The notes under the pieces were generated by a model. The model made no database searches and had not been told where the DNA came from. It worked only from the letters and a program-made list of their open reading frames with translations. A program made the position numbers and the translations under genes. A DNA stretch of 64,000 nucleotides, taken from contig CACZCX010000001.1 in assembly GCA_902779875.1 (NCBI GenBank), positions 10,930-74,929 of the forward strand, written 5' to 3'. Shown here one piece after another: positions 1-64,000 of the stretch (its first letter is position 1; each line of letters begins with the position of its first letter). Source of the stretch: an uncultured Bacteroidales bacterium (lineage in GTDB: Bacteria; Bacteroidota; Bacteroidia; Bacteroidales; Bacteroidaceae).

Positions 1-950
1 ACTGGGCATCGGGATGGTGCTGGGATGACGCCCCGGCCAGTTTCCAGCCCTATATCTCACCCCTCATGGTACATCAGGGATACGTAGGCGTAGAGGTTCG
101 CCCCACCTCCAAGGGTGAGGCTCCCCAGGTCAATATCTATCCTGCCAACACCTACATAAAGGTGGTGAACAACGCCCGCACCCAGGACAACACGCTGGGT
201 CCGCTTACCATAACACGTGACTGGATGCATAATGACAACACTGTCGTGGTGTCGGGTAACTGCAAACGCCGTCAGTCCACAGACCTGAGTGTGGTGGGCT
301 CGGCCGATTTCACATTTGCCCTTTTCCGTCAGTATCTCGATGAGGCCGGAATCGAATATGGCAAATACGGCTATGGAACATGCCCAGTGGTTAGCAAGAC
401 GCTGTCGGAGGTGACACATAAGCTGCCTGAGATCCTCAAGGAGGCGCTCAAGGAGAGCAACAACCTCTATGCCGAGGCCATGTTCCTGCAGACTGGTCGT
501 ATTCAGTACCCCAAGGGAATCACTTTCAAGGATGCATCAAAATACCTCCAGAACTTTGTAGGACGCAAGTTCGGTATGGTATCGTCATCATTCAATGTAG
601 TTGACGGATGCGGACTCTCCATGTATGACCTCTGCTCCCCGCAGTTCATAGTCGATATGCTGGCTCTCATCTACAAGGATCCGGAACTCTATCCCATCAT
701 GTACAAGAGCCTTCCCATATCAGGTGTGGATGGAACTCTCAAGACCCGTCTCAGTGACAAGACCACTCTCAACAAGGTACATGCCAAGACAGGCTCCGTT
801 ACCGGTTCATGCACCCTGGCAGGTTACATCCATACAGCCGATGGCCGTGACCTGGCATTCTGCATAATGAATGAGGGTGCCGTCAAGATGGCACCCTCAA
901 GAAAAGTACAGGACCGCATCTGTACGGTCCTGTGTGAGCTGGGCTTATAA
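1..950 (+). CDS. dacB: D-alanyl-D-alanine carboxypeptidase/endopeptidase, PBP4 family (peptidase S13), 5'-truncated by window edge
   Basis: Frame is open from nt 3 (WASGWCWDD...) upstream of the listed ATG at 66. The SxN (KESNNLYAE) and KTG (HAKTGSVTG) penicillin-binding motifs are in the expected order. Confidence 0.8.
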   Translation, partial: WASGWCWDDAPASFQPYISPLMVHQGYVGVEVRPTSKGEAPQVNIYPANTYIKVVNNARTQDNTLGPLTITRDWMHNDNTVVVSGNCKRRQSTDLSVVGSADFTFALFRQYLDEAGIEYGKYGYGTCPVVSKTLSEVTHKLPEILKEALKESNNLYAEAMFLQTGRIQYPKGITFKDASKYLQNFVGRKFGMVSSSFNVVDGCGLSMYDLCSPQFIVDMLALIYKDPELYPIMYKSLPISGVDGTLKTRLSDKTTLNKVHAKTGSVTGSCTLAGYIHTADGRDLAFCIMNEGAVKMAPSRKVQDRICTVLCELGL

Positions 951-1553
951 CTGTTTGAATTCGTATCCCTCACCTTTGAGCCATTCTATTGCCCTTGGCA
1001 GAGCCCACTGAAGGTTCTTCTGGCTTCTCAGTGAGTCGTGGAATACTATTATCGAGCCGTTTCTCGTATACTTCTTTACAATGTCAAGCACTACCTCCGG
1101 TTTGAGCTTGCTGTTATAGTCACGGGTTATCACGTCATAGAACACTATGTCGTAGTTGCCCTCCATATAACGGTAGGTCCAACGGCGTAGCACGCCGTGA
1201 GGCGGACGGAACAGACGGGTAGTAAAGAATGTGTCACATTTCTTTACGTTGTCTATGTAGTCATGGTTCCTCATACGCATTCCGCGGACGTGATTGAAGG
1301 TATGGTTACCTATGTGGTGTCCACGCTCCACAATCATCTTGAACAGCTCCGGATACTTGCGTACGTTGTCACCCACAACAAAGAATGTGGCCTTGACCCC
1401 GTACTGGTCCAGAGTGTCCAGAAGCCATGGCGTAACCTCGGGAATGGGACCGTCATCGAAAGTGAGATATACCGCGTGCTCTTCCGGATTTTTCCGGAAG
1501 ATGCCCTTGGGATATATTTTGCTTAGTATTGAAGTCGGTTGTTCGAGTAGCAT
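945..1553 (-). CDS. Polysaccharide deacetylase family protein (NodB homology domain, CE4)
   Basis: NodB motifs TFDDGP and HTFNH are present. The ATG at 1553 lies 1 nt past the stop of the upstream gene, whereas the longest-ORF start at 1577 would overlap it by 23 nt. The 3' end overlaps the dacB stop convergently (TTATAA). Confidence 0.8.
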   Translation of the reverse strand: MLLEQPTSILSKIYPKGIFRKNPEEHAVYLTFDDGPIPEVTPWLLDTLDQYGVKATFFVVGDNVRKYPELFKMIVERGHHIGNHTFNHVRGMRMRNHDYIDNVKKCDTFFTTRLFRPPHGVLRRWTYRYMEGNYDIVFYDVITRDYNSKLKPEVVLDIVKKYTRNGSIIVFHDSLRSQKNLQWALPRAIEWLKGEGYEFKQL

Positions 1554-1554
1554 T

Positions 1555-4500
1555 TTATTTCTTAATGCGGAAATCAAAGTCCTGACGCATCATGCCCCAT
1601 TCATTGAAATAGTTGGTGAACGCAGCTTCATCGCCACACTCTCTGATTATAGGCAGCATAGCCTCCTGGATAACCTTGGAGTTGGACTCAAATACACTCT
1701 TTGAAGACCTGAGGTTCTTGTCATTCATGCTAAGATACCATCTCATCTGCTGCAGCAGGTTTTCGGTTGTATTGCATGTGATGGCGAGAGCCTTCTCCTT
1801 GTCTCCTATCTGAAGGTATGTAACGGCAGTCTGGTAAGCACCACCGTATTTCCAGTCAACCAGAGGATCAACCTCATTGCAGATACCGTCGCTTACCAGG
1901 TCGAGTATCTCACGGGCCTTGTCTTTCTGGCCGATGTTGATGAGAATCTGAGCGAGTTCGGCGAACAGGCGGCGGTGGGTGTCGATCATACGGCGGTAAG
2001 TCTCATCCACATATACATCCGGGTTATCCAGACCTCCGAACCTGAACTTCTTGCAGTTCTCGTACATCCTGTCGGGATCGATATATCCGAATGCGGAATT
2101 CTCCTCCTCGATGCCTACCTCAGTCCAGTTGAAGGGTGTGATTCTCTGTGCCAGACCTTCAAGTAACAGGTAATCCTGGAGGTCCAGGAACGCGTCGTCA
2201 GGAACGGTTGTCGATATGAACAGAGGTCTCTCCCAGTTGCAGTTGGCAATCAGGTCGAGCATGAGGATCTCATTCTTGACCAGATAGTTCTTGCCCTTGA
2301 GTGAAATGTACATGCGGTCGGGCATGTTGGCCTTTGTCTCCTCATCGGTCGCTCCTATGTAGCATGCAGGAATCTTCATGCCTGAACGCAGCACGGCATC
2401 CTTATCGATCTTGAACCAGATGGTGTCGGTAGGTATTACGTGTTTCTGCTTAATCCAGTAGTCAATAAGAGTCCTGAGCTCGTAGGTGGCAATGAGTTTC
2501 TCCCTGTCGTTTTTCTGGAGGAGCTGCCTACCCAGGTCGGGATCCACCTCCACGTAATCGTTGGTGCCGGTCTGATACTCGCTTCTCTCAAATGAGATGG
2601 GCAGGGCAGGTGAATCGTAAGCGGGACGTTTCATCTGGTCCACATACCAGTCTGTCATGAAGTAGCTCAGGTTGCAGCAGCGTGCATCGGTACGGAAGCC
2701 CTCGGTCTCAAAGTTGTACCAGAGGGGGAATGTATCGTTGTCACCGTTGGTGAATATGATCGGGTTGCCCTCTTCGGGAAGTGACATGAGGTAGTTCTGA
2801 CCAAAGTCACGGCAGGCGTAACGTCCGCTGCGGTCATGGTCATCCCATGTCTGGCTGACCATCTGGATGGGAACCAGAAGACAGAGAACCGTAGCTATTA
2901 CGGCCGATGCCTTCCTGCCGGCGATATCCTTCAGGTAATCAGCTATGGCAGCTACGCCCAGACCGATCCATATGGTAAACGCATAGAACGAACCTGCATA
3001 GGCGTAGTCACGCTCACGGGGCTGCTCAGGCGTCTGGTTCAGATATACCACGATAGCCAGACCGGTCATGATGAACAGTGAGAGGACTACAAAGAACTGC
3101 TGTGAGCCCTTCTTTCCCTTGCTCACCTGCCACAGGAGACCCAGGAGACCGAGAATCAGAGGGAGACAGTAGAATACGTTGTGTCCCTTGCCTTTGAAAG
3201 CGTCAGGCAGTAGTCTGGGGTCTCCGTCAGTGAGCAAACGGTCTATGAATCTGAATCCTGTTATCCAGTTTCCGCTTTCAGGCTCACCAAAGTGATTCTG
3301 TGAATCATTCTGTCGACCGGCAAAGTTCCACATGAAGTATCTCCAGTACATGAAGTTGACCTGGTAACGGATAAAGAACTTGAGGTTCTCACCCTGAGTA
3401 GGGATAGTCACCAGTTTCTTCTCGCCACGTATGGCGCTCTTGTATTTCTTACCCTTGATTCCTCCTACCCAGAGGTTGTAGTCGCTGATATGTCTTGAAT
3501 CGGCGCTGTACATACGGGGGAAGAACATGTTCTGGGCGTACAGAGCCTCCTGCTTTATGTCCTTTACGTAGTAGTGGTCCTTCTCACCCTCTTTGGTCTT
3601 CTCCTGACGTCCGTAGGAGTTACCCTTGTTCTTGTAGCGCAGTGAGAGTCTGTATCCGTCCTTGACAGGAATGTAATCATAGGCATACTCTGAACTGAAG
3701 GCCTGTCCGTAGAGCAGGGGACGTGAACCGTACTGCTCACGTGCCAGATACTCTCCGAGTGAGAACACATCCTCAGGTGAATCCTGGTCCATGGGCGGGT
3801 TGGCGGTTGAACGTATCACTATCAAAGCGTATGACGAATAACCGATGGTGATCATCATCACGCAGAGCATGATGGTGTTCAGAAGACTGGCCGACGGCTT
3901 AAAGTTATCGGGAACAACTTTGGTGAAGAGGTAAATTGCTCCTGCACCCAGTATGATGATACCCAGTACTACGCCACCTGCGGTGTGACCGTAGAAAGGT
4001 ATACCTGCAAATGCAATGGTAAGCAGGAATGAGAGGTACATCAGGGACTTGCGGTCGCCGCGCTGTGTCTCATAGACGCTCCAAAGCAGGATAGCCACAA
4101 GAAGAATGATGTAAACGATAAGACCGCTGTTGAAAGGCAGACCCAGTCCGTTCACGAACAGAAGCTCGAACCAGCCGCCTACCTTTACGATACCCGGAAC
4201 GATACCGTACAGAACGGCAGCGATGATCACGCCTGACAGTATTACGGCAAGTACGCCGCCCCAGAATGTGGGGTTGCTTATCTTCTTGAAATAGTAGACC
4301 AGTACTATAGCTGTGATACAGAGCAGGTTGAGCAGGTGTACACCTACCGATACGCCTATCAGATAGGCAATGAGTACCAGCCAGCGTGCGCTGTGAGGCT
4401 CATCGCAGTTCTCCTCCCACTTGAGTATAAGCCAGAATGTGACTGCGGTGCAGAATGATGAATAGGCATAAACCTCACCCTCTACGGCGCTGAACCAGAA

Positions 4501-4905
4501 TGTATCGGACCAGGTGTAGGCCAGCGCGCCCACTATACCTGAACCAAAGATGGTAATCATCTGCCAGAGATCGGGCTCCTTCTTGTCGGCTACCAGCTTC
4601 TTGGCAAGCATGGTAATGCTCCAGAACAGGAACAGGATGCAGAGTGCACTGAGCAGGGCGGACATGGTGTTGACCATCATGGCGACCTTTGAGGGGTCAC
4701 TTGTGAACTGTGAGAACAGGTTTGCGGTCAGCATGAATATAGGTGCCCCAGGGGGGTGTCCTATCTCCAGTTTGTATCCTGTGGTTATGAACTCCGGGCA
4801 ATCCCAGAAGCTGGCGGTCGGCTCGATAGTCATGCAATAGGTAACAGCTGCTATTGCAAACACCATCCAGCCGATGATTGTGTTCAGTCTTTTGTAATTC
4901 ATCAT
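1555..4905 (-). CDS. Large polytopic membrane protein, DUF2723-type (glycosyltransferase family 117-like)
   Basis: 1116 aa. The N-terminal half has many hydrophobic helices and the FWDCPEF...GHPPGAPIF motif, and the C-terminal half is soluble. A TACCTTTG box lies 27 nt upstream of the ATG. Confidence 0.7.
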   Translation of the reverse strand: MMNYKRLNTIIGWMVFAIAAVTYCMTIEPTASFWDCPEFITTGYKLEIGHPPGAPIFMLTANLFSQFTSDPSKVAMMVNTMSALLSALCILFLFWSITMLAKKLVADKKEPDLWQMITIFGSGIVGALAYTWSDTFWFSAVEGEVYAYSSFCTAVTFWLILKWEENCDEPHSARWLVLIAYLIGVSVGVHLLNLLCITAIVLVYYFKKISNPTFWGGVLAVILSGVIIAAVLYGIVPGIVKVGGWFELLFVNGLGLPFNSGLIVYIILLVAILLWSVYETQRGDRKSLMYLSFLLTIAFAGIPFYGHTAGGVVLGIIILGAGAIYLFTKVVPDNFKPSASLLNTIMLCVMMITIGYSSYALIVIRSTANPPMDQDSPEDVFSLGEYLAREQYGSRPLLYGQAFSSEYAYDYIPVKDGYRLSLRYKNKGNSYGRQEKTKEGEKDHYYVKDIKQEALYAQNMFFPRMYSADSRHISDYNLWVGGIKGKKYKSAIRGEKKLVTIPTQGENLKFFIRYQVNFMYWRYFMWNFAGRQNDSQNHFGEPESGNWITGFRFIDRLLTDGDPRLLPDAFKGKGHNVFYCLPLILGLLGLLWQVSKGKKGSQQFFVVLSLFIMTGLAIVVYLNQTPEQPRERDYAYAGSFYAFTIWIGLGVAAIADYLKDIAGRKASAVIATVLCLLVPIQMVSQTWDDHDRSGRYACRDFGQNYLMSLPEEGNPIIFTNGDNDTFPLWYNFETEGFRTDARCCNLSYFMTDWYVDQMKRPAYDSPALPISFERSEYQTGTNDYVEVDPDLGRQLLQKNDREKLIATYELRTLIDYWIKQKHVIPTDTIWFKIDKDAVLRSGMKIPACYIGATDEETKANMPDRMYISLKGKNYLVKNEILMLDLIANCNWERPLFISTTVPDDAFLDLQDYLLLEGLAQRITPFNWTEVGIEEENSAFGYIDPDRMYENCKKFRFGGLDNPDVYVDETYRRMIDTHRRLFAELAQILINIGQKDKAREILDLVSDGICNEVDPLVDWKYGGAYQTAVTYLQIGDKEKALAITCNTTENLLQQMRWYLSMNDKNLRSSKSVFESNSKVIQEAMLPIIRECGDEAAFTNYFNEWGMMRQDFDFRIKK

Positions 4906-4931
4906 TCCTTTAATTGGTCTATTGAAAGTCT

Positions 4932-4939
4932 CAAAGGTA
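4932..4939 (-). promoter_or_regulatory. Bacteroidetes -7 promoter box (TACCTTTG) for the DUF2723 gene
   Basis: Exact TAnnTTTG match on the minus strand 27 nt upstream of the ATG at 4905. Confidence 0.5.
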
Positions 4940-4995
4940 AAGTTTTAAAGGTTAAGGTCAATCAATTGACAGTTATTAATTGTTAGAGACAACTG

Positions 4996-6267
4996 TCAAA
5001 GGTCCTGTCCTATATCGCTGCGGAAATGCTTTTTCTCAAAATCTATGAGACCTGCCCCCTTGAATGAGAGAGCCAGTGCCTCGGCCTTGTCCTTGCCGTA
5101 TGAGCTGACGGCTATAACGCGTCCGCCTGCGGTCACTATGTTTCCGTTGGCATCGAAAGCGGTTCCTGCATGGAATACTATGCTATCCTTGACCTTGTCG
5201 ATTCCGCTTATCACGAATCCCTTGTCATAGTGCTGGGGATAACCGCCCGATACCAGCATTACGCATACTGCAGAGCGGGGATCCTGCTCCAGGGTCTTGG
5301 TGTCAAGGTTGCCCTCGGCCACGCCTTTAAAGAGCTCCACTATGTCACTTTTTAAGCGAAGCATGACCGTTTCGGTCTCGGGGTCGCCCATTCGTACGTT
5401 GTACTCAATCACTTTGGGTTCACCGTCCACATTGATCAAACCAAAGAAAATGAATCCTTTATACTCAAGGCCTTCCTCTGCGAGACCCTCAACGGTGGGT
5501 CTTACTATGCGGTCCTCGACCTTTTTCATCCACTCCTTGGTCGCAAATGGTACGGGTGATACTGATCCCATGCCGCCGGTGTTCAGGCCGGTGTCATGTT
5601 CACCTACACGCTTGTAGTCTTTTGCCTCGGGGAGAATCTTGTAGTGCTTGCCGTCGGTGAGAGCAAATACCGAGCACTCTATTCCGCTCATGAACTCCTC
5701 GATCACTACGCGTGACGAGGCGTTTCCGAACATACCGCCGAGCATCTCCTTGAGTTCCTTCTTGGCCTCGTCAAGGGTGGGCAGTATGAGTACGCCCTTA
5801 CCTGCGCACAGGCCGTCGGCCTTGAGTACGTAGGGAGCCTTGAGAGTCTCAAGGAACTTGAGTCCCTGCTCCAGGGTTTCGCCGGTGAATGTCTGATAGG
5901 CTGCGGTGGGAATGTTGTGGCGCTGCATGAAACGCTTGGCAAAATCCTTGCTGCCCTCCATCTGGGCGGCAGCCTTTGAAGGACCTATTACAGGGATGGC
6001 GGCAAGAGCGGCGTCATTCTTGAAGTAGTCATAGATACCGTTTACCAGAGGATCCTCAGGGCCTACTACGACCATATCGATCTTCTTGTCCAGTACGAAA
6101 GCCTTGATGGCGTCAAAGTCATTAGCCTTGATGGCTACGTTCTCACCTGCGTTTGCGGTACCGGCGTTTCCCGGTGCGATGTAGAGTTTCTCAGTCTGGG
6201 AACTCTGGGCTATCTTCCAGGCCAGAGCATGCTCACGGCCTCCGCTTCCAAGCAACAGAATCTTCAT
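4996..6267 (-). CDS. purD: Phosphoribosylamine--glycine ligase
   Basis: 423 aa ATP-grasp enzyme with [18 protein letters not shown] at the N-terminus, GPEDPL, and a C-terminal GGRV motif. Full-length collinear PurD pattern. Confidence 0.95.
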
Positions 6268-6270
6268 ATC

Positions 6271-7836
6271 TTATTGTTTTTTGTTTCCTGATTTAAAACC
6301 TCTTTTGGGTGCCGGGCGTCCACCCTCCTTGCGGAAGGGCTTCCCTTCGGATGATGACTTACGGAAGGGTTTTCCTTCGGATGATGACTTGCGGAACGGC
6401 TTTCCTTCGGATGATGACTTGCGGAACGGTTTTCCTTCGGATGAAGACTTACGGAACGGGCGGTCGCCTTCTCTGCGGAAACTGCGCTCACCATCCTTGC
6501 GGAAACCGTGCTCTCCTTCCTTACGGAAAGGTCTGGGCTTGGAGTCCTGAGGCCTGCGTGCAGGTCTCTTGGGCATCTCCGCTGACTCACCGTTCTCGCG
6601 TGCCTCCTGCTTCTCGGCCAGACGGGCCTTATGACGCAGGGTGCTGCTGCGGCGTGAGGGGAGGTCATCTTTCTTGAGGCGGCCTTCACCTCCGCGGAAA
6701 TCGTTGTATCGTCCGTCAAATATCTCATACTTGCGCAGCTCACATGGGAGAGCGCCGTTAAAGAGAGGAATCTTGGCAGAAGGTTTGAGCCCTATCTTGT
6801 CAAAGCACTCGTAGTGGTAGCTTATGATCCAGGCCTCACCGCCTATGAGGGCGTGCTTGAGTCGCTCACCTATCATCTCGTAGAGACCGAGCAGGTTGTC
6901 ATCGGTAAGACGCTCGCCGTAGGGCGGGTTGGTTACTATCACGGTTCGTTCCTTGACAGGCTCAAAGTCCTTGAAGTCACGCTGCTCGAACTGTATCACG
7001 TCAAGCAGGCCGGCAGCCTTGGCGTTGCGCTTGGCTGTCAGTATGGCCTTGGGGTCCTTGTCGTAACCCTTGATGCTGAACTCGAACTCACGCTCAGCAG
7101 AGTCATCGTTGTATATCTGCTCAAAGAGGTCGCGGTCAAAATCCTTCCATTTCTCAAAGGCGAAATGGCTGCGGAACAGGCCGGGTGCCATGTTCTTGGC
7201 TATGAGTGCAGCCTCGATGGGAATTGTTCCGGAGCCGCACATGGGATCCACGAAATCGGACTTGCCGTCCCAGCCGGACATGAGTATCATACCTGCTGCA
7301 AGTACTTCGTTCAGGGGAGCCTCCATGGCCTCCTGACGGTAACCGCGCTTGTGCAGTGACTCACCGGAGCTGTCGAGTGACAGCGAGCAGTCGTCATGTG
7401 AGATGTGGATGTGGAAAGTGAGGTCAGGGTTGGCCACACTTACGTTGGGGCGTTTGCCGTATTTGTCACGGAAATAGTCTGCAATTGCGTCTTTTACACG
7501 GTATGCCACGAACTTGGAGTGGCGGAAATCCTCACTGTAGACTACGGAGTCTACGGCAAAGCTGTCGGTTATGGACATGTACTTCTCCCAGTCAACCTTA
7601 CGGCAAATCTCATAGACCTCGTCGGCGCTGTCGGCCTTGAAGTGAAGGAAAGGTTTAAGGATGCGGATTGCAGAACGCAGATGAAAGTTGGCCTTGTACA
7701 GAAGGGCCTTGTCGCCCTTGAAGGATACCATGCGGTTACCAATGGCCACTCCATTGGCTCCCAACTCAATAAGTTCTTTTGCAAGAATCTCTTCCAGCCC
7801 CTGGAAGGTCTTGGCTATCATTTCAAATTCGGTCAT
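6271..7836 (-). CDS. THUMP-domain class I SAM-dependent RNA methyltransferase (RlmL/UPF0020-like) with a basic repeat C-terminal tail
   Basis: N-terminal THUMP-like region, then the SAM-binding motif DPMCGSGTIPIEA and the catalytic NPPYGERL. The last ~135 aa are Arg/Lys-rich FRK repeats. Confidence 0.85.
   Translation of the reverse strand: MTEFEMIAKTFQGLEEILAKELIELGANGVAIGNRMVSFKGDKALLYKANFHLRSAIRILKPFLHFKADSADEVYEICRKVDWEKYMSITDSFAVDSVVYSEDFRHSKFVAYRVKDAIADYFRDKYGKRPNVSVANPDLTFHIHISHDDCSLSLDSSGESLHKRGYRQEAMEAPLNEVLAAGMILMSGWDGKSDFVDPMCGSGTIPIEAALIAKNMAPGLFRSHFAFEKWKDFDRDLFEQIYNDDSAEREFEFSIKGYDKDPKAILTAKRNAKAAGLLDVIQFEQRDFKDFEPVKERTVIVTNPPYGERLTDDNLLGLYEMIGERLKHALIGGEAWIISYHYECFDKIGLKPSAKIPLFNGALPCELRKYEIFDGRYNDFRGGEGRLKKDDLPSRRSSTLRHKARLAEKQEARENGESAEMPKRPARRPQDSKPRPFRKEGEHGFRKDGERSFRREGDRPFRKSSSEGKPFRKSSSEGKPFRKSSSEGKPFRKSSSEGKPFRKEGGRPAPKRGFKSGNKKQ
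6331..6450. repeat. Four tandem 30-bp repeats inside the methyltransferase 3' end, each encoding KSSSEGKPFR
   Basis: Units at 6331-6360, 6361-6390, 6391-6420 and 6421-6450. Copies differ only at synonymous positions. Degenerate copies flank both sides. Confidence 0.95.
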
Positions 7837-7861
7837 CTATGGATGATGATTATACGGACTG

Positions 7862-7869
7862 CAAAGATA
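7862..7869 (-). promoter_or_regulatory. -7 promoter box (TATCTTTG) for the THUMP methyltransferase-purD unit
   Basis: Exact TAnnTTTG on the minus strand 26 nt upstream of the ATG at 7836. Confidence 0.5.
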
Positions 7870-7877
7870 GGGATTTT

Positions 7878-7988
7878 AATTGAGAATTGAGAGTTGAAAA
7901 TTGAGAATTGAGAATTGCCATGCGGTGCGTGTATTCACGCAGGTGCTTGGTATTAATTCTCAATTCTCAATTTTCAATTTTCAATTTT
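7878..7988. repeat. Inverted pair of GAGAATT/AATTCTC heptamer arrays forming a long hairpin
   Basis: 7894-7916 (ttgaaaattgagaattgagaatt) is the perfect reverse complement of 7955-7977. The 38-nt loop carries its own 6-bp hairpin (7926-7931/7936-7941). The right arm abuts the GH31 stop codon at 7987. Confidence 0.95.
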
Positions 7989-10377
7989 ACTTCATCTTGA
8001 CTGTGACCTTTTTGCCGCTATAGCTAACGGACTTGGGTTCGCTTCGCCTGCCGTCCCTGATCAGGACTAAGCGGAAGGTGCGGTTGGCTATCATGCCGTC
8101 ATATGATCCCTGCCTTGCACCGATAGTGAGTTTGCCTGACTTGTCGTTCCAACTGAATCCGATGGTGCTGAATGCGCCCTTCTCGTAGTTGTAGTTGTCA
8201 AACTCATCCTCATAGAGGCAGAGCTTACCGTCTGCACCGGCATATACCAGTATCTCAAGGTCATCCCACGGTTTCTCTGTGGAGTACTGTACATCAGGGC
8301 CGATGGGCAGGATGCTTCCGGCCTTTACATAGAGCGGGATGCTCTTGATATTTACTTCACGCTCTATCTCCTGGCCGCCTTCAAACAGCTTTCCGGTCTC
8401 AAAGTCATACCACTTTGTACCTGCAGGCAGATATACCTTGGTGCTCTTGGGGGCGTTGAAATCCACATCGCCTATTCCTGCGCGGCTCTTGCTTACGGCC
8501 CTTTCGGGGGTATATTTGGCTTCAAGCACCGGAGCTACCAGGAGTGAGCGGCCGAACATGAACTCGTTACCTATGTTCCAGACGTTCTTATCGGCTTTGA
8601 AATCCATCATGAGGGCACGCTGGTAGGTGCCGTTGTTGGCATTTACGTCATGGGCCAGCGAGTAGATATACGGCAGCAGGCTGTAACGCAGCTTTACTGC
8701 ACCGAGCAGGGCGTCATAGACAGGTTCGCCGGCCTTGCCGTAATAGTATAGCTCACGCGGAACCTCGGTGCCGTGACTGCGCATCATGGGACAGAACACG
8801 CCGTACTGCATCCAGCGTACATAGAGTTCCTGGTAGAGAGGGTTCTGTGTGGCGCTGCCGTCTTGAGAGCGCTCGTTATAGCTGTTGGCAAAGAATCCGC
8901 CCAGGTCACTGTTGAAGTTGGGGTTGCCGGTCAGGGCAAAGTTAAGGCCTGCGGGAACCTGATTGCGCAGTGAGTTCCAGTTGGACTGCACATCGCCGGA
9001 CCAGGTGTTGGAGCCGTAGCGCTGCTGGCCTGCAAATACCGAGCGGGTGAGTATGAGCACACGCTTGTCACTGCCGTTCTCCATGGCGCGCTGGTTGTCA
9101 TAGACACCGCCTACTGCCATCAGAGGGAATGCGTTGCGTACGCGACGGAACGGTCCCATGGCTGTGGGCAGGTCCAGATCCTCCTCCTTAAAGTCCAGAT
9201 GGTCAGGTTCAGTTGAATCCATCCACCATCCGTCTATGTCCTGGTCATAAAGGCGGGTTAAGTGGCTCCAGTATATGTCACGAGCCTCTTTGTTGAAGGG
9301 ATCATATGGGCGAACCCCCGATGGGTAATCCATTCTGGGAGGCCATTCGGACAGTCCGCTCTGAGGCCAGGTCTGAAAATCCAGCAGCATCCCCTTGGGT
9401 TGGAGCTCACGGTAAGGCTTGGTCATGGGACCGAACGATGACCATATGGAAATCATCAGCTTGGCGTTCTGGTCATGGATATGTTTGATCCAACGCTCGG
9501 GATTGCTGAAATCGGGGTTGTTGAACTCCATGGCGTTCCAGAGGTAGTTGTCACCCCAGTACTGCCAGTCCTGGATCATGACGTCAATGGGTACACCATC
9601 GGCACGGTAGCGGTCCAGTACATCGGTCAGTTCACGTGATGTCTTGTAGCGCTCGCGGCTCTGCATGAATCCGAAACTCCAAAGTGGCAGCATGGGTACG
9701 GTGCCGGTGAGCTGGCGTATGCCTGCAATCACTCCGTCGGCGTCACCGCCGTAGATGAAGTAATAGTCTATGCAGCCTCCGTTATCGGATATGAACTGGA
9801 AACCGTTCTCGTTTGAAATGAACGTGGTGGGTGAGTAGTTGTCCCAGAACAGGCCGTAACCCTTGATGGACTGTATGATGTTGCAGTAGTCATCGGTATT
9901 GCCCTGGATCATGCGGCGGTTGGTTCCGCGCATATCCATACGGCCCTCCTGCAGTATTCCTACACCGTATATGGGTTCGTCGGCATCGGTCTTGAATGTC
10001 TGTCTTACGCCGGCATCGGAATAGAGAGGTTTCTCAGGTGTGGGCTCGTTAATGGATGATACGTTTTCCATAAGCAGCAGATTGCCCTTGTTGTCCCTGA
10101 AAGAGACATTGCCGCCCAGGACATTTACAGTGAGTATGTCAGTCTTATAAACGTCAATAACAACGTTCTTGTCCAGTTTCTCCTGGGACTTGGTCACCTT
10201 GACCTGCTGGGGCTGCATGGTGACTGACAGGCTCTTCTTAGAGTCATTGTTCTGGTTGGAGGCCTTGTAGATGCGGACTATTGAAGGTGAGTAGAATGTA
10301 ACCTCCACTTTTGTCTGCTGGGCTTGTGCGCTGAAAAATCCGGTCAGCGCAATCATCAGGGTCAGTATCTTTTTCAT
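7987..10377 (-). CDS. Glycoside hydrolase family 31 (alpha-glucosidase/alpha-xylosidase type), secreted
   Basis: Signal peptide MKKILTLMIALTGFFSAQAQ. GH31 catalytic-region motifs DVMIQDWQYW and GWWMDSTEPD. Confidence 0.85.
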   Translation of the reverse strand: MKKILTLMIALTGFFSAQAQQTKVEVTFYSPSIVRIYKASNQNNDSKKSLSVTMQPQQVKVTKSQEKLDKNVVIDVYKTDILTVNVLGGNVSFRDNKGNLLLMENVSSINEPTPEKPLYSDAGVRQTFKTDADEPIYGVGILQEGRMDMRGTNRRMIQGNTDDYCNIIQSIKGYGLFWDNYSPTTFISNENGFQFISDNGGCIDYYFIYGGDADGVIAGIRQLTGTVPMLPLWSFGFMQSRERYKTSRELTDVLDRYRADGVPIDVMIQDWQYWGDNYLWNAMEFNNPDFSNPERWIKHIHDQNAKLMISIWSSFGPMTKPYRELQPKGMLLDFQTWPQSGLSEWPPRMDYPSGVRPYDPFNKEARDIYWSHLTRLYDQDIDGWWMDSTEPDHLDFKEEDLDLPTAMGPFRRVRNAFPLMAVGGVYDNQRAMENGSDKRVLILTRSVFAGQQRYGSNTWSGDVQSNWNSLRNQVPAGLNFALTGNPNFNSDLGGFFANSYNERSQDGSATQNPLYQELYVRWMQYGVFCPMMRSHGTEVPRELYYYGKAGEPVYDALLGAVKLRYSLLPYIYSLAHDVNANNGTYQRALMMDFKADKNVWNIGNEFMFGRSLLVAPVLEAKYTPERAVSKSRAGIGDVDFNAPKSTKVYLPAGTKWYDFETGKLFEGGQEIEREVNIKSIPLYVKAGSILPIGPDVQYSTEKPWDDLEILVYAGADGKLCLYEDEFDNYNYEKGAFSTIGFSWNDKSGKLTIGARQGSYDGMIANRTFRLVLIRDGRRSEPKSVSYSGKKVTVKMK

Positions 10378-12677
10378 TTTACGTTGATGTTATGATCGGC
10401 TTTTACAAATACGGGTATGCGGTCTGTAAAGACGGGAACGTCTACATAACCGCCTCCGCGGTAGATTTTCTCATCCTGGGAGTCAAAGAGTTTCCATCCG
10501 GCCTCGTAACGGGGCAGATAGACGCTCATGGTGGTGATTCCGGGCTCGGTAACCGGGCATACCAGCAGTGAGGGTCCGAACATATACTCGGTCTGCTGGC
10601 GGAGCGCCTCGTCATCGGTCGGGAAGTCAAAAACGAGCGGGCGCATCATGGTGTAGTTCTCACGGCTCACCTTCTCTGCGCACTCCAGGATATAGGGCAT
10701 GAGCCTGTAACGCAGGTCAATCTGGCGGCGGAAATTCTCCTGGGTCTCAGGGGAGTAGTTCCAGGGTTCGGTGCGGCTCATGTAGCCATGGACGCGCATG
10801 AACGGCAGGAATACGGCCGTCTGGATCCAGCGCATCATACGCTCCTGATAGTCGGCATCCGTGTACTGGTTGCCCGGACGGAAGAATCCGCCTGCGTCAT
10901 ATGTCCACCAGGGCTGTCCGGTGGCCATGAGGTTCAGTCCGCCTGCAATCTGGCGGCGCAGGGTCTCCCAGTCGTTGCCCACGTCACCTGACCAGTTCAC
11001 GGCTCCGTAACGCTGTATTCCGATGAATCCGCTGCGGGTGAGTATCATGGGGTCGCGGTCTGGCTGGTCTTTCTTAAGTCCGTTATAAACGGTCTCGTTC
11101 ACCTTGTTGGGGTAGGCGTTGCGGTAGAACTCACCGGGGATGGTACCGCCTGCCACCATACGGCCTTTGAGGTCATCGTTCTCAGGCTCGGTGGCGTCCT
11201 GCCACCATGCGTCTATACCTGTGGGCAGCAGCCGCTGGCTGAAGTTTTTCCAGTAGGCTCCGGCGGCATCGGGGTTGAAGAAATCAATCCAGTCAGTGCC
11301 GTCTATGTAATAACCGGCGGCGTTCATCTCGCGGCCCACCTCACTGTTCTTGTCTATCTTGGACCATACGGAGAGCATGAGCCTCATGTCGAGAGAGTGG
11401 AGCTCATCGGTCATGGCCTTGGGGTCGGGGTATTTGTCCTCATCGAACTGCATGGCGTTCCAGCCGTATTTGCCCCACCACTGCCAATCCTGGACTATAA
11501 CACTGGTGCGGTAACCCTCGCTTACCAGACGGTGCGCGTTCTCGAGCAGCTCGTCCTGTGAGTCATAGCGCTCGCGGCAGTGTATGTATCCGAAAGCCCA
11601 CTCCGGCATGGAGGGAACCGTTCCTGTCAGGTTGCGGTAGGTGCCGATTATCTCATCGGCCGTTCCTGCGAATACGGTGTAGTCCAGGGCAACGGCTACG
11701 GGTGAACTGAATGTGGTGACATCGGTCACCTTTCTTATACCCACGGTGGGCTTGTCACCGCGTGATCCGCTCACCAGTATCTTGTGAGTACCCTTGGTCA
11801 GATGGGTTATGGCCGATGTGGTGGGCGGGAGCCAGGTGTTGTTGGCGTTGATGACGGTGTCACCGTCTATGAGTAGCAGCTGCTTGCGTGCCATGGCCTG
11901 GCCCACATCCAGAAGTATGGAGTAATCGGCATCGGCCTGAACCTGGAACTCACCGCTGAAATCGTTAAAGAAGCGGCGCTCACGCACGTTACCGGCCGTA
12001 CCTGTGGCGTTGACTGTGACTGATGTGCCGTCAGATCCCTGCTGCTCCAACTCTATTATGGTCTCCGATGGATTGAATTCGGTCAGTCCGTAGTTGTTCC
12101 ACAAAATGCCGTATCCCTTGTTGGATATGACCATCGGAATGGAAATCTGGGTGTTGACCTGGGTAAGGCGGCGTGTCAGTCCGCGCAGGTTCAGATAGCC
12201 GTCCTGGAACTGGCCGGTGCCGAACAGGAACTCATCGGACCCGGTCCTGAAGGACTGGCTTACCTCCAGCGAATTCAGCGACCCGGTCTGTCCTGACCTG
12301 ACCGAGCGTGATCCTTTAATCTCGGACAGGAGTCTTTTGCCCTTGGAATCAAAGAACACAACCTGCCCGGTACGGGTGTTCACCTTGGCTGTGAGTTGAG
12401 GTTTGAGGGTGCTTACGGTAACGGTATGTCCGGACCGGTTATACACCAAAGACTGTTTCTGGGAGGTTTCAGTGTAAATGAGTTCCTCAAGTTGGGGGAG
12501 CGGGATGCCGTCAGGCAGGAACCTGACTCTTATGGCTGCATCGGAGAGAGCCGTCAGTGAGAGTGTTCCGGCATCGGTGCTGATTGAAACCGTGTTGTCA
12601 TCGGACCGGACTTCTGCATTGGTGCAGGCGGAAAGGACAACAGTTGAAAGAAAGATACAAAGGATGGACTTTCGCAT
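10374..12677 (-). CDS. Glycoside hydrolase family 31, lipoprotein
   Basis: Motifs IVQDWQWW and AWWQDATEPE. I chose the internal ATG at 12677 (MRKSILCIFLSTVVLSAC, a lipobox) because a TACCTTTG box lies inside the longer ORF. There is a 4-nt overlap with the downstream GH31. Confidence 0.85.
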   Translation of the reverse strand: MRKSILCIFLSTVVLSACTNAEVRSDDNTVSISTDAGTLSLTALSDAAIRVRFLPDGIPLPQLEELIYTETSQKQSLVYNRSGHTVTVSTLKPQLTAKVNTRTGQVVFFDSKGKRLLSEIKGSRSVRSGQTGSLNSLEVSQSFRTGSDEFLFGTGQFQDGYLNLRGLTRRLTQVNTQISIPMVISNKGYGILWNNYGLTEFNPSETIIELEQQGSDGTSVTVNATGTAGNVRERRFFNDFSGEFQVQADADYSILLDVGQAMARKQLLLIDGDTVINANNTWLPPTTSAITHLTKGTHKILVSGSRGDKPTVGIRKVTDVTTFSSPVAVALDYTVFAGTADEIIGTYRNLTGTVPSMPEWAFGYIHCRERYDSQDELLENAHRLVSEGYRTSVIVQDWQWWGKYGWNAMQFDEDKYPDPKAMTDELHSLDMRLMLSVWSKIDKNSEVGREMNAAGYYIDGTDWIDFFNPDAAGAYWKNFSQRLLPTGIDAWWQDATEPENDDLKGRMVAGGTIPGEFYRNAYPNKVNETVYNGLKKDQPDRDPMILTRSGFIGIQRYGAVNWSGDVGNDWETLRRQIAGGLNLMATGQPWWTYDAGGFFRPGNQYTDADYQERMMRWIQTAVFLPFMRVHGYMSRTEPWNYSPETQENFRRQIDLRYRLMPYILECAEKVSRENYTMMRPLVFDFPTDDEALRQQTEYMFGPSLLVCPVTEPGITTMSVYLPRYEAGWKLFDSQDEKIYRGGGYVDVPVFTDRIPVFVKADHNINVK

Positions 12678-12706
12678 TAATGAATAGTGATTTAATTGGT
12701 TTACGA

Positions 12707-12714
12707 CAAAGGTA
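12707..12714 (-). promoter_or_regulatory. -7 promoter box (TACCTTTG) for the GH31 pair
   Basis: Exact TAnnTTTG on the minus strand 30 nt upstream of the ATG at 12677. Confidence 0.5.
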
Positions 12715-12794
12715 ATCAAAGTGATCCTTTCGGGAGAAATTTTTTGAGACAAAATAAAATACTTATCTTCAAAGCACCAATAAATTGACTTGTC

Positions 12795-13283
12795 ATGAAA
12801 AGAGTTTGCATTATTGCCTTAGCGGTATCGTTTTTATTCAGCCCTGCTCTCATGGGTCAGGGTGTTGAGCGCGTCCAGGAGTCCAAGACAGTCTATAAGA
12901 CCATTATTGACATGCTTCGTCACGAACCCGGTCTGACGATCATAGGCTCCGGCGAGGAGGGAGTCATGCCCAAGATGTATATCCGTGGCATCGGTACTAC
13001 AACAGACCAGTATCAGCCCCTTTTTGTGGTTGACGGACTTAAGACCGATGATATCATGTACGTAACACCTGAAAACGTCTACTCCATCAAGGTCATCAAG
13101 GACGGAACGACCGCCATCTACGGTATGGAGGGGGCCAACGGAGTGATTGAGATCCGTACCAAGGGAGCGGTCGAGGCGGAGATAAAGGCCAAGGAGAATA
13201 AGAAGGTCCTTAAAAAGGAGAAAAGAAAGGCCAGGAAGGCCCGAAAGAAACTGTCCTCCGCACCCTCAGACTCCATAAGATAA
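12795..13283 (+). CDS. Small secreted protein consisting of a TonB-dependent-receptor Plug-like domain plus a Lys-rich tail
   Basis: Signal peptide, then IRGIGTT...PLFVVDG...IYGMEGANGVIEIRTK (Plug-domain signature). It ends KKEKRKARKARKK. No beta-barrel follows. Confidence 0.6.
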   Translation: MKRVCIIALAVSFLFSPALMGQGVERVQESKTVYKTIIDMLRHEPGLTIIGSGEEGVMPKMYIRGIGTTTDQYQPLFVVDGLKTDDIMYVTPENVYSIKVIKDGTTAIYGMEGANGVIEIRTKGAVEAEIKAKENKKVLKKEKRKARKARKKLSSAPSDSIR

Positions 13284-13303
13284 CGTGATGTCAGTCCCTA
13301 CGG

Positions 13304-14353
13304 TCAGAAGCTGTAGATGGCCGAAACGGACAATCCCAGCCTGTTTAACCCCTCCCTCTGTTCCTTTTCGAGTTTTACGACCGATGTCACCCCTTCAGGA
13401 TCGGTGTGACTTATCGATGTGAGTGTTCCGGTGCAGTAACTGAGTTTGCCTCCTAATGACAATTCTTTCGTAATGTTGTATCCGTAGGCAAAGGTGCATA
13501 ACATTCCCAGTGTATTGCCGGTCATCTGTTCATGCAGGTTATTGAAGTGGTCCTCATATTTGTAGAATACGGGGCCGAAACCGATCTGAGTAAGGATGGT
13601 GTGTTTCTGGTTCAGAGAGACGGAACGTAAGGAATAGACAAGACTGTAAAAGACCATACTTACATTTGTAGTCAGCAGGCCTGATTCCTGTACTCCCTGA
13701 TACTCGAGCATGACATTGTCTTGTGACGTGGCATTGTATTTGTGGAATACCAATCCCAATCCCTGTCCGCTTTTGAAAATGTAGTTTATATCCAGGTTAA
13801 GGTTCGTTCCCCTGTTCAGTTTCTTAAGATGCTCTTTCTGATCCGGGGTAAGCTGGTCGCTTAACCTGTCAGTCCTGAATTCCACACCTGCTGAACCGCT
13901 TACAACCAGTCCGGGTTTCTGATCGGCTTTAATCTCAGGAAGAGATTCCGTATAGGTAAGGTCGTAGCTGTTGGTCTTGTTCAGGAATGCGGAGTCAGCC
14001 CTGAATACGAGAGTGTTGATACGGTGTATGTTTGAGGTCCAGATATCCGGTTCCAGATGCTGGTTTATGACCATAAAGTTTCCTCCTGCCTGCCAGGCCT
14101 CATTCTTGGCCAGGTTGACCACATTCTCATAGGTCCCGTTTTTTTTACTGGTAAAGCCGGTATCGGTAACCCTTACCGAACCGAGCAGTTCGGCATTCTC
14201 TGGTACAGCCTTTACGGTTTTGTTCTCAACCACAACTACATCCTGCGGGGAACTTACCGAAGGGGGATAGGTCTTTTGGAAAGAAGGTATCACTTTAGGT
14301 GAACATGAAACAATGACAAGTGCAAGCGGGATGAAAAGGGAATGAATTCTCAT
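13304..14353 (-). CDS. Hypothetical outer-membrane lipoprotein / beta-barrel protein
   Basis: Lipobox LALVIVSCS. The C-terminal half has alternating hydrophobic strands and ends ...SAIYSF (aromatic terminal residue typical of OMPs). I recognise no family. Confidence 0.5.
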   Translation of the reverse strand: MRIHSLFIPLALVIVSCSPKVIPSFQKTYPPSVSSPQDVVVVENKTVKAVPENAELLGSVRVTDTGFTSKKNGTYENVVNLAKNEAWQAGGNFMVINQHLEPDIWTSNIHRINTLVFRADSAFLNKTNSYDLTYTESLPEIKADQKPGLVVSGSAGVEFRTDRLSDQLTPDQKEHLKKLNRGTNLNLDINYIFKSGQGLGLVFHKYNATSQDNVMLEYQGVQESGLLTTNVSMVFYSLVYSLRSVSLNQKHTILTQIGFGPVFYKYEDHFNNLHEQMTGNTLGMLCTFAYGYNITKELSLGGKLSYCTGTLTSISHTDPEGVTSVVKLEKEQREGLNRLGLSVSAIYSF

Positions 14354-14433
14354 ATGCTACAACAAGGTTATTACTATAATGCGAAAGTATGACTAATTGG
14401 AATAAAAACCGTCGTTCATATGGTAAAAGATTT

Positions 14434-14441
14434 TAATTTTG
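14434..14441 (+). promoter_or_regulatory. -7 promoter box (TAATTTTG) for the lytic transglycosylase gene
   Basis: Exact TAnnTTTG 27 nt upstream of the ATG at 14468 and downstream of the longest-ORF start at 14420. Confidence 0.45.
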
Positions 14442-14467
14442 CGTCCCGGAACTTACCGTTTTATATT

Positions 14468-15388
14468 ATGAAATTCAGACTGCTTACTGCCATCACAATG
14501 TGCCTTTCAGCCTTTTTTGCTGAACTTACCGCCCAGAACGTAACCGTTCCGCCATCGGTTCCCGATCAAGTCGTATTTGCCGGACAGACCATCAAGCTTG
14601 ACCGTGCCGACCTCAGGGAGCGCATGGACCGTGAACTTATAGCCTTCACCTATTCGCATAACATGTCAACCCTTATGATAAAGAGGGCCAACCGTTATTT
14701 CCCTGAGATAGAACCCATCCTTGAACGTATGGGTGTGCCCGAAGACCTTAAATACCTGATGGTGATTGAGAGCAACCTGGACCCCCAGGCAGCGTCGGGA
14801 GCCGGTGCCGCCGGTCTGTGGCAGTTCACCCAGAGCACGGGTCGCGCATACGGACTGGAGGTCAATGCCAATATCGATGAGCGTTACAATACCGTCAAGG
14901 CAACCGAGGCAGCCTGCCGTTTCCTCATGGAGGCTTACGGCAAGTACGGCAACTGGATGACGGTAGCCGCCAGCTATAACGGCGGCCAGCAGGGTATGGA
15001 CCGTCGCATCGAGGCCCAACATCAGACCGATGCCCTGAATATGTGGCTGGTCGATGAGACGTCACGCTATATGTTCCGTCTGCTTGCAGTCAAGATGATG
15101 TTTGAGAATCCCTCGCTGTTCGGTTTCTCATTCAAGCGCGAGGACCTCTACCCCTATATTCCCGTAAAGGAACAGGTCAAGATAACCGATCCTGTTGATG
15201 ACCTGGTCAAGTTTGCCGAGGACCATAAGATATCATATGCGGACCTTAAGCGCGCCAATCTCTGGCTCAGGGAATCCAAACTCAACAACAAGTCACACCG
15301 CACCTATTACATCGATATTCCCGATGTAAAGAGCCAGCACTACAATCCTTCCAAGACCAAGGTACACAGTCCTGCCTGGGTAAAATAA
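14468..15388 (+). CDS. Lytic transglycosylase domain protein (SLT, GH23)
   Basis: Signal peptide MKFRLLTAITMCLSAFFA. SLT catalytic motif VIESNLDP...GAAGLWQF...YN. Confidence 0.8.
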   Translation: MKFRLLTAITMCLSAFFAELTAQNVTVPPSVPDQVVFAGQTIKLDRADLRERMDRELIAFTYSHNMSTLMIKRANRYFPEIEPILERMGVPEDLKYLMVIESNLDPQAASGAGAAGLWQFTQSTGRAYGLEVNANIDERYNTVKATEAACRFLMEAYGKYGNWMTVAASYNGGQQGMDRRIEAQHQTDALNMWLVDETSRYMFRLLAVKMMFENPSLFGFSFKREDLYPYIPVKEQVKITDPVDDLVKFAEDHKISYADLKRANLWLRESKLNNKSHRTYYIDIPDVKSQHYNPSKTKVHSPAWVK

Positions 15389-15437
15389 GAGATCCTTATT
15401 TGTAGGGATTTCTCCTGATTTTTGGGTGAACATAAAG

Positions 15438-15467
15438 AAAAAGGCCAGTCTCACGACTAGCCTTTTT
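15438..15467. terminator. Bidirectional rho-independent terminator between the convergent SLT gene and metK
   Basis: aaaaaggccagtc-tcac-gactagccttttt: stem with an A-run and a T-run on either side. Confidence 0.55.
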
Positions 15468-15657
15468 CGACCTGTTTTTCCAACTAAATCACTTTTAGCG
15501 GCACTTCGCCGCGTCCTTGATATAAATTAGTCTGTTTACGAGACTTTTCTGCAAATCCCGGTGTTGCTCGGAACCTGCAGACACTATATTGAGTTCGTAA
15601 ATATCAAAAAGTTAATTCCAAAACAATAAGATTTCACTCAATTTAACATCTCGTCAG

Positions 15658-16953
15658 CTATTTTAAGCCGAATTCCTTACGGATTATGTCAACGTAATCG
15701 AGTTTTTCCCAGGTGAACAGCTCAACTGTTACGGTGCGCTGAGGCAGGTAATGTGATGTAAACACTTTTGTCACAACCTCAGGTGTGCGGCCCATATGAC
15801 CGTATGCTGCAGTCTCACTGTAAATGGGGTTACGCAGTTTGAGACGGTTCTCGATTGCCTTGGGTCTCATGTCGAATATACGGTCCACGATTCTGGCAAT
15901 CTCGGAGTCAGGCATATTCACATGACTTGTTCCGTAGGTGTTAACGAAAATGTTAATGGGTTTGGCTACGCCGATGGCGTATGAAACCTGTACCAGTACC
16001 TCATCGGCCACACCTGCTGCGACCAGGTTCTTGGCTATATGACGTGTGGCGTAGGCTGCCGAGCGGTCCACCTTACTGGGGTCCTTGCCGCTGAATGCGC
16101 CGCCTCCGTGGGCTCCCTTGCCGCCGTAGGTATCGACAATGATCTTACGGCCGGTGAGACCTGTATCTCCGTGGGGTCCGCCTATCACGAACTTACCTGT
16201 GGGGTTTACAAAATATTTAATGTCCTTGCCGAACAGGGCCTTCACCTTGCTTGAAGTGATGGTCTCAAGGACACGGGGTATCAGTATGTTCCTGACATCG
16301 GATTCAATCTTGGCAAGCATCTTGCGGTCAGCCTCGAGCTGTGCCTCGACTGTGGCGTTATCGGGAGCGATGAATTCGTCATGCTGTGTGGATACCACGA
16401 TGGTGTCAATGCGCTGGGGCTTGCCGTTGTCATTATACTCTACGGTAACCTGGCTCTTGGAGTCGGGACGCAGGTAGGTCATGACCTTGCCCTCACGGCG
16501 TATCTCTGCAAGCACGCGCAGTATGCGGTGTGAGAGTGCCAGGGATACGGGCATGTACTCCTCTGTCTCATTGGTGGCGTAACCGAACATCATGCCCTGG
16601 TCGCCGGCACCCTGATTCTCGGGGTCCTCGCGCTCCACGCCACGGTTAATGTCGGCGCTCTGCTCATGAATGGCGCTGAATACACCGCAGGAGTCTCCGT
16701 CAAACTTGTACTCGGAGCGGGTATAGCCAATACGGTTAATCACTCGGCGGGCAGTCTCCTGCAGGTCAATATAGGCCTGTGACTTTACCTCACCTGCAAG
16801 CACCACCTGACCGGTGGTTACAAGGGTCTCACATGCGACCTTTGAGTCTGGATCAAAGGCCAGGAGTTCGTCTACGACAGCATCGGATATCTGATCCGCT
16901 ACTTTGTCTGGGTGTCCCTCGGACACCGATTCGGATGTGAATAAGTATGACAT
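15658..16953 (-). CDS. metK: S-adenosylmethionine synthase
   Basis: [19 protein letters not shown] and [16 protein letters not shown] motifs. 431 aa, collinear with MetK. Confidence 0.97.
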
Positions 16954-16960
16954 AGGGCCG

Positions 16961-16968
16961 CAAAGGTA
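16961..16968 (-). promoter_or_regulatory. -7 promoter box (TACCTTTG) for metK
   Basis: Exact TAnnTTTG on the minus strand with only 7 nt between the box and the metK ATG (16953). Confidence 0.5.
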
Positions 16969-16980
16969 CGATTAAATTTT

Positions 16981-17013
16981 GAATTGAGAATTGAGAATTG
17001 AGAATTGAGAATT
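16981..17013. repeat. Tandem heptamer array (GAATTGA x4.7 on the plus strand, AATTCTC on the metK strand)
   Basis: Four perfect 7-nt units plus a partial unit. The array fills the gap between the DPP3 stop (17012-17014, overlapping the last unit) and the metK promoter box. Confidence 0.95.
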
Positions 17014-19006
17014 ATAGTGTAGCGTATTTGTGGCCGTAGTCAAGCTGCTGCTTAAGGTAGTCATCGTTGTAGATTACCTCATAATCCACGACCTTGCCGT
17101 CCTTCATGACCGGAACGATATCAGGGTTGATGAAACCTCCGTAAGGTTTGAGGTTCAGGGCCTCATAACGCTGCTTTATCTCCTTGTGGAGTTCGGGATC
17201 TATGTTCACGGCGTAGGTCTCGATAAGGTATTTGCCGGCCTCGTAGTCTCCCTCGGACTTTATGCGCTGTATCTCTGCCAGCAGTTCACCGAACAGGAGG
17301 CGCAGCTTGTCAAAGTCATTGACCACGAAATAGGTCTTGCCGTCACGGACCTTCTTCTCTATGACGTTGTCCTTGAGTCCCTTCTCATAGCACCACTCGG
17401 ATATGAGCTTGCGGTTCTGCATGTGGGCCTCGGTATTGGGACGTCCCAGTTCCACACGTGTGAACTGTTCTATCAGACCGTTGCGGATATATTTGGAGTA
17501 TCCAGCCTTGTAGGCCTCCTTATCGGGCATAATTCCCAGTTCCACCATCTTGGGGTCAGCTATGTAGTAGAGTCCGAAAAGGTCGGCACGAGCCTCCTCC
17601 AGGGCCGATGAATACTCACCCATGGCAGTGGTCGATACTCCCGGCAGAAGCTGTCCCGAACCATGGCCCAGACACTCGTGCAGGTCGGTATGAATCTCAT
17701 CGGCATAAGAACCCCACTTAAGGTACAACTCTTTCTCCTCTTCATCCCATGCGAACTCGTCGAGAGTGCTTTTGGGGGATTCCTGTGCCGCATAGGTATA
17801 AGCGTGTGTTATGTTGGCTATGGTCACCGACTTGCTTCCGTACATCTTGCGTATCCAGTCTGCGTTGGGCAGGTTAATTCCTATGGGAGTGGCAGGATAG
17901 GAGTCACCGGCCAGGCAGACGGCGTTCACCACCTTGGCCGATATACCGGTGCATTTGGCCTTCTTGAACCTGGCATCCACGGGTGAGTTGTCCTCAAACC
18001 ACTGCGCGTTGGCGCTAAGTATGTCGGAACGCTCCGATGCCTTATGGTCCTTTATGTTCACATAACCCTCCCAGGCTCCCTTTCGGCCCAGCGGGTCGTT
18101 ATAATCCTCCACGAATCCGTTTATGAAGTCAACGGTACCTATGGTATCCTTGACCCATTCTATGTTGAACTCATCCCATACCTTGAGGTCGCCGGTCTCG
18201 TAGTATTTTACAAGCAGCCCCAGGGCACGTTTCTGAATGTCATTCTCGGCGCACTCGGCAGCCAGCCTGAGTTCCCCGCATATCTTGGTTATGGCAGGTC
18301 CGTACATGCCGTCAATCTTCCAGGGAATCTCCACGATATTGCCGTCGGCATCCTTTGTAACCTTGGTGTTCAGGCCATAGGCGATGGGAGTCTCATCGGT
18401 CTTGTCCTCAACGGATTCGTAGTATTTCTCAACTTCGGCACGGGTTACGCCCTCGTAGAAGTTGCCTGCCGACAGGACTACTATGTCACCGTCAGTTGAT
18501 GTCGAGCGGCGCTGCTGCAGGGTGTTGGGATCATAGATGAGGGGAAGCAGCTCTGCGCATTTGTCACCCTCGCCCACAGCCTCCATCAGAGACTTGAAAT
18601 ACTCCTGTGAGCACTCCGGGAAGAACTTGTCCTCGGCATAGTGATGATGTATGCCGTTGGCAAAGAAGAGCCTTTTTGCATACACTGTGAACTGTTCAAA
18701 GTCCTTGGTGTTACGGTCACCCTTGTAATTTTCAAGGATGTTCTCAACCACGTGACGTATGGGCAGGTTCCATTTGCAGTTCTGGTCCCAATGGATGTCA
18801 CGGCCCCATTTGGCAGCTTCGGCCAGATGGAAGGCATACTCTTTCTGCTGCAGGGTCAGCTCGTCCCAGCCGGGTATGGTGAAACGCATCACCTTGAGGT
18901 CGGCAAACTCGTCAAGCAGATACTTGAAATCACTTTTCTTCTCTCCACAACCGGCTGTGATTGCCAGCAATCCGGATATCATCATAATTCTAACAATAGA
19001 TTTCAT
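17012..19006 (-). CDS. Dipeptidyl-peptidase III family metallopeptidase (M49), lipoprotein
   Basis: Zinc motifs HECLGH (HExxGH) and EEARAD (EExR[AK][ED]). Lipobox LLAITAGC. Confidence 0.85.
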   Translation of the reverse strand: MKSIVRIMMISGLLAITAGCGEKKSDFKYLLDEFADLKVMRFTIPGWDELTLQQKEYAFHLAEAAKWGRDIHWDQNCKWNLPIRHVVENILENYKGDRNTKDFEQFTVYAKRLFFANGIHHHYAEDKFFPECSQEYFKSLMEAVGEGDKCAELLPLIYDPNTLQQRRSTSTDGDIVVLSAGNFYEGVTRAEVEKYYESVEDKTDETPIAYGLNTKVTKDADGNIVEIPWKIDGMYGPAITKICGELRLAAECAENDIQKRALGLLVKYYETGDLKVWDEFNIEWVKDTIGTVDFINGFVEDYNDPLGRKGAWEGYVNIKDHKASERSDILSANAQWFEDNSPVDARFKKAKCTGISAKVVNAVCLAGDSYPATPIGINLPNADWIRKMYGSKSVTIANITHAYTYAAQESPKSTLDEFAWDEEEKELYLKWGSYADEIHTDLHECLGHGSGQLLPGVSTTAMGEYSSALEEARADLFGLYYIADPKMVELGIMPDKEAYKAGYSKYIRNGLIEQFTRVELGRPNTEAHMQNRKLISEWCYEKGLKDNVIEKKVRDGKTYFVVNDFDKLRLLFGELLAEIQRIKSEGDYEAGKYLIETYAVNIDPELHKEIKQRYEALNLKPYGGFINPDIVPVMKDGKVVDYEVIYNDDYLKQQLDYGHKYATL

Positions 19007-19008
19007 AT

Positions 19009-19950
19009 TTATCCTTTTTTACTTTTCAGTCCCGATAATATCACACCGCCAAGTATCAGGGCGGATCCCGTGCCCGATGTCACCGACATGCTCTCGCCAA
19101 GGAATATGATGGCGCCAATGAGAGTGAACACCGGGTTCAAATATACATAGTTTGTGGCAGTTACGTTTCCGATAACCAACATAATCCTGTTCCAGAGCGC
19201 AAAGCAGAACAGTGATGCTATGGTTGACAGGAACAGAAGGTTTCCCCACACCTGTATGCTGTCAAACCGTACCATGGCCAGGTTTGAGTTATCGGACAGG
19301 AAGAGTACGGGCATGATGGTGAGCAGTCCGTAGAAGAACACCTTGCGGGTGGCGAACAGCGTGCCGTAGCGGTTGGTCATCTGCCCCATGAACTGGCTGT
19401 AGAAAGCCCAGCTCAGGGCTGCCGTAAAGGCCAGCAGGTCACCCTTGGGCGACAGGTTCAGGCTGGTGCCGTCAAATATCACCATCACCATACCCGACAG
19501 AGCCAGCACGGTACCGGCAATAAGTGGGAACCTAACCTTGACATGCTCCAGTTCGCTTATGATCCTGCTCTTTACGGTATGTTTCAGAACAAGCGTGAGC
19601 AGTATGGTTAGAAGCGGAGCCACACAGACTATGAACGATACGTTGCAGGCCTGCGTATATTTGAGTGCCGTGTTCTCGGTAAGGAAATAGAGTGAGCCGC
19701 CGGCTATACCCATAAGCAGGAACAGCAGTTCATGGCGCAGGCTGCGGGAGAATAACCTCCTGTACTCCCCTCCCCGTATAAGGCAGGCGGTGAGCAGTCC
19801 CGTATAGGCTATCACGAATCTGATGGTGAATATCTGCGCCGGTGAGAGTCCCTGGTTTATGAGTGTCTTGGTCGATACGAAAGTCACTCCCCAGAGAGCC
19901 ATCGTCATGAAAGCAAGTGCATGGTATAGAAATATTCCCTCTTTTTTCAT
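19009..19950 (-). CDS. EamA/DMT-superfamily transporter
   Basis: 313 aa with about 10 hydrophobic helices in two EamA-like halves. It lies 7 nt after the GT2 stop and 2 nt before the DPP3 start. Confidence 0.75.
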   Translation of the reverse strand: MKKEGIFLYHALAFMTMALWGVTFVSTKTLINQGLSPAQIFTIRFVIAYTGLLTACLIRGGEYRRLFSRSLRHELLFLLMGIAGGSLYFLTENTALKYTQACNVSFIVCVAPLLTILLTLVLKHTVKSRIISELEHVKVRFPLIAGTVLALSGMVMVIFDGTSLNLSPKGDLLAFTAALSWAFYSQFMGQMTNRYGTLFATRKVFFYGLLTIMPVLFLSDNSNLAMVRFDSIQVWGNLLFLSTIASLFCFALWNRIMLVIGNVTATNYVYLNPVFTLIGAIIFLGESMSVTSGTGSALILGGVILSGLKSKKG

Positions 19951-19957
19951 GTATGTG

Positions 19958-20767
19958 TCAGTTGGTTATAAAATCCTTAAGCCCCATAATCCATCCTTTT
20001 TTGAGAACCATGAGATTTATCTCACAGCGGAAAGGACGGAACAGATCATGGTCTTTAGCGTATTTCTTGAATGTCTTGAGCGAGCGTATCCTGTTCCTGT
20101 AGCGGTTACGGTCTCTTTTACGGCTTACGCTTGAAGGCATTATGTTGTAATGGTAGAGTGTGGTAGTGTCCGATGCTATCCGGCGGGCCGATATAAGGGC
20201 GCAGGCCAGGAAGCAGGTGTCTTCGGCACTGTGTGTATCGGGAAAACAGATGCCGTTGTCCGTAAGGAAAGACCTTCTGTAAATAAAGGTGGTGAAATAT
20301 GATACGTAATGTCTCAGGAACGCTTTCTTATGCCGGCGGGTGAATTCTCCGCTCTCTGTCTCAGGGTTGCGTCTTATCTGGTTGGGGCGGTCCTGATAAT
20401 CAAAGGAGATATTGCAGTACGCCAGATCGGCATTCTCTTTTACGGCTGCGTCATACAGTTTCAGGCAGAAATCGGGCTCAATCCGGTCATCACTGTCCAC
20501 GAACGCAATATAATCAGCGCTTGCCGCCGCTATTCCCGTATTGCGGGCTGCACCCGGTCCCTTGTTCGTGCCGTTATCGGCAAACACGATATTCATGTCA
20601 GGGTGGTTTCCGGCAAAAGCGCGGGCCCTGTCAATGCTGTCATCATGGCCATGGTCATCAACCAACACGATCTCCAGGTCTGTGAGGGTCTGGCTGCGCA
20701 GAGACTCAAGGCAGGGGATAATGTAATCACCTGCATTATAAACCGGTATGATGACTGACACCTTCAT
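19958..20767 (-). CDS. Glycosyltransferase family 2
   Basis: MKVSVIIPVYNAGDYI..., VDDHGHDDS and FVDSDD (DxD) motifs. Confidence 0.85.
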   Translation of the reverse strand: MKVSVIIPVYNAGDYIIPCLESLRSQTLTDLEIVLVDDHGHDDSIDRARAFAGNHPDMNIVFADNGTNKGPGAARNTGIAAASADYIAFVDSDDRIEPDFCLKLYDAAVKENADLAYCNISFDYQDRPNQIRRNPETESGEFTRRHKKAFLRHYVSYFTTFIYRRSFLTDNGICFPDTHSAEDTCFLACALISARRIASDTTTLYHYNIMPSSVSRKRDRNRYRNRIRSLKTFKKYAKDHDLFRPFRCEINLMVLKKGWIMGLKDFITN

Positions 20768-20771
20768 GCTT

Positions 20772-21623
20772 TTACCTGTTTTTTGACAGTTTCTTCCTGA
20801 GCTTGTACGGCCAGCGTGAAATGCGCTGCGGAACCTTTATTATCCACCTTATTATCTTATTGCCGAGAAAAGCCAGCCTGTCCGTAAAGCCGAACCGGGG
20901 TTTTTCAAGGCCGCGTATGGAGTAGGCCTCGTTTATGAGAGCGTCAATCCTTGCCTTCTGCATGCCGCGCTGGGGCTCAAAGAACTTTACTGCCCAATCC
21001 GGTGTGGTATAGAATCGGGCAAACCATGAATGCATGCAGATCCTGTTGCCTTCGGGGTCCAGCAGGATTGTGGTTGTGCCGTCATCATGACGTTGGGACG
21101 GCAGATACAGAGTCTTGAAATTGAATGCCATCCACAGGAAGAACCGGTAGTAGGGTTCCTGGTCATCGCGTCCGAAATCATATCTGGTCTCAAGCCTTTC
21201 CTTGGGGAACGACGATATCATCTGCTCCTTATGCTCCAGGTAGTTGAACTCCTTGACAGCCTTCCTGCTGAAAGCGGTACGTATGAGCTTGAGATTCAGG
21301 ATATTGAAGAACGGGTTCGTGACAATGGGATTTGCCACACGCGGGCAGAATCCGCCGCCGTCGGGACAACCGGCATTGGCATATCCGCCTTCCACCACAT
21401 AGTCAACCAACCTGAACATGGCATCGGGATCGGTAATGAAAGCGTCCTCATCAATATTAATGGCCACATCACACTCCTCATCCTTGAGCATGGTGTAGAA
21501 ATAGCCGTCGGCAGACTGGTCAGTGAGTCTTACCACCGGTATTCCCAATGTCTCATACAGTCCTCTTGAGTATCTGTAGAGTTTCAGGTCAAATGAGCGT
21601 GTAAATATCTTTATTCTGTTCAT
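20772..21623 (-). CDS. Hypothetical protein in the glycopolymer locus (no family recognised)
   Basis: 283-aa ORF embedded with 3-4 nt spacers between two GT2 genes. It contains an acidic INIDEDAF motif and a basic C-terminus. Confidence 0.55.
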   Translation of the reverse strand: MNRIKIFTRSFDLKLYRYSRGLYETLGIPVVRLTDQSADGYFYTMLKDEECDVAINIDEDAFITDPDAMFRLVDYVVEGGYANAGCPDGGGFCPRVANPIVTNPFFNILNLKLIRTAFSRKAVKEFNYLEHKEQMISSFPKERLETRYDFGRDDQEPYYRFFLWMAFNFKTLYLPSQRHDDGTTTILLDPEGNRICMHSWFARFYTTPDWAVKFFEPQRGMQKARIDALINEAYSIRGLEKPRFGFTDRLAFLGNKIIRWIIKVPQRISRWPYKLRKKLSKNR

Positions 21624-21626
21624 GTG

Positions 21627-22703
21627 TCATTTAAAGAACTTGACGAACAGGGCGGTCATGATCCTGTTCACGAATCGGTTAAAAGCCTCGAACCATGCCG
21701 GCCAGCGTTTGTGGTGCCTGCGCCAGTACCTGAGAGCATTGAATCTTATGATCTTGTTCTCCGGGTACAGACGTACCGTACCCAGTCCGTATTTGAGGGT
21801 CACGCCGGTAAGGTATGACTCCAACTCCGTAAAATGCTCCGTGTCAAACATATTGCGCGGTATGTCGAGCAGGTGACACTTAAGCATTATGCGAACCCTG
21901 TTGAGGTAGTACTGCCTTATGAACCTGAGCCTCTCCCCGGAGAGCGTCTGAAGGTCATAGGACTCCAGGAACTCAATCAGCTTGCGGGTCATGAGCTCCA
22001 TCTGGTCCAGGCTGCGTGCCAGGACCTTGGGGTCCATGGTCTGTCCCTCACGTGCCAGGTTATACTGGTAGAGGTTTATGTCGAGGAATGTTATGTCCTT
22101 GGCGCGGAATACCGGATAGCATGACCACTCGGTATCGGTATATGAGATTCCCTCGGTCTGACGGTAACCCATGTCACGCAGCATCTGAGTGCGGTAGGTG
22201 ATGGAGTGCATCAGGAAGAACCTTATGTATCCGTCACTGAGCACGCTGTCCAGGTCATACGCCTTACCGTACTCATAAGGCTCCTTGCCGTATACGTTGT
22301 ATTTGGTAACCTGACGCGAGCCGTCCTCTGATATGGTGTTGAAATGGGTTATGACCATATCGGTCGCGGCATTCTCAAGTGCATCGAGGAATTCCACGAG
22401 CGCACGGCTGTCAAACCAGTCATCGGAATCAAGGATCTTTACGTATCGGCCTTGAGCAACCGGCAGGGCGGCGTTAATGGTGGAGCCGTAGTTGCCGTTG
22501 GGCTTGTCTATCACCGTGACTGAGTCAGGGAAACGCTCCTTGTATGAGTTGGCCACCGCCAGTGAGTTGTCCTTGCTGCCGTCATTGACTACCATGGCCT
22601 CGATGCGTGAGAGGGCACCATCTACCAGGAGCGAGTCAAGACAGCGTGGAAGCAGGGCCTCCATGTTGTAGGTAGGTATTATTATGGACAGCAGTTTGCT
22701 CAT
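21627..22703 (-). CDS. Glycosyltransferase family 2
   Basis: LSIIIPTYNME, VNDGSKDNS and ILDSDD motifs. 4-nt overlap with glf. Confidence 0.85.
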   Translation of the reverse strand: MSKLLSIIIPTYNMEALLPRCLDSLLVDGALSRIEAMVVNDGSKDNSLAVANSYKERFPDSVTVIDKPNGNYGSTINAALPVAQGRYVKILDSDDWFDSRALVEFLDALENAATDMVITHFNTISEDGSRQVTKYNVYGKEPYEYGKAYDLDSVLSDGYIRFFLMHSITYRTQMLRDMGYRQTEGISYTDTEWSCYPVFRAKDITFLDINLYQYNLAREGQTMDPKVLARSLDQMELMTRKLIEFLESYDLQTLSGERLRFIRQYYLNRVRIMLKCHLLDIPRNMFDTEHFTELESYLTGVTLKYGLGTVRLYPENKIIRFNALRYWRRHHKRWPAWFEAFNRFVNRIMTALFVKFFK

Positions 22704-23797
22704 ATGTTCATAGAAAGGACTTTCTCTACGATCTGATGCATGTCATAGTACTTGTACTCGGCCAGTCGTCCTCCGAATATGACGTTGGGCTGACCGGCGG
22801 CAAGTTCCGCATACCTGGCGTAGAGGGAGTTGTTACGTTCGTTGTTGATGGGATAGTAGGGCGATGCACCCTTCTCCCATTTGCGTGAATACTCGTAGGT
22901 TATTACGGTGTCGGGCTGTTTGCCGAACTCAAAATGCTTGTGTTCTATGCAACGGGTGTAGGGTATCTCCGCCTCGGTGTAGTTAACCACTGCATTGCCC
23001 TGGAAATCGCTCACGCCCTCCATAAGCTTGTGCTCGAAACGGAGCGAACGAAAATCCAGCTCTCCCAGACGGTAACCGAAATAGGCATCGATCTGACCGG
23101 TAAAGAGGGTCTTCTCAGCCAGGGAGTCAAAATATTCGCGGTTCTCAAAGTAGTCGGTATCGAGCCTGACCTCTATTCCCTCGAGCAGTTTGCGGAATAT
23201 AGGGGTGTAGCCGCCTATGGGTATACCCTGGTATGTGTCGTTGAAATAGTTGTTGTTGAACTCGAACCGGAACGGCAGACGGCGTATCACGAAAGCCGGG
23301 ATCTCTGTGGCTTTCATGCCCCACTGCTTCTCGGAGTAGCCCTTGACCAGGGTCTCATATATATCCCTGCCGGCCAGTTTGAGCGCCTGCTCCTCCAGGT
23401 TCCGCGGCTCGGTTATATGGGCAAACTCAGCCCTCTGGCTCTCGATTATGGCCTTAGCCTCATCGGGAGTGTTCACGCCCCACAGCTGGTGGAATGTGTT
23501 CATGTTGAAGGGAAGGTTGTAGCGCTTGCCCCTGTAGCATGCTATAGGTGAGTTTATGAAGTCGTTGAATGGAACCAGGCTGTTCATGAAATCCCACACC
23601 TGGCGGTTTGACGTGTGGAATATGTGCGGTCCGTACTTGTGTACGTTTATGCCGTTTATCTCCTCGGTATAGCATCCCCCCGCAATATGGGGGTTACGGT
23701 CTATGACAAGACACCGCTTGCCCGCCTTATGTGCGCGGTAGGCGAACATGCTGCCATAGAGTCCGGCTCCTACTATGAGATAATCGTACTGTTTCAT
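22700..23797 (-). CDS. glf: UDP-galactopyranose mutase
   Basis: FAD fold YDYLIVGAGLYGSMFA, HKYGPHIFHT and C-terminal GGRLAEYKYYDM. Length 365 aa. Confidence 0.92.
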   Translation of the reverse strand: MKQYDYLIVGAGLYGSMFAYRAHKAGKRCLVIDRNPHIAGGCYTEEINGINVHKYGPHIFHTSNRQVWDFMNSLVPFNDFINSPIACYRGKRYNLPFNMNTFHQLWGVNTPDEAKAIIESQRAEFAHITEPRNLEEQALKLAGRDIYETLVKGYSEKQWGMKATEIPAFVIRRLPFRFEFNNNYFNDTYQGIPIGGYTPIFRKLLEGIEVRLDTDYFENREYFDSLAEKTLFTGQIDAYFGYRLGELDFRSLRFEHKLMEGVSDFQGNAVVNYTEAEIPYTRCIEHKHFEFGKQPDTVITYEYSRKWEKGASPYYPINNERNNSLYARYAELAAGQPNVIFGGRLAEYKYYDMHQIVEKVLSMNI

Positions 23798-23809
23798 TTG
23801 ATATCCTCT

Positions 23810-24637
23810 TTACAGGTTGACGTGGCAGTCCGATGTATCAACGCACACGAACTTGGCGTGGATTCGTCTCTTCTCCTTGGGCGGGACAGCCATATAGTCT
23901 CCGTACATATCCTTGAGTCGGGCATCAGGGTTCTTGGGAGCGGGATACATCCTTCCCTCAAACAGGATCTCCGACGGGGGTGTCATCTCTGACTGCAGGG
24001 TGGGATAGCCGTATATGAGACGGTCTATCGGCGTAAGCTCGCGGTCTTTTTTTGAGAACAGGCATATCAGTTTCCATATGCCCTTGAACAGGACATAGGA
24101 GACAGGGAACACAAAGTATGAGATTATGTTCCTGAATGAGAGCCTGGCATGATAGTGAAAGAATCCGTGTGCCTTGCATATGCGTTTGCGCATGAACTTG
24201 AGCAATCCCTTGGGAACCGAAGGATAGGGAACATCGGCAAACACATCGATAGATACACCTTTATGATAATTACTGCGGAAATCATCAAAATCATGGATGA
24301 ACAGGGTGTTGTCCTTGCGGATCTTGAACAGGCCGTCGCCCATGCATGACTCGGGGTCGGTCACCTCAGTCTGCATGAAATAGCCTTTGGCGAGCTTGTC
24401 TGCGCCTATGGACTTGAACTTCAGCCAATCAGCCAACGGCATGCTCACGTCAATGTCATCGTCCCAGGGAATGAAACCCTTATGACGGACAGCGCCGAGC
24501 AGTGTGCCAAAGTCCAGCCAATAGACCAGACCGTTCTCCCTGCATACGCGGTCAAACTCATTCAGGACATCGATGGATGCCAGCTGAGCCTTGCGTAACG
24601 GAGTCTCCGGGCCGTTGTATTCTGAGTAATCTTCCAT
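23810..24637 (-). CDS. LicD-family phosphotransferase (paralog 1)
   Basis: LDFGTLLGAVRHKGFIPWDDDIDV signature. Confidence 0.85.
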   Translation of the reverse strand: MEDYSEYNGPETPLRKAQLASIDVLNEFDRVCRENGLVYWLDFGTLLGAVRHKGFIPWDDDIDVSMPLADWLKFKSIGADKLAKGYFMQTEVTDPESCMGDGLFKIRKDNTLFIHDFDDFRSNYHKGVSIDVFADVPYPSVPKGLLKFMRKRICKAHGFFHYHARLSFRNIISYFVFPVSYVLFKGIWKLICLFSKKDRELTPIDRLIYGYPTLQSEMTPPSEILFEGRMYPAPKNPDARLKDMYGDYMAVPPKEKRRIHAKFVCVDTSDCHVNL

Positions 24638-25680
24638 TATAGTATGTTCTTTACTATTTCAAGTGTATCGGGGATGCCCTGGGTAACCGGAATCATCGGT
24701 TTCCATCCCAGTTTCTTTATGGCGGTGTTGTCGAGACGTGTCGACTCGTTGGGGGAGAATGCACGCTTCTCGCTCTCATCGGCCTCATGGTAAACCACGT
24801 TCACATGTCCGGCGCGTGCGGTGATCTCAGCCAGCTCACGTATGGAGATGAAACTGTTCTCATCCGATATATTGTATGCCTGCCCGCTCTCTCCGTAGAA
24901 CAGGGCAAAGAGCAGGGCCGATACGCAGTCGGCCACGTGGCAGTAACTGCGGCTCTGGGTCCCGGCGCTCTTGAGCACTATGTCCTGACCGCTTACGGCA
25001 TTCCTTATGAACTGGACGTAGACGCGGTTATCGGCCTTGGTGAAAGCGGGGCCGTAGGTGTGTGACGGACGTACGGTAACCACATCGGTCCCGAACTGTG
25101 CATGATAGCATGCACACAGGTTCTCGGCGGCTCTCTTGGAGGTGGGATAGCAGGAACGGGGAGCGGTCACGTCCACATATCCGCTGTCATGCTCCTTCCA
25201 CTCTGTCGGGCTGTCGCTCTCTCCGTAGACTTCGGCCGATGATACGTATAACATACGCTCCATGCCGTGGGCTGTCCCGTAACGGAGCAGGTTGTCCGTT
25301 CCCAGTATGGTGCCGCGCAGGGTTCCTACAGGGTCCGATGAGAACGCTGCCGGGAAGGAGAATCCGGCCGCATGGATTATGTACTGGAATAAGATGTCGG
25401 AGTTGACAGGCTCCGTGAGGTCCTGAACCATGAAATGGAAACGGGGATTCTCCCAGTAGGAGGCAAACCTCTTCCTGGCACCCTCCTCGCTGCGTCCGCA
25501 TATCCATACCTGGTAGCCGGCCTGTCCGTTTGACATAAGTACGTCAACCAGGAAAGATCCTATCATTCCGGTGGCTCCGGTCACGAGGATATTCTTTCCC
25601 TCCAACCGTTTCCAGGGGAACTCATCGGACAGGACACGTTCCATGTACTGCCTGTATAATCCTATCTCAGTGAGACTCAT
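24637..25680 (-). CDS. NAD-dependent epimerase/dehydratase-type (extended) SDR
   Basis: Rossmann motif VTGATGMIGSFL and catalytic YPTSK. The ATG at 25680 forms an ATGA overlap with the upstream stop. The longest ORF begins at a TTG (25689). Confidence 0.8.
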   Translation of the reverse strand: MSLTEIGLYRQYMERVLSDEFPWKRLEGKNILVTGATGMIGSFLVDVLMSNGQAGYQVWICGRSEEGARKRFASYWENPRFHFMVQDLTEPVNSDILFQYIIHAAGFSFPAAFSSDPVGTLRGTILGTDNLLRYGTAHGMERMLYVSSAEVYGESDSPTEWKEHDSGYVDVTAPRSCYPTSKRAAENLCACYHAQFGTDVVTVRPSHTYGPAFTKADNRVYVQFIRNAVSGQDIVLKSAGTQSRSYCHVADCVSALLFALFYGESGQAYNISDENSFISIRELAEITARAGHVNVVYHEADESEKRAFSPNESTRLDNTAIKKLGWKPMIPVTQGIPDTLEIVKNIL

Positions 25681-26387
25681 TTGAACCAACTCTCTTTCTT
25701 GCAGGTGAGCAAAGCCTTGAAAATCTCTATATCCTCAGGTGTGGTCAGCTTTACGTTCTTCTCGGAACCGGCTGAGAACCATACCTTGCGCCCCAGTTCC
25801 ACGAACAGGGTACATGAGGCGATTGAGTTCGTGATACCCTTCTGCTGAGCCTCTTCATGGGCACTGGCCAGGTCGCCTATGCGGAATGCCTGTGGGGTCT
25901 GTGTCCTCTTGAGCGAGTCGCGGTCGTAAAGGTCATCGGAACTCTTGCCGTCAGTCGTGGTGAGCATAGCCTCGGCACAGGGAATCACCGTTATGGCATT
26001 GCCATGCTGGCGGCATACGCTTATGCAGTCGGATATTATCTTGTCCGATATCATAGGCCTGATGGAGTCATGAATGAGCACTATATCATCATCCTTATGG
26101 CGTGAGCGTACATCCATCAGTCCGTTGCGGATGGACTCCTGTCCGCATTTGCCTCCGTTCACTATATTCTCCAGCTTGGTGATGTTGAACTGTTTGCAGT
26201 AAGCGCGCAGTATCTCATGCCATCCTTCTATGCATACCACCTCGATGGCATCGATCTCAGGATGATTCTGGAAAGCTTCCAGGGTATAGAGGATTACAGG
26301 CTTGTCGAATACATTCAGGAACTGTTTGGGTATGTCCTGCTGCATCCTGGCTCCCGATCCGCCCGCTATGATTATTGCTATGTTCAT
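25677..26387 (-). CDS. IspD/TarI-family cytidylyltransferase (candidate polyol-phosphate cytidylyltransferase)
   Basis: MNIAIIIAGGSGARM...PKQF N-terminus typical of the IspD/TarI family. It is a second paralog besides the gene at 51195-51899. Confidence 0.8.
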   Translation of the reverse strand: MNIAIIIAGGSGARMQQDIPKQFLNVFDKPVILYTLEAFQNHPEIDAIEVVCIEGWHEILRAYCKQFNITKLENIVNGGKCGQESIRNGLMDVRSRHKDDDIVLIHDSIRPMISDKIISDCISVCRQHGNAITVIPCAEAMLTTTDGKSSDDLYDRDSLKRTQTPQAFRIGDLASAHEEAQQKGITNSIASCTLFVELGRKVWFSAGSEKNVKLTTPEDIEIFKALLTCKKESWFK

Positions 26388-26411
26388 ATCTTTACCGGTT
26401 CTTTATGTTTC

Positions 26412-26419
26412 CAAAGATA
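26412..26419 (-). promoter_or_regulatory. Internal -7 promoter box (TATCTTTG) within the glycopolymer locus
   Basis: Exact TAnnTTTG on the minus strand in the only >20-nt gap of the locus, 24 nt upstream of the ATG at 26387. Confidence 0.45.
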
Positions 26420-26443
26420 GTCAAAAGTTCATTATGTACCGAC

Positions 26444-27265
26444 CTATCGTTTCACGACTATATCCAACAGCCTGTGATTCTCCTTCCTGTCAGGAATGGA
26501 GTTCCATTTGCCGTAAAGTACAGTAAGATAATGGTCTACATTGCAGGGGGCCTTGAATATGTGTCCCTCAAACTCCATTTCCTTTAGGGGAAATATGTCA
26601 CTGAGGAAACGCTGGGTATAGAATCCCGTCCCGTAATCGTGAATAAGTGAATCCGTGTGTAACACTCTGCCTATAAACCGAGCGGTAGCTATGGTCAGTT
26701 CTGCCAGAGGGTAGAGCAGGACTCCCGTCATATGTCTCAACCAGCCATCCTGAATAAGGTTGTAACGGCGGCGGTAGCAGCGTCCGTAAAACAGGTCAAT
26801 CTTTCTTGATACTGCCGGAACACCGTTCGTTTCATAGAATATGTCGAGCCATATGCTCTCCTCACGTTTCATGGTGCCACCCTTGACCTTGGGGTCGTCA
26901 ACCATCCTGGTAACCGTGACGGTGTTGTTGTAGAGCCTGCCCCAGCGACGGGTGTAATCCTTGCTTGAGTTGGCATCCACGAACGAGAACGGCTCCTGAA
27001 GATCGTTCTTAATGGCCCTGGCCAGTCTTTTTTGGTCTCTTTTGAGTACGCATACATCAAGGTCGTCATCCCATGGAATGAATCCCCCATGCCGTGCTGC
27101 ACCTAAAAGGGTTCCGGAGTCCAGCCAGTAGCTTATGTTGTTTTTCCTGCAAATCCTGTCGAATTCAACGAGTATGTCCAGAAGGTGGAGCTGCAGATTG
27201 CGCAGTTTTGAACCGTCCGGGTTGAATTGGGCTCTCAGTGCAAGTTGTATATCGTTATCAATCAT
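26444..27265 (-). CDS. LicD-family phosphotransferase (paralog 2)
   Basis: LDSGTLLGAARHGGFIPWDDDLDV signature. 8-nt overlap with the flippase gene. Confidence 0.85.
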   Translation of the reverse strand: MIDNDIQLALRAQFNPDGSKLRNLQLHLLDILVEFDRICRKNNISYWLDSGTLLGAARHGGFIPWDDDLDVCVLKRDQKRLARAIKNDLQEPFSFVDANSSKDYTRRWGRLYNNTVTVTRMVDDPKVKGGTMKREESIWLDIFYETNGVPAVSRKIDLFYGRCYRRRYNLIQDGWLRHMTGVLLYPLAELTIATARFIGRVLHTDSLIHDYGTGFYTQRFLSDIFPLKEMEFEGHIFKAPCNVDHYLTVLYGKWNSIPDRKENHRLLDIVVKR

Positions 27266-28820
27266 TTTTCCTGAGTGATTTGATTACGTTACAGAACATC
27301 TCAATGGCATGTTTGCGCTCCGTTTTAGTCGTTCCGATGGTGTAGACAAATAGGCATACAATAAGCATGCTGGCTGCAATCACTACCAGCGGTCCAAGCC
27401 ATTCCGTCTCAAACAGGGGAGTCACATACACCTTTACCAGCAGTGACAGCGCCGTACTTATCACGGTAACTGTAATAACCGGAACCAGTACCGTACGCAG
27501 ATAGTTCCTTATATCCAGTCCTATCTGTCTGCGCATGAACCACAGACGTTCTATGTGAGTAAAGAATGTAACCGCTATGGAGATTACGAACACCGATGCA
27601 GGTGGCAGTCCCAGATATTTTATTCCGATGTATGACAACGGGACAATCATGAGTAGCGTACAGCCTATGACCAGCTGATAGTTGCGTATCTTGCCGGTAG
27701 CCTGAATGGATGCGGCCATGGGACTGGTAAAGCAGTTGAGCATGCCGTCAATAAGCATAAGCTGCGTTATGAGGTATGCCTCATCGGGCACATTACGTCC
27801 TCTCAGCCAGATGGGGAGTATGAAATGGGTCTCCAGGAGTAAGGGGAGTGCAACCAGGAACAGCAGGAAATATGAGAATCTGGTACTCTGGCATATCAGC
27901 TTACGCATATCGTCCATCTCACCAGCCGCGTATGACTTGTAGAGCTGAGGTCTGGTGGCGGTAAAGAAATTGGTGTTGAGCTGCGAGAGAGTTACGTATA
28001 CCTTGTTACCTATACCTCTGGCCGCACTTACGATTGGACCGAATGTAGAGTTCAGCAGAAGGCTCAGACCCTGGCTTTTGAGTACATCGGCCGATGAGCC
28101 TATCAGATTCCATCCGGCATAGGAGAATATCTCCTTGAACCTCTCCCTGTCCATGGTGAACCTGAACCTGCATTCGCCGTAAAAAAGGTTGCAGTATATC
28201 CAGTAGAAGATGGTGTTGACTAGCTGTACTCCGGCCAGCAGTCCGGCATAGAGAATAAGCCTGCTGTCCTTGTCATCCTGGGTATGTGAAAGAAGAATGG
28301 CAATCACAAGATTGGCAAAGGCCTCGAACAGACTCAGGTAGGCGAATACCTTCATCTTCTCCTTGGCCACCACCATACCTTGATAGGGGGTACGAAGTAT
28401 TATCATGGCAAAGGAGAATACGCTGAACTGGAACACCCAGTGCGCCGCCTCGATATGTTCTCCCACTTTCATCCTGTTGTCCAGGTACCATACGCCTGCG
28501 GTCTCGCCCAGGATCACTATCAGGACTGTGAGTATAAAGAATACGGTCAGGCTCAGGTTGAACACCAGCTGAAGTCCGTTGCTGTTACCTTTGGCCATCT
28601 CGTATGAATAATAGCGTTGGCAGGCCGATGACATGGTGGAGCTTATGAACGATACCATCATCACGATTGATCCAACGGCATCATACACGCCGTAATGTTC
28701 AGTTCCCAGGGCATTGATAATGACTCTGGAGGTGTACAGTCCCACCACCATCACTATCAACATCCTCAGGTAGAGGAGCAGGGTGTTCTTGGCTATCCTT
28801 TGCTGATTGATTTCGGTCAT
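27258..28820 (-). CDS. Polysaccharide/oligosaccharide flippase (Wzx/MOP superfamily)
   Basis: 520 aa, about 14 hydrophobic helices, N-terminus RIAKNTLLLYLRMLI typical of Wzx-like proteins. Confidence 0.75.
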   Translation of the reverse strand: MTEINQQRIAKNTLLLYLRMLIVMVVGLYTSRVIINALGTEHYGVYDAVGSIVMMVSFISSTMSSACQRYYSYEMAKGNSNGLQLVFNLSLTVFFILTVLIVILGETAGVWYLDNRMKVGEHIEAAHWVFQFSVFSFAMIILRTPYQGMVVAKEKMKVFAYLSLFEAFANLVIAILLSHTQDDKDSRLILYAGLLAGVQLVNTIFYWIYCNLFYGECRFRFTMDRERFKEIFSYAGWNLIGSSADVLKSQGLSLLLNSTFGPIVSAARGIGNKVYVTLSQLNTNFFTATRPQLYKSYAAGEMDDMRKLICQSTRFSYFLLFLVALPLLLETHFILPIWLRGRNVPDEAYLITQLMLIDGMLNCFTSPMAASIQATGKIRNYQLVIGCTLLMIVPLSYIGIKYLGLPPASVFVISIAVTFFTHIERLWFMRRQIGLDIRNYLRTVLVPVITVTVISTALSLLVKVYVTPLFETEWLGPLVVIAASMLIVCLFVYTIGTTKTERKHAIEMFCNVIKSLRKND

Positions 28821-28822
28821 GA

Positions 28823-29764
28823 TTATATCCAGAATTTCTCCTTGATCTTGGGGAACGGCACATCGGGCACTTTTGACTCGAGAGCATCATAAATCTTGCT
28901 TGCAAAACAGATGTCGTGCAGTGCTATTCCTATGTTGTAGCTCAGAATACGCTCTTTATCGTTTTCTCTTCCGGGGTTATTGCCCAGAAGTACCTGGCTC
29001 AGCTCGTCGAATTTCCTGAATCTGTCAAAGTATCTGAATTCGTGAACGTGGGCGGTGTCATCGGCAAAGACCTTGTCAAAGAACAGGTCGCAGTTCTGGA
29101 ATCCGCGGGTGTGTATAGGAACGACAAGACAGCCTTCCCTGTAGCATTCGTCAGGTGCCACCAGTTCAGTGGCGGCAGTGACGCTTGACACTACCACATC
29201 GGCTCCGGATACCAGGTCATTGTGGTTGGAGACAGTCTCAAAACGTACGTTACCGTACTTTTCAAACCTTTCCATGAACAGCTGCTCCTGTCCCTTGTAT
29301 TCCATGAGAACTACGGTGATGGGATCCTTAACCGTTTCAAGAAGGCAGAGAAGTGTGGCACGTGCGGTATTGCCCAATCCTATGAACGAGTAGACCGATG
29401 CTTTTGAAGACTTGAGGGTATTGATGGCAAGGCTGGCAACTGCGCCGGTTCTCATAGCCGTGATCCAGTTGGCGTCCATCAACGCCAACAGATGACCGTT
29501 GTTTCCGTCATAAAGCAACAGTTCACTGTTGAGTGACGGCTTTTCAAGTGGGTATCTGCTTACCTCCTTTACTCCGAATCTGTTTACGGTTCCGGGTATG
29601 TAGCAGGGCATGGTGTTATAGAAGACCTCGCCAAAGGGTTTAAGGCTGTTTTTATGAGGCAAGATGCAATCATACTTCATCTTAAAACTCTCTGTAACCC
29701 ATTGGATACAATCCTTGGGCGAAATACCCAGGTCAATAATCTGTTGCTGTGTGATCAGTTTCAT
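28823..29764 (-). CDS. Ornithine cyclodeaminase / mu-crystallin family NAD(P)-dependent enzyme
   Basis: WITAMRTGAVASL and Rossmann FIGLGNTARATL motifs. 313 aa. Confidence 0.75.
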   Translation of the reverse strand: MKLITQQQIIDLGISPKDCIQWVTESFKMKYDCILPHKNSLKPFGEVFYNTMPCYIPGTVNRFGVKEVSRYPLEKPSLNSELLLYDGNNGHLLALMDANWITAMRTGAVASLAINTLKSSKASVYSFIGLGNTARATLLCLLETVKDPITVVLMEYKGQEQLFMERFEKYGNVRFETVSNHNDLVSGADVVVSSVTAATELVAPDECYREGCLVVPIHTRGFQNCDLFFDKVFADDTAHVHEFRYFDRFRKFDELSQVLLGNNPGRENDKERILSYNIGIALHDICFASKIYDALESKVPDVPFPKIKEKFWI

Positions 29765-31575
29765 AAAGCTTTAAGTGTGGAGTAGAGATAATGGTTGTCA
29801 TTCCTGTCGCGGACAGCTATCCTTATGTAGTTACGGCCCGAGAAAGCGCTTTTACCGCCACAGTCCTTGACCAGGATGTTGTATTTCTGCAGGAGCAGTC
29901 CCGTCAGTTCAGCTGATGTGAACCTGCCTGTCACTTCACAGAGGAAATAGTTGGCCTGTGACGGAATGACCCGCAGGAAAGGAATCTCCTTCAGTTCGTT
30001 ATAGAAGAGTTCCCGTTCAGCGATGAATTTGTCACAAGCATCAAAGTAATCCTTCTCATACTTGTTGAAGATCTGCATGTAGAACTCTCCGAACGAATTG
30101 ATGTTCCATATGGCAACCTCCTTGCGCATGCTCCTGATCATATCGGTATCGGCCGATGCCACAATGCCTAGTCGCAGTCCGGGAACACCGTATGATTTGC
30201 TGATGGACTTGACTACGGTCATGTGAGGATTATCCTCAAGTATGCTGTTCTTAAGCAGTGAGTTTTGGATGTGGTTCTCTGTGAAATCAACGAAACTCTC
30301 ATCGACTATGAGTCTGATGCCCTGCTTCCCGGTCCAGTCAATCAGTCTGAGCAGTTGGTTGAACGGGATGTAATTGCCCGAAGGATTGTCGGGGTTGATA
30401 AGCAGCAGTGATGAGATTCCCTTGCCGCCGAAATATCCGATGACGTCATCGGCCGTATAGCTGAAATCCCTGTTCTCAGGTGTAAAGAACACGGCGTTTT
30501 CAGGGAGACTCCTGTTGGGATATTCCTCGAATGTAGGCAGAATGAATCCGGTCTTTCCGCTGCAATGGTTTTCAATTAAGCACTTTATCAGTTCGGCGGC
30601 ACCGTTTCCGACACACACCAGTTCCTGTTTGATACCGAAGTATTTGCTGGCAATCAGTGAGTTGACTGCCATTCCTGACGGATATTCGGTGAGAAGCGTA
30701 TCAAAGTTGGCTCTCATCTCATCCTTCATCCTTGCGGAGGGAAAATAGGGGTTGACCAGATAACAGAAGTCCTTGAGGTGCGGGAAACGCCAGTAACCGC
30801 CGTAGCGGCTGTGGTACTTTTTCATGAGAGCGTCACCCTCGGAGAATATGGTTTCGGCAATATCCTTATCCTGTATGTCATCAATCTCGTACCACTTCTC
30901 GTCGGTTATGGGAAGCGCCTTCAGGGCTGATTTGTCAAGTGCTGTGATAACGCGTAACACCTGTTCGTAATACTCGTTGTTTCCCATAGCCCGGCTGTAT
31001 GCCTCAAGGAAGGGGACATACTGGTTACGGGAGAAATCGCAACTGAACTTGTATATGTTGCATGTCTTGAAATAGAATGGCACATCGGCGTACTTGAAAG
31101 CCTTCTTGGGTACGAAACTGACTATGTTGTTGTCCTCGTCTATACGTACCATCGTGCCGTCCATCCAGGTCTCGTACTTGGCGACCAGTGCAAGATTGGG
31201 ATAGGGGTTGTCTATTATCAGGTTCAGCATGCGGCTTTCAAACACCAGGTCGCTCTCCAGAAGCAGGGTGTCATCCTCCTGAAGTTCCTTCTTGGCAAGT
31301 GCCAGGGAGTATATATTGTTGGTCTTGTCGTATATCGGGTTCAGGATATATTCTATCTTGAGTTTTCCTTCATACCGGTTTCCGATGTACTGCATCAGGT
31401 TGTCAGCCTGATAACCTACCACAAGAACCACTCTTTTGAGATTCAGTTCAGCCAGTTGGGTCAGCATGCGGTCAATGAGTTTTACCCCGTTGACCTCTAT
31501 CATGCACTTGGTGTTCTCTTTTGTAAGTTCACCTAGTCTCTTGCCCATTCCGGCTGCCAGTATTATTGCTTGCAT
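29761..31575 (-). CDS. Bifunctional protein: LicC-like nucleotidyltransferase fused to a HisC/CobD-type class I/II PLP enzyme
   Basis: N-terminal ~245 aa: MQAIILAAGMGKRLG...NNIYSL. C-terminal ~350 aa: LVNPYFPS, INPDNPSG, VDESFVDF, the PLP-lysine motif SISKSYGVPGLRLG, and PSQANYFL. Confidence 0.85.
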   Translation of the reverse strand: MQAIILAAGMGKRLGELTKENTKCMIEVNGVKLIDRMLTQLAELNLKRVVLVVGYQADNLMQYIGNRYEGKLKIEYILNPIYDKTNNIYSLALAKKELQEDDTLLLESDLVFESRMLNLIIDNPYPNLALVAKYETWMDGTMVRIDEDNNIVSFVPKKAFKYADVPFYFKTCNIYKFSCDFSRNQYVPFLEAYSRAMGNNEYYEQVLRVITALDKSALKALPITDEKWYEIDDIQDKDIAETIFSEGDALMKKYHSRYGGYWRFPHLKDFCYLVNPYFPSARMKDEMRANFDTLLTEYPSGMAVNSLIASKYFGIKQELVCVGNGAAELIKCLIENHCSGKTGFILPTFEEYPNRSLPENAVFFTPENRDFSYTADDVIGYFGGKGISSLLLINPDNPSGNYIPFNQLLRLIDWTGKQGIRLIVDESFVDFTENHIQNSLLKNSILEDNPHMTVVKSISKSYGVPGLRLGIVASADTDMIRSMRKEVAIWNINSFGEFYMQIFNKYEKDYFDACDKFIAERELFYNELKEIPFLRVIPSQANYFLCEVTGRFTSAELTGLLLQKYNILVKDCGGKSAFSGRNYIRIAVRDRNDNHYLYSTLKAL

Positions 31576-32408
31576 AACGGTACTAATTTTTCCTTCCAGT
31601 AAAAATGTATATAGCTCTGCAACGGAACCCTCTCGTTTTCAGGGGGTAGCTGCATATAATCTCCGTAAACGGTCCTGAGCATCCTGTCATAACCGTCCGC
31701 AATGAAGAACTCTTCATTCCCGAACTGAACCAGATGGTAGGAATCAATATCGGACTTCTCATATCTGGCCATTATTCCGGGATAAGCCAATTGGGCCACA
31801 TGACCGGTGCTTCCGTACGGGATAGTTCCGTCAATACGGATGATTTCATCCACATATGACTCCGGCTTTTTCCAGAACAGGCTGAACAGTTTCTTCTTGA
31901 CGGTGTTGAGGTTAAAGAAGAAGGATTTCTCGAGAGAGAGCCTGCGTAACGCTTTCCTGCCCCTTACGGCGTCATGGTGTAACTTCCGGAGATTCATGTA
32001 TGATGACTCGAAAGTCTCGGCATCATCGCTGACAGAGTCCAACGGAAAGATGTCAACCCATACGCCTACATTGTCCGAATTCCTAAGCCAGGGAGTGAAA
32101 GTGGTGAAACAGGTCTCTTTGGCATCGCATATCCTGGCAAAAGCCAACATGCAGTCCTTCCTGTTTTTCCTGTTTATCATGACGTATCGGTCACTCCTGT
32201 AGGTCCGGCATAACTTGTCATAATCGGGACGCGGCATGAAAATGTCGATATCATCGTCCCATGGAATAAAACCTTTGTGACGTATGGCTCCTATCATAGT
32301 GCCGTACGCAAGGGAGTATTTGAGTCCGTTCTCAACACAGAACCTGTGTATCTCTCTCAATACATCAAGTGATTTGAGTTGCAGTTCTTTAAGGGTAAGT
32401 TCTCTCAT
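31563..32408 (-). CDS. LicD-family phosphotransferase (paralog 3)
   Basis: LAYGTMIGAIRHKGFIPWDDDIDI signature. 13-nt overlap with the downstream fusion gene. Confidence 0.85.
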   Translation of the reverse strand: MRELTLKELQLKSLDVLREIHRFCVENGLKYSLAYGTMIGAIRHKGFIPWDDDIDIFMPRPDYDKLCRTYRSDRYVMINRKNRKDCMLAFARICDAKETCFTTFTPWLRNSDNVGVWVDIFPLDSVSDDAETFESSYMNLRKLHHDAVRGRKALRRLSLEKSFFFNLNTVKKKLFSLFWKKPESYVDEIIRIDGTIPYGSTGHVAQLAYPGIMARYEKSDIDSYHLVQFGNEEFFIADGYDRMLRTVYGDYMQLPPENERVPLQSYIHFYWKEKLVPLCKQ

Positions 32409-32426
32409 AAGCGATTGCAGGTCATT

Positions 32427-32558
32427 TTATAACGCCTCGTCATCGGGCTGCTCGGGAGTTGACGGCCGTGGCTTAATACCGTGTTTACGCGATTTCTCCC
32501 AGGCGGCCTTGCGCTTGAGATAGTCTTCATAATGGTTTTCAAGATAGTTGTCGGCCAT
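32427..32558 (-). CDS. Candidate small ORF (43 aa, MADNYLENHYEDYLKRKAAWEKSRKHGIKPRPSTPEQPDDEAL)
   Basis: Below the ORF-track size cutoff. The ATG is 2 nt after the folK stop and the TAA is 18 nt before the LicD start, so it fills an otherwise unexplained 152-nt gap. I have an unverified recollection of similar small Bacteroidales proteins. Confidence 0.4.
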   Translation of the reverse strand: MADNYLENHYEDYLKRKAAWEKSRKHGIKPRPSTPEQPDDEAL

Positions 32559-32560
32559 AG

Positions 32561-33022
32561 TCAGTTCTCTTTTAGCAGTTCGTTGATGGTTTTATGCAGA
32601 ACCGGATGCTCCAGCTCCGGCGCTATTCCGGCCAGCGGCTCCAGCACGAAACGTCTCACGTGCATGAACTTGTGCGGGATGGTCAGCTCCGGGGTCTCCA
32701 TGACCAGGTCGTCGTAAAGGAGCAGGTCTATGTCTATGATCCTGTCCTTGTATCCGTCCTTACCGGTCTTGGCGGTGCGTCCCATCTCCGTCTCTATCTT
32801 CTTGGCGGCCTCAAGCGCCTGGACCGGTGTGAGAGAGGTCTCCACACGGGCTGCCATGTTCATGAAACGGTTGGGGCTCTCGTATCCCCACGGTTCTGTC
32901 TCTATTATGTCCGATGCCCCCGTAACCGTACCTATGCGCCGGCCGACGAGTGCCAGCGCGGTCTCAAGGTTGGACCGCCTGTCACCCAGATTGGTTCCCA
33001 ACGACAGGTACAGCGAGGCCAT
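32561..33022 (-). CDS. folK: 2-amino-4-hydroxy-6-hydroxymethyldihydropteridine diphosphokinase
   Basis: LSLGTNLGDR, IIDIDLLLY and TIPHKFMHVRRFVLEPL motifs. 153 aa. Confidence 0.9.
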   Translation of the reverse strand: MASLYLSLGTNLGDRRSNLETALALVGRRIGTVTGASDIIETEPWGYESPNRFMNMAARVETSLTPVQALEAAKKIETEMGRTAKTGKDGYKDRIIDIDLLLYDDLVMETPELTIPHKFMHVRRFVLEPLAGIAPELEHPVLHKTINELLKEN

Positions 33023-33025
33023 GGT

Positions 33026-34144
33026 TCAGTCTGTGATAAGCATTGCGTCACCGTAGCAGCCGAACCTGTAACCCTCCTTTACGGCCAGGTTGTATGCAGC
33101 CATCACCTTCTCGTAACCGCCATAGGCGCAGGTGAGCATAAGCTGGATAGACTCCGGCAGCTGGAAGTTGCTGATCATGCTGTCAGCTACGGTAAAGTTG
33201 TAGGGCGGGAATATGAACTTGTTGGTCCAGCCGTCAAACGCCTTGATCAGGTGGTCTGTGCCGACCACGGTCTCCAGGGCACGGTTAACGGTATTGCCTA
33301 CGGCGCAAATCTTATGACCGCCCAGCTTGGCGTTGTTAACGATGTTGGCGCACTCCTCGGTAACGTACATCTCCTCCGACTCCATCTTGTGCTTGGTCAG
33401 GTCCTCCACGTCAATCTCGCGGAAGTTGCCCAGACCGCAGTGCATGGTCACGAATGCGCGGTCCACGCCCTTGATCTCCATACGTTTCATGAGCTCACGG
33501 CTAAAGTGGAGACCGGCGGTAGGAGCTGTAACGGCCCCCTCGTTGGCTGCGAATATGGTCTGGAAGCACTCCTCATCGGAGTAGTCGTTCTTAGTCTTCT
33601 GCGACATGGGTACGGGTACGGGCTTGCCGTTCTCATCGAAAGACCATGCGCATGCCTTACGCTTGAGGTAGGTGGGGATGGGAGCCTCTCCAAGTGCGTA
33701 GAGAGCCTTCTTGAACTCGTCGTGCGGACCGTCATAGAGGAAACGGAGCACACGGCCGCGTGAGGTGGTGTTGTCAATCACCTCGGCAACCATCGAGTTG
33801 TCCTCGCCAAAGTAGAGTTTGTTTCCTATACGGATCTTGCGGGCGGGATCCACCTGCACATCCCAAAGCAGGTTCTCCTCACGCAGCTCACGCAGCAGGA
33901 AAACCTCAATCTGAGCACCTGTCTTCTCCTTGTTGCCGTACATGCGGGCGGGGAATACACGTGTGTCGTTGAAGACGAAAACGTCCTTTTCATTGAAGTA
34001 GTTCAGAATGTCCTTGAACTGAACATGTTCGATTTCGTCACTTTTCTTGTGCACGACCATCAGTCTTGATTCGTCGCGATGTTCTACAGGATACTGTGCG
34101 ATCCTGTCTTCGGGGAGTTTGAATTTGAATTGTGATAGTTTCAT
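33026..34144 (-). CDS. queA: S-adenosylmethionine:tRNA ribosyltransferase-isomerase
   Basis: [24 protein letters not shown] and the C-terminal GDAMLI pattern. About 20 aa longer than typical QueA because of an internal insertion. Confidence 0.9.
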
Positions 34145-34168
34145 TCCCTTGTCAGTGTTATATAGTTA

Positions 34169-34198
34169 TTAATTCTCAATTCTCAATTCTCAATTTCA
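34169..34198. repeat. Tandem heptamer array (AATTCTC x3 plus a degenerate unit) between truB and queA
   Basis: ttaattctcaattctcaattctcaatttca. The last units overlap the truB stop and the final codons (…IEIEN*). Confidence 0.95.
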
Positions 34199-34884
34199 AT
34201 GTCCGCCACGTCCAGCCACTCCGAGAATTTCTCGGGGTTCAGGCAATCTTCAACCTTGAATTCACCTACACGGGTGCGCCTTAAGGCTATCAGATGTCCT
34301 CCGCTCTCGAGAGCCTGACCGATGTCACGGGCAAGCGCCCTTATGTATGTTCCCTTGCTGCAGACCACGCGGATGGTTATGTCCGGCAGGTTGCACTCGG
34401 TAAGTTCAATCTCGTCAATGACCAGCGTCTTGGGTTTGAGTTCCACCTCCTGTCCGCCGCGGGCCATCTTGTAGGCGCGCTTGCCATCGACCTTGCAGGC
34501 CGAGAAGGTTGGCGGTACCTGCTCAATCTTTCCCTTGAAACGCTCCAGCACCTGCTCTACCATCTCACGGGTGATATGCTCCGTGGGGTAGGTGGCGTCT
34601 ATCGGTTTTTCAAGGTCGTATGAGGGAGTGGTGGCTCCCAGCCTTATGGTCGCCAGGTACTCCTTTGTTCCCGCCTGCAGCTCGTCTATACGTTTGGTGG
34701 CACGTCCGGTGCATACTATCAGGACTCCGGTGGCCAGAGGGTCGAGAGTGCCGGCATGACCCACCTTGAGTTTCTTGACACCGATGCGGCGGCATATGAG
34801 CCAGCGCACCTTGCCGACCACATCGAACGATGTCCAGCGGTATGGCTTATCGAACGCAAGTATTACTCCTTCCTGGAAATTCAT
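34183..34884 (-). CDS. truB: tRNA pseudouridine(55) synthase
   Basis: KPYRWTSFDVV and GHAGTLDPLATGVL catalytic-Asp motif. Confidence 0.93.
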   Translation of the reverse strand: MNFQEGVILAFDKPYRWTSFDVVGKVRWLICRRIGVKKLKVGHAGTLDPLATGVLIVCTGRATKRIDELQAGTKEYLATIRLGATTPSYDLEKPIDATYPTEHITREMVEQVLERFKGKIEQVPPTFSACKVDGKRAYKMARGGQEVELKPKTLVIDEIELTECNLPDITIRVVCSKGTYIRALARDIGQALESGGHLIALRRTRVGEFKVEDCLNPEKFSEWLDVADIEIEN

Positions 34885-34885
34885 C

Positions 34886-35707
34886 TTACAGGAACAGTAT
34901 GGTTAAGAGTCCAACAACTGCGCAGTAAGCGCCGAACCATATGAGTTTGCCCTTGCGGACTATCTGTATCATCCATTTGCAGGCAGCGCAACCTGACAGG
35001 AAGGCGGCTAGGAAACCTACGGCCAGCACGCCGAATCCGGCAGAGCCTGTCTGTGCGCCGGCACCGGCTGACTCCACCAGGTCCTTCATATCCAGCAGGG
35101 CCTCACCCAGTATTGGCGGTATGACCATGAGGAATGAGAACTGGGCCAGTTTCTCCTTCTTGTCACCGAGCAGGATACCGGTTGCGATGGTGGAGCCTGA
35201 ACGTGATATGCCGGGGAGCACCGCGATGGCCTGTGCTATACCTATTACGAGTGCGTGCCATCCTGATATCTGCTCTCTCTGACGCGGTTTGGCGTAGTAC
35301 GAGAAGGCCAGAAGGGCGGCAGTCACAAGCAGGCAGCATCCAACTACGGTAGTTCCGGAACCGAATATCTGCTCTATGCTGTCCTTGAAGAATACTCCCA
35401 CAATACCCACGGGAATCATGGATATGATTATGTTCACTGCGTAGCGGGTTCCTTCGTTGAGGCCGCTGTAGCTCCTCCATGACTGACGTGTGAACAGGTC
35501 GCGCAGGATCCATGCAATCTCTTTCCAGAGAACTACGATGGTGCTCAGTACGGTAGCCACATGAACCAGCACGGTGAAAGCCAGGTTCTGCTCCCCGTCT
35601 ATCCCGAACAGTGACGAGGCTATGGTAAGATGTCCGCTGCTGCTTATGGGCAGGTATTCGGTCAGACCCTGAAGGAGTCCGAGCAGAAGTGATTCAAACC
35701 AGGTCAT
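34886..35707 (-). CDS. uppP: Undecaprenyl-diphosphate phosphatase
   Basis: [10 protein letters not shown] and [10 protein letters not shown] motifs. 273 aa polytopic. Confidence 0.93.
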
Positions 35708-35949
35708 TATTCAGCGTCCTCCTTTTCGTTCTTGGGTTTGTATACGATAGCGGCAATGATGGTCAGGAATCCTATCAGTGTCACGACAGGAGCGACCTTG
35801 ATGCGTCGTACGCTGAATATATCGGTCTCAAAGAGTTCCTCGGTACAGTTCGGACCGGTCATGAGAAGCAGTCCGATGATGATGATTGCCATTCCGACAG
35901 CAGTCAGGATGTAGTTGGTTTTGGTGAAAGCGAATTTTTTCTTGTCCAT
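35707..35949 (-). CDS. Small membrane protein, DUF3098-like
   Basis: 80 aa with two hydrophobic helices. It occupies the position between ftsX and uppP that I recall as conserved in Bacteroidetes. Confidence 0.6.
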
Positions 35950-35964
35950 ATTGCGGATTTTAAG

Positions 35965-36837
35965 TTATACGTAATGAAGTTCTCCCGATTTCATGCGCAG
36001 GAAACGGTTTACCGAATGCAGGGCGCAGATTCCAGTTATGAGCAGGCCGATGAATGTAACCACTGCAAATACGGGTACGATGATCCTGGGTTCCGAAAGC
36101 ATGACGAGCCAGGGCTGGTATTTGAGTCCGATCCTGATTCCGTACCAGATCATGATGCAGGTAAGCAGGGCCGATACAAGACCGATGCCCAGGTTCCTCC
36201 TCAGGAACGGCTTGCGTATGAATGACCACTTGGCACCCACCAGTTTCATGGAGTAGAGTATGAAACGCTGTGAGTAGATGGTCAGTTTGATGGTGTTGTT
36301 GATCAGGGTGAAAGATACCAGTGACAGGATCACAGCCAGTATGAGCAGAATCCCGGCAACCTTGCGGATGTTGCTGTTTATTATTTCCAGCAGGTCTTTC
36401 TGCCATGTCACCTCACGCACGCCCTCCTTGGCGGCTATCTTCTGCTCTATGAGCCTCAGGCTGTCGCTGCAGGCGTAATCGGCCTCCAGACGTACGTTGA
36501 GCGAAGCGTAGAAAGGATTGTACTCCAGGAACTGCGAGGGGTCGGTACCCATGGCCTTGGTCATATCCCTGAGGGCGTCCTCCTTGGATATGTACGAGCA
36601 GGCGGCGCAGTAGGGCGATGCCTCGATGCTGCGTCTGAGAGCCGAGAACTGCGTGTCGGTGATGCTCTCCTTGAGTATGACCTCCACGGTCATCTCCTGC
36701 TTGAGCTGACGTGACAGGTCACCGGCGGTGAGCAGCAGCAGTGCCACGATTCCAATGAGCAGCAGTACGAGTGACGTGCTGATGCATGCTGTGATGAACA
36801 GCAGGTCGATCTTTCTCTTTTTCTTCTGTTTAACCAT
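35965..36837 (-). CDS. ftsX: Cell division protein FtsX-like permease
   Basis: Basic N-terminus, TM1, a large extracytoplasmic loop, then three C-terminal TM helices. The ATG at 36837 lies 1 nt after the upstream stop, whereas the longest-ORF start at 36870 overlaps it by 32 nt. Confidence 0.7.
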   Translation of the reverse strand: MVKQKKKRKIDLLFITACISTSLVLLLIGIVALLLLTAGDLSRQLKQEMTVEVILKESITDTQFSALRRSIEASPYCAACSYISKEDALRDMTKAMGTDPSQFLEYNPFYASLNVRLEADYACSDSLRLIEQKIAAKEGVREVTWQKDLLEIINSNIRKVAGILLILAVILSLVSFTLINNTIKLTIYSQRFILYSMKLVGAKWSFIRKPFLRRNLGIGLVSALLTCIMIWYGIRIGLKYQPWLVMLSEPRIIVPVFAVVTFIGLLITGICALHSVNRFLRMKSGELHYV

Positions 36838-36838
36838 C

Positions 36839-37747
36839 TTATTCTGTTTCTTGCCTTTTTCTGAATACATAGACGAGCGAGCTGCTCTTGCCGCGCTTGC
36901 TCAGTGAAACCAGCCACGAATGGAGTCCGTACAGGAAACCGCGTATGAATGCCAGCTTATGTCTCATCTGTTTCTCCGACAGGATGGAGATGTAGAAACT
37001 GTCAAACGGCATTGACTCGTGATGCATGAGCGTGAAGCCGTGCTTGTGGACCAGGTTGCAGAGGGAGGTGGGACTGAAGTGCCACAGATGCCTGGGCACG
37101 TCATAGGCAGCCCAATAGGGTCCGTAGTGCATGGCATCGGTCGAACATATATTCGGGCAGGCCATCACCAGTATGCCACCCGGACGCAGCAACTCGTAGA
37201 AACGGTCCAGCAGCTTGTCGGGGTGAGGGTTGTGCTCGAACACGTGCCACAGCGTTATGACATCGAAAGTACCGGGACGGAGTTTGTCCATCTCGTTGAG
37301 GTCAATCATGCGGTGGTGGAACATCTCGAGCGAGAACTGCCTCTCCTCATGGTATTTCTCTACCGATATCACCTTCCAGCCGCGGCGCTCCATCCTGTGT
37401 GAGAAGAATCCCGTCTTGGCGCCGTAGTTGAGCAGCGTGCCGGCGGTGCGGTATGACTGTGACTCCACGATCTTGGCCTTGCGCCCCAGCATGTATGACC
37501 TCACGCGGTAATAGAGCCTGCCTATAAGTCCCGATGGAGAGTCTCCCAGTTTGAGTTTCAGGCCCAGCTTGTCATATTGCGACATGTCCTCCTGCGACGG
37601 GGGGTCGAGTGTGTAGACCATACCGCATGAGGGGCACCGCATGAGCGTGTAGTGCTCCTTGCTTACGGTATAATCAGTGCATCCTGCATAGGGAATCTGT
37701 CCCGACGCACCACATAACGGACAAGGCTTGAACTCCTGATATTTCAT
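36839..37747 (-). CDS. Class I SAM-dependent methyltransferase with an N-terminal zinc ribbon
   Basis: CPLCG...CPSCG ribbon, then a methyltransferase core (LLNYGAKTG, LRPGGILVMACPN). I chose the ATG at 37747 over the GTG at 37768. Confidence 0.7.
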   Translation of the reverse strand: MKYQEFKPCPLCGASGQIPYAGCTDYTVSKEHYTLMRCPSCGMVYTLDPPSQEDMSQYDKLGLKLKLGDSPSGLIGRLYYRVRSYMLGRKAKIVESQSYRTAGTLLNYGAKTGFFSHRMERRGWKVISVEKYHEERQFSLEMFHHRMIDLNEMDKLRPGTFDVITLWHVFEHNPHPDKLLDRFYELLRPGGILVMACPNICSTDAMHYGPYWAAYDVPRHLWHFSPTSLCNLVHKHGFTLMHHESMPFDSFYISILSEKQMRHKLAFIRGFLYGLHSWLVSLSKRGKSSSLVYVFRKRQETE

Positions 37748-37803
37748 TCTTGGCGGAACCCCGCGCACATCATATACGCACGCAATGTGCGCGTGGAGAG
37801 TCG

Positions 37804-37811
37804 CAAAGATA
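37804..37811 (-). promoter_or_regulatory. -7 promoter box (TATCTTTG) for the methyltransferase-ftsX...truB string
   Basis: Exact TAnnTTTG on the minus strand upstream of 37747. Confidence 0.45.
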
Positions 37812-37862
37812 ATACCTCACACCACCTCTTGTCAAGTCTTTTAAGCTTTTTTTTTACAATAG

Positions 37863-37935
37863 GAACCGTCCCTAATGTGTTAGTTTTGCCGGAAAACTGC
37901 AACATTAGGGACGGTTCTTAATGTTGCAGTTTTTT
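37863..37935. terminator. Compound hairpin region downstream of miaB (two mutually exclusive stems, U-runs on both strands)
   Basis: The 16-bp stem 37863-37878/37902-37917 competes with the 10-bp stem 37897-37906/37920-37929. The latter is followed by TTTT on the minus strand and TTTTTT on the plus strand. Confidence 0.6.
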
Positions 37936-39263
37936 CAGATTTCGGTACCGAAAAGAGTTGCGGAGGTGGCGTCAGTGATTCTGACTGTAAGGAAATCTCC
38001 CGGTCGGTGGTTGCCCTTGTCGAACACCACGGTGCGGTTCTGTTCGGTACGTCCGTAGAGCTGCTCGCGGGAGCGTTTGGAATAACCCTCGGCCAGCACC
38101 TCATACTCATGGCCGATGCACTCACGGTTGCGTTCCAGTGAGAGCTCGTTCTGCAGTGCGATCATCTCGTTGAGACGGCGGATCTTGACCTCCTCGGGCA
38201 CGTCATCGGGCAGATGCTTGCTGGCGTAGGTGCCGGGACGCTCGGAGTAGCGGAACATGAACGAGGCGTCATAACGGCACAGGCGCATGAGTGAGAGGCT
38301 CTCCTCATGATCCTCCTCAGTCTCAGAGTGATAGCCGGTGAACATATCGGTGGTAAGACCGCAGTCGGGTATGATGCGCTTGATTGCGTCGACACGCTCC
38401 AGATACCACTCTCGGGTATATTTGCGGTTCATGAGCTTGAGTATGCGGGAGCTTCCGCTCTGTACCGGCAGGTGTATGTGACGGCATATATTGGGGACCT
38501 CCGCAATCACGTTAAGGGTCTCGTCACTCATGTCCTTGGGGTGTGAAGTGGTGAACCTGACCCTCATCTGGGGAACAGCCTCGGCCACCATTCTCAACAG
38601 CTGCGGGAATCCTACCGTGACTCCGTCGCTTTCAAACCTGTAAGAGTTCACATTCTGACCGAGCAGCGTGACCTCTTTGTAACCTTTTTTCTTAAGGTCC
38701 AGAACCTCGTTGAGAATGCTCTGCGGGTCACGGCTGCGCTCGCGTCCGCGGGTGTAAGGCACGATGCAGTAGTGGCAGAAATTGTTGCAGCCTCTCATTA
38801 TCGATACGAATCCGCTTATGCGGTTGCCGCATATGCGCTCCGGAAGGATGTCTCGGTAAGTCTCGGTAGTGGAGAGCTCCACATCCATGGCCTTGTGGCC
38901 GGCCTCCACCTGAGCCATCAGGTCGGGCAGGGAGAGGTAGGCGTCGGGACCGCACACCACATCAACGTGGTGGTTGTCGGTAAGATCCTCCTTTGTACGC
39001 TCCGCCATACATCCCATTACTCCGATGAACAGGCGGTTTTTCTTCTTTTTCATGGCGTAAAGAGCATCCAGGCGGTTCCATATCTTCTGCTCGGCGTTCT
39101 CACGTATGGAACAGGTGTTCAGGAATATGGCATCAGCCTCATCGATATTGTCGGTGGGCTCGTATCCTGCCATGCGCATGATTGATGCAATAACCTCGCT
39201 GTCGGCCACGTTCATCTGGCAGCCGTAAGTCTCAATGAACAGTTTCTTTGTGCTCTCTTCCAT
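37935..39263 (-). CDS. miaB: tRNA-2-methylthio-N6-dimethylallyladenosine synthase (radical SAM methylthiotransferase)
   Basis: ETYGCQMN, radical-SAM CNNFCHYCIVPYTRG, and a C-terminal TRAM domain. Confidence 0.93.
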   Translation of the reverse strand: MEESTKKLFIETYGCQMNVADSEVIASIMRMAGYEPTDNIDEADAIFLNTCSIRENAEQKIWNRLDALYAMKKKKNRLFIGVMGCMAERTKEDLTDNHHVDVVCGPDAYLSLPDLMAQVEAGHKAMDVELSTTETYRDILPERICGNRISGFVSIMRGCNNFCHYCIVPYTRGRERSRDPQSILNEVLDLKKKGYKEVTLLGQNVNSYRFESDGVTVGFPQLLRMVAEAVPQMRVRFTTSHPKDMSDETLNVIAEVPNICRHIHLPVQSGSSRILKLMNRKYTREWYLERVDAIKRIIPDCGLTTDMFTGYHSETEEDHEESLSLMRLCRYDASFMFRYSERPGTYASKHLPDDVPEEVKIRRLNEMIALQNELSLERNRECIGHEYEVLAEGYSKRSREQLYGRTEQNRTVVFDKGNHRPGDFLTVRITDATSATLFGTEI

Positions 39264-39283
39264 ACTGATTTATGTTTCGGCCG

Positions 39284-39291
39284 CAAAGTTA
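39284..39291 (-). promoter_or_regulatory. -7 promoter box (TAACTTTG) for miaB
   Basis: Exact TAnnTTTG on the minus strand 21 nt upstream of the ATG at 39263. Confidence 0.5.
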
Positions 39292-39440
39292 CTCATTTTC
39301 TGTCATAACCCGAATTACGGGGCCTTGGTCTTGTTTTTATTTAAGGTATTGATTAATTTTGCGCGGTTTTTAAGGAGGGGGCACTCTGGCCCGTCCGCAC
39401 CCGAACAGATTGATTCAAACAAGTTTATAAATATCGCACA

Positions 39441-40922
39441 ATGGCATTCAAGAGAATCACAGCTGCTGAGGCAGCGCGTTTCGTCAAGAACGGTGACAAC
39501 GTAGGTCTGAGCGGATTCACACCCGCCGGTACCCCTAAGGCTGTCATCCACGAGGTAGGATTAATGGCCCATGAACTGCATGAGCAGGGCCAGGAGTTTC
39601 AGATCAGCCTGTTTACCGGCGCTTCGACCGGTGATTCATGTGACGGCATCCTGTCACGTGAGCACGCTCTCCGTTTCCGTGCCCCTTACACCACGAACAA
39701 GGACTTCCGCACAGCAGTAAACAGCGGTGAGATTGCCTACACCGACATCAACCTGAGCCACATGGCACAGGAGATGCGTTACGGTTTCTACGGCAAGCTC
39801 AACATAGCCATCATGGAGGCTTTCGATGTGACCGATGACGGCAAGATCTGGGTAACCGCCGGTGTAGGTATCGCTCCTACCGTAGCCCGTCTGGCCGATA
39901 AGGTCATCATCGAGATCAACGCAGCCCACTCACGCTGCGCCAAGGGCCTGCATGACATCTACGAACCCGCAGATCCCCCTTACCGTCGTGAGATTCCCAT
40001 CTACAAGCCCAGCGACCATATCGGCAAGGACTACATTCAGGTAGACCCCGCCAAGATCATCGGCGTTGTAGAGGTTAACATACCCGATGAGGCCCGCGGA
40101 TTCAACGCTCCCGATGAGACCACCCTCAAGATCGGTCATAACGTGGCGCAGTTCCTTATCAGCGACCTCAAACGCGGCATCATTCCTTCAAGTTTCCTGC
40201 CTCTGCAGAGCGGTGTAGGTAACGTAGCCAACGCTGTGCTGGGTGCACTTGGCGAGGATCCTTCAGTTCCCGCCTTCGAGATGTACACCGAGGTTATCCA
40301 GGACTCAGTGATTGACCTTATGCGCAAGGGATTCTGCAAGTTCGGTTCAAGCTCGTCACTGAGCGTGAGCAACGAGACCCTGCAGGGCATCTATGAGGAT
40401 ATGGATTTCTTCAAGGACAAGCTGGTTCTCCGTCCTACCGAGATATCTAACAGCCCTGAGGTGGCCCGTCGTCTTGGCCTTATAGCCATGAACACAGCCC
40501 TTGAGGCCGATATCTACGGAAACGTGAACTCAACACATGTAAGCGGTGTCAAGATGATGAACGGTGTGGGCGGTTCAGCTGACTTTACCCGTAACGCCTT
40601 CATCTCCATATTCAGCTGCCCCTCTGTAGCCAAGGGTGGCAAGATCAGCGCCATCGTTCCCATGTGTACTCACGTGGACCACAACGAGCATAGCGTGAAG
40701 GTGCTCATCACCGAGCAGGGTATAGCCGACCTGCGCGGCAAGTCACCTGCCCAGCGCGCCAAGTGCATCATCGAGAACTGTGTTCATCCCGACTACAAGC
40801 AGCTCATGTGGGATTACCTCAAGATTGCTGAGAAGGGCCAGACCAGTCACGCACTGAGCAAGGCGTTTGCCCTGCATCAGGCTCTCGCCGAGAAGGGCGA
40901 CATGCATCTTGCAGAATTCTAA
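39441..40922 (+). CDS. Acetyl-CoA hydrolase/transferase family protein (ScpC/YgfH-like succinate CoA-transferase)
   Basis: The N-terminus ITAAEAARFVKNGDNVGLSGFTPAGTPKA closely resembles the ScpC/YgfH N-terminus. 493 aa. Confidence 0.85.
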   Translation: MAFKRITAAEAARFVKNGDNVGLSGFTPAGTPKAVIHEVGLMAHELHEQGQEFQISLFTGASTGDSCDGILSREHALRFRAPYTTNKDFRTAVNSGEIAYTDINLSHMAQEMRYGFYGKLNIAIMEAFDVTDDGKIWVTAGVGIAPTVARLADKVIIEINAAHSRCAKGLHDIYEPADPPYRREIPIYKPSDHIGKDYIQVDPAKIIGVVEVNIPDEARGFNAPDETTLKIGHNVAQFLISDLKRGIIPSSFLPLQSGVGNVANAVLGALGEDPSVPAFEMYTEVIQDSVIDLMRKGFCKFGSSSSLSVSNETLQGIYEDMDFFKDKLVLRPTEISNSPEVARRLGLIAMNTALEADIYGNVNSTHVSGVKMMNGVGGSADFTRNAFISIFSCPSVAKGGKISAIVPMCTHVDHNEHSVKVLITEQGIADLRGKSPAQRAKCIIENCVHPDYKQLMWDYLKIAEKGQTSHALSKAFALHQALAEKGDMHLAEF

Positions 40923-43066
40923 GACTTGAATTTTTCTACGACCTCCAGGATTTCAGGGCCGAACTGCTTCCACTTGGCGGGGCCGAAACCGGTGACCTCC
41001 AGCAGTTCCTCCCTGGTCGTGGGGCAGGTGTCGGCAATCTCCAGCAGGGTACGCTGGGTGAGCACGTAGTACGCCGGGATATTGAGCGTCATGTATTTCT
41101 CCGTGCGCCACTCGGTGAGCGGCTCGATCAGCTCGGGATGACGTATGCCGGCATAAATCTGTGATATGTCAGGCTTGACCTTAGGTGCCTTCTCGCGAGG
41201 AGCCTTGGCGGCTTTCTGCTTCTTGTCCAGCTTGGACGGCGGCGTGAGCAGCACGTCATTGCGGATCTTGAGGAATGACTCGATACTGAACCCGCTCTCC
41301 AGTATGGACTTCATGCTCCTTATCCTGAGCGAGAGCTCGGGCAGCAGCTCCCCCTGCGCCTCGGTGAGGCTCTTCTTGACCTCCTTGTTATCGACCGATA
41401 CGGACATGATGGGTGTCACGACCGATGCCGACTCGATGAGGATAGGTAGGAAATATCCGGCTGCCTTCTGTACCCTCTCGTCCAGATGTGCCCGGTCATC
41501 GGCCCCTATACTGTCTATCTCGCGCCGGAACGCACTTGCCACCTTGGCTATGTCACGCATACGGCAGCGGTTCTCCTCCAGCCTGTCGGTCTGCTCGGGG
41601 TAGGTGTTCTTGAGATGCGAGCGGAACAGCCCCTGCGCCCAGCCGCTTAGCCTCTCCAGTTCGCCGAACGAGAAACAATCCTTGAGGATGTTCAGGTAAT
41701 ACTCCTTGGCAGCCTGTTCCAACCCCCTCTCCATCTCGCTTACAGGCTTGAACTCATCGTGGAATCCGGATACATCGGTGTTGTTATAGAGGCAGGACTG
41801 CGATATGGGACTGCTCAGCACTATGCCTTCAAGCGTGCGGCAACGCGAAAGCGCCACATAAACCTGTCCGAAACTGAAGGCCGATGCCGCATCGATTATG
41901 ACATGGTCAAACGTCAGGCCCTGGCTCTTGTGTATGGTTACGGCCCATGCCGTACGGAGCGGGTACTGCGTGAAGGTGCCCTCCACGATGGGCGTGATCT
42001 CCTTGGTCTCCTTGTCAATCTCGTACTGTATGTTCTCCCACTTCTCCTTGGGGACTTTTATCTCCACCCCGTTCTCATCGGTCACGGTTATACCCTCGTA
42101 GTCATCGATCGATGTAATGGTGCCTATCTTGCCGTTGTAATACCGGCCCTCGCGCGAGTCGTTCCTGAGGAACATGACCTGTGCACCCTCCTTGAGTTCG
42201 AGCCGCTCCTCGGCGGGGTATGAGTTCTCCGGGAAGTTGCCCTCTATCTCAGCGTAGAAAATCCTGAGTTGTGACTCCAGCGCGTTGAGCTTATGCTGGT
42301 TTATGTTATCGGCCTGACGGTTATGGGTGGTCAGACGGATCCATTTGCCCGAACCGTCCGATGCAGTATCGACCGGGTCAAACCGCGGGTCCAGGCGGCT
42401 GTTGAGCATGCGGTAGGTGCTGTCATCCATCATGCCTCCGCGTATAGTGTTGAGAATATTCAGGAACGTGCTGTCGGACTGGCGGTAAACGGTCTCGAGC
42501 TCCACGGTCACGTAACGGAGCCTCTGCATGACCTTGGAGTGGAAAAAGAAAGGAGACTGATACACCTTACGCAGCCATGGCTCCTCCTGGTCCGTTACCA
42601 CAGGCGGGAGCTGGTGCGCATCGCCTATCATAAGCACCTGCACCCCTCCGAACGGCTCGTCGGAGCGACGGTATCGGCGCAACACAGCATCGATGGAATC
42701 CATGAGGTCGGCCCTCACCATCGAAATCTCATCTATGATCAGGAGGTCAAGCGTCCTTATTATCTTGACCTTCTCTTTCTTGAGCTGACGCCTGGCCTCA
42801 GGCATCTGGTATTCAGTTATGAGTTCCTTTACATCGGGCAGATAGGGGCAGAGCGGCAGCTGGAAGAACGAATGGATGGTCACTCCGCCTGCGTTGATTG
42901 CGGCCACACCGGTAGGAGCGAGGACCACGCACCGTTTGGGCGTGTTCTCCACTATATATTTAAGGAATGTGGTTTTGCCGGTTCCGGCTCTTCCTGTCAG
43001 AAAGACCGATATCCCCGTCCTGGAGATATAGCTTTCAGCCAGTTCAAACAGATGGTCTTTTTTCAT
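40919..43066 (-). CDS. Pif1/RecD-like SF1 helicase with a C-terminal HRDC domain
   Basis: Walker A GRAGTGKTT, DEISMV, GDAHQLPPV and TIHKSQGLTFD. C-terminal HRDC-like YYVLTQRTLLEIA...GFGPAKWKQFG. I chose the ATG at 43066 because a TACATTTG box lies inside the longer ORF. Confidence 0.85.
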   Translation of the reverse strand: MKKDHLFELAESYISRTGISVFLTGRAGTGKTTFLKYIVENTPKRCVVLAPTGVAAINAGGVTIHSFFQLPLCPYLPDVKELITEYQMPEARRQLKKEKVKIIRTLDLLIIDEISMVRADLMDSIDAVLRRYRRSDEPFGGVQVLMIGDAHQLPPVVTDQEEPWLRKVYQSPFFFHSKVMQRLRYVTVELETVYRQSDSTFLNILNTIRGGMMDDSTYRMLNSRLDPRFDPVDTASDGSGKWIRLTTHNRQADNINQHKLNALESQLRIFYAEIEGNFPENSYPAEERLELKEGAQVMFLRNDSREGRYYNGKIGTITSIDDYEGITVTDENGVEIKVPKEKWENIQYEIDKETKEITPIVEGTFTQYPLRTAWAVTIHKSQGLTFDHVIIDAASAFSFGQVYVALSRCRTLEGIVLSSPISQSCLYNNTDVSGFHDEFKPVSEMERGLEQAAKEYYLNILKDCFSFGELERLSGWAQGLFRSHLKNTYPEQTDRLEENRCRMRDIAKVASAFRREIDSIGADDRAHLDERVQKAAGYFLPILIESASVVTPIMSVSVDNKEVKKSLTEAQGELLPELSLRIRSMKSILESGFSIESFLKIRNDVLLTPPSKLDKKQKAAKAPREKAPKVKPDISQIYAGIRHPELIEPLTEWRTEKYMTLNIPAYYVLTQRTLLEIADTCPTTREELLEVTGFGPAKWKQFGPEILEVVEKFKS

Positions 43067-43095
43067 AGTATTTTCTTTTAGATTAGTCATATGCA

Positions 43096-43103
43096 CAAAT
43101 GTA
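43096..43103 (-). promoter_or_regulatory. -7 promoter box (TACATTTG) for the helicase gene
   Basis: Exact TAnnTTTG on the minus strand 30 nt upstream of the ATG at 43066. Confidence 0.45.
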
Positions 43104-43204
43104 TGCATAAAAACTGACAAAACGAAATAATATCGGTAAACAGCTCCTGTTGGCCCTGGAATATTAAAATATGTTAATCGTATTGCACATAAAAAAAGTC
43201 GCCA

Positions 43205-43212
43205 TATCTTTG
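43205..43212 (+). promoter_or_regulatory. -7 promoter box (TATCTTTG) for the ABC/GntR operon
   Basis: Exact TAnnTTTG 47 nt upstream of the ATG at 43259. Confidence 0.45.
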
Positions 43213-43258
43213 CAGTGTCTTAGTGAAGTAATACACCGACAAACAAAACAGAAAGATT

Positions 43259-44089
43259 ATGATTACGATTGACAAACTAGGTTTCAGTTACGGATCCTAC
43301 GTTGTATTGAAAGACATTTCAATGAAACTGGAGGAGGGCCGCATCTACGGACTCCTTGGAGAAAACGGAGTCGGAAAGACCACTCTGCTCACCTTGCTTG
43401 CAGGTCTGAAGAAAAACATGGAAGGTTCTTTGGACATAGACGGTTATAACCCGTTTGACCGCAAACCGTCATTCCTTTCATCAGTTTACTATCTGCCCGA
43501 TGAAGTTCCGGCACCTAAGCGTACCGCGATAGAGTTCGGAAGAGACAAGGGCAAGTACTGGGAGAATTTTGACATCAATAAGTACCGTGAGGTCCTCAAG
43601 GTGTTCGATATAAACGAGAACATGCGTATGGACCATATGTCATACGGCCAGCTTAAGAAGACCTACATAAGTTTCTCCCTGGCATGCAACACCAAGTACC
43701 TTCTGATGGATGAGCCCACGAACGGACTTGACATCCCCTCAAAGGGTCAGTTCCGCAAGGCTGTCAGCAAGTACACCCGCGAGGATTCGACCCTGGTCAT
43801 ATCGACCCATCAGGCACGTGACCTTGAGGCCATCATCGACCCCATCATCATTCTGGACCACGCTGACGTTCTGCTCAACGCCTCTGTCCAGGAGATATCG
43901 GAGAAGCTCTATTTTGACTACACATCGACAGTAGCCGATCCTGAGGCCCTCTATTCGGAGATGGTTCCGGGCGGTAACATCCAGGTCCTGGTCAACACGA
44001 CAGGCAGTGAGAGTAAGGTCAACATAGAGGCGCTGTTCAGCGCAATACTGCTCCATAAGGGGGTGATAAAGAACATGTTCAACAAATAA
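43259..44089 (+). CDS. ABC transporter ATP-binding protein
   Basis: Walker A GENGVGKTT, signature SYGQLKK, Walker B LLMDEPTNGLD. Confidence 0.9.
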   Translation: MITIDKLGFSYGSYVVLKDISMKLEEGRIYGLLGENGVGKTTLLTLLAGLKKNMEGSLDIDGYNPFDRKPSFLSSVYYLPDEVPAPKRTAIEFGRDKGKYWENFDINKYREVLKVFDINENMRMDHMSYGQLKKTYISFSLACNTKYLLMDEPTNGLDIPSKGQFRKAVSKYTREDSTLVISTHQARDLEAIIDPIIILDHADVLLNASVQEISEKLYFDYTSTVADPEALYSEMVPGGNIQVLVNTTGSESKVNIEALFSAILLHKGVIKNMFNK

Positions 44090-44101
44090 ACTGTTACGGC
44101 T

Positions 44102-44986
44102 ATGAATGAAGTATTCGATATAAATCGTTTCGGTCGTTATCTTGTGACTGACATAAGGAATGCCGTAGACAGATTCGGCATATCGGTTCTGGTAATGTCG
44201 CTTATAGGTCTGGCTGCTTATATGCTCGTAGGCTCCTTCTCCCTGCTGCTCGGAAGCGGCTGGTACAGCCTGGGCGAGTTCGGCAGAATATTCATATGGA
44301 TACTGGCTTTTACCATAATGGTGATACTCGGCCCCGCTCAGATGTATGGATTCATTACCGATAAGAAAGAGGGAACCTCATTCCTCATGACACCGGTATC
44401 AACCCTGGAGAAGACGCTCTCCATGATCATTGTCTGCTGCCTTGTCATGCCTCTCAGCTATTATCTCATAACTATGTCGATTGACAGTATCCTCTGCCTG
44501 GTTGACAAGTCGTGCGGAAAATCCATACTCGTCCTTTTAGGTGACGTAAGGCAACTGATGCCCGAGGCCTTAAGGGAGATCTATGAGGAGACTCAGGAGC
44601 CCCTTTTCATGCATCCGTCACTTTCCATGCTGTCCAATCCCTGGCTTCTTGTCGATGACAGGATCCAGTCGATACTGATATTCCTGCTTGGCGCACTCTG
44701 TTTCAAGACTGCAAAACCTGCCAAGACCATAGGATGCCTGCTCATATTCAGTATGCTCGTAAGCCTTATCACCACTCCGATCATCCTGTTCGGAATGATG
44801 GACAAGATGAAGATGCTCACAGATATGAACCCCGATTCCCTATCATCGGAACAGATTCTTGATATGTTCCCCACACTCAGCTGGGCAATGCAGCATCTGC
44901 CGACGATTGACACGGTATCCGATACTGTAACCAACCTGTTGCTGTGCTTCTTCATCTGGCTCAGGGTAAAGAGAATCAAACACTAA
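44102..44986 (+). CDS. Polytopic membrane protein (probable permease partner of the ABC ATPase)
   Basis: 294 aa with about 6 hydrophobic helices. It is operonic with the ATPase and the GntR regulator. Confidence 0.6.
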   Translation: MNEVFDINRFGRYLVTDIRNAVDRFGISVLVMSLIGLAAYMLVGSFSLLLGSGWYSLGEFGRIFIWILAFTIMVILGPAQMYGFITDKKEGTSFLMTPVSTLEKTLSMIIVCCLVMPLSYYLITMSIDSILCLVDKSCGKSILVLLGDVRQLMPEALREIYEETQEPLFMHPSLSMLSNPWLLVDDRIQSILIFLLGALCFKTAKPAKTIGCLLIFSMLVSLITTPIILFGMMDKMKMLTDMNPDSLSSEQILDMFPTLSWAMQHLPTIDTVSDTVTNLLLCFFIWLRVKRIKH

Positions 44987-45002
44987 ATAAAACTGTCATA
45001 CT

Positions 45003-45344
45003 ATGGAATTCAATCAGAACAAACCTATATATCTCCAGATTGCCGACGGGATCAGCGAGAAGATCCTGAGCGGTGAGCTAAAGGAGGGTGACAGGATACT
45101 GTCAGTACGTGAGCTTGGCGGCGAGCTGGGCGTGAACCCCAATACTGCCATGCGTAGTTATGAGAAACTTACAATGGACGGAATCATATACAATCAGCGC
45201 GGAATAGGTTATTTCGTGTCGGAGGGAGCCCGTAAGATCGCTCTTGAAAAGATGCGCACCGACTTCCTTGAGAACGAGCTGCCGCTCATATTGCGTAAGA
45301 TTCAGCTGTTGGAACTTAAAGCCGATGATATACTCAATCCTTAA
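45003..45344 (+). CDS. GntR-family transcriptional regulator, short YtrA-like subtype
   Basis: 113 aa consisting of only a winged-HTH (PIYLQIADGI...SVRELGGELGVNPNTAMRSYEKL) plus a short C-terminal helix. Confidence 0.85.
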   Translation: MEFNQNKPIYLQIADGISEKILSGELKEGDRILSVRELGGELGVNPNTAMRSYEKLTMDGIIYNQRGIGYFVSEGARKIALEKMRTDFLENELPLILRKIQLLELKADDILNP

Positions 45345-45361
45345 TCCTTGTTTGCACAATT

Positions 45362-45400
45362 AAAAACGGAAACCTGCGGCGGGTTTCCGTTTTCTTTTTT
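45362..45400 (+). terminator. Rho-independent terminator of the ABC/GntR operon
   Basis: aaaaacggaaacc-tgcggcg-ggtttccgtttt followed by a T-run. Confidence 0.85.
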
Positions 45401-45441
45401 GTATCTTCGTGACATTATCGTTTGAACCAAAAACAACCACT

Positions 45442-47616
45442 ATGGGAGGAAGATCATACAAAGGAGGTGTCCGCCTGAACCGCAGGACCATGACGGACCT
45501 TGTAACTGACTGGTTCCGTGACAACCAGCAGAGTGCCATCAGTGTCAAGAGACTCTATGACGAGCTCAAGCTCAAGACCCATCCCATGCGCAGCATGTGC
45601 CTGGATATAGTGCTCGACCTTGTTGAGGACGGATTCCTCAAGGAGAAGGACGGACAGTTCCAGCTCATGCAGAAAAGTACCTTCCTTGAGGGTGTGCTTC
45701 AGCGTCGCGTGGGCGGCAAGAACTTCCTGGTGCCCGATGACGGCAGCGACCCCGTATTCGTAGCCGAGCGCAACTCGGCCGGAGCCCTGAACGGCGACCG
45801 CGTCAAGGTGGTGCTTTTTGCCCGCAAACCCCATTCCGGTCCTGAGGGTGAGGTTACCGAGATACTCAAACGTGCCAAGGACACATTCGTAGGTACGCTT
45901 CAGGTCAAGGGCAAGTTCGCATATCTGGTCACTCCCGACCGTTCCGATAAGGACATATTCATACCCCTGTCAGCCCTCAAGAAGGGCCGTGACGGAGAGA
46001 AGGCGGTGGTTAAGGTTGTTGAATGGCCCGATACCCCCGACCGCAACCCCGTGGGCAAGGTAATAGACATACTTGGTGCTGCCGGTGAGAACAACACCGA
46101 GATGCATGCCATACTCGCAGAGTACGGACTGCCCTACAGCTATCCGGAAAATGTTGAGGAGGCAGCCAATCACATACCTGCTGCCATTGATGAGGCAGCA
46201 CTTGCAGGCCGTGAGGATTTCCGTGACGTCGTTACGTTCACCATTGACCCGCGTGACGCCAAGGACTTTGACGATGCCCTCTCCATACGTCCCATCAGGA
46301 AGGGACTCTGGGAGGTAGGAGTCCATATAGCCGATGTCAGCTACTACGTACAGGAGGGAAGCATCATTGACAAGGAGGCGTTCAAGAGGGCTACATCGGT
46401 CTATCTGGTTGACCGTACCATCCCCATGCTACCTGAGAAACTCTGCAACAACCTCTGCTCCCTGCGTCAGGATGAGGAGAAACTCACCTATTCGGTTATC
46501 CTGGAGATGACCGATGCAGGCGTAGTCAAGAACTCCCGCATAGCACGTACCATAATAAAGAGCAACCGCCGATTCACCTATGAGGAGGTTCAGGCCATCA
46601 TAGAACGTGAGCAGCAGGGCGGTAAGGAGCCGCTTCCGGGCGATGAGTTCAGGAATGAGATCATGACCCTCGACTCACTTGCCAAGATACTGCGTGACAA
46701 ACGTTTCGTGGACGGAGCCCTGAGTTTTGACCGCGTGGAGGTGAGGTTTGACATTGACGAGAAGGGACACCCTGTAAGCGTCTTCTTCAAGGAGTCCAAG
46801 GATGCCAACAAACTGGTTGAGGAGTTCATGCTCCTGGCCAACCGTACCGTGGCGGAGTTCGTGGGCGTCAAGAAGGGAAGCTCGGCTCCCAAGACATTCG
46901 TCTACCGTGTCCATGACGAGCCCGATCCCGAGCGTATGGGTAACCTGCAGCAGTTCGTGGCCAAGTTCGGCTACAAACTCAAGGCTACCGGTGACCCTGT
47001 GGATATGGCCAAGTCCATGAACAAGATGCTCGCCGAGGTCAAGGGTAAGAAGGAGCAGGAACTGATTGAGACCATCTCCATCCGTTCCATGCAGAAAGCC
47101 TGCTACACCACCGAGAACATCGGCCACTACGGACTGGCATTCAAATACTACACTCACTTTACATCGCCCATACGCCGTTATCCGGACCTTATGGTACACC
47201 GTCTGCTTACCCGTTACCTCAGTGGCGGACGCAGCGTGAACCAGTCCAAGTATGAGGAGTACTGCGAACACTGTTCAGGCCGTGAGCAGCTTGCCGAACA
47301 GGCCGAGCGCGCCAGCATCAAGTACAAGCAGGTTGAGTATATGGCCGACCGTATGGGACAGGAGTTCGATGCCGTGATAAGCGGCGTTACGGAGTGGGGA
47401 ATCTACGCTGAAATCATAGAGAACAAGTGTGAGGGTATGATTCCTATCCGCAGCCTGGGCGGTGATTACTTTGAGTTCGATGACAAGAACTACTGCCTTA
47501 CAGGACAGCGCACGCGCAAGCGTTACCGTCTGGGCGATCACGTCAAGATCAAGGTGGTACGCTGCAATCTTGAAAAGAAACAGATGGATTACGAACTGGT
47601 GTCAGTCCAGGAGTAA
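45442..47616 (+). CDS. rnr: Ribonuclease R
   Basis: RNB-domain motif DPRDAKDFDDALS, a cold-shock-like N-terminal region and a C-terminal S1 domain. I chose the ATG at 45442 because the longest ORF starts at a GTG overlapping a TATCTTCG promoter-like box. Confidence 0.9.
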   Translation: MGGRSYKGGVRLNRRTMTDLVTDWFRDNQQSAISVKRLYDELKLKTHPMRSMCLDIVLDLVEDGFLKEKDGQFQLMQKSTFLEGVLQRRVGGKNFLVPDDGSDPVFVAERNSAGALNGDRVKVVLFARKPHSGPEGEVTEILKRAKDTFVGTLQVKGKFAYLVTPDRSDKDIFIPLSALKKGRDGEKAVVKVVEWPDTPDRNPVGKVIDILGAAGENNTEMHAILAEYGLPYSYPENVEEAANHIPAAIDEAALAGREDFRDVVTFTIDPRDAKDFDDALSIRPIRKGLWEVGVHIADVSYYVQEGSIIDKEAFKRATSVYLVDRTIPMLPEKLCNNLCSLRQDEEKLTYSVILEMTDAGVVKNSRIARTIIKSNRRFTYEEVQAIIEREQQGGKEPLPGDEFRNEIMTLDSLAKILRDKRFVDGALSFDRVEVRFDIDEKGHPVSVFFKESKDANKLVEEFMLLANRTVAEFVGVKKGSSAPKTFVYRVHDEPDPERMGNLQQFVAKFGYKLKATGDPVDMAKSMNKMLAEVKGKKEQELIETISIRSMQKACYTTENIGHYGLAFKYYTHFTSPIRRYPDLMVHRLLTRYLSGGRSVNQSKYEEYCEHCSGREQLAEQAERASIKYKQVEYMADRMGQEFDAVISGVTEWGIYAEIIENKCEGMIPIRSLGGDYFEFDDKNYCLTGQRTRKRYRLGDHVKIKVVRCNLEKKQMDYELVSVQE

Positions 47617-47620
47617 GGGC

Positions 47621-48742
47621 TTACTCGGCGCAACGGCGCACTGCATCGGTCATATTGGACCAGGAGTATTTCCTTTTCTCATCCTCGATACCGCGGATGA
47701 ACTCCTCCTGGCGGTTGTTCTCAAAGAAATCAACCAATCCATCGGCAATTCGGGCCGGCTCAGGTTCAACCACGTAGCCGGCCTTTCCGTTGGGTACTAT
47801 CTCGGCCAGGCCGCCCACATCGGTCACCAGCATGGGCTTTACAAAGTGGTAGGCTATCTGTGAGACGCCGCTCTGGGTGGCGGTCTTGTAGGGTTGTGCT
47901 ATGATATCGGCTGCACCAAAGCAGTAACGGACCTTATCGGAGGGTATGAACTCGTTCTTCCAGATTACAAGGCCCTCAAGCCCCAGCTTTTTCTCCAGGT
48001 CGAAATACTTCTGTGACGAGCCGTAGAACTCACCGGTCACGAGCAGGCGGACATTCTGTTCACGCAGGCGCTTATCGGAATAGGCCTCAAGAAGCAGGTC
48101 CAGACCCTTGTAGTCACGTATCAGTCCAAAGAACAGTATATACCGGAACGAGGGGTCGAGTCCAAGTTCCTTAAGTGACTCCTCACGGGTGGCGGGAGTG
48201 CCGAAATGGTCATATAGGGGGTGAGGACAGAATCGGCGCGGTTTGGCGGTGTCGAACATTCCTATCTGACTCAACACAGCCTCGGAGAGGGCCACGTATG
48301 CATCGACAGACTTTATGAACCAGCGTGAAAGTATCCTGTCACCGGGCTTATGCTCATGGGGAATCAGGTTATGGAGTATGGCTATGCGCCTGGCTCCGGA
48401 GCGACGCACAAGACGTGATACGGCTCCTACCGATACTCCCATGAAAGGCATCCAGAACGGAGCTATCAGTATGTCGGGAGCTATGCGGCGTATGGCACGT
48501 GCGGTCTTGAACCAGCTCAGCGGGTTGACGGAGTTGAGCATCATGACAGTGTCAAGGCCCTCAGGCTGGGGATCGGGAGAATACTGTGTCTTTCCGGGAA
48601 ACAGGAATGAGGGATACTGGAGGGTGAAGGTTATGATCCTGACCTCATGCCCCTCCTTTACGAACTCCTGCGCAAGGCGGTTGTTGAAATCTGCTATACC
48701 TCCACGATATGGCCATGCCGTACCCAAAATGACAATTTTCAT
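47621..48742 (-). CDS. Glycosyltransferase family 4 (GT-B, group 1)
   Basis: MKIVILGTAWPYRGGIA N-terminus and a C-terminal GT1 core (…PMLVTDVGGLAEIV). The ATG at 48742 has a TATTTTTG box 26 nt upstream. Confidence 0.7.
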   Translation of the reverse strand: MKIVILGTAWPYRGGIADFNNRLAQEFVKEGHEVRIITFTLQYPSFLFPGKTQYSPDPQPEGLDTVMMLNSVNPLSWFKTARAIRRIAPDILIAPFWMPFMGVSVGAVSRLVRRSGARRIAILHNLIPHEHKPGDRILSRWFIKSVDAYVALSEAVLSQIGMFDTAKPRRFCPHPLYDHFGTPATREESLKELGLDPSFRYILFFGLIRDYKGLDLLLEAYSDKRLREQNVRLLVTGEFYGSSQKYFDLEKKLGLEGLVIWKNEFIPSDKVRYCFGAADIIAQPYKTATQSGVSQIAYHFVKPMLVTDVGGLAEIVPNGKAGYVVEPEPARIADGLVDFFENNRQEEFIRGIEDEKRKYSWSNMTDAVRRCAE

Positions 48743-48767
48743 ATTGACCTGATTGCGTATTGTGGAG

Positions 48768-48775
48768 CAAAAATA
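48768..48775 (-). promoter_or_regulatory. -7 promoter box (TATTTTTG) for the GT4 gene
   Basis: Exact TAnnTTTG on the minus strand. It lies back-to-back with an imperfect TACTTTCG (48777-48784, plus strand) for the divergent YfhO-like gene. Confidence 0.45.
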
Positions 48776-48814
48776 GTACTTTCGCACAAATTATAGTCAC
48801 ATAACCGCAACAAC

Positions 48815-51259
48815 ATGGATAAGAGCAAGTTCAAAAAGTATCTTCCCTATTTGGTGGCAATAGCCCTGTTTGCCGTCATCTCATCACTTTACTGCCTCCC
48901 CGTATTCCAGGGTAAGGTCATATACACCGGTGATGACATCCAGGTAACATCGGCCATCCAGGAACCCAACCGCTACCATGCCGAGACAGGCAACTACACC
49001 TGGTGGACCGGCTCCATGTTCTCGGGAATGCCCAACTATCAGGTAGGTGGAGGCAAGTACCTCTCCGCAAAGCTCATGAGGCCTCTCATCAAGGTCTTGC
49101 ACCCCTCTTCAAAGAAGATGCCGCTGGTGTTCATCATGTTCTTTACCTGCTTCTTTATCCTGATGCGCTCCTTCAAGGTCGATAAATGGCTCTCCATAGT
49201 GGGTGCCCTGGCCACTGGATTCTCGTCGTACTTCTTTATAATCGAGGCTGCCGGACATAACGGTAAGGCGTGGTCCATAGCCCTCATGTCAGTGGTACTT
49301 GGCGGTTTCTATCTTATCTACAGCAAACGTTACGGTGCAGGTGTGGCGCTCACAATGGTGTTCACCGCCATGGGATTCTATCCCCACCTACAGATGACAT
49401 ACTACATGTTCATGCTCATAGGAGTCCTCTTCTTTGCCGAGCTTTACATTCACATCAAGGAAAAGAGATACAAGGATTTCCTGGTCGCCACCCTGCTCTT
49501 TGCCGCCTCGGTGGGCATCGGTATGGGAACCGGTTCCGCCAACATATTCTCCACTAAGGAGTACACCAACGAGACCATGCGCGGCGGTCATTCTGATCTC
49601 ACCCCAGAGTCCGATGCCAACAATAACGGTGGTCTCAGCCTGGATTACGTCACTGTCTGGAGCTACGGAATAGACGAGTCTCTTACGTTCCTTGTTCCCG
49701 GTATGATGGGAACGGCCACTGGATATGACTTAGGTGAGAACTCGAACTTCAGCAAGGCACTTGTCAGTAAAGGTGCTTCAAAGGCAGTGGCCAGACAGTA
49801 CTCTCAGTCGGCTCCTGTCTATTGGGGCGAGCAGCCTTTCACGGTGGGCTCGGTATATGCAGGTGCCGCCGTCTGCTTCCTTTTCCTGCTCGGATTGCTT
49901 CTGGTCAAGGGACCCTATAAGTGGGGACTGCTAATAGCCACCTGTTTCTCTTTCGCTCTGTCATGGGGCAGGAACTGGATGGGACTTACCGAGTTATTCT
50001 TTAACTGGTTCCCCCTCTATGACAAGTTCCGGTCGGTTTCATCGATCCTTATAGTTGCGGAGATAACCATGCCTCTGCTCGGATTCCTGGCCGTCAAGCA
50101 GATTATGGACGGCAAGATAGAGAAGGAGCGTGTAAACAAATCCATATACATCGCAGCCGGCGTGACAGGTGGCATATGTCTTGTGCTGGCGCTGTTCGGA
50201 GGTTCAATGTTCTCCTTCACTTCATCGTATGATGCACAACATGAATTTCCTGACTGGCTCTATGCGGCACTTATTGATGACCGCGCCGCAATGCTGCGCA
50301 GCGACTCGTTCCGTTCGCTGCTGTTCGTGCTGGCTACAGCAGCCGTGGTATGGCTGTTCTCAAACGGCAAGCTCAAGAGTCATGTCATGGTGCTCCTGCT
50401 GGGAGTGATAGTAATAGCCGATATGTGGCCGGTTGACCGCCGTTTCCTCAATGACAGCAACTATGTCACACTGAAACAGAACCAGAGCGGCTATGCCATG
50501 CAGCCTTATGAGAAGGCCATCCTTGCTGATACCGATCCCCATTTCAGGGTCATGAACCTGACTGTGAGAACCTTCAATGACGCCAGGACATCATACTATC
50601 TCAAGTCACTTGGCGGCTACTGCGCAGCCAAGCTCCGCCGTTATCAGGATATTATTGACATGTACCTTTCCAAGGTCGATATAGACGTGATCAGCATGCT
50701 CAACGGCAAGTATATCATAACCCAGGATAATGACGGTCAGGTCAAGCCGATGCGTAACCCCGGAGTCCTGGGTAACGCATGGTTCGTTGACAGCATCGTA
50801 ACAGTATCGGGAGCAGCACAGGAGTGCGACGCCATCGGTCAGGTCAACCTGCGCAATACTGCTGTAGTAGGTGAGGATTTTGCCGGTTTCATCAGCGGAT
50901 TCCGTCCGGGTCATGATGCATCGGCCTCGATAAAGCTCAACACCTACGCACCTGATGTGCTTACATATACCTCCAATTCATCGGCCGATGGAGTGGCTGT
51001 GTTCTCCGAGATATATTATCCCTACGGCTGGAACGCCTACATAGACGGAAAGAAGGCGGAGCTGTTCCGCGCGAACTATCTGCTACGTGCCCTGAATATA
51101 CCGGCAGGACAGCACGAGATACGGATGGAGTTCCGTCCCGAGAGCGTCAGGAAGGGTAACATCCTTTCAGGAATATTTATAGGGATAATGTATGCTACCG
51201 TTCTGGGACTGATAGCAGGAACTCTAATAAAGAGAGGTCGTCAGCGTAAGTCAGCTTGA
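48815..51259 (+). CDS. Large polytopic membrane protein, YfhO-like (GT-C-type glycosylation protein)
   Basis: 814 aa: about 12 N-terminal TM helices, a large soluble region and a terminal TM helix plus basic tail. The architecture matches the YfhO family as I recall it. Confidence 0.55.
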   Translation: MDKSKFKKYLPYLVAIALFAVISSLYCLPVFQGKVIYTGDDIQVTSAIQEPNRYHAETGNYTWWTGSMFSGMPNYQVGGGKYLSAKLMRPLIKVLHPSSKKMPLVFIMFFTCFFILMRSFKVDKWLSIVGALATGFSSYFFIIEAAGHNGKAWSIALMSVVLGGFYLIYSKRYGAGVALTMVFTAMGFYPHLQMTYYMFMLIGVLFFAELYIHIKEKRYKDFLVATLLFAASVGIGMGTGSANIFSTKEYTNETMRGGHSDLTPESDANNNGGLSLDYVTVWSYGIDESLTFLVPGMMGTATGYDLGENSNFSKALVSKGASKAVARQYSQSAPVYWGEQPFTVGSVYAGAAVCFLFLLGLLLVKGPYKWGLLIATCFSFALSWGRNWMGLTELFFNWFPLYDKFRSVSSILIVAEITMPLLGFLAVKQIMDGKIEKERVNKSIYIAAGVTGGICLVLALFGGSMFSFTSSYDAQHEFPDWLYAALIDDRAAMLRSDSFRSLLFVLATAAVVWLFSNGKLKSHVMVLLLGVIVIADMWPVDRRFLNDSNYVTLKQNQSGYAMQPYEKAILADTDPHFRVMNLTVRTFNDARTSYYLKSLGGYCAAKLRRYQDIIDMYLSKVDIDVISMLNGKYIITQDNDGQVKPMRNPGVLGNAWFVDSIVTVSGAAQECDAIGQVNLRNTAVVGEDFAGFISGFRPGHDASASIKLNTYAPDVLTYTSNSSADGVAVFSEIYYPYGWNAYIDGKKAELFRANYLLRALNIPAGQHEIRMEFRPESVRKGNILSGIFIGIMYATVLGLIAGTLIKRGRQRKSA

Positions 51260-51899
51260 TATTACGTTCGCTTCCGCGTACAATGCCTACCTTCTCATCG
51301 GGGAGGTAGCGCAGGACCGTGCCGCAGTCATCGGTAGCCTTGAACTGCGGGTCCTTTAAGGCTATACGGTAAGCCTGTTCTATTGTCTTCTGGCGGAAGC
51401 CCTGGGGAGTCTGCATCCTCCACAGCAGGCTGCGGTCCTGGATGGAGTCCATCTCGCGGCCCTGGTCGTCACATTTTACTATGGTATCAACTGCGGGAAT
51501 GGCCACGTCGACGGCGTTGTAGCTCTCCATGGCCTTGAGAGTGTCGGTTATTATGCGGTCCGATACAAGCGGACGGGCGGCATCGTGAAAGAGCATCACG
51601 GTATCGGGAGCCTCGCTGTAATATCGGACGGCCGACAGGCTGGAGTCATAACGCTCCTTTCCACCGGCCAATACGGCCCTAAGTTTGGTCCATCCGTTGC
51701 GCCGGGCCATCTCCTTGACCTTATCCATGAATTCAGGTGATGTGACTATCACCACCTCATCAATGCCTTTATGGTCGTGGAATGTCTGTACGGAATGTTC
51801 CAAAACAGTCTTTCCACCCAAAGGCAGGAACTGCTTAGGGGTGGAAAGGCCGGTTCTTGAACCGGAGCCTGCAGCCAATATCACAGCTACATTCTTCAT
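51195..51899 (-). CDS. ispD: 2-C-methyl-D-erythritol 4-phosphate cytidylyltransferase
   Basis: MKNVAVILAAGSGSRTG...PKQF and collinear IspD length. It lies immediately downstream of metG. The 3' end overlaps the convergent YfhO-like gene by 65 nt. Confidence 0.8.
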   Translation of the reverse strand: MKNVAVILAAGSGSRTGLSTPKQFLPLGGKTVLEHSVQTFHDHKGIDEVVIVTSPEFMDKVKEMARRNGWTKLRAVLAGGKERYDSSLSAVRYYSEAPDTVMLFHDAARPLVSDRIITDTLKAMESYNAVDVAIPAVDTIVKCDDQGREMDSIQDRSLLWRMQTPQGFRQKTIEQAYRIALKDPQFKATDDCGTVLRYLPDEKVGIVRGSERNIKLTYADDLSLLEFLLSVPER

Positions 51900-51905
51900 C
51901 TCTTT

Positions 51906-53966
51906 TCAGCAAACCTCGCTTCCGGGTTTTACCGGACGCTGAACGGTTGTTACGGCCAGTGTGCCGTCGGCATCGAGAGCGCTCAGTATCATACCCTGGC
52001 TCTCACGGCCCAGTATCTTGCGCGGAGCAAGGTTGGCAATGAAGCAAACCTGCTTGCCTACCAGATCCTCAGGGTTGTAGTAGTTTGCTATACCTGACAG
52101 GATGGTGCGGCCGCCCAGACCGTCATCGATCCTGAACTGGAGCAGCTTGTCTGACTTGGGCACCTTGGTGCACTCGAGCACTGTTCCTACGCGGATATCG
52201 AGTTTCTCGAACTCGGGGAACTGGATATTCTCCTTGATGGGCTTGGCAGGCTGTGCTGCTGCGGCAGCCTTCTCGTTCTCCTCCTTGCGCTTGAGCAGCT
52301 TCTGAATCTGAGCCTCAATCACGTCATCCTCAATCTTCTCGAACAGCAGCTCGGGCTTGCTGAGCTTGTGGCCGGCGGGAAGCAGGTCGATTGAACCCAG
52401 ACGGTCCCACTGTGCACCCTCGAGTGATATCATGCCGCGCAGTTTCTCGCTTGAGAAAGGCAGGAACGGCTCGAACGCGATTGCCAGGTTGGCAACCAAC
52501 TGGAGAGCTATGTTCAGGATGGTCTCGACACGCTTCATATCGGTCTTGGCAAGTTTCCAGGGCTCGGTATCGGCCAGGTACTTGTTACCTATGCGGGCCA
52601 GGTTCATGGCCTCCTTCTGGGCGTCGCGGAACTTGAAGTTGTCCAGAAGTGACTCCAGCTGCTGCTTGACATCGGCAAACTCCTTGAGAGTGTCGCGGTC
52701 ATAGTCTGTCAGCTCGCCGCAGGGCGGAACCACGCCGTCAAAGTATTTCTGGGTGAGAACCAGGGCGCGGTTCACAAAGTTACCGTATACGGCAACAAGC
52801 TCGTTGTTGTTGCGTGCCTGGAAATCCTTCCATGTAAAGTTGTTGTCCTTGGTCTCGGGAGCGTTGGCGGTAAGCACGTAACGCATTACATCGGCCTTGC
52901 CGGGGAAATCCTCCAGATACTCGTGTACCCATACGGCCCAGTTGCGTGAGGTCGATATCTTGTCATCCTCCAGATTCAGGAACTCGTTGCTCGGAACGTT
53001 GTCGGGCAGTATGTATGAACCCTCAGCCTTAAGCATGGAGGGGAATACTATGCAGTGGAATACGATGTTGTCCTTACCGATGAAATGAACCAGACGGGTC
53101 TCGGGATCCTTCCACCAGGTCTCCCAACTGCCACGCTCGGGGTGCTCGTCGCAATACTCCTTGGTGTTGCTTATATAGCCTATGGGAGCATCGAACCACA
53201 CGTAGAGAACCTTACCCTCGGCTCCCTCAACGGGAACGGGGATACCCCAGTCAAGGTCACGGCTCACGGCACGGGGCTGAAGACCCATGTCAAGCCAGCT
53301 CTTGCACTGACCGTATACATTGGGACGCCACTCCTTGTGCTCCTCCAGGATCCATTTCTCCAGCCACTGCTGATACTGCTCCAGAGGCAGGTACCAGTGT
53401 GTGGTCTCCTTCATTACGGGCTTGCTGCCGCTTACGGTACTAACCGGATTAATGAGCTCGGTGGGTGAGAGTGATGTACCGCACTTCTCGCACTGGTCAC
53501 CGTATGCGTGGTCGTAGTGACAGTGAGGGCATTCACCGGTTATGTAGCGGTCTGCCAGGAACATGTGAGCCTCCTCGTCATAGTACTGCTCGCTTGTCTT
53601 CTGGATGAACTTGCCGGTGTCATAGAGCTTGCGGAAAAAGTCGGCTGCAAGCTTATGGTGAACAGGAGAACTGGTACGGCCGTAGATATCGTACGATATA
53701 CCCATTCCCTTAAAGGTGTCCTTCATCAGATAGTGATAGCGGTCAATGATCTCCTTGGGAGTCACGCCCTCTTTCTTGGCGCGGATGGTGATGGGCACAC
53801 CGTGCTCGTCACTACCGCCGATGAACATCACGTCGACTTTCTTAAGGCGTTGGTAACGTACAAAAATATCGGCAGGAACATATGCACCGGCCAGGTGTCC
53901 GATATGAAGCGGACCGTTGGCGTAGGGCAGTGCCGATGTAACCAGAATTCTCTTGTAGTCTTTCAT
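51906..53966 (-). CDS. metG: Methionine--tRNA ligase
   Basis: PLHIGHLAG (HIGH), zinc knuckles CPHC...CEKCG, KISTSRN (KMSKS variant), and a C-terminal tRNA-binding (EMAP-like) domain. I preferred the ATG at 53966 over the TTG at 53978. Confidence 0.95.
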
Positions 53967-53992
53967 ATTGTGTCTCAACTTGTTTCAGACCG

Positions 53993-54000
53993 CAAAGTTA
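53993..54000 (-). promoter_or_regulatory. -7 promoter box (TAACTTTG) for metG
   Basis: Exact TAnnTTTG on the minus strand 27 nt upstream of the ATG at 53966. Confidence 0.5.
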
Positions 54001-54032
54001 ATAAAAATAGTGACACAATATGGAGTTCTCTA

Positions 54033-54202
54033 ACCGTCCCCTTGGGGAAAATAAATTTCGGGGGTATCAGTATCTGAAACTACGCGCTTCGCGCTATCCC
54101 TCCCACGCCTTCGGCGCGGGCCCCTCCCGTTCACAGCGACACGGGCGTCGATGGTTTCCTATACTGATACCCCCAAAATTTATTTTCCCCAAGAGGAACG
54201 GT
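54033..54202. repeat. About 170-nt element with ~40-bp terminal inverted repeats and a GC-rich structured core (MITE-like or structured RNA)
   Basis: The left arm 54033-54073 is the reverse complement of the right arm 54161-54202. The core 32 bp has a single mismatch. The 87-nt core holds several short GC hairpins. The right arm supplies the last 8 codons and the stop of the comM-like gene. Confidence 0.85.
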
Positions 54203-55718
54203 CAAGGCTGCGGTATCCTATGGCCTCGGCTATGTGATGGGGCTGGATGGTCTCCGAGCGGTCCATATCTGCTATGGTGCGGGATACTTTGAGAATGCGG
54301 TCATATGCGCGGGCCGACAGGTTCAGGCGGTTCATGGCTGCGCCAAGCATGCTGATGGCGGCAGGCTCGGCAGCCGCATACATGCCAAGCAGGCGGGAAT
54401 CCATCTGTGCATTGCAGTAAATGCCCTTTTCACCGCTGAATCTGTCGGCCTGAATCCTTCGTGCCTCGATCACCCTCTCACGTATGCATGAACTCCTTTC
54501 GCCCTTCACTTCCGATGACATGTCATCGAACCCCACCGGCTGAATCTCACACTGAATGTCAAAACGGTCCATGAGCGGCCCCGACACCCTACCCAGATAA
54601 CGCTCTATGGTAGTGGGTGTGCAGTGACACTCCTTGGTGGGGTGGTTGTAATAACCGCAGGGGCAGGGGTTCATGGAGGCTACGAGCATGAATGAAGCAG
54701 GATACTCAACCCTGTATTTGGCTCTGGATATAACAATGGTCCTGTCCTCGAGAGGCTGACGCAGCACCTCAAGTGCCGATCTTGAGAATTCCGGCAATTC
54801 ATCGAGGTATAGCACCCCGTTATGAGCCAGTGATATCTCACCGGGCTGGGCGTTGGCGCCACCTCCCGTGAGAGCCACGTTACTTATGGTATGATGGGGA
54901 TGGCGGAAAGGCCGGGTCGTGATGAGCGCAGCCCCGTTGCTGGTGAATCCGGCGACCGAATGGATGCGCGTGGTCTCTATGCTCTCGTCCTCGGTCAGCG
55001 GAGGCAGTATTGAGGGCAGTGCCCTGGCCATCATGGACTTTCCGCTTCCCGGCGGGCCTATCATGATGAGATTATGACCGCCGCTTGCAGCCACTTCAAG
55101 GGCTCGTTTTACTGCAATTTGGCCCTTTACATCGGCAAAGTCGGCATGGTAGGCGCTGTCACCGGCATACTGGAAGAGGGTGTCCCGCTTGAGCGGTTCC
55201 ACATGTCCGGGTTCGTCATTGAGGATGTCAACCACATCCCTCAGATGGTTGGCCCCGTATACCTTGAGGTCATCAATCACGGCAGCCTCGGGTGCGTTCT
55301 GTATGGGCAGGATAATACCTTTGAATCCTTCGGCACGTGCCTTGATGGCCATGGAGAGCGCCCCTTTCACGGGCTGAAGCGTCCCGTCCAGACCCATCTC
55401 ACCCATTATGACGTACTCGCCCAGATGATCCGTACTGATTTCATCGGACGATGCCATTATCCCGACAGCAAGCGGCAGGTCATAGGCCGAGCCCTCCTTG
55501 CGTATGTCGGCAGGAGCCATGTTGATAATGAGCTGACAAGAGGGGAATTTGAAACCGTTTACGTGTAAAGCTGAGAAGATGCGTTCATGACTCTCCTTGA
55601 CTGCATTGTCAGGCAATCCCACAAGAAAGAATCTGATACCGCGTGAAGTACTGACCTCGATGGTCACGATGTAGGCGTCTATCCCTTGGACAGCAGCGCC
55701 CGAAACTCTGATAAGCAT
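54180..55718 (-). CDS. YifB/ComM-family Mg-chelatase-like AAA+ ATPase
   Basis: Lon-protease-like N-terminal domain, Walker A GPPGSGKSM, Walker B YLDELPEF, and a C-terminal ...HIAEAIGYRSLDR motif. Confidence 0.9.
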   Translation of the reverse strand: MLIRVSGAAVQGIDAYIVTIEVSTSRGIRFFLVGLPDNAVKESHERIFSALHVNGFKFPSCQLIINMAPADIRKEGSAYDLPLAVGIMASSDEISTDHLGEYVIMGEMGLDGTLQPVKGALSMAIKARAEGFKGIILPIQNAPEAAVIDDLKVYGANHLRDVVDILNDEPGHVEPLKRDTLFQYAGDSAYHADFADVKGQIAVKRALEVAASGGHNLIMIGPPGSGKSMMARALPSILPPLTEDESIETTRIHSVAGFTSNGAALITTRPFRHPHHTISNVALTGGGANAQPGEISLAHNGVLYLDELPEFSRSALEVLRQPLEDRTIVISRAKYRVEYPASFMLVASMNPCPCGYYNHPTKECHCTPTTIERYLGRVSGPLMDRFDIQCEIQPVGFDDMSSEVKGERSSCIRERVIEARRIQADRFSGEKGIYCNAQMDSRLLGMYAAAEPAAISMLGAAMNRLNLSARAYDRILKVSRTIADMDRSETIQPHHIAEAIGYRSLDRSSWGK

Positions 55719-55756
55719 GGTTAGATTTTTTATTGGTAGTGTAATTCATGTTTCTG

Positions 55757-55764
55757 CAAATATA
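55757..55764 (-). promoter_or_regulatory. -7 promoter box (TATATTTG) for the comM-like gene
   Basis: Exact TAnnTTTG on the minus strand 39 nt upstream of the ATG at 55718. Confidence 0.4.
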
Positions 55765-55771
55765 TGTGTTT

Positions 55772-56833
55772 TTATCGACGTCTTGATCCTGACTGCCAGT
55801 TATTTGACGATCGGTCGTGTTGTGGCAGCGTCTTGTCCAGCTGGGTGTCCATCTCCTCTATTGAGGTAGTCCTATGGTAGACCTTTCTGGCACTGGAGAA
55901 CAGTATGTAGCATGGTATGTCTATGGTGGCGGAGCTGCGTATGAGCCGGCTCTCCCATCCGTCTATGTCTATATATGAATCCCAACTCAGGGTGTCCTTG
56001 ACTATGGCCTGTTTCCAACTCAGCCTGTTTACATCGATGGATACGTCGGTTATGCTCAGATGGCGGAGTTTGTATTTCTCCTTGAGGGACTCCATCTCCT
56101 TTCTAGCCTTGAGACCCTCTTCTCCGGTCCATGAGGCCCAGACGCAAACCAGCAGATAGTCGGACTCGCCTCCTATGTCGGCGAACTGCTTCTTGGTAAA
56201 GGTGGAATCCCACAGTGTAAGCGTGCTTATGTAAGCGTTACTGGGCAATTCACCGGGGAATTCGGACTTGAGAGCGGTTAGATAGGGGGCGTCCTGCATG
56301 TTACCGCTCATGCGTTTTATGAGTTTGTTTATCTCATCCTGGCTGGCGTGATTTCTGAGCACCATCCTCTCGTATATAAGATAAGGAGTGACCTCAGAGA
56401 ACGGGTCGCGTGTTATGAATGAGTCTATCCTGGCTATGGTCTGCTGCCGGGTGGAGTCGTCAAGTGACGCCAGGTTGAATGAGCGGTAGGCGTCGTTGCA
56501 GGGACCTCCGGTGACTGATATCAGGTCCGGAACCTTGGGGATGATCATCTCAGATTCCACATCCTTCTCGGCAAAGACCGGATAGAGACGGCCGTCAGGC
56601 AGCACCATGATCAGTGTGGTGACGGTATCGGGGCGGTAAATCCATTCGAATGCGCCCTCATGGCATACGATCGTATCGACCTCCTGGAAACGGGAGTCAA
56701 GACCCACTACCAGGATGGTGTCGGTATCGTCCTGGACAGTTCCGCTCAATATGAACAATCCCTTCTCCCTGCCGCAGGAAACGGACAGGAGCATTACAAG
56801 GAGTGTCAATATGACCGGAACTCTCGATTTCAT
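55772..56833 (-). CDS. Lipoprotein with a DUF4369-like N-domain and a TlpA/thioredoxin-like C-domain lacking the CxxC motif
   Basis: Lipobox LLSVSCG. The TlpA-type context YLLVCVWASW-TGEE-GLKARKE occupies the position where WASWCGPC is expected. Confidence 0.65.
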   Translation of the reverse strand: MKSRVPVILTLLVMLLSVSCGREKGLFILSGTVQDDTDTILVVGLDSRFQEVDTIVCHEGAFEWIYRPDTVTTLIMVLPDGRLYPVFAEKDVESEMIIPKVPDLISVTGGPCNDAYRSFNLASLDDSTRQQTIARIDSFITRDPFSEVTPYLIYERMVLRNHASQDEINKLIKRMSGNMQDAPYLTALKSEFPGELPSNAYISTLTLWDSTFTKKQFADIGGESDYLLVCVWASWTGEEGLKARKEMESLKEKYKLRHLSITDVSIDVNRLSWKQAIVKDTLSWDSYIDIDGWESRLIRSSATIDIPCYILFSSARKVYHRTTSIEEMDTQLDKTLPQHDRSSNNWQSGSRRR

Positions 56834-56846
56834 CGGACTTAAAGTT

Positions 56847-58640
56847 TTATTTGGCGGCGCGCTTACGCTCCAGCTCGTTGAGTATGACCTTACGCATACG
56901 CATGCTCTTGGGGGTAACCTCTACGTACTCGTCGTTCTTGATGTACTCGAGTGCCTCCTCGAGAGAGAATACTACGGGAGGTGCTATGTGTGCCTTCTCA
57001 TCGGCACCGCTGGCACGCATGTTGGTAAGCTGCTTGCTCTTGGTTACATTGATTACCAGGTCCTTCTCGTGAACGTGCTCGCCCACAACCTGACCTGCAT
57101 ATACCTGATCCTGCGGATTTACAAAGAACTTGCCGCGGTCCTGCAGCTTGTCAAGTGCGTATGCGAATACGGTACCGGTCTCCATGGCGACCATGGATCC
57201 GTTGGAACGGCGCTCGATGTCACCCTTGTAAGGCTGATACTCCTTGAAGCGGTGTGCCATGACAGCCTCACCCTGTGATGCTGTGAGCACGTTGGTGCGG
57301 AGTCCGATAATACCGCGTGAGGGGATATCGAACACAATTACCACACGGTCACCCTGGGTATCCATTGATGTCATCTCACCCTTGCGCTTGGTGGCCAGGT
57401 CGATCATCTTGCTTGAGAACTCCTCAGGTACGCTGATGGTCAGTTCCTCGATAGGCTCGCAGGTCTTGCCGTCAATCTCCTTCATGATTACCTGAGGCTG
57501 GCCTACCTGGAGTTCGTAACCCTCGCGGCGCATGGTCTCGATAAGGATTGACAGATGGAGCACACCACGGCCCGATACAATCCACTTGCCGTCCTCCTCG
57601 GTGCGGCGAACGCGGAGCGCCAGGTTCTTGTCAAGCTCCAGGTTCAGACGGTCCTGGATATGACGTGAGGTTACATATTTACCCTCCTTGCCAAAGAAAG
57701 GAGAGTCGTTGATGCTGAAAAGCATACTCATGGTAGGCTCGTCGATGGCGATGGGAGGCAGAGGATCGGGATTCTCGGCATCACATACGGTATCGCCGAT
57801 CTCGAACTTGTCAAGACCTACTATTGCGCATATGTCACCGGCCTCGACAGAGGGAACGCGCTTGCGGCCCATGCCCTCGAATGTATGGAGTTCCTTGATC
57901 TTGACTTTCTCCTTGCTGCCGTCGCGGTGTGCGAGCGTGCAGGTCATACCTTCGTTGAGTGTTCCGCGGTTTACGCGACCCACTGCTATACGGCCGGTAT
58001 ATGATGAGTAGTCAAGTGATGTGATAAGCATCTGGAGTGTTCCCTCCTCCTGCTTGGGGGCGGGAATGTATTTTACGATGGCATCGAGCAGCGGAAGAAT
58101 GTTGTCGGTGGGCTGCTTCCAGTCGGTACTCATCCAGTTCTGCTTGGCTGAACCGTAGAGTACCGGGAAATCGAGCTGCTCCTCGGTGGCATCGAGAGCG
58201 AACATAAGGTCAAACACCATCTCGTATACCTCCTCGGGACGGCAGTTGGGCTTATCGACCTTGTTTACTACGACAATGGGCTTAAGTCCTATCTGGAGAG
58301 CCTTCTGGAGCACGAAACGTGTCTGAGGCATGGGGCCTTCAAAGGCGTCGACAAGGAGAATGCATCCGTCGGCCATGTTGAGCACACGCTCAACCTCACC
58401 GCCAAAGTCGGAGTGACCCGGAGTGTCAATGATATTGATTTTGGTATCCTTATATGTAATGGATACGTTCTTTGAGAGAATGGTTATACCGCGCTCACGC
58501 TCAAGGTCATTGTTGTCAAGCATGAGTTCTCCTTTGGCCTGGTTGTCGCGGAACAGATTTCCTGCGAGCATCATCTTATCAACCAGTGTGGTCTTTCCGT
58601 GGTCAACGTGAGCAATAATAGCTATGTTCCTTATGTCCAT
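56847..58640 (-). CDS. typA: Translational GTPase TypA/BipA
   Basis: AHVDHGKTTL, DTPGHSDF and NKVD G-motifs. 597 aa, collinear with BipA. Confidence 0.95.
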   Translation of the reverse strand: MDIRNIAIIAHVDHGKTTLVDKMMLAGNLFRDNQAKGELMLDNNDLERERGITILSKNVSITYKDTKINIIDTPGHSDFGGEVERVLNMADGCILLVDAFEGPMPQTRFVLQKALQIGLKPIVVVNKVDKPNCRPEEVYEMVFDLMFALDATEEQLDFPVLYGSAKQNWMSTDWKQPTDNILPLLDAIVKYIPAPKQEEGTLQMLITSLDYSSYTGRIAVGRVNRGTLNEGMTCTLAHRDGSKEKVKIKELHTFEGMGRKRVPSVEAGDICAIVGLDKFEIGDTVCDAENPDPLPPIAIDEPTMSMLFSINDSPFFGKEGKYVTSRHIQDRLNLELDKNLALRVRRTEEDGKWIVSGRGVLHLSILIETMRREGYELQVGQPQVIMKEIDGKTCEPIEELTISVPEEFSSKMIDLATKRKGEMTSMDTQGDRVVIVFDIPSRGIIGLRTNVLTASQGEAVMAHRFKEYQPYKGDIERRSNGSMVAMETGTVFAYALDKLQDRGKFFVNPQDQVYAGQVVGEHVHEKDLVINVTKSKQLTNMRASGADEKAHIAPPVVFSLEEALEYIKNDEYVEVTPKSMRMRKVILNELERKRAAK

Positions 58641-58675
58641 ATTGTTGTAAAATGTTTCCTTTATCTTTGCGGGTG

Positions 58676-58683
58676 CAAAGTTA
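58676..58683 (-). promoter_or_regulatory. -7 promoter box (TAACTTTG) for typA
   Basis: Exact TAnnTTTG on the minus strand 36 nt upstream of the ATG at 58640. It is palindromically paired with a plus-strand TATCTTTG at 58662-58669. Confidence 0.45.
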
Positions 58684-58728
58684 CGGGAAAAATGTTAGAT
58701 TTTTCATTGTGTATTAAAAAAGAAGATA

Positions 58729-58736
58729 TAACTTTG
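58729..58736 (+). promoter_or_regulatory. -7 promoter box (TAACTTTG) for rpsO
   Basis: Exact TAnnTTTG 38 nt upstream of the ATG at 58774. Confidence 0.5.
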
Positions 58737-58773
58737 CGCCCGCTAAACGAGTTTTCACATTATTTTTAAGAAA

Positions 58774-59043
58774 ATGTATTTAGACAAAGAGAAAAAACAA
58801 GAGATCTTTGGACAATACGGAAAGTCCAACACGGATACTGGCTCACCCGAAGCTCAGATAGCCTTGTTCTCATACCGTATTTCCCATTTGACGGAACATC
58901 TTAAGGAGAACCGTAAGGATTATAGCACTGAAAGGGCACTGACCCAGCTGGTAGGTAAGCGTCGCAGACTGCTCAACTACCTCAAGGAGAGAGACATCGA
59001 GCGTTACCGCTCTATCGTTAAGGCTCTCGGTCTGCGTAAGTAA
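58774..59043 (+). CDS. rpsO: 30S ribosomal protein S15
   Basis: 89 aa with [22 protein letters not shown]...[10 protein letters not shown], the canonical S15 pattern. Confidence 0.97.
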
Positions 59044-59060
59044 GGCTAGAAATGAAAGAA

Positions 59061-59096
59061 AGTGGGGTTGACAATTTTGCCAACCCCACTTTTTTC
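59061..59096 (+). terminator. Rho-independent terminator of rpsO
   Basis: 10-bp stem agtggggttg/caaccccact, a 10-nt loop, then TTTTT. Confidence 0.9.
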
Positions 59097-59124
59097 ATCC
59101 CTAGCCTTAAGTTACGAACGTATT

Positions 59125-59156
59125 AATTCTCAATTCTCAATTCTCAATTCTCAATT
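59125..59156. repeat. Tandem heptamer array (AATTCTC x4.6) upstream of ahcY
   Basis: Four perfect units plus a partial unit. The array ends 6 nt before the ahcY -7 box. Confidence 0.95.
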
Positions 59157-59162
59157 ATACCG

Positions 59163-59170
59163 TATCTTTG
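59163..59170 (+). promoter_or_regulatory. -7 promoter box (TATCTTTG) for ahcY
   Basis: Exact TAnnTTTG 35 nt upstream of the ATG at 59205. Confidence 0.5.
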
Positions 59171-59204
59171 TACCCCAAATTGACACTAGTACATTATTTT
59201 AACT

Positions 59205-60620
59205 ATGGATTTATTTTCAAGTCTGCCTTACAAAGTGGCAGACATCAAATTAGCTGATTTTGGCCGTAAGGAGATTGAGATGGCCGAGAAGGAGATGCCC
59301 GGACTTATGGCTCTCCGTGAAAAGTACCGTGATTCCAAACCTCTCAAGGGTGCCCGCATTATGGGTTCGCTCCATATGACCATTCAGACGGCAGTCCTTA
59401 TAGAGACTCTCCATGAGCTGGGCGCACAGATACGCTGGTGCTCATGCAACATATACTCCACTCAGGATCATGCAGCCGCTGCCATTGCCGCTGCCGGCAG
59501 TGCAGCAGTGTTTGCCTGGAAGGGTGAGACCGCCCAGGAATACTGGTGGTGCACGCTCCAGGCCATGAACTTCCCGGAGGGAGGCCCCAATATGATAGTC
59601 GATGACGGCGGTGACGCAACCCTGATGATACATCTTGGCGTAAAGGGTGAGAAAGATCCCAAGGCGCTTGACTATCAGGCTGAATCGGCCGATGAAATAG
59701 AGCTCCTTAAGGCCCTCAAGGAGGTTGCTAAGGTAAAGGGCGGCAGCTATTGGCAGAACATAGCCGCTAACATAAAGGGTGTAAGTGAGGAGACCACCAC
59801 CGGCGTGCACCGCCTATACCGCATGCAGCAGAACGGCGAGCTCCTCTTCCCTGCATTCAACGTAAACGATTCCGTTACCAAGAGCAAGTTCGATAACCTT
59901 TACGGCTGCCGTGAGTCACTGGCCGACGGTATCAAGCGTGCCACCGACGTCATGATTGCCGGTAAGGTATGCGTGGTTTGCGGCTACGGTGAGGTTGGTA
60001 AGGGATGCGCCCAGAGCATGCGCTCATACGGTGCCCGCGTACTTGTAACCGAGATAGACCCCATCTGCGCCCTTCAGGCAGCTATGGAAGGCTATGAAGT
60101 CGTAACCATGGAGGAGGCCGCTCCTCTGGGCAATATCTTCGTAACCACCACCGGTAATATCGATGTCATTACCACAGAACATATGAAGGTTATGCCCGAC
60201 CAGGCCATAGTCTGCAATATCGGTCACTTTGACAGCGAGATTCAGGTTGACAAACTCAAGAAGATTCCCGGCATCAAGTGCCAGAACGTGAAGCCTCAGG
60301 TTGACCGTTACTTCTTTGAGGATGGTCACAGCATCATACTTCTGGCCGATGGCCGACTGGTAAACCTGGGTTGTGCGACCGGTCATCCCAGCTTTGTAAT
60401 GAGTAACAGCTTTACCAATCAGACCCTGGCTCAGATAGAGCTCTTTAACAAGCAGTATCCGGTCGATGTATACCGTCTGCCCAAGCATCTTGACGAGGAG
60501 GTTGCCCGTCTGCACCTGGAGCGCATCGGAGTTCATCTCTCCAAGCTCACTCAGGCTCAGGCCGATTATCTGGGCGTTCCCGTAGAAGGTCCCTACAAGG
60601 CAGATCATTACCGATATTAA
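59205..60620 (+). CDS. ahcY: Adenosylhomocysteinase
   Basis: [15 protein letters not shown]..., NAD-binding [17 protein letters not shown], and C-terminal YKADHYRY. Confidence 0.97.
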
Positions 60621-60626
60621 AAAAAG

Positions 60627-60657
60627 GAGCCAAACAGAACCGTCCCCTTTGGCTCCC
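60627..60657. other. Intergenic hairpin between ahcY and the LOG gene
   Basis: 9-bp stem ggagccaaa/tttggctcc with a 13-nt loop containing GAACCGTCCCC. It is preceded by A6 and has no 3' T-run on the plus strand, so it is not a classic terminator in the sense direction. Confidence 0.6.
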
Positions 60658-60665
60658 TCAACAAG

Positions 60666-61256
60666 ATGGAAAGAAAGACAATAGTAGTTTACGGAGCATC
60701 CAGTGCCGATGCCGAGAAGGTGTTCGTGGATGCGGCTTACCGGTTGGGCTCCCTCATTGCCGGGGCCGGCAAGCGTCTTGTGTCAGGTGCCGGAAGCACA
60801 GGCCTTATGGCGGCTGTGGAGAACGGAGCGCTTGATGCCGGCGGTGTATCGATCGGTATTATACCGCAGTTTATGGTCGATAACGGCTGGCTGCATCAGG
60901 GTCTGACCGAGACCATAATCACCCCTACCATGCATGACCGCAAGAACCGCATGTCCCAGATGGCAGATGCCGTAGTTGCTTTGCCAGGAGGTACAGGAAC
61001 CTTTGAGGAACTGTTTGAGATCATCACCTGGAAGATGCTCGGCCTGTTTGTCAAACCGATCATAATCCTGAATACGGACCACTACTATGACCCTCTTCTT
61101 GAAATGCTGGAACGTACCGCCGAGCGTCATTTCATGAACCCTGTGTTCAAGAAACTGTGGGCCGTGGCACAAACACCTGATGAGGCCATTGAACTTGTCG
61201 ATACTCTTCCTGACTGGACCGATACTACCACAAAAATCAATACAGACAGAAAATGA
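60666..61256 (+). CDS. LOG-family (TIGR00730) nucleotide phosphoribohydrolase
   Basis: PGGTGTFEEL motif and a GxGxxG-like VSGAGSTGLM. Confidence 0.85.
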   Translation: MERKTIVVYGASSADAEKVFVDAAYRLGSLIAGAGKRLVSGAGSTGLMAAVENGALDAGGVSIGIIPQFMVDNGWLHQGLTETIITPTMHDRKNRMSQMADAVVALPGGTGTFEELFEIITWKMLGLFVKPIIILNTDHYYDPLLEMLERTAERHFMNPVFKKLWAVAQTPDEAIELVDTLPDWTDTTTKINTDRK

Positions 61257-61945
61257 GATTTATTCCGCTAATAGACCTGACGACCTCTTACCAGCTCAAT
61301 GACTGGTTCCTGTCAGCAATGATAGTGACGTTGTTGCTCATGCTCATAACAATGGGTCCCTACAGATATGATTATGTAAGGTCTTTTCTTTCCATGTTCA
61401 GGTTCAAGAGTCCCGACGGTGATGTCAGCTACCCTCTTCTGTCTACATTTGAGAACATCTTGGTCTTTTTACTGTCCAGCATCAGCATTGCCATTGCTGT
61501 GGGTATCTACTCCCATGACATCATGGAGGAGGGATTCTCCCAGATCATATTCCTGTTATGGTATTCATGCGGTGTGGTGATCTGCCTTGTCGTCAAACTG
61601 ATCCTATACACCGTTACGAACAAGATTCTCTATAGGAAACAGATAATAGCCCTTAAGCCGAGCCGCTGGAATTGCTTTTTTGTAATGTCCTATTCAGTAT
61701 CCGGCCTGCTTATCCTGTTCTTTTCAATAATCGTGGTTTTCCTTGATATCCATCTTCTGGCACTGCTCATTTTTGCATACCTGATGCGTGCTTTGGTCAT
61801 TGCCGGCAGAATTTTCAAGATAAAAACCACCTTATTTAAGAATCGGCGTTCGAATTCGGGATTTATTATGTACCTTTGTGCGTTCGAATTAGCGCCTATT
61901 CTTATAGAGTTTATGCTAACGAGCAGATTATTTGGTCTAATTTAA
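61253..61945 (+). CDS. Polytopic membrane protein, DUF4271-like
   Basis: 230 aa with about 6 TM helices. As I recall, this family sits immediately upstream of hemD in Bacteroidales. Confidence 0.6.
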   Translation: MRFIPLIDLTTSYQLNDWFLSAMIVTLLLMLITMGPYRYDYVRSFLSMFRFKSPDGDVSYPLLSTFENILVFLLSSISIAIAVGIYSHDIMEEGFSQIIFLLWYSCGVVICLVVKLILYTVTNKILYRKQIIALKPSRWNCFFVMSYSVSGLLILFFSIIVVFLDIHLLALLIFAYLMRALVIAGRIFKIKTTLFKNRRSNSGFIMYLCAFELAPILIEFMLTSRLFGLI

Positions 61946-61956
61946 ACCGTACAGCC

Positions 61957-62706
61957 TTGAAAGTTAAGAAGGTTCTCATATCTCAGCCGCAGCCTACAAC
62001 AGGCAAGTCTCCCTATTTTGATCTGGCTGATAAGTATGGCGTAGAGTTCGTGTTCAAACCTTTCATCCGCGTTGACCCGCTCAGCGCCAAGGAGTTCAGG
62101 CAGCAGCATGTAAACATACTCGACCATACCGCTGTAGTATTCACTTCACGTCATGCAGTAGACCACTTCTTCCAGCTTTGTGCCGAGATGAGGGTCAATA
62201 TACCGGAGGACATGAAGTATTTCTGCATCACTGAGACAGTGTCTCTCTATATCCAGAAATACGTACAGTACCGTAAGCGTAAGGTATTCTTCGGTACAAC
62301 CGGTAAGGTTGACAGCCTTATGACTCCCATTCTCAAGCATAAGACAGAGAAGTATTTCATTCCCATGTCAAATGTTCACACCGGTGAGCTTAAGGCTCTT
62401 CTGGATGCCAACAAGATAGCACACACTGAGGCTGTTATGTACCGCACCGTAAGCAATGAGTTTGCTGCCGGTGAACTCGATGATTACGATATGCTGGTAT
62501 TCTTCAGCCCTGCCGGAATTGAGTCTCTCAAGCAGAATGCTCCTGACTTTGTTCAGGGCGAGAAGATCATCGGTTGTTTCGGTGGTACAACCGCCAAGGC
62601 TATCCGCGACGCAGGTCTCCGTCTTGATATCGAGGCTCCGGTACCCGGAATCACCTCCATGTCAGCTGCTATCGATGCCTGGTTCGCTGCCAATCAGAAG
62701 AAGTAA
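61957..62706 (+). CDS. hemD: Uroporphyrinogen-III synthase (HemD-like)
   Basis: KKVLISQPQP...SPYFDLADKYGV...HTAVVFTSRHAVDHFF matches the Bacteroidales HemD-like family. There is no in-frame ATG near the N-terminus. I chose the TTG at 61957, just after the upstream stop, over the TTG at 61876. Confidence 0.7.
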   Translation: MKVKKVLISQPQPTTGKSPYFDLADKYGVEFVFKPFIRVDPLSAKEFRQQHVNILDHTAVVFTSRHAVDHFFQLCAEMRVNIPEDMKYFCITETVSLYIQKYVQYRKRKVFFGTTGKVDSLMTPILKHKTEKYFIPMSNVHTGELKALLDANKIAHTEAVMYRTVSNEFAAGELDDYDMLVFFSPAGIESLKQNAPDFVQGEKIIGCFGGTTAKAIRDAGLRLDIEAPVPGITSMSAAIDAWFAANQKK

Positions 62707-62721
62707 TTGATATCCTATACT

Positions 62722-62772
62722 GACGGGTTCCTGCCACCGAGTCTATCGGCTTGTGAGGAACCCGTCTTTTTT
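62722..62772 (+). terminator. Rho-independent terminator after hemD
   Basis: 11-bp stem gacgggttcct/aggaacccgtc followed by TTTTTT. Confidence 0.85.
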
Positions 62773-62780
62773 ATGAAAGC

Positions 62781-63212
62781 ATGAAAGCAGGAGGAAACAC
62801 TTTTACCAAACAGGAGCGTCTCTGCAGCGACAGGCTTATAGAACGTCTCTTCAGGGAGGGAAACCGTAAGATCGCGGCTTTTCCCGTGCGTTTGGTGTGG
62901 CTCCTTCTCGATGATGCCGGTTTTGACGGTGTGCAGATCCTTATCAGTGCTCCCAAACGCAATTTCCATCATGCTGTGGACCGCAACCGTATCAAAAGGC
63001 AGATCCGTGAATTCTACCGTAATTCATCGGCTCCTCTCAAGGAGGCTGTAGCCTCCCGTCATAAGTCACTTGCTCTGGCTTTTCTCTTCAACGACACCGT
63101 ACTCTGGGATTCCGGAAAGCTTGACGAACGTCTGAAGTCTGTATTTGACAGACTGGTGGCGCAGGTTCTGGAGATCCCGTCGGACCAGGATTCCACTGCC
63201 TTGGCCAAATGA
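62781..63212 (+). CDS. rnpA: Ribonuclease P protein component
   Basis: FTKQERL...and the RNR motif [13 protein letters not shown]. 4-nt overlap with yidD. Confidence 0.85.
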
Positions 63213-63451
63213 TGAATTTGTTTAGAAAATTCTTAAGTTTTCTGGGCTGGCTGCTGATTCTTCCCATCCGATTCTACCGGAAATTCATATCTCCGCTTAC
63301 GCCTCCCTCATGCAGGTTCACTCCGACCTGTTCGGAGTATGCTATACAGGCTATTACCAAACATGGACCGTTCAAGGGAACCTGGCTGGCCGTTAAACGT
63401 ATTCTCAGGTGTCATCCTTGGGGCGGATCGGGATACGATCCTGTCCCGTAA
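63209..63451 (+). CDS. yidD: Membrane protein insertion efficiency factor YidD
   Basis: [23 protein letters not shown]...[14 protein letters not shown], the canonical YidD pattern. Confidence 0.93.
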
Positions 63452-63462
63452 TGATTTGAACC

Positions 63463-64000
63463 ATGGCCTTCAGGATAGTCGACATTCACACTCATTCGTT
63501 GTCTCAAGTGCCTGGGACGGCCCTAACGTGCATCGGGTGTGGTCCTGTTCCTGAGCAGGAGGGACATCTTCTGAGTACAGGCCTTCATCCATGGGATATA
63601 GCTGAATCGTTTGAGCCGCAACTGGATTCTGTAGAGAAGCTTGCTGCGAACCCCCAGGTTATTGCAATAGGTGAATGTGGATTCGACACGCTAAAGGGGC
63701 CGAATCATGAAATCCAGGAGAAGGTGTTTGTCCGGCATGTGGAGATTTCGGAGAAATACGGTAAACCGATGATCCTTCATGTTGTAAAGGATTTTGATAG
63801 TGTAACCAGGCTCCGCAAGTTTCTCAAGCCATCCTGTCACTGGCTTATTCACGGATTCCGTGGGGGAGTGCCGCAGATGGAACAGCTCTTCAGGGTCGGA
63901 TTGCTTGTCTCTTTCGGGATACGGCACAACGAACAGGCGTTGCGCGCTGTTCCTGATGACAGGCTCTTTCTTGAGACCGACGGCAAGTGCGGCATAGATG
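63463..64000 (+). CDS. TatD-family metal-dependent hydrolase, 3'-truncated by window edge
   Basis: Not in the ORF track because there is no stop in the window. My own translation from the ATG at 63463 gives MAFRIVDIHTHS...GECGFD...MILHVV...IHGFRG...LETDG, the TatD motif series. Confidence 0.8.
   Translation, partial: MAFRIVDIHTHSLSQVPGTALTCIGCGPVPEQEGHLLSTGLHPWDIAESFEPQLDSVEKLAANPQVIAIGECGFDTLKGPNHEIQEKVFVRHVEISEKYGKPMILHVVKDFDSVTRLRKFLKPSCHWLIHGFRGGVPQMEQLFRVGLLVSFGIRHNEQALRAVPDDRLFLETDGKCGID

Follow-up and report, generated by a model that had tools for sequence, protein, structure and literature searches.

Probable deletion of a SAM-II long-loop riboswitch upstream of metK, beside one copy of a dispersed heptanucleotide repeat family, in a Bacteroidales genome

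What drives and controls metK, the gene for S-adenosylmethionine (SAM) synthetase, when its start codon lies only 58 nt (16954..17011) from the stop codon of the gene upstream, here called DPP3, and a tandem heptamer array reaches into that stop codon? The question was raised by an earlier note on a stretch of 64,000 nucleotides, hereafter the window, from a 2.1-Mb genome of an uncultured Bacteroidales bacterium. On the minus strand, the junction reads ...ACACTA-TAA-TTCTCAA x4-TTC-AAAATTTAATCG-TACCTTTG-CGGCCCT-ATG, so the gap consists of 31 nt of array past the stop, 12 nt, an 8-nt box and 7 nt (Table 1). The earlier note had described 12 nt plus 4.7 heptamers overlapping the stop codon, which is accurate, Tandem Repeats Finder returning 100% matches and the AA of the DPP3 TAA being the first two bases of the first array unit. 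Since conservation of the MetK N-terminus (17 residues) begins with residue 1 in all the relatives, this ATG is the true start; besides, at least 23 contigs of other metagenome assemblies encode an identical MetK. Outside the genus, the named sequences nearest to MetK belong to Bacteroidaceae, with an identity of up to 80%.

Table 1. Features of the DPP3-metK junction and heptamer arrays of the window, with their coordinates.
Feature	Position	Strand	Description and basis
Intrinsic terminator 3' of metK	15437..15468	-	14-bp stem followed by a T-run; terminator scan
metK (S-adenosylmethionine synthetase)	15658..16953	-	431 aa, intact; all three SAM-synthetase Pfam domains, E 1e-42 to 1e-62
Spacer CGGCCCT (7 nt) between box and metK ATG	16954..16960	-	Holds the putative deletion junction; alignment with nine congeners
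Box TACCTTTG	16961..16968	-	Bacteroidetes sigma-A -7 box (TAnnTTTG), ancestral promoter of metK/riboswitch; congener conservation
AAAATTTAATCG (12 nt) between heptamer array and box	16969..16980	-	No TTTG -33 element; read from the sequence
Solo AATTCTC heptamer array at metK	16981..17013	-	Period 7, 4.7 copies, 100% matches; Tandem Repeats Finder
M49 (DPP3-like) peptidase gene	17012..19006	-	664 aa; Pfam PF03571; directly upstream of metK, co-directional
Inverted array pair	7878..7988	.	Arms 7878-7917 and 7955-7988 round a small hairpin; flanked by a gene 3' end and by a TATCTTTG promoter; -45.6 kcal/mol, z -9
Solo heptamer array	34171..34200	+	4.4 copies; overlaps the stop codon of a minus-strand gene; reversed relative to transcription
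Solo heptamer array	59125..59156	+	4.6 copies; 6 nt upstream of the ahcY TATCTTTG box

Regarding RNA-based control, the earlier note had claimed that the space upstream of metK is too short for a riboswitch, and had proposed covariance-model scans of its upstream region; these were run and, together with the 58-nt gap, bear the absence out. A permissive Rfam scan of positions 16400-17900 on both strands gave a lone chance-level match, located inside metK, and a scan of the whole window at the gathering thresholds gave no match at all. At the level of the assembled genome, neither SAM-I (RF00162) nor SAM-II long-loop (RF01726) was matched, nor was SAM-II alpha (RF00521), the latter being a weak negative as the model was silent in all 14 control genomes too; no other family of Rfam 15 gave a relevant match in the metK upstream or DPP3 3' region. 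With a genome 86.5% complete, the lack of any SAM riboswitch applies to its assembled part. A riboswitch hidden in the DPP3 3' end or on the opposite strand was also considered and discarded, the permissive 1.5-kb scan having returned nothing relevant.

In related genomes the situation is different. Taking as members of RF01726 the sequences upstream of metK that reach at least the gathering cut-off of 44 bits, this riboswitch immediately precedes metK in 15 of the 19 loci scanned in relatives, at 47-53 bits, versus no match at the twentieth, i.e. the locus under study, nor anywhere else in the window or its genome. Exactly one match over the cut-off was found in 43 of 59 genomes of the genus versus none here, and the motif precedes metK in 12 of 20 loci from wider Bacteroidota. 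The premise of the earlier note that many Bacteroidetes place metK under a SAM riboswitch is then correct, the class being SAM-II long-loop, a SAM-II variant of Bacteroidetes and marine origin (Weinberg et al. 2010, PMC2864571). RF01726 is missing from 16 of the 59 congeners and 8 of the 20 other Bacteroidota loci, with at least three other upstream configurations, and the loss of the riboswitch in single lineages is not surprising by itself.

Alignment with the congeners indicates how the leader could have been lost. In most of them, the riboswitch fills the exact site between the same box and metK, the order in relatives being GTACCTTTGCAGCGGACAATGTGGAAAGATTTG..., aptamer, hairpin with T-run and ATG; the order DPP3, riboswitch, metK is also found at four congener loci (L002, L006, L008 and L010). 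The box is conserved as TA(C/A/T)CTTTG, with CAGCGG, upstream of the riboswitch in nine congeners (L002 and L004-L011), and the GCAGCGG following TACCTTTG is kept as well in nine riboswitch-bearing congeners, the conserved TACCTTTGCAGCGGACAATGTGG... of the relatives contrasting with TACCTTTGCGGCCCT-ATG in this genome. Since the relatives share the box and several of them the gene order, and since the distance from box to ATG is 132-175 nt in those bearing the riboswitch versus 7 nt here, the simplest reading is a clean deletion of approximately 125-150 nt. Starting from an ancestor organised as the congeners are, with the sigma-A promoter (TACCTTTG) followed by a SAM-II long-loop aptamer, by a hairpin resembling a terminator, with its T-run, and finally by metK, this event, as the alignment shows, removed aptamer and hairpin, kept the ancestral promoter and joined its box to a point 7 nt before the metK ATG.

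The deletion is fixed throughout the assemblies at hand. One and the same junction occurs in 11 of 11 assemblies, that is the present one and ten independent metagenome contigs that were read, all encoding an identical MetK, and the 12 nt and the box next to the array are invariant across them. As the metagenome-derived assembly is fragmented (74 contigs) and repeats collapse easily, the short gap might be taken for an assembly error in which collapse of the repeat lost the riboswitch; however, the ten contigs come from different samples and assemblers, and the missing segment is located downstream of the promoter box, outside the repeat. The chance of such an artefact is practically nil and, at the level of assemblies, the independent contigs rule it out for this junction. 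In the closest relative, G015, where the MetK fragment is 98% identical, the 5' half of metK is not assembled and a different gene follows DPP3. Taken as a whole, the explanation favoured here, namely deletion of the riboswitch at metK together with an array that is merely a copy of a dispersed repeat, is considered highly probable. It would provide a clean natural case of riboswitch loss, with the same flanking genes and promoter box, some 125-150 nt gone, and sister species that keep the SAM-II long-loop switch. In other words, a matched species pair would be at hand for studying SAM homeostasis once metK loses its RNA feedback, as well as any replacement of that feedback.

What is left upstream of metK is a core promoter in an unusual position. 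The congener-conserved box, at 16968..16961, conforms to TAnnTTTG, the Bacteroidetes sigma-A -7 element, a consensus also derived in PMC7366714. No TTTG is present at the -33 position, about 19-21 nt upstream of this box, where AATTCTCAATTC is found, i.e. array sequence devoid of TTG, and because of this the metK promoter could be weak; of note, the -33 motif is frequently undetectable in Bacteroidetes (PMC7366714). Since TAnnTTTG occupies -12 to -5 relative to the start site in Bacteroidetes (PMC9723704) and the box stops 7 nt short of the ATG, the predicted metK leader measures some 3 nt (0-5 nt with normal wobble). The earlier note had deduced from this same spacing that metK is nearly leaderless, and the deduction is sound as far as motif positions go.

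Short leaders are not foreign to these bacteria, as 3.7% of the 5' UTRs are below 10 nt in B. thetaiotaomicron (PMC7366714) and 5.5% of the mRNAs are leaderless in F. psychrophilum (PMC9723704). When the distance from the ATG to the nearest TAnnTTTG was tallied over the whole genome with a crude ORF set, most of the signal in the histogram fell at 17-28 nt (main mode), and there were also a sharp second maximum of 15 genes at exactly 4 nt and 26 genes at 7-9 nt, for a chance expectation of about 0.5 per position. The 15 genes at 4 nt, typically arranged as TAnnTTTGCAGT-ATG, imply that a sizeable set of truly leaderless mRNAs is to be expected in this Bacteroidales species. metK would then have joined an existing short-leader class of about 50 genes and be no singular oddity. 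It resembles the leaderless or short-leader mRNAs of other Bacteroidetes by the spacing of its box and the leader predicted from it, but differs in that this leader would be short secondarily, through the loss of a riboswitch leader.

Transcription from further upstream has to be considered as well. On the minus strand, from the DPP3 gene through the end of metK, the terminator scan detected a single terminator-like site, the one located after metK, and none between DPP3 and metK; with no terminator intervening and a strong one following, read-through from DPP3 is a second likely source of metK mRNA. The metK mRNA probably carries a 0-5-nt leader transcribed from the retained promoter, and/or arises by read-through from the string of genes that includes DPP3; in both cases it would escape RNA-based SAM feedback, the riboswitch being gone. 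A stronger version of the read-through view holds that the retained box has lost its role as main promoter and that metK is mostly expressed as the last gene of an EamA-DPP3-metK string, the array being an unstructured intercistronic spacer. Besides the distribution of terminators, this would agree with the absence of a -33 element, with a solo array that, having no partner, forms no hairpin, and with two riboswitch-less congeners (L021 and L022) in which metK directly follows another gene after a short gap. Yet the box and the 12 nt preceding it are invariant in all 11 assemblies when the adjoining array is variable, and there is a clear class of genes in this genome with the box 4-9 nt from the ATG. 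Moreover, the bases just 5' of the metK ATG (GCGGCCCT) are GC-rich, in contrast to the A/T-rich sequence found in riboswitch-bearing relatives, and translation of read-through transcripts may be poor for this reason. Read-through as the main source of metK mRNA is on balance somewhat unlikely, and the retained promoter is preferred, with read-through as a supplement. A side observation concerns the folding of this region: on the minus strand of positions 16924-17040, the DPP3 3' end (GGCCACAAAUACG) and the promoter region (CGUACCUUUGCGGCC) are able to form a stem, looping out the array (-13.4 kcal/mol, z -2.7), which is likely a coincidence between coding and promoter sequence.

With no riboswitch left, the earlier note had pointed to the array as the obvious candidate for feedback control of metK, and this claim is not supported by genome-wide mapping. 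A two-unit heptamer pattern allowing up to two mismatches gave 17 matches in the window versus 0.52 expected, and AATTCTC arrays number five in the window and 57 in the genome. Regarding their contexts, 33 lie between tandem and 19 between convergent genes, none between divergent genes, three inside one ORF and two at contig edges; in other words, 52 of the 57 are intergenic, in a genome of which about 92% is called coding. Most are found at gene 3' ends or flank terminators, in both orientations and next to unrelated genes, which is not what a gene-specific operator at the promoters of linked genes in a fixed orientation would display. Translation and reading by eye of 19 genes downstream of arrays gave mixed functions with no common theme, including a THUMP methyltransferase, ahcY, an alcohol dehydrogenase, rpsB, ung, holB and mraY, as well as a GH3 glycosidase, galM, pheT, aroC and rfbB. 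A SAM regulon marked by the arrays was considered and rejected on the strength of the mapping and these translations. Four of the five arrays in the window do adjoin SAM-linked genes, but there is no such link genome-wide, which stands as a warning against over-reading a local coincidence.

Heptad arrays do act as operators elsewhere, for instance those of the omega repressor of plasmid pSM19035. Another example is the TTTTGAT heptads of a Vibrio cholerae promoter, whose number correlates with promoter activity (10.1101/2021.05.14.444153). By analogy, the array at metK could be the operator of a DNA-binding regulator that replaced the riboswitch in SAM or methionine feedback, perhaps shared with ahcY and other SAM-linked genes, all the more as it occupies the position of the would-be -33 element and as arrays of the window also adjoin ahcY, the THUMP-type methyltransferase gene and the truB/queA junction. 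Indeed, 7-bp tandem units just upstream of a core promoter, with a strain-variable copy number, are common to both situations, but the known operators are limited to a few promoters with a known binding protein, whereas AATTCTC arrays are genome-wide and mostly at gene 3' ends. Against an operator also stand the lack of any array in divergent intergenic regions, the solo arrays present in both orientations relative to transcription, the functionally unrelated genes downstream and the variation in length at metK itself, where three, four or five units, with AATTCAA variants too, occur among the 11 independent assemblies. Furthermore, many congeners have no such arrays, and two metK loci of congeners carry one upstream of the promoter while keeping the riboswitch, L008 having the complete element and L009 an AATCCTC/AATTTTC array without a partner; since array and riboswitch occur together there, the array is no substitute for the riboswitch. 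An operator role is thus very improbable, and the array at metK is one copy of a genome-wide repeat family with no metK-specific operator function.

This variation in length could alternatively make the array a contingency locus, slippage tuning metK promoter strength or DPP3-metK coupling from strain to strain. The polymorphism of three to five copies and the unit variants among natural assemblies, the position immediately upstream of the core promoter and the Vibrio cholerae precedent would fit. Conversely, arrays at 3' ends or between convergent genes cannot act in this way, the array at ahcY shows but a point variant in three other assemblies, and the constancy of the promoter-proximal 12 nt and box means that gain or loss of units leaves the core promoter geometry unchanged. 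Such a role is regarded as quite unlikely, and the length of what is best read as a local repeat copy would change presumably by slippage. Wherever an array faces a gene start, a -7 box follows 6-13 nt further on in the six cases inspected out of six (four in this genome and two at relatives' metK loci), and for this reason a general, non-specific influence of arrays on promoter strength is possible; it is also possible that a DNA-binding SAM- or methionine-responsive regulator acts elsewhere.

The family to which the array belongs has a marked architecture. Among the short tandem repeats of the genome, those of period 7 alone are abundant: of the exact arrays of at least three period-7 units, 24 of 26 are AATTCTC, and the other periods within 5-11 give 0-2. 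As many as 30 arrays form 15 inverted pairs, most of which enclose a terminator hairpin, and the inner part of the pairs is modular, being a bidirectional terminator (A-run, hairpin and T-run), AATGTCGCGGG, ACGCAGGTnCTGCGTATT or GGCCATCCGGTGCGTATT. Most of the complete copies hold conserved core modules (AATGTCGCGGG, ACGCAGGTnCTGCGTATT and GGCCATCCGGTGCG) along with an intrinsic terminator, and the computed folding energy of one complete element is -77.6 kcal/mol (z -14). It is common for arrays to adjoin stop codons or to provide them; in the reverse orientation, the repeat holds TGA in all three frames, and in the forward orientation no stop in any frame. In the reading favoured here, the complete form consists of inverted arms round an intrinsic terminator, and the array at metK is a local copy of this dispersed heptanucleotide family, which occupies dispensable space between genes as far as the stop codons and the promoter boxes.

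Tandem heptanucleotide repeats have been named STRR in cyanobacteria, and the AATTCTC family shares with them a 7-nt tandem unit, many loci above chance, an intergenic bias and length variation. Dispersed, intergenic tandem heptanucleotides occur in the cyanobacterium Calothrix (cited in PMC4692102), and GGGAATC repeats in Xanthomonas and Nostoc form inverted pairs between convergent genes with a length varying between close relatives (PMC4692102). TAACTGA repeats are reported from Beggiatoaceae, cyanobacteria and five Bacteroidetes, with sister strains lacking the repeat at a given site and no theme among downstream genes (PMC4679880). AATTCTC arrays resemble all these by a few copies per site at tens to hundreds of strongly intergenic sites, inverted pairs between convergent genes, variable length, absence at sister sites and lack of a theme among neighbours. 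They differ by a unit that is not G-rich (AATTCTC here, CCAATAG in congeners), by reaching and often supplying stop codons, and by the intrinsic terminator and conserved core modules enclosed in most of their complete copies. A literature search, in which the exact repeat gave unrelated primer matches only, found no published description of this family for rumen Bacteroidales. The AATTCTC family then fits the dispersed heptanucleotide repeats of the published kind and adds to them enclosed terminators, core modules and two heptamer families in one genus. For an unexplained class of repeats it is unusually informative, since its cores are modular, it encloses terminators and provides stop codons, and a single genus holds two heptamer families.

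Across the genus, the distribution of these repeats is patchy. Among 60 genomes, the AATTCTC pattern has no match in 33 and up to 154 in one, versus none for the reversed control pattern; 16 of the 60 carry a second heptamer family, CCAATAG, which this genome lacks, the reversed control again giving none. At one site compared in detail, a 123-nt element (C12:17927-18049) reaches both stop codons at a place occupied in four relatives by a plain terminator of 30-50 nt, i.e. filled and empty versions of an orthologous site, as for MITE- or REP-like repeats, with no target-site duplication visible at this one site. Likewise, the ahcY site has no array in G008 and G003, and in G018 its rpsO-ahcY spacer (L160/L163) holds an inverted CCAATAG/CTAATAG pair round a CCATCCGGTGCG core. 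As a separate observation, CCAATAG/CTAATAG/CCAACAG arrays of this second family are also found upstream of metK in G023 (L020), with the same architecture and CCATCCGGTGCG core as AATTCTC. The core module GGCC(A/T)CCATCCGGTGCG is common to arrays of different heptamers, AATTCTC in this genome and CCAATAG in G018 and others. As cores are shared when arms differ, a recognition protein or mobilising enzyme co-varying with the heptamer might exist, as part of the tentative cassette proposal given below.

REP/BIME, Correia and MITE-like repeats are dispersed, modular and palindromic, lie after genes and can terminate transcription. The AATTCTC elements are akin to them in being dispersed, modular, palindromic, present or absent at orthologous sites and patchy among species, and in that Y1-transposase (RAYT-like) genes occur in this genome. 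In contrast, their arms are tandem heptamers instead of unique inverted repeats, no target-site duplication was seen, and neither of the two Y1_Tnp-like genes of the genome is array-flanked. Y1 genes are present in 21 of the 27 genus genomes with arrays and in 9 of the 33 without, a comparison confounded by relatedness. A tentative and rather unlikely proposal is that the arrays form the arms of a mobile or actively maintained system of terminator cassettes, which would supply stop codons, replace terminators, cover the promoter -33 zone and apparently enter coding sequence in frame. If true, cassettes would drive regulatory rewiring in the small genomes of rumen Bacteroidales, and the strength of the metK promoter, now devoid of a riboswitch, may depend on the array.

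A few further observations touch on arrays and other repeats outside the metK junction. At C8:129000-129563, outside the window, the sole PF05635 gene of the genome (tblastn) has inverted heptamer arrays with ACGCAGG modules on either side in a cargo-like manner, a single case; PF05635 is the family of 23S rRNA-intervening-sequence proteins, which adopt a four-helix bundle. Also outside the window, three AATTCTC arrays are in frame within a 658-aa ORF (C19:39164-41140, minus strand, of this genome, G000) and encode ...YQLSIFNSQLSI..., ...NFQFSILNFQL... and ...YQFSILNSHFSI...; its C-terminal end (NLLDRKY...YLNLTFEL) looks by eye like that of a TonB-dependent receptor, Pfam giving no match at E<=0.001, and repeat-derived sequence may have been taken up there as a beta-strand-like peptide. 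Within the window, a 30-nt tandem repeat of 4.4 copies at 6328-6461, in the 3' part of the THUMP-methyltransferase-like gene, encodes ...SSSEGKPFRK... units. Another repeat of the same genome opens with ACGCAGGT-N5-(C/G)GT(A/G)TT and is found at C4:48538, C12:124206, C12:15577, C17:108383, C36:15962 and C36:13449, these six copies continuing into the extension GG(G/A)GCGA(A)G(C/T)GAGT...GAGCGAGAGCGGCCGG...GGCCGCC, then a small hairpin and an A-run; a further copy at C8:66335 is without this common extension. At least five of the six extended copies adjoin a tRNA-like sequence, as judged by eye, on the opposite strand.

Follow-up and report, generated by a model that had tools for sequence, protein, structure and literature searches.

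What does a compact cluster carrying three LicD-family genes build at the surface of a Gram-negative gut bacterium? The stretch of DNA that we analysed (the window, 64,000 nucleotides) comes from an uncultured gut Bacteroidaceae and holds a genuine surface-sugar gene cluster of 13 tightly packed genes on the minus strand, between positions 19009 and 32408 (Table 1). An earlier note, made from the letters alone, had proposed that it assembles a glycan and encodes three LicD-family phosphotransferases along with two distinct modules for CDP activation, and the family assignments support this. The product proposed there, a glycan that contains galactofuranose and bears both a polyol phosphate and an amino-alcohol phosphate "or similar", is also the best reading that we can give of the families and fusions; the cluster very likely decorates such a glycan with the phosphates of a sugar alcohol and of an amino alcohol.

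Gene content of the cluster

All the open reading frames of the earlier note were present on the minus strand where it had placed them, and the families it had named scored above the Pfam gathering score. The HMM check of the families assigned the three LicD-like frames to PF04991, all above the cut-off of 22.6. Two genes, the OCD/mu-crystallin gene and the gene of 283 amino acids, had been omitted from that finding.

Table 1. Genes of the cluster from its upstream to its downstream end, with the evidence for each family.
Product	Position in window	Strand	Evidence
LicD3, LicD-family phosphotransferase	31563-32408	minus	PF04991 134.0 bits (cut-off 22.6)
Nucleotidyltransferase/PLP fusion	29761-31575	minus	PF12804/PF00483 residues 3-133, PF00155 residues 304-598
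OCD/mu-crystallin-family NAD(P) dehydrogenase, imine-reductase type	28823-29764	minus	PF02423 96.5 bits
MOP-superfamily (Wzx-like) flippase	27258-28820	minus	PF01554 26.3 bits (cut-off 24.9)
LicD2, LicD-family phosphotransferase	26444-27265	minus	PF04991 113.3 bits (cut-off 22.6)
TarI-type (IspD-family) cytidylyltransferase	25677-26387	minus	PF01128 139.7 bits
Extended-SDR reductase	24637-25689	minus	PF01370 169 bits
LicD1, LicD-family phosphotransferase	23810-24637	minus	PF04991 109.6 bits (cut-off 22.6)
UDP-galactopyranose mutase Glf	22700-23797	minus	TIGR00031 382.8 bits (cut-off 303.75); PF03275 259.5 bits
GT2 glycosyltransferase	21627-22703	minus	PF00535 94 bits
GT-A-fold protein, 283 aa	20772-21623	minus	AlphaFold model and Foldseek
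GT2 glycosyltransferase	19958-20767	minus	PF00535 118 bits
EamA/DMT transporter	19009-19950	minus	PF00892 104 bits

The gaps between the genes, from upstream to downstream, were -13, -4, +2, -8, +56, -13, -1, +12, -4, +3, +4 and +7 nt, which matches the claim that neighbouring genes almost throughout overlap or lie no more than 13 nt apart. The sixth gap becomes -4 nt if the SDR starts at its own ATG at 25680, which is likely to be the true start; the gene caller gives the SDR a length of 347 aa in the recurrent contigs. At least four independent contigs from metagenomes share this gene order, and the GC content is 0.47-0.49 over 26-32 kb versus 0.53 on both sides.

Regarding sugar assembly, Glf and the two GT2 enzymes noted before were confirmed by TIGR00031 and PF00535. 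The GT2 gene at 21627-22703 has orthologues (61-66%) downstream of Glf in two other loci, L005 and L007, adjacent to it in L007. The order there is LicD1, then Glf, then the GT2 orthologue, that is, this GT2 moves together with Glf and LicD1. The protein of 283 amino acids has no match in Pfam or NCBIfam, and the named ones among its 690 homologues are all called "hypothetical". Nevertheless, D58, E59 and D60 are invariant among the homologues, and the AlphaFold model (pLDDT 90.3) retrieved only GT-A glycosyltransferases with Foldseek (E about 4e-5, TM 0.3-0.4); judging from the model, this is probably a third glycosyltransferase.

The flippase, called Wzx-type in the earlier note, lies narrowly above the cut-off of PF01554 and has 14-16 hydrophobic TM-like segments. 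Its identity as Wzx, for which the evidence is those 26 bits, is weak, and the NCBIfam WZX_like model gives 18.5 bits only. Homologues with 34-68% identity adjoin the fusion gene in other loci, mostly with a LicD2-clade gene. The EamA gene, whose product has 10 TM-like segments, occupies the distal end of the locus. It had been compared with LicB: the family (EamA, PF00892) stands, but similarity specific to LicB was not found, and a PDB sequence search (E<=1) gave no similarity to any solved transporter. Orthologues (68-73%) close two loci whose glycan genes differ (L001 and L022), abutting an M49 peptidase gene in L022; instead of being an analogue of LicB, EamA may be a gene conserved at the end or flank of such loci.

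The probable CDP-alditol module and the LicD paralogs

The cytidylyltransferase scored 168.1 with the ribitol-5-P cytidylyltransferase model NF001183 (cut-off 166) and 180.4 with the ispD model TIGR00453, below its cut-off of 181.3, and its best PDB matches are TarI 4JIS, 6XHP and 2VSH. It is not the housekeeping IspD, which is encoded elsewhere in the window by a second gene (51195-51899) that exceeds the ispD cut-off. The pair of an IspD/TarI-type cytidylyltransferase beside a reductase-type SDR is therefore present, as had been claimed; the analogy with TarI/TarJ fails on the reductase. TarJ is a medium-chain Zn-ADH, whereas this protein is an extended SDR whose closest solved relative is HS5.17, the CDP-6-D-fructose reductase of C. 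jejuni (8V4G/8V4H, 6.7e-38), and a TarJ-type assignment was rejected. The module thus resembles HS5.18/HS5.17 and Mnp1/Mnp2, not TarI/TarJ. The SDR is a probable CDP-ketose reductase, and by its sequence relatives the pair is of the type that converts CDP-ketose to CDP-alditol. Adjacent PF01128 and PF01370 genes have been shown biochemically to yield CDP-6-D-glucitol or CDP-mannitol (PMC10918830).

LicD3 is encoded by the first gene of the cluster, which shares 13 nt with the fusion gene. It carries the motif PWDDDID at residue 51; the motif is also PWDDDID in LicD1 and is PWDDDLD in LicD2. LicD3 is 25.6-31% identical to the other two, and a 63%-identical orthologue lies directly upstream of the fusion gene in another locus (L002). 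The genes of LicD1 and the SDR overlap by one base. Elsewhere, LicD domains occur in fusion proteins of two kinds: octopine-dehydrogenase-LicD proteins in five loci, whose LicD domains fall in the LicD2 clade, and IspD-LicD proteins in two Prevotella loci (L071 and L074), whose LicD domains fall in the LicD1 clade. These proteins support a pairing of donors and transferases in which LicD1 is the probable alditol-phosphate transferase and LicD2 probably transfers what the fusion/dehydrogenase branch makes. However, L005 and L007 have LicD1 orthologues without the pair of IspD and extended SDR, so the link of LicD1 to the alditol rests on adjacency and the two Prevotella fusion proteins.

The nucleotidyltransferase/PLP fusion and its dehydrogenase

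The best PDB matches of the fusion protein are 6OUX (1.9e-41), CobD 1LC5, LicC 1JYK and PntC 6PD1. The N-terminal domain matches LicC and PntC, and the LicC-like nucleotidyltransferase noted before is upheld by PF12804/PF00483 together with the 1JYK match. The C-terminal part scored 151.8 bits with the CobD model TIGR01140, below its cut-off of 290.55, versus 128.7 with hisC; the PLP domain scored 145.6 bits with 6OUX and 94.8 with 1LC5 against 77.5 or less with any HisC, which places it, by sequence, nearer to the Thr-P/Ser-P decarboxylases than to HisC. In 81 fusion homologues 163 of the 604 residues are invariant, including G9, G11, R13, K23 and the PLP lysine K460, so the signature residues are kept in both domains. 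The PLP domain probably decarboxylates a phospho-amino acid; given the CobD score below cut-off, the alternative is an aminotransferase as in Cj1437, which makes serinol phosphate. The decarboxylation by which Cj1436 turns serine phosphate into ethanolamine phosphate is a precedent from capsule synthesis (PMC12409886). A LicA-type kinase is absent, as had been noted, and a choline-kinase-type domain was found in none of the window's scanned frames. This need not be a gap, since a CobD-like domain would let the pathway start from phosphoserine with no kinase; LicA's absence is accounted for provided that phosphoserine is what the PLP domain decarboxylates. The amino-alcohol branch has the look of a kinase-independent, so far uncharacterised pathway.

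The OCD gene overlaps the fusion gene by 4 nt. Every NCBIfam match of its product is below cut-off (SbnB family, 89.7), and its PDB matches are Pyr2C reductase, ketimine reductase, AlaDH and SbnB. Among the best 80 of 378 fusion loci, the slot directly downstream of the fusion gene holds an imine-reductase-type dehydrogenase in 67, either an octopine-dehydrogenase homologue (54) or an OCD-family protein (13), and some other gene in 9. A 4-nt start-stop overlap of fusion and dehydrogenase is shared by the window and those relatives with listed reading frames. Over its whole length, the octopine-type partner can be aligned with the octopine dehydrogenase of Pecten (3.6e-43), with the residues matching His212, Arg324 and Asp329 conserved. 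By gene arrangement the adjacent dehydrogenase, here of the OCD family, belongs to the amino-alcohol module, and the substituent is therefore probably N-modified. The conserved slot, together with the octopine-dehydrogenase-LicD and IspD-LicD fusions, suggests an N-modified, possibly opine-type, amino-alcohol phosphate; we found no paper describing such a pathway. The opine reading is weakest at this very locus, because the enzyme here is OCD-type, not octopine-type, and the OCD family catalyses several C=N reactions.

It is conceivable, although we hold it to be rather unlikely, that the branch gives plain phosphoethanolamine, aminopropanol phosphate or serinol phosphate with no opine-type group, the OCD gene being a passenger or serving an unrelated amino-acid reaction. 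Glycans commonly carry plain EtnP (PMC9630907), and the fusion gene is followed directly by a TagF-like gene in B. oleiciplenus and by a LicD gene in L012, without the dehydrogenase; the nine loci with another gene in the slot point the same way. However, two unrelated C=N-acting families sharing one slot in 67 of these 80 loci, the recurrent start-stop overlap and the octopine-dehydrogenase-LicD proteins of five loci all argue against a plain substituent.

Distribution, chromosomal site and proposed product

A search of a one-genome-per-species collection gave 378 places with the fusion gene, and the best 80 of these are nearly all in Bacteroidales, among them Bacteroides hominis, B. oleiciplenus and Prevotella sp. 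P5-50. The statement that this chemistry would be unusual for a Gram-negative gut anaerobe is thus mistaken as far as genomes go: Bacteroidales commonly carry the toolkit, and this is no rare chemistry. In this Bacteroidaceae lineage the cluster is flanked by folK-queA-truB-uppP on one side and by EamA and the M49 peptidase on the other. Close relatives have flanks that are 81-93% identical, and at the same chromosomal site they carry Bcs1-like, TagD-like, TagF-like and phosphonate modules instead; on this comparison the site is fixed, the surface-glycan locus in it varies, and the cluster is one of its alleles.

The best explanation overall, to which we give a probability of about 0.72, is such an allele with two CDP donors and a LicD-decorated glycan. 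From the families, conserved motifs, gene order and gene fusions described above we infer which substrates are used, how the steps follow one another, and a final acceptor that may be a capsule-like polymer, LOS or a protein O-glycan. The two GT2 enzymes and the GT-A protein would assemble an oligosaccharide at the cytoplasmic membrane face on a polyprenyl-phosphate carrier, with UDP-galactofuranose from Glf, and the three cytoplasmic LicDs would draw on two CDP-activated donors to attach non-sugar groups by phosphodiester bonds before the MOP (Wzx-like) flippase exports the decorated unit. The first donor would be a CDP-alditol: the TarI-type enzyme would cytidylylate a ketose phosphate and the extended SDR reduce the CDP-ketose, a step order taken from HS5.18/HS5.17 and Mnp1/Mnp2, with LicD1 the likely transferase. 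For the second donor, which would be kinase-free, the CobD-like PLP domain would turn a phospho-amino acid, most likely O-phospho-L-serine from central metabolism, into an amino-alcohol phosphate such as phosphoethanolamine, which the fused LicC-like domain would activate with CTP. The OCD dehydrogenase would modify the amine before or after transfer, most likely by reductive N-alkylation with a 2-oxo acid to an opine-type group, and LicD2, probably also LicD3, would place the group on two different acceptor positions.

Somewhat less probable than a plain substituent is that the same enzymes serve another target, the outer species-specific portion of the general O-glycan on Bacteroidota proteins (LFG-type) or a lipooligosaccharide extension, and that the product is not a capsule or a teichoic-acid-like polymer. 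Although a flippase and several glycosyltransferases are encoded here, profile scans of the cluster's reading frames found neither an initiating phosphoglycosyltransferase nor Wzy, and the UpxY/UpxZ regulators ahead of the B. hominis copy are missing; the relatives lack all of these at the same site as well, in the stretches examined. LFG loci consist of a flippase and variable glycosyltransferases, and Bacteroidota O-glycans occasionally carry phosphate, glycero- or sugar-alcohol modifications (PMC12871550), which fits. Canonical LFG loci, however, begin with metG and then wzx (PMC12871550), whereas metG here (51906-53978) is followed by the housekeeping IspD. Furthermore, in Bacteroides proper the fusion gene lies in capsule-type loci, in the order UpxY-UpxZ-fusion-OCD-LicD and then a Polysacc_synt (Wzx-type) gene in B. 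hominis, and just downstream of an EpsG-type polymerase gene in B. oleiciplenus; a Wzz/kinase occurs in L075 and a Bac_transf gene in L025.

Compared with the two-donor glycan, a true Lic-type phosphocholine system, in which EamA as LicB analogue imports choline, the LicC-like domain activates it and the LicDs transfer it, is very improbable. The LicC-like and LicD families and a DMT transporter are all there, but no choline kinase was found in the cluster or in any scanned frame of the window, EamA matches no solved transporter and also closes loci of different gene content, and the fusion joins the nucleotidyltransferase to a PLP enzyme for which a choline pathway would have no use. Least credible of all is a cobamide (vitamin B12) nucleotide-loop enzyme, CobD threonine-phosphate decarboxylase plus CobY-like nucleotidyltransferase, in a fortuitous glycan context: CobD is the top NCBIfam match of the C-terminal domain and one source names a homologue [quoted passage not shown], but the CobD score is under its cut-off, the closest solved relatives of the N-terminal domain are LicC and PntC, no cobamide gene was found among the fusion neighbours scanned with Pfam, and the fusion gene lies among glycan genes in the loci examined in detail, with a LicD or TagF-like CDP-alcohol phosphotransferase in at least 59 of the best 80 of 378.

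Gene content and the probable CDP-alditol branch

The cluster consists of 13 co-directional ORFs on the minus strand at window 19009-32408, exactly at the coordinates given beforehand, and all the ORFs and families that the earlier note had named were recovered by Pfam and NCBIfam profile searches (see table). The tight packing that it described was also found, with spacers of -13 to +12 nt and a single exception, the 56 nt between the LicD2 and IspD-like genes (26388-26443), which is the only sizeable spacer in the cluster. The gene order is identical in four independent ENA metagenome contigs. The three LicD paralogs score 109.6, 113.3 and 134.0 bits against PF04991 (cut-off 22.6), and Glf exceeds the equivalog cut-off of TIGR00031 (382.8 against 303.75), which makes it a UDP-galactopyranose mutase. 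The central proposal of the note, a galactofuranose-containing glycan carrying several phosphodiester-linked substituents, is supported.

Genes of the cluster (window coordinates) and fused ORFs in loci around homologues of the LicC-like/PLP fusion (L numbers)
Feature	Coordinates	Strand	Family or source
LicD3	31563-32408	-	PF04991
LicC-like nucleotidyltransferase-class I/II PLP enzyme fusion	29761-31575	-	Pfam/NCBIfam
OCD/mu-crystallin-family dehydrogenase	28823-29764	-	PF02423
MOP-type membrane protein	27258-28820	-	PF01554
LicD2	26444-27265	-	PF04991
IspD/TarI-type cytidylyltransferase	25677-26387	-	PF01128
Extended SDR	24637-25689	-	PF01370
LicD1	23810-24637	-	PF04991
Glf	22700-23797	-	TIGR00031
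GT2	21627-22703	-	Pfam/NCBIfam
283-aa protein	20772-21623	-	without any family match
GT2	19958-20767	-	Pfam/NCBIfam
EamA	19009-19950	-	EamA/DMT superfamily
Octopine-dehydrogenase-LicD ORFs	L033:11821-13647; L035:11858-13648; L036; L049:2447-4258; L077:11815-13608		Prevotellaceae/Bacteroidales MAGs
IspD-LicD fusion proteins, 524-527 aa	L071:86-1669; L074:4432-6006		L071, Prevotella sp. CAG:891

Regarding the alditol branch, the IspD paralogue of the cluster passes the ribitol-5-phosphate cytidylyltransferase model NF001183 (168.1, cut-off 166) and narrowly misses the ispD equivalog (180.4, cut-off 181.3), and its top PDB matches are the TarI structures 4JIS, 6XHP and 2VSH. A second IspD gene at 51195-51899 on the minus strand, adjoining metG (51906-53978), does pass the ispD cut-off with 185.3 and is therefore the housekeeping copy. 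An MDR/ADH_zinc domain, as in a TarJ-type medium-chain alcohol dehydrogenase, is absent from the cluster; the partner reductase belongs to the extended SDRs, and its best PDB matches (6.7e-38, 133.8 bits) are 8V4G and 8V4H, the CDP-6-D-fructose reductase of C. jejuni HS5.17. The two genes are adjacent and overlapping, and such adjacent PF01128 and PF01370 pairs have been described as makers of CDP-glucitol or CDP-mannitol, the ketose phosphate being cytidylylated first and reduced afterwards (PMC10918830).

On the basis of the HS5.17-related SDR and of this pair definition, we read the two genes as a putative CDP-alditol synthase of the HS5.18/HS5.17 (CDP-6-D-glucitol) or S. pneumoniae 35A Mnp1/Mnp2 (CDP-mannitol) type. 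The adjacency of the two families is the same as in those systems, and HS5.17 is the best solved relative of the SDR. However, the cytidylyltransferase scores best against ribitol-5-phosphate enzymes, so to speak on the TarI side, a C5 and a C6 ketose phosphate not being distinguishable from the window sequence, and in the window a LicD-type transferase is directly coupled to the pair.

The fusion protein and its dehydrogenase partner

The second branch begins with the fusion protein. Its residues 267-603 align with 6OUX, a 'threonine phosphate decarboxylase-like enzyme' (145.6 bits), and with the CobD structure 1LC5 (94.8 bits), whereas any HisC reaches at most 77.5 bits; among the NCBIfam models, CobD scores 151.8 and hisC 128.7. 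The CobD model, TIGR01140, is the best-scoring one for the fusion, yet its cut-off is 290.55 and therefore the PLP domain is not a CobD. A role in cobamide synthesis was rejected because of the genomic context and the domain relatives. The C-terminal domain thus appears nearest to phospho-amino-acid decarboxylases, although the profile and PDB ranking only leans towards a decarboxylase over an aminotransferase. In 81 homologues, 163 of the 604 positions are invariant, including the glycine-rich nucleotidyltransferase motif and the PLP lysine K460 of the SxSK motif. The N-terminal domain matches LicC and the PntC fusion in the PDB, the assignment as a LicC-type cytidylyltransferase holding at family level only (PF12804, 46 bits; LicC 1JYK, 4.3e-11).

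The 6OUX protein is presumably the serine-phosphate decarboxylase SMUL_1544 of Sulfurospirillum, an enzyme that governs norcobamide synthesis. CobD, the 6OUX enzyme and Cj1436 are the best sequence relatives of the fusion domain and share with it the class I/II PLP fold and the conserved lysine. In C. jejuni capsule synthesis, Cj1436 converts serine phosphate into ethanolamine phosphate (PMC12409886), and its paralogue Cj1437 makes serinol phosphate; therefore there is a precedent for serine-phosphate decarboxylation feeding capsule decoration. The C. jejuni product is dephosphorylated and amide-linked, whereas the product here is predicted to be activated with CMP and then transferred in phosphodiester linkage. 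Unlike CobD, the fusion domain is joined to a nucleotidyltransferase, and its product is not expected to enter a cobamide. A similar arrangement is the PntC-aminotransferase fusion of Treponema denticola (6PD1), where a LicC-like domain is likewise joined to a PLP enzyme, the source of its amine-bearing substrate, and LicD-like transferases lie nearby, but the window PLP domain is class I/II and CobD-like, not a class V AEP transaminase. Phosphonate tailoring differs in that PEP mutase is absent from the window cluster, while one relative (L005) has a Ppm module beside the fusion.

Such a fusion would turn a phosphorylated central metabolite into a CMP-activated amino-alcohol phosphate. This would explain why a LicA-type kinase is missing, as the earlier note had observed: no choline-kinase domain is found in any cluster ORF or in the other window ORFs scanned. 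A Lic-1 phosphocholine pathway was rejected, because there is no kinase and the PLP fusion would have no role in it.

The gene directly 3' of the fusion was classified in the best 80 of the 378 places where the fusion has relatives in a one-genome-per-species collection. It is an octopine/nopaline-dehydrogenase homologue in 54 loci and an OCD/mu-crystallin protein, as in the window, in 13, so that the two classes account for 67/80; the slot holds another gene in nine loci, a LicD in two and a TagF-like gene in one, and one locus ends too near the fusion to be classified. The window protein (PF02423, 96.5 bits) is closest to pyrroline-2-carboxylate reductase, ketimine reductase, archaeal alanine dehydrogenase and SbnB. 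The octopine-type partner in the relatives (PF02317, 118-128 bits) aligns end to end with the scallop (Pecten) octopine dehydrogenase 3C7A (3.6e-43), and the residues matching His212, Arg324 and Asp329, the catalytic triad of the scallop enzyme, are retained. Furthermore, in five loci the gene directly 3' of the fusion encodes octopine dehydrogenase (PF02317) and LicD (PF04991) in a single polypeptide of about 600 aa.

The two dehydrogenase families are unrelated, yet both act on C=N bonds. We conclude from these gene neighbourhoods that the dehydrogenase probably belongs to the amino-alcohol branch and would modify the head group, the most economical chemistry being a reductive condensation of the primary amine of the head group with a 2-oxo acid. 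The OCD variant of the window may bring about the same N-modification. The proposed pathway would need no kinase: phosphoserine would be decarboxylated, the amino-alcohol phosphate activated with CMP, its nitrogen reductively alkylated with a 2-oxo acid by the octopine-dehydrogenase homologue or, in the window, by the OCD/mu-crystallin enzyme, and the head group finally transferred by a LicD or TagF-like enzyme. The use of two families would then represent either a non-orthologous displacement or two chemotypes. We propose, with a probability of roughly one in three (0.35), that many gut and rumen Bacteroidales decorate their surface glycans with an opine-type N-(carboxyalkyl)amino-alcohol phosphate, undescribed in the phylum, which may be for instance N-(1-carboxyethyl)ethanolamine phosphate.

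The only glycan precedent that we found for the predicted product is the N-[(R)-1-carboxyethyl]ethanolamine phosphate of Proteus mirabilis O-polysaccharides, for whose biosynthesis we found no description in the literature. Nor did we find, in full-text literature, a description of a module of fusion and dehydrogenase, or relevant work linking opine/OCD dehydrogenases, CobD-like decarboxylases or CDP-ethanolamine to LicD or Bacteroides capsules; a paper on a Shewanella capsule proved unrelated. The opine-dehydrogenase and OCD families are familiar from opine, amino-acid and metallophore pathways; a part in glycan decoration is not known to us. Compared with Pecten octopine dehydrogenase (3C7A), CENDH (1BG6), SbnB and ketimine reductase, the neighbour of the fusion falls in the same families in those 67 loci, but unlike the known opine dehydrogenases and OCD imine reductases it is coupled to, or fused with, LicD. 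If the proposal is true, it would give the first genetic explanation of carboxyethyl-ethanolamine phosphate in Proteus O-antigens.

Probable LicD donors and the pneumococcal comparison

The acidic DxD-type motif occurs as PWDDD[IL]D in all three LicDs (residues 59, 66 and 51), and their pairwise identity is only 25.6-31%. They stem from ancient duplications or from separate acquisitions; a recent duplication does not account for them. Neighbour-joining of the three window copies with 61 LicD ORFs of the loci gave three clades, one per window LicD. Counts of LicD genes by tblastn are lower bounds; for example, a short LicD in L025 was missed.

The LicD2 clade holds the LicD domains of the five octopine-dehydrogenase-LicD fusions, and nearly all its members are found no more than about 7 kb from the fusion, most of them within about 2.6 kb. 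The LicD1 clade holds the LicD domains of the two IspD-LicD fusion proteins, in which, by their domain content, the cytidylyltransferase of a branch and its phosphotransferase would form one protein; in L005 and L007, the LicD1 orthologues adjoin Glf, with GT2b just beyond. The LicD3 clade includes a copy directly 5' of the fusion in L002, the copy of the fusion-OCD-LicD series of Bacteroides hominis and a copy beside the phosphonate module of L005. Judging by this clade membership, the donor of LicD2 is likely the product of the fusion/dehydrogenase branch, that of LicD1 is likely a CDP-alditol and that of LicD3 is probably the same as for LicD2. The simplest assignment would be that LicD2 and LicD3 put amino-alcohol phosphate on two acceptor positions and LicD1 adds alditol phosphate. 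The assignment of LicD1 is weakened by its orthologues in L005 and L007, where the pair of IspD and extended SDR is missing; in L007, an SDR-TagD-like fusion lies immediately 5' of the LicD1 orthologue.

Pneumococcal LicD1 and LicD2 place phosphocholine from the same donor on two acceptor positions, and two of the window LicDs may have a common donor in the same way. The analogy with the pneumococcal lic/tar genes drawn in the earlier note held for the families LicC, LicD and TarI, and likewise for the putative MOP flippase encoded alongside, with a LicC-family nucleotidyltransferase and several LicDs in both systems, but it failed for LicA and TarJ. The window lacks LicA, its LicC-like domain is joined to a CobD-like PLP enzyme with a dehydrogenase next to it, its reductase is an extended SDR instead of the Zn-ADH TarJ, its EamA showed no LicB-specific similarity in a PDB sequence search at E<=1, and its host is a diderm Bacteroidaceae. 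The suggestion that such chemistry is unusual in this setting had to be abandoned, as the toolkit is widespread and modular in Bacteroidales, with fusion relatives at 378 places. We could find no characterised counterpart of the frequent module formed by the PLP-nucleotidyltransferase fusion and an imine-reductase-type dehydrogenase. What is new is this recurrent, predicted kinase-independent head-group pathway with an imine-reductase step, apparently uncharacterised.

The window locus and its relatives suggest that Bacteroidales commonly diversify their glycans in a modular way, by means of phosphodiester-linked alditol and amino-alcohol groups. The surface glycans of gut Bacteroidales influence phage susceptibility, immune recognition and colonisation, and the chemistry of their non-sugar substituents is almost unknown; if the head group is charged or zwitterionic, it would be relevant to effects on host immunity like those of the zwitterionic Bacteroides polysaccharides. 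The module is carried by the cultured Bacteroides hominis and Prevotella sp. P5-50 (and by B. oleiciplenus without the dehydrogenase), thus the predicted chemistry is directly testable.

Chromosomal site, possible acceptors and remaining genes

The cluster lies between housekeeping genes, folK, queA, truB, uppP and ftsX on the 5' side and an M49 dipeptidyl-peptidase and metK on the 3' side. According to the fusion protein and the flanks, the nearest relatives are uncultured Bacteroidaceae from the guts of horse, yak, buffalo and deer. Six of them (L001-L005 and L022) have the folK-queA-truB-uppP flank in common, at 81-93% protein identity, and differ in the glycan genes between the conserved flanks. 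Therefore, the window shows a single variant of a hypervariable glycan locus whose place in the chromosome is fixed, its alleles being built from cassettes of CDP-X synthesis plus phosphotransferase. L001 has a Bcs1-like IspD-SDR fusion and two TagF-like CDP-alcohol phosphotransferases, and L003 and L007 have the SDR-TagD-like fusion. At the same site, L005:5692-9982 encodes a triple fusion of nucleotidyltransferase (NTP_transf_3), cytidylyltransferase (CTP_transf_like) and PEP mutase, followed by a TPP-dependent (phosphonopyruvate) decarboxylase and an Fe-ADH, with a LicD3-like gene adjoining; this module looks like a hydroxyethylphosphonate-type one.

The GC content is 0.47-0.49 at 26001-32000 (LicD2-Wzx-OCD-fusion-LicD3) against about 0.53 on either side, with 0.53 in the IspD-SDR-LicD1-Glf part and likewise in the upstream flank. 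This drop fits a mosaic origin, and the GC step together with the 56-nt gap suggests two joined cassettes.

No convincing terminator was found within the cluster; the only strong hairpin of the region follows metK (15468-15437), so the glycan genes may be co-transcribed with housekeeping genes. The spacer between folK and LicD3 is occupied by a 43-aa ORF (32427-32558, minus strand; MADNYLENHYEDYLKRKAAWEKSRKHGIKPRPSTPEQPDDEAL), which begins 2 nt behind folK and stops 18 nt short of LicD3, leaving no promoter-sized gap ahead of the glycan genes. The promoter scan used the sigma-70 consensus, which is uninformative for Bacteroidales. The M49 (DPP III-like) peptidase gene (17012-19006, minus strand) lies 2 nt 3' of EamA and was considered as a cluster member, but we treated it as flank, its product being an M49 peptidase with the HECLGH motif. 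The protein has a lipoprotein-like signal at its N-terminus.

Among the ORFs of the cluster there is no initiating phosphoglycosyltransferase, Wzy, Wzz, Wza or UpxY/UpxZ. Within the genus Bacteroides itself, the fusion sits in capsule-type loci, and genes of the canonical capsule set (UpxY/UpxZ regulators, Wzy polymerase, initiating transferase) surround it in B. hominis and B. oleiciplenus as well as in L025 and L075. On the chromosome of B. hominis Tbg-374 (L059:8977-14957), UpxY, UpxZ, the fusion, OCD and LicD are followed by a Polysacc_synt (Wzx-type) gene. This cultured strain has the same fusion-OCD pairing as the window within a typical capsule locus and is a tractable system for the predicted chemistry. 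Equally, the product of the window locus could be a unit that is not polymerised, destined for LOS or for the protein O-glycan of Bacteroidota. Loci of flippase and glycosyltransferases make the outer portion of this O-glycan, in which phosphate and sugar-alcohol groups are occasional, the LFG locus consisting of metG followed by wzx and variable glycosyltransferases (PMC12871550). That arrangement is absent from the window, where metG is followed by the housekeeping IspD at the usual place of wzx.

The MOP protein has 14-16 hydrophobic segments and a position typical of Wzx, and its lineage adjoins the fusion in relatives, usually with a LicD2-type gene nearby. Topology and position agree with a Wzx flippase, while the profile support is weak (PF01554, 26.3 against a cut-off of 24.9; NF041503, 18.5 against 300). 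The 283-aa protein has about 690 homologues, the named ones all 'hypothetical', and an invariant D58-E59-D60. Its AlphaFold model (pLDDT 90.3) gives only GT-A glycosyltransferases as significant Foldseek matches (E about 4e-5, TM 0.3-0.4). It is probably a third glycosyltransferase of an undescribed family: the invariant DED triplet and the confident GT-A-like model, with no Pfam or NCBIfam model, make it a candidate for a new one. EamA gave no match to a solved structure at E<=1 in a sequence search of the PDB and also closes relatives' loci of differing glycan content, and we cannot support a LicB-like transporter.

Elsewhere in the window, a TMEM260-like membrane protein of 1116 aa (1555-4905, minus strand; PF11028, 252 bits) and a weakly YfhO-like one of 814 aa (48815-51259, plus strand), with a GT4 gene beside it (47621-48787, minus strand), resemble GT-C-type glycosyltransferases and may act in the periplasm on lipid-linked glycans. 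At 7987-12752, the minus strand encodes a tandem pair of GH31 glycoside hydrolases (796 and 792 aa).

Follow-up and report, generated by a model that had tools for sequence, protein, structure and literature searches.

A cytidylyltransferase-PLP enzyme fusion, an OCD-family reductase and LicD as a candidate cassette for a phospho-opine head group on a Bacteroidales surface glycan

In the Lic1 system, phosphocholine reaches a surface glycan by way of the LicA kinase, the LicB permease (an EamA-type protein), the LicC cytidylyltransferase, which activates the head group to its CDP-linked form, and the LicD transferase. Opine dehydrogenases (octopine, alanopine and tauropine dehydrogenases, CntM, and the OCD-family tauropine and strombine dehydrogenases of sponges) use NAD(P)H to condense a primary amine reductively with an alpha-keto acid such as pyruvate; those known act on free amino acids or taurine and belong to anaerobic energy metabolism or to the production of crown-gall opines or metallophores. 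Taurine (2-aminoethanesulfonate) corresponds to 2-aminoethylphosphonate (AEP) as its sulfonate isostere and closely resembles ethanolamine phosphate. CobD, the L-threonine-O-3-phosphate decarboxylase, and SMUL_1544 (6oux), which we take to be the L-serine-O-phosphate decarboxylase of norcobamide synthesis, are stand-alone cobamide-pathway enzymes that act on free phospho-amino acids.

Two further systems combine a nucleotidyltransferase with a PLP enzyme in one protein. In the FR-900098 pathway of Streptomyces rubellomurinus, which leads to an antibiotic and has PEP mutase (Ppm) as its first enzyme, the bifunctional cytidylyltransferase/PLP-dependent decarboxylase FrbH converts CTP and 2-amino-4-phosphonobutyrate into CMP-3-aminopropylphosphonate, and later tailoring takes place on CMP-linked intermediates (PMC8007912, PMC6697681). 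Tde1415, a PntC-AEPT encoded near LicD genes, joins an N-terminal LicC/PntC-like cytidylyltransferase to a class V aminotransferase, and its route needs both Ppm and Ppd (Rice et al. 2019, PMC6697681).

A three-gene cassette in a Wzx-type glycan operon

We analyzed a 64-kb stretch of Bacteroidales DNA (the window), in which licD, a nucleotidyltransferase-PLP (NT-PLP) fusion and an OCD-family gene form three minus-strand genes inside a Wzx-type glycan operon. The cassette opens with the gene for a LicD-family phosphotransferase (31563-32408; Pfam LicD, E 1.1e-38), followed by the 604-aa fusion of a LicC-like cytidylyltransferase and a CobD-like PLP enzyme (29761-31575) and by the gene for a 313-aa OCD/mu-crystallin-family NAD(P)-dependent enzyme (28823-29764; Pfam OCD_Mu_crystall, E 1.9e-27). 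The licD stop region overlaps the fusion start by 13 nt (31563-31575), and the start of the OCD-like gene overlaps the fusion stop by 4 nt (29761-29764). Because the Pfam scores of all three exceed the curated cut-offs, these are real genes and chance open reading frames are excluded. The ORF listing agreed exactly with an earlier note on this DNA in coordinates, in the motifs NNIYSL, SISKSYGVPGLRLG, MRTGA and GLGNTA, and in both overlaps; Pfam matches and overlaps likewise bore out its description of a true fusion of a LicC-like domain with a CobD/HisC-type PLP enzyme, tightly coupled to the OCD-family gene and licD.

All remaining genes of the locus also lie on the minus strand. Directly after the cassette, in the same operon, comes a Wzx/MATE-type flippase (27258-28820), for which the Pfam MatE and NCBIfam WZX_like matches are both weak. 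The gene order at the flippase is the same in locus L001, and the OCD-like gene is followed by a gene matching this flippase in L089, L134, L139 and L143. The operon continues with a second head-group cassette (23810-27265; Pfam and NCBIfam), which is context outside the opine cassette and encodes a LicD (26444-27265), an IspD/TarI-like cytidylyltransferase (25677-26387), an SDR (24637-25689) and a third LicD (23810-24637); here the NCBIfam subfamily model for D-ribitol-5-phosphate cytidylyltransferase passes its cut-off (168.1 vs 166). The rest of the glycan locus (19009-23797; Pfam) comprises a UDP-galactopyranose mutase (22700-23797), a GT2 (21627-22703), a 283-aa protein without Pfam match (20772-21623), a second GT2 (19958-20767) and, at its end, an EamA transporter (19009-19950).

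The cassette thus resembles Lic1 in its LicC-like activation to a CDP-linked head group and its LicD-family transfer onto a surface glycan, and the EamA transporter at the end of the locus is a further likeness. In contrast to Lic1, it has no LicA-type kinase: no Pfam kinase domain was present among the locus genes scanned (19009-32408, including the 283-aa gene without Pfam match). It is also predicted to differ in that the fused PLP enzyme would make the head group de novo rather than rely on import, and in that an extra reductase would tailor it.

The fusion and its relatives

The fusion protein begins MQAIILAAGMGKRLG. Its N-terminal domain (approximately residues 1-250; 30826-31575), which is LicC/PntC-like and matches Pfam NTP_transf_3 (residues 3-133, E 6.7e-12) and NTP_transferase, carries the G-loop LAAGMGKRLG as well as the NNIYSL motif. 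In phmmer searches it matched LicC (1jyk, E 1.8e-11) and PntC (6pd1, E 1e-9), and a profile of the fusion family aligned PntC over positions 1-242. Some public gene calls start the protein at Met10 (595 aa); the 604-aa start is the better one, because the Met10 start would cut the conserved LAAGxGxRL loop.

The C-terminal domain (approximately residues 251-604; 29761-30825) is a class I/II PLP enzyme (Pfam Aminotran_1_2, residues 304-598, E 1.2e-24), in which the Schiff-base lysine is K460 (SISK) and R468 lies within PGLRLG. The two conserved CobD arginines that bind the substrate phosphate are matched in the alignment by K570 and R585; these positions, like the Schiff-base lysine, are conserved columns of our alignments. 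The top NCBIfam match was CobD, at 151.8 bits below its cut-off of 290.55, and HisC (TIGR01141) scored 128.7 bits, also below its equivalog cut-off. The earlier note had proposed a phylogenetic placement of this domain against CobD, HisC and aminotransferases; we ranked PDB structures with the family profile: 6oux came first (268 bits), 3ftb second (224 bits), CobD 1lc5 third (170 bits) and 3fkd fourth, with HisC structures lower (8bj1, 154 bits; E. coli HisC, 121 bits). The structures 6oux, which bears the same name as SMUL_1544, 1lc5 and 3fkd carry decarboxylase names, whereas 3ftb is named histidinol-phosphate aminotransferase. By these scores the PLP domain is closest to serine/threonine-phosphate decarboxylases of the CobD/SMUL_1544 branch and retains their lysine, the arginine of PGLRLG and the two residues that match the CobD arginines, while it differs from CobD and SMUL_1544 in being fused to a cytidylyltransferase, in its place in a glycan locus and in its score below the CobD equivalog cut-off.

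The closest precedent, which the earlier note had missed, is FrbH: it has the same domain order and yields a decarboxylated CMP-amine (PMC8007912, PMC6697681). Compared by architecture and description, FrbH and the fusion both consist of an NTP_transf_3-type nucleotidyltransferase followed by a class I/II-fold PLP domain, are about 600 aa long and have the PLP lysine near residue 460. Like the route proposed below, FrbH takes an amino-acid phosph(on)ate and CTP to a decarboxylated amine linked to CMP, on which N-tailoring follows. FrbH uses a phosphonate, whereas the fusion stands without Ppm in a Wzx/LicD glycan operon and its likely substrate is the phosphate ester phosphoserine; reasoning from the structures, we regard 2-amino-4-phosphonobutyrate as the C-P isostere of phosphoserine. 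A PntC-AEPT identity of the fusion, an outcome that the earlier note had itself raised, was rejected: 6pd1 matches only the N-terminal domain, its class V aminotransferase has no match to the class I/II domain, and Ppm and Ppd are both absent from the window, with no PEP-mutase motif anywhere in its 64 kb.

The earlier note had also asked whether the fusion might be a common, already characterized enzyme. Common it is: clustering at 90% identity gives at least 8000 clusters, and the species-representative genomes contain at least 590 matching loci; we found no published characterization of the glycan-locus family. Metagenome loci entered the analysis without dereplication, and L110-L129 share one gene order and probably represent one lineage. 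In most of 80 loci a LicD gene adjoins the fusion/reductase pair (29 at +2, 11 at -1), and co-occurrence across loci shows the trio to be a conserved unit, as the earlier note had suggested might be checked. Its idea of a kinase-free route is plausible, given that no kinase recurs near the fusion in the 80 loci and that phosphoserine is a central metabolite; the chemistry of the fusion itself is a prediction. Some relatives of the fusion are followed by a CDP-OH_P_transf gene, some adjoin SAM methyltransferases or GNAT acetyltransferases or are fused to them, and in one (P0356) a PLP domain without detected NT domain is fused to a Glyphos_transf domain. Because relatives pair with LicD and with these transferases, we infer that the fusion product is a CDP-alcohol with a modifiable amine.

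If the PLP domain were instead an aminotransferase, acting for example on DHAP to give serinol phosphate, as does C. jejuni Cj1437, or on another phospho-keto compound, a different CDP-amino-alcohol would result, which the OCD/ODH partner would still tailor or supply. Membership of the HisC/CobD group, where TIGR01141 stands beside CobD with both equivalog cut-offs missed, and the significance of many HisC structures in the family-profile search speak for this reading. We nevertheless think it unlikely, since named decarboxylases take the first, third and fourth ranks, against 154 bits for the HisC structure 8bj1 and 121 bits for E. coli HisC, and FrbH, with its like architecture, is a decarboxylase. 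Moreover, the OCD-like gene also pairs with the AEP pathway, the product of which is a 2-aminoethyl compound like ethanolamine phosphate, and the CDP-alcohol phosphatidyltransferase or methyltransferase genes near the fusion in some distant loci fit ethanolamine/choline-type chemistry.

Two reductase families in one slot

The OCD-like protein forms a subfamily of its own with the signature HTRGFQNCDLFFDK. It misses every NCBIfam equivalog cut-off, with SbnB (TIGR03944) among its best full-length matches (E 1.8e-25; 89.7 vs a cut-off of 326.9 bits), and it is equidistant from all characterized subfamilies, with at most 24% identity to any solved OCD-family member. Its AF2 model (pLDDT 90) superimposes on OCD, CRYM, SbnB and AlaDH structures with TM scores of 0.78-0.85, and the Lys/Arg pair predicted to bind the alpha-carboxylate is conserved.

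The slot directly downstream of the fusion (+1) holds an Octopine_DH-family (ODH) protein in 45 of the 80 loci, as 40 separate genes, four ODH-LicD single-ORF fusions and one NT-PLP-ODH triple fusion (L032); an OCD-family gene occupies it in 18, both families in two and neither in 14, and one locus ends at a contig edge. Sequence comparison shows no relationship between the two families (best BLASTP E 1.3). On the fusion tree OCD and ODH partners are mixed, with at least 24 partner changes by Fitch parsimony, and for half of the OCD-partnered fusions the nearest neighbour is ODH-partnered. In the pairs L080/L056 and L062/L075, gene order around the slot is equal and the reductase differs. Loci that are otherwise identical have repeatedly exchanged one of these unrelated reductase families for the other. 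The ODH partner matches Pecten octopine dehydrogenase (E 1e-26 to 1e-31), and the residues that align with His212, Arg324 and Asp329 of that enzyme are retained. Opine dehydrogenases occur in both families; tauropine and strombine dehydrogenases belong to the OCD/CRYM superfamily, as do SbnB and pyruvate-alkylaminating enzymes (PMC4141209, PMC8446579). Because it is interchangeable with Octopine_DH-family genes, the OCD-like partner, for which the earlier note had no role, is most likely a reductase of the opine-dehydrogenase type that N-carboxyalkylates its substrate; all Rosetta-stone fusions are with ODH and none with OCD, so this assignment rests on positional equivalence.

In a reciprocal scan, the fusion was adjacent in 69 of 78 OCD-like loci and elsewhere in the locus in one. 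In three (L138, L139, L143) a complete AEP pathway (PntC, Ppm, Ppd and AEPT) stands in place of the fusion; the OCD-like gene directly follows AEPT in L139 and L143, and in L138 the two genes are neighbours on opposite strands. This AEP phosphonyl-tailoring pathway and the cassette therefore share the OCD-like subfamily, and AEP is the C-P analogue of the head group. A Parabacteroides locus (L003/L004) has an OCD-like gene of 58% identity and no fusion within 10 kb.

An upstream role for the OCD-like/ODH enzyme as an amino-acid dehydrogenase that makes or restocks the amino-acid substrate, for example forming phosphoserine from 3-phosphohydroxypyruvate and NH3 or resembling archaeal alanine dehydrogenase, would leave the head-group nitrogen unmodified. 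The OCD family does hold an NH3-dependent alanine dehydrogenase and other amino-acid dehydrogenases, and the Lys/Arg pair for an alpha-carboxylate is kept. We consider this role distinctly improbable: the Octopine_DH family, in which we know of no enzyme that uses ammonia, fills the same slot; the AEP pathway in L138, L139 and L143 is already complete; central metabolism already supplies phosphoserine; and triple fusions with methyltransferase or GNAT domains suggest tailoring of the product amine.

Very improbable, in our judgment, is an SbnB- or cyclodeaminase-like oxidation or deamination that would turn the amine into an aldehyde or other group without adding a carboxyalkyl. It would fit the SbnB match, SbnB working alongside a PLP enzyme that consumes phosphoserine, and the two loci with ODH and OCD together (L002, L036), where an opine could be formed and then cleaved on its other side. 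However, the SbnB score lies far below its cut-off, most loci have one reductase only, and cleavage requires a secondary amine, for which single-reductase loci have no other maker. The double occupancy of L002 and L036 is unexplained by simple functional equivalence.

That the fusion acts on phosphonates like FrbH and PntC, for example taking phosphonoalanine to CMP-AEP with PEP mutase encoded elsewhere in the genome, is hardly to be expected, even though both those enzymes use phosphonates and the OCD-like gene can occur in AEP loci: EDKxxxxxNS is absent from all called ORFs, both in the window and in the genome loci (which reach at most some 10 kb to each side of the fusion), the single raw six-frame match (L037) lying outside any called ORF; according to Rice et al. 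(PMC6697681), two-thirds of nucleotidyltransferases have ppm no more than five genes away; and in the AEP-type loci the NT is a stand-alone PntC-like protein and the AEPT belongs to class V, in place of an NT-PLP fusion.

A proposed route to a phospho-opine head group

We judge the chances about even that the cassette builds a modified phospho-amino-alcohol head group and places it on the Wzx-exported surface glycan, a route read from sequence and gene context in three steps. First, the bifunctional fusion would convert O-phospho-L-serine and CTP into CDP-ethanolamine without a kinase. By analogy with FrbH, this may proceed through CDP-serine, or decarboxylation may come first; the order assumed in the earlier note, amine made and then activated, may thus be reversed. 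Second, the OCD-family enzyme would join an alpha-keto acid, in the simplest case pyruvate, to the free primary amine of (CDP-)ethanolamine phosphate and reduce the resulting imine with NAD(P)H to an N-(1-carboxyalkyl)-ethanolamine phosphate, which we name "phospho-opine". Third, LicD would take the phospho-head group off the CDP donor and attach it to a hydroxyl on a sugar of the repeat unit.

We found no report of an opine dehydrogenase that serves polysaccharide biosynthesis or acts on a head group that is phosphorylated or nucleotide-activated, and no published genes for this carboxyalkylamino phosphate decoration. Such a substituent, 2-[(R)-1-carboxyethylamino]ethyl phosphate, is reported from the Proteus mirabilis O14 O-antigen (Perepelov 1999), and a survey of Proteus O-antigen clusters names no genes for it (PMC5560731). 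Besides this Bacteroidales bacterium from gut or rumen, which has it in a capsule-type locus, hundreds of other species carry the cassette. Should pyruvate be the keto acid, the head group predicted for the cassette would be exactly the O14 substituent, known from a bacterium of a different phylum.

The fusion protein and its operon

The glycan locus of the window (19009-32408) is bordered on both flanks by housekeeping genes and, according to Pfam and NCBIfam, also encodes a UDP-galactopyranose mutase and two GT2s. Three of its genes, all on the minus strand, overlap in series: a LicD gene (31563-32408; 134 bits against the PF04991 cut-off of 22.6), the 604-aa ORF of the NT-PLP fusion (29761-31575; NTP_transf_3/NTP_transferase plus Aminotran_1_2) and the 313-aa OCD-like ORF (28823-29764; OCD_Mu_crystall), with 13 nt shared by LicD and the fusion and 4 nt by the fusion and the OCD-like gene. 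The Pfam scores of all three products exceed the curated cut-offs, and the ORF listing of the window reproduces the reading frames, overlaps and motifs quoted in the earlier note. A Wzx/MATE flippase gene (27258-28820) begins 2 nt past the OCD-like gene. The same operon contains a second head-group cassette (23810-27265), made up of an IspD/TarI-like cytidylyltransferase, an SDR and two further LicD paralogues; this cytidylyltransferase scores above the ribitol-5-P cytidylyltransferase subfamily cut-off, and the SDR overlaps it by 13 nt. It is probable that the glycan of the window bears two phospho-substituents that differ from each other. The operon ends distally with an EamA-family transporter gene (19009-19950), a type to which the LicB choline permease presumably also belongs; it has no LicA-type kinase beside it, and among the locus genes of 19009-32408 that were scanned, none gave a Pfam kinase domain. 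Downstream of the glycan locus region, and unrelated to the cassette, the window also carries tandem GH31 glycoside hydrolase genes (7987-12752; 796 and 792 aa).

The description of the N-terminal domain as LicC-like was borne out. Residues 3-133 match NTP_transf_3/NTP_transferase in Pfam with 46.3 and 44.3 bits (cut-offs 27 and 21.2), and the nearest solved structures are LicC (1jyk, E 1.8e-11) and the PntC domain of the PntC-AEPT fusion Tde1415 (6pd1, E 1e-9), with which the family profile aligns across positions 1-242, i.e. over the whole domain. The G-loop reads ILAAGMGKRLG, fitting LAAGxGxRL, and the family shows hardly any variation at L6, A7, A8, G9, G11 and R13. Several public gene calls of the same or a near-identical protein start at Met10, giving 595 aa; that start loses part of this conserved nucleotide-binding loop, which favours the 604-aa start. 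The domain is predicted to use CTP to form a CDP- or CMP-linked head group, with indirect support from downstream LicD and CDP-OH_P_transf enzymes, which use CDP-alcohols.

The C-terminal domain (residues 304-598; Pfam Aminotran_1_2, 87.7 bits) is a fold-type I, class I/II PLP enzyme. Its Schiff-base lysine K460 in SISK and the expected PLP-phosphate arginine, R468 in PGLRLG, are invariant or nearly so in the family and align with SLTK and PGLRLG of CobD; K570 and R585 are also conserved and align with two conserved CobD arginines that we take to bind the substrate phosphate. The family profile scores 268.5 bits against 6oux. This entry shares its name, 'threonine phosphate decarboxylase-like enzyme', with SMUL_1544, presumably the L-serine-O-phosphate decarboxylase of norcobamide synthesis, which is tied to 6oux by this name match. 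Scores for the decarboxylases CobD (1lc5) and P. gingivalis Thr-P decarboxylase (3fkd) are 170.4 and 166.1 bits, against 153.9 bits for the HisC structure 8bj1 and 120.9 for E. coli HisC. By this ranking the domain is nearer to decarboxylases than to HisC aminotransferases, notwithstanding 3ftb (224 bits), whose HisC name was given by a structural-genomics project. The CobD equivalog cut-off (NCBIfam TIGR01140) is missed at 151.8 versus 290.55 bits, and on these alignments the domain is a relative of CobD and not a CobD orthologue, a putative CobD/SMUL_1544-type phospho-amino-acid decarboxylase.

The closest precedent for the fusion, compared by published description only, is FrbH, the bifunctional enzyme of the FR-900098 pathway, which likewise unites, in a single chain of ~600 aa, an NT domain with a class I/II PLP domain C-terminal to it. 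In that pathway, later tailoring takes place on CMP-linked intermediates (PMC8007912; PMC6697681). We infer that the FrbH substrate, 2-amino-4-phosphonobutyrate, is a C-P isostere of phosphoserine. The genomic settings differ: the cluster of FrbH includes PEP mutase (Ppm), whereas the corresponding motif EDKxxxxxNS is absent across the whole 64-kb window and from every called ORF of the window and the genome loci, a lone raw six-frame match in L037, one of these loci, lying outside any called ORF. An identity as a PntC-AEPT did not hold: Tde1415 (described in PMC6697681) aligns to residues 2-152 only, i.e. to the N-domain, its PLP domain is of class V, unlike that of the fusion, which falls in Aminotran_1_2 and not in Aminotran_5, and the window lacks the Ppm motif.

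Reductase genes beside the fusion

The slot downstream of the fusion was surveyed in the window, in L002 and in 78 species genomes, 80 loci together; ORFs were called and neighbours classed by BLASTP, clustering and Pfam. At +1, an Octopine_DH-family gene (ODH) is present in 40 loci and a window-type OCD-family gene in 18; both occur in two loci, an Octopine_DH-LicD single-ORF fusion in four, a short LicD-like gene in four and other genes (flippase, sugar aminotransferase etc.) in ten, with Octopine_DH in frame with the fusion itself in one locus and a contig edge in another. One of the two reductase families fills the slot in 65 of the 79 informative loci, and these families show no sequence kinship (best BLASTP E 1.3). 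LicD is the next commonest neighbour, at +2 in 29 loci and at -1 in 11. No recurrent kinase was found near the fusion in the 80 loci; the recurrent neighbours that were annotated, most of the commonest clusters, comprise LicD, flippases, GTs, acyltransferases and housekeeping flanks, with no conserved kinase among them.

On the tree of fusion proteins, ODH- and OCD-partnered members are intermixed: Fitch parsimony puts the number of partner changes at 24 or more, and half of the OCD-partnered fusions (9/18) have an ODH-partnered nearest neighbour. Two pairs of loci, L080 with L056 and L062 with L075, have the same flanking gene order and different reductases. The exchange of ODH and OCD between like loci is a non-orthologous displacement in situ. 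The partners are also joined physically. In a Muribaculaceae MAG, a single 946-aa ORF (L032:10001-12841) contains NTP_transf, Aminotran_1_2 and Octopine_DH in frame, with a junction that was checked and reads ...ALKSL-NG-LNICICGGGNLGH; as a Rosetta-stone fusion, it unites head-group synthase and opine dehydrogenase. Octopine_DH and LicD are combined in one 599-aa ORF at L048:11818-13617, and likewise in L013, L022 and L039, which physically ties the reductase to the phosphotransferase.

Four related loci (L005, L006, L008 and L019) have a LicD-like gene of ~231 aa right after the fusion and no reductase, and are predicted to make an untailored head group. In L002 (8878-10939) and L036, ODH and OCD genes occupy +1 and +2 past the fusion. 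These double reductases do not fit a simple model of interchangeable enzymes; they possibly catalyse two successive steps or use two keto acids.

A reciprocal scan with a profile of the OCD-like subfamily (signature HTRGFQNCDLFFDK, alignment A2) yielded 80 metagenome loci, 78 of them with a callable ORF. The pairing that the earlier note had seen in the window recurs: the fusion is directly adjacent to the OCD-like gene in 69 of these 78 loci, which were not dereplicated and include one gene order, probably of one lineage, in L110-L129. This adjacency rules out that the OCD-like gene is an unrelated operon passenger. In one further locus the fusion lies one small ORF away, five loci are cut by contig ends, and three (L138, L139 and L143) lack the fusion. 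In place of it, these three encode a PntC-like NT, a CyTase-PEP mutase, a Ppd-like TPP enzyme (Ppd, phosphonopyruvate decarboxylase) and a class V AEPT-like aminotransferase. The OCD-like gene of L139 and L143 directly follows these genes of the 2-aminoethylphosphonate (AEP) pathway and precedes Wzx and LicD; in L138 it adjoins the AEPT-like gene but is encoded on the other strand, and the decarboxylase-like gene is truncated by the end of the contig. Because the OCD-like gene stands after either route to an aminoethyl-phosph(on)ate head group, the arrangement argues that its product acts on that head group; because it is common to both routes, it also argues that the fusion product is ethanolamine phosphate or a close analogue.

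In Parabacteroides, an OCD-like gene with 58% identity to that of the window lies in a polysaccharide locus (L003:10001-10942; L004:7515-8456) that has no NT-PLP fusion within 10 kb. Nearby genes encode UDP-glucose dehydrogenase, Metallophos, Wzy-like, GT4, radical SAM/SPASM and CotH proteins, and this enzyme may act on a different amine.

A predicted opine-type modification

The OCD-like protein belongs to PF02423 (96.5 bits, cut-off 24). Its AF2 model (pLDDT 90) confirms the fold, with Foldseek TM values of 0.78-0.85 to 6t3e, 4bv9, 1omo, 4m54 and 1x7d, and gives no hint of the substrate. GLGNTA, a GxGxxA dinucleotide-binding motif, is invariant in the subfamily, and Lys/Arg residues aligned with carboxylate-binding positions are kept. 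The protein falls outside the characterised OCD subfamilies (OCD, AlaDH, SbnB, Pyr2C reductase, BhcD, EutC and others), as all 14 NCBIfam matches are far under their cut-offs (best 94.3 versus 417 and 89.7 versus 326.9), and it shares at most 24% identity with any solved member. We reject a true orthologue of ornithine cyclodeaminase, alanine dehydrogenase or SbnB, since the protein reaches none of the equivalog cut-offs and its model stands equally far from all solved members.

By its genomic slot and by the partners that it shares with Octopine_DH genes, the OCD-like gene fits an opine dehydrogenase. The ODH partner itself matches Pecten octopine dehydrogenase with E 1e-26 to 1e-31 and retains residues aligned with His212, Arg324 and Asp329, which we take to be the catalytic residues of that enzyme. 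To our knowledge, the ODH and OCD families have just one chemistry in common: an amine and an alpha-keto acid form an imine, which is reduced with NAD(P)H. Tauropine and strombine dehydrogenases belong to the OCD/CRYM superfamily, as do SbnB, whose substrate for oxidation is an opine-like secondary amine, and pyruvate-alkylaminating enzymes that use primary amines (PMC4141209; PMC8446579). By analogy with a family known to be capable of it (PMC4141209; PMC8446579), the OCD-like enzyme is predicted to condense an amine reductively with an alpha-keto acid; in the same analogy, taurine is the sulfonate isostere of AEP. [quoted passage not shown] The main text of a survey of Proteus O-antigen clusters (PMC5560731) mentions no genes for this substituent, and a search of its supplements by enzyme name gave no match for such genes. 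In the full-text literature outside most subscription journals, we found no paper linking an opine dehydrogenase or OCD with LicD, capsule, phosphoethanolamine or AEP.

Based on these findings, we propose a route in which the NT-PLP fusion would convert O-phospho-L-serine and CTP to CDP-ethanolamine, with either cytidylylation or decarboxylation as the first step; the OCD-like enzyme would then use an alpha-keto acid and NAD(P)H to form CDP-N-(1-carboxyalkyl)ethanolamine; and LicD would transfer the phospho-head group to the repeat unit before export by Wzx. That the fusion makes a CDP-amino-alcohol is highly probable, and ethanolamine is the somewhat favoured alcohol. N-carboxyalkylation of this product by the OCD-like enzyme we likewise hold to be rather probable, and the whole chain from the fusion through the OCD-like enzyme to LicD seems to us evenly balanced between right and wrong. 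More tentatively, bacterial surface glycans might carry 'phospho-opines', in which CDP-ethanolamine from an FrbH-like, kinase-free route or CMP-AEP is N-carboxyalkylated by ODH or OCD and transferred by LicD, the two unrelated reductase families having been recruited by convergence and freely exchanged. Precedents exist for the individual chemistries: LicC/LicD for head-group transfer, FrbH for the bifunctional enzyme, and the known opine dehydrogenases. What seems not to have been described is the way a glycan cassette brings them together, the recourse to two reductase families by convergence, and a head group that arises without a kinase.

Distribution of the fusion and its significance

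Homologues of the fusion form at least 8000 clusters at 90% identity; at 50% identity, 625 clusters have E <= 1e-30, mostly full-length proteins of ~600 aa reaching down to 31% identity. Their source annotations are generic names only. At least 590 loci in species-representative genomes encode the fusion, and the best 80 of these come mainly from Prevotella, Alloprevotella, Muribaculaceae, Alistipes and Bacteroides, with single records labelled Fibrobacter, Treponemataceae, Lachnospiraceae and Eggerthellaceae. Cultured carriers include Xylanibacter rarus 109, which has an ODH partner (L012), Prevotella sp. P5-50, Bacteroides sp. 224 and Prevotella sp. MGM2, the last of these lacking a reductase.

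Some relatives carry additional domains. A C-terminal SAM methyltransferase is added to the NT-PLP enzyme in four independent clusters (P0243, P0244, P0359 and P0376), and such variants could make phosphocholine-type head groups de novo. Others have a C-terminal GNAT (P0389) or an N-terminal GT4 (P0383), and in P0356 the PLP domain alone is placed after a Glyphos_transf domain. Distant members (34-44% identity) adjoin GNAT with or without LicD. Still other homologues, at 33-35% identity (L169:2097-5697 and L168:2273-5324), have a CDP-alcohol phosphatidyltransferase downstream and/or flanking SAM methyltransferases: one arrangement has the phosphatidyltransferase plus a methyltransferase downstream, another an adjacent methyltransferase. 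These neighbourhoods suggest that, in other lineages, distant relatives feed a CDP-alcohol phosphatidyltransferase and so give rise to PE/PC-type lipids by a Kennedy-like route that needs no kinase. A common reading of the relatives is that the fusion delivers a CDP-activated alcohol with a free amine, which is tailored afterwards.

The head groups of capsules and O-antigens influence how the immune system recognises gut Bacteroidales, how phages adsorb to them and how they colonise, and zwitterionic motifs in particular are immunomodulatory. In the species-representative genomes, the cassette is annotated just as 'aminotransferase' and 'ornithine cyclodeaminase'. Two unrelated reductase families that replace each other time and again make a clean natural case of non-orthologous displacement. 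If confirmed, our reading would put names to three protein sets, each very large and annotated generically, and would identify the genes behind a substituent chemically known since 1999; N-(1-carboxyethyl)ethanolamine-phosphate substituents would thereby have their first basis in genes and enzymes. It would also provide a kinase-free route to CDP-ethanolamine, would extend opine-dehydrogenase chemistry to activated head groups, the enzyme being the first opine dehydrogenase with a nucleotide-linked substrate, and would imply phospho-opine modification in hundreds of gut and rumen Bacteroidales species.
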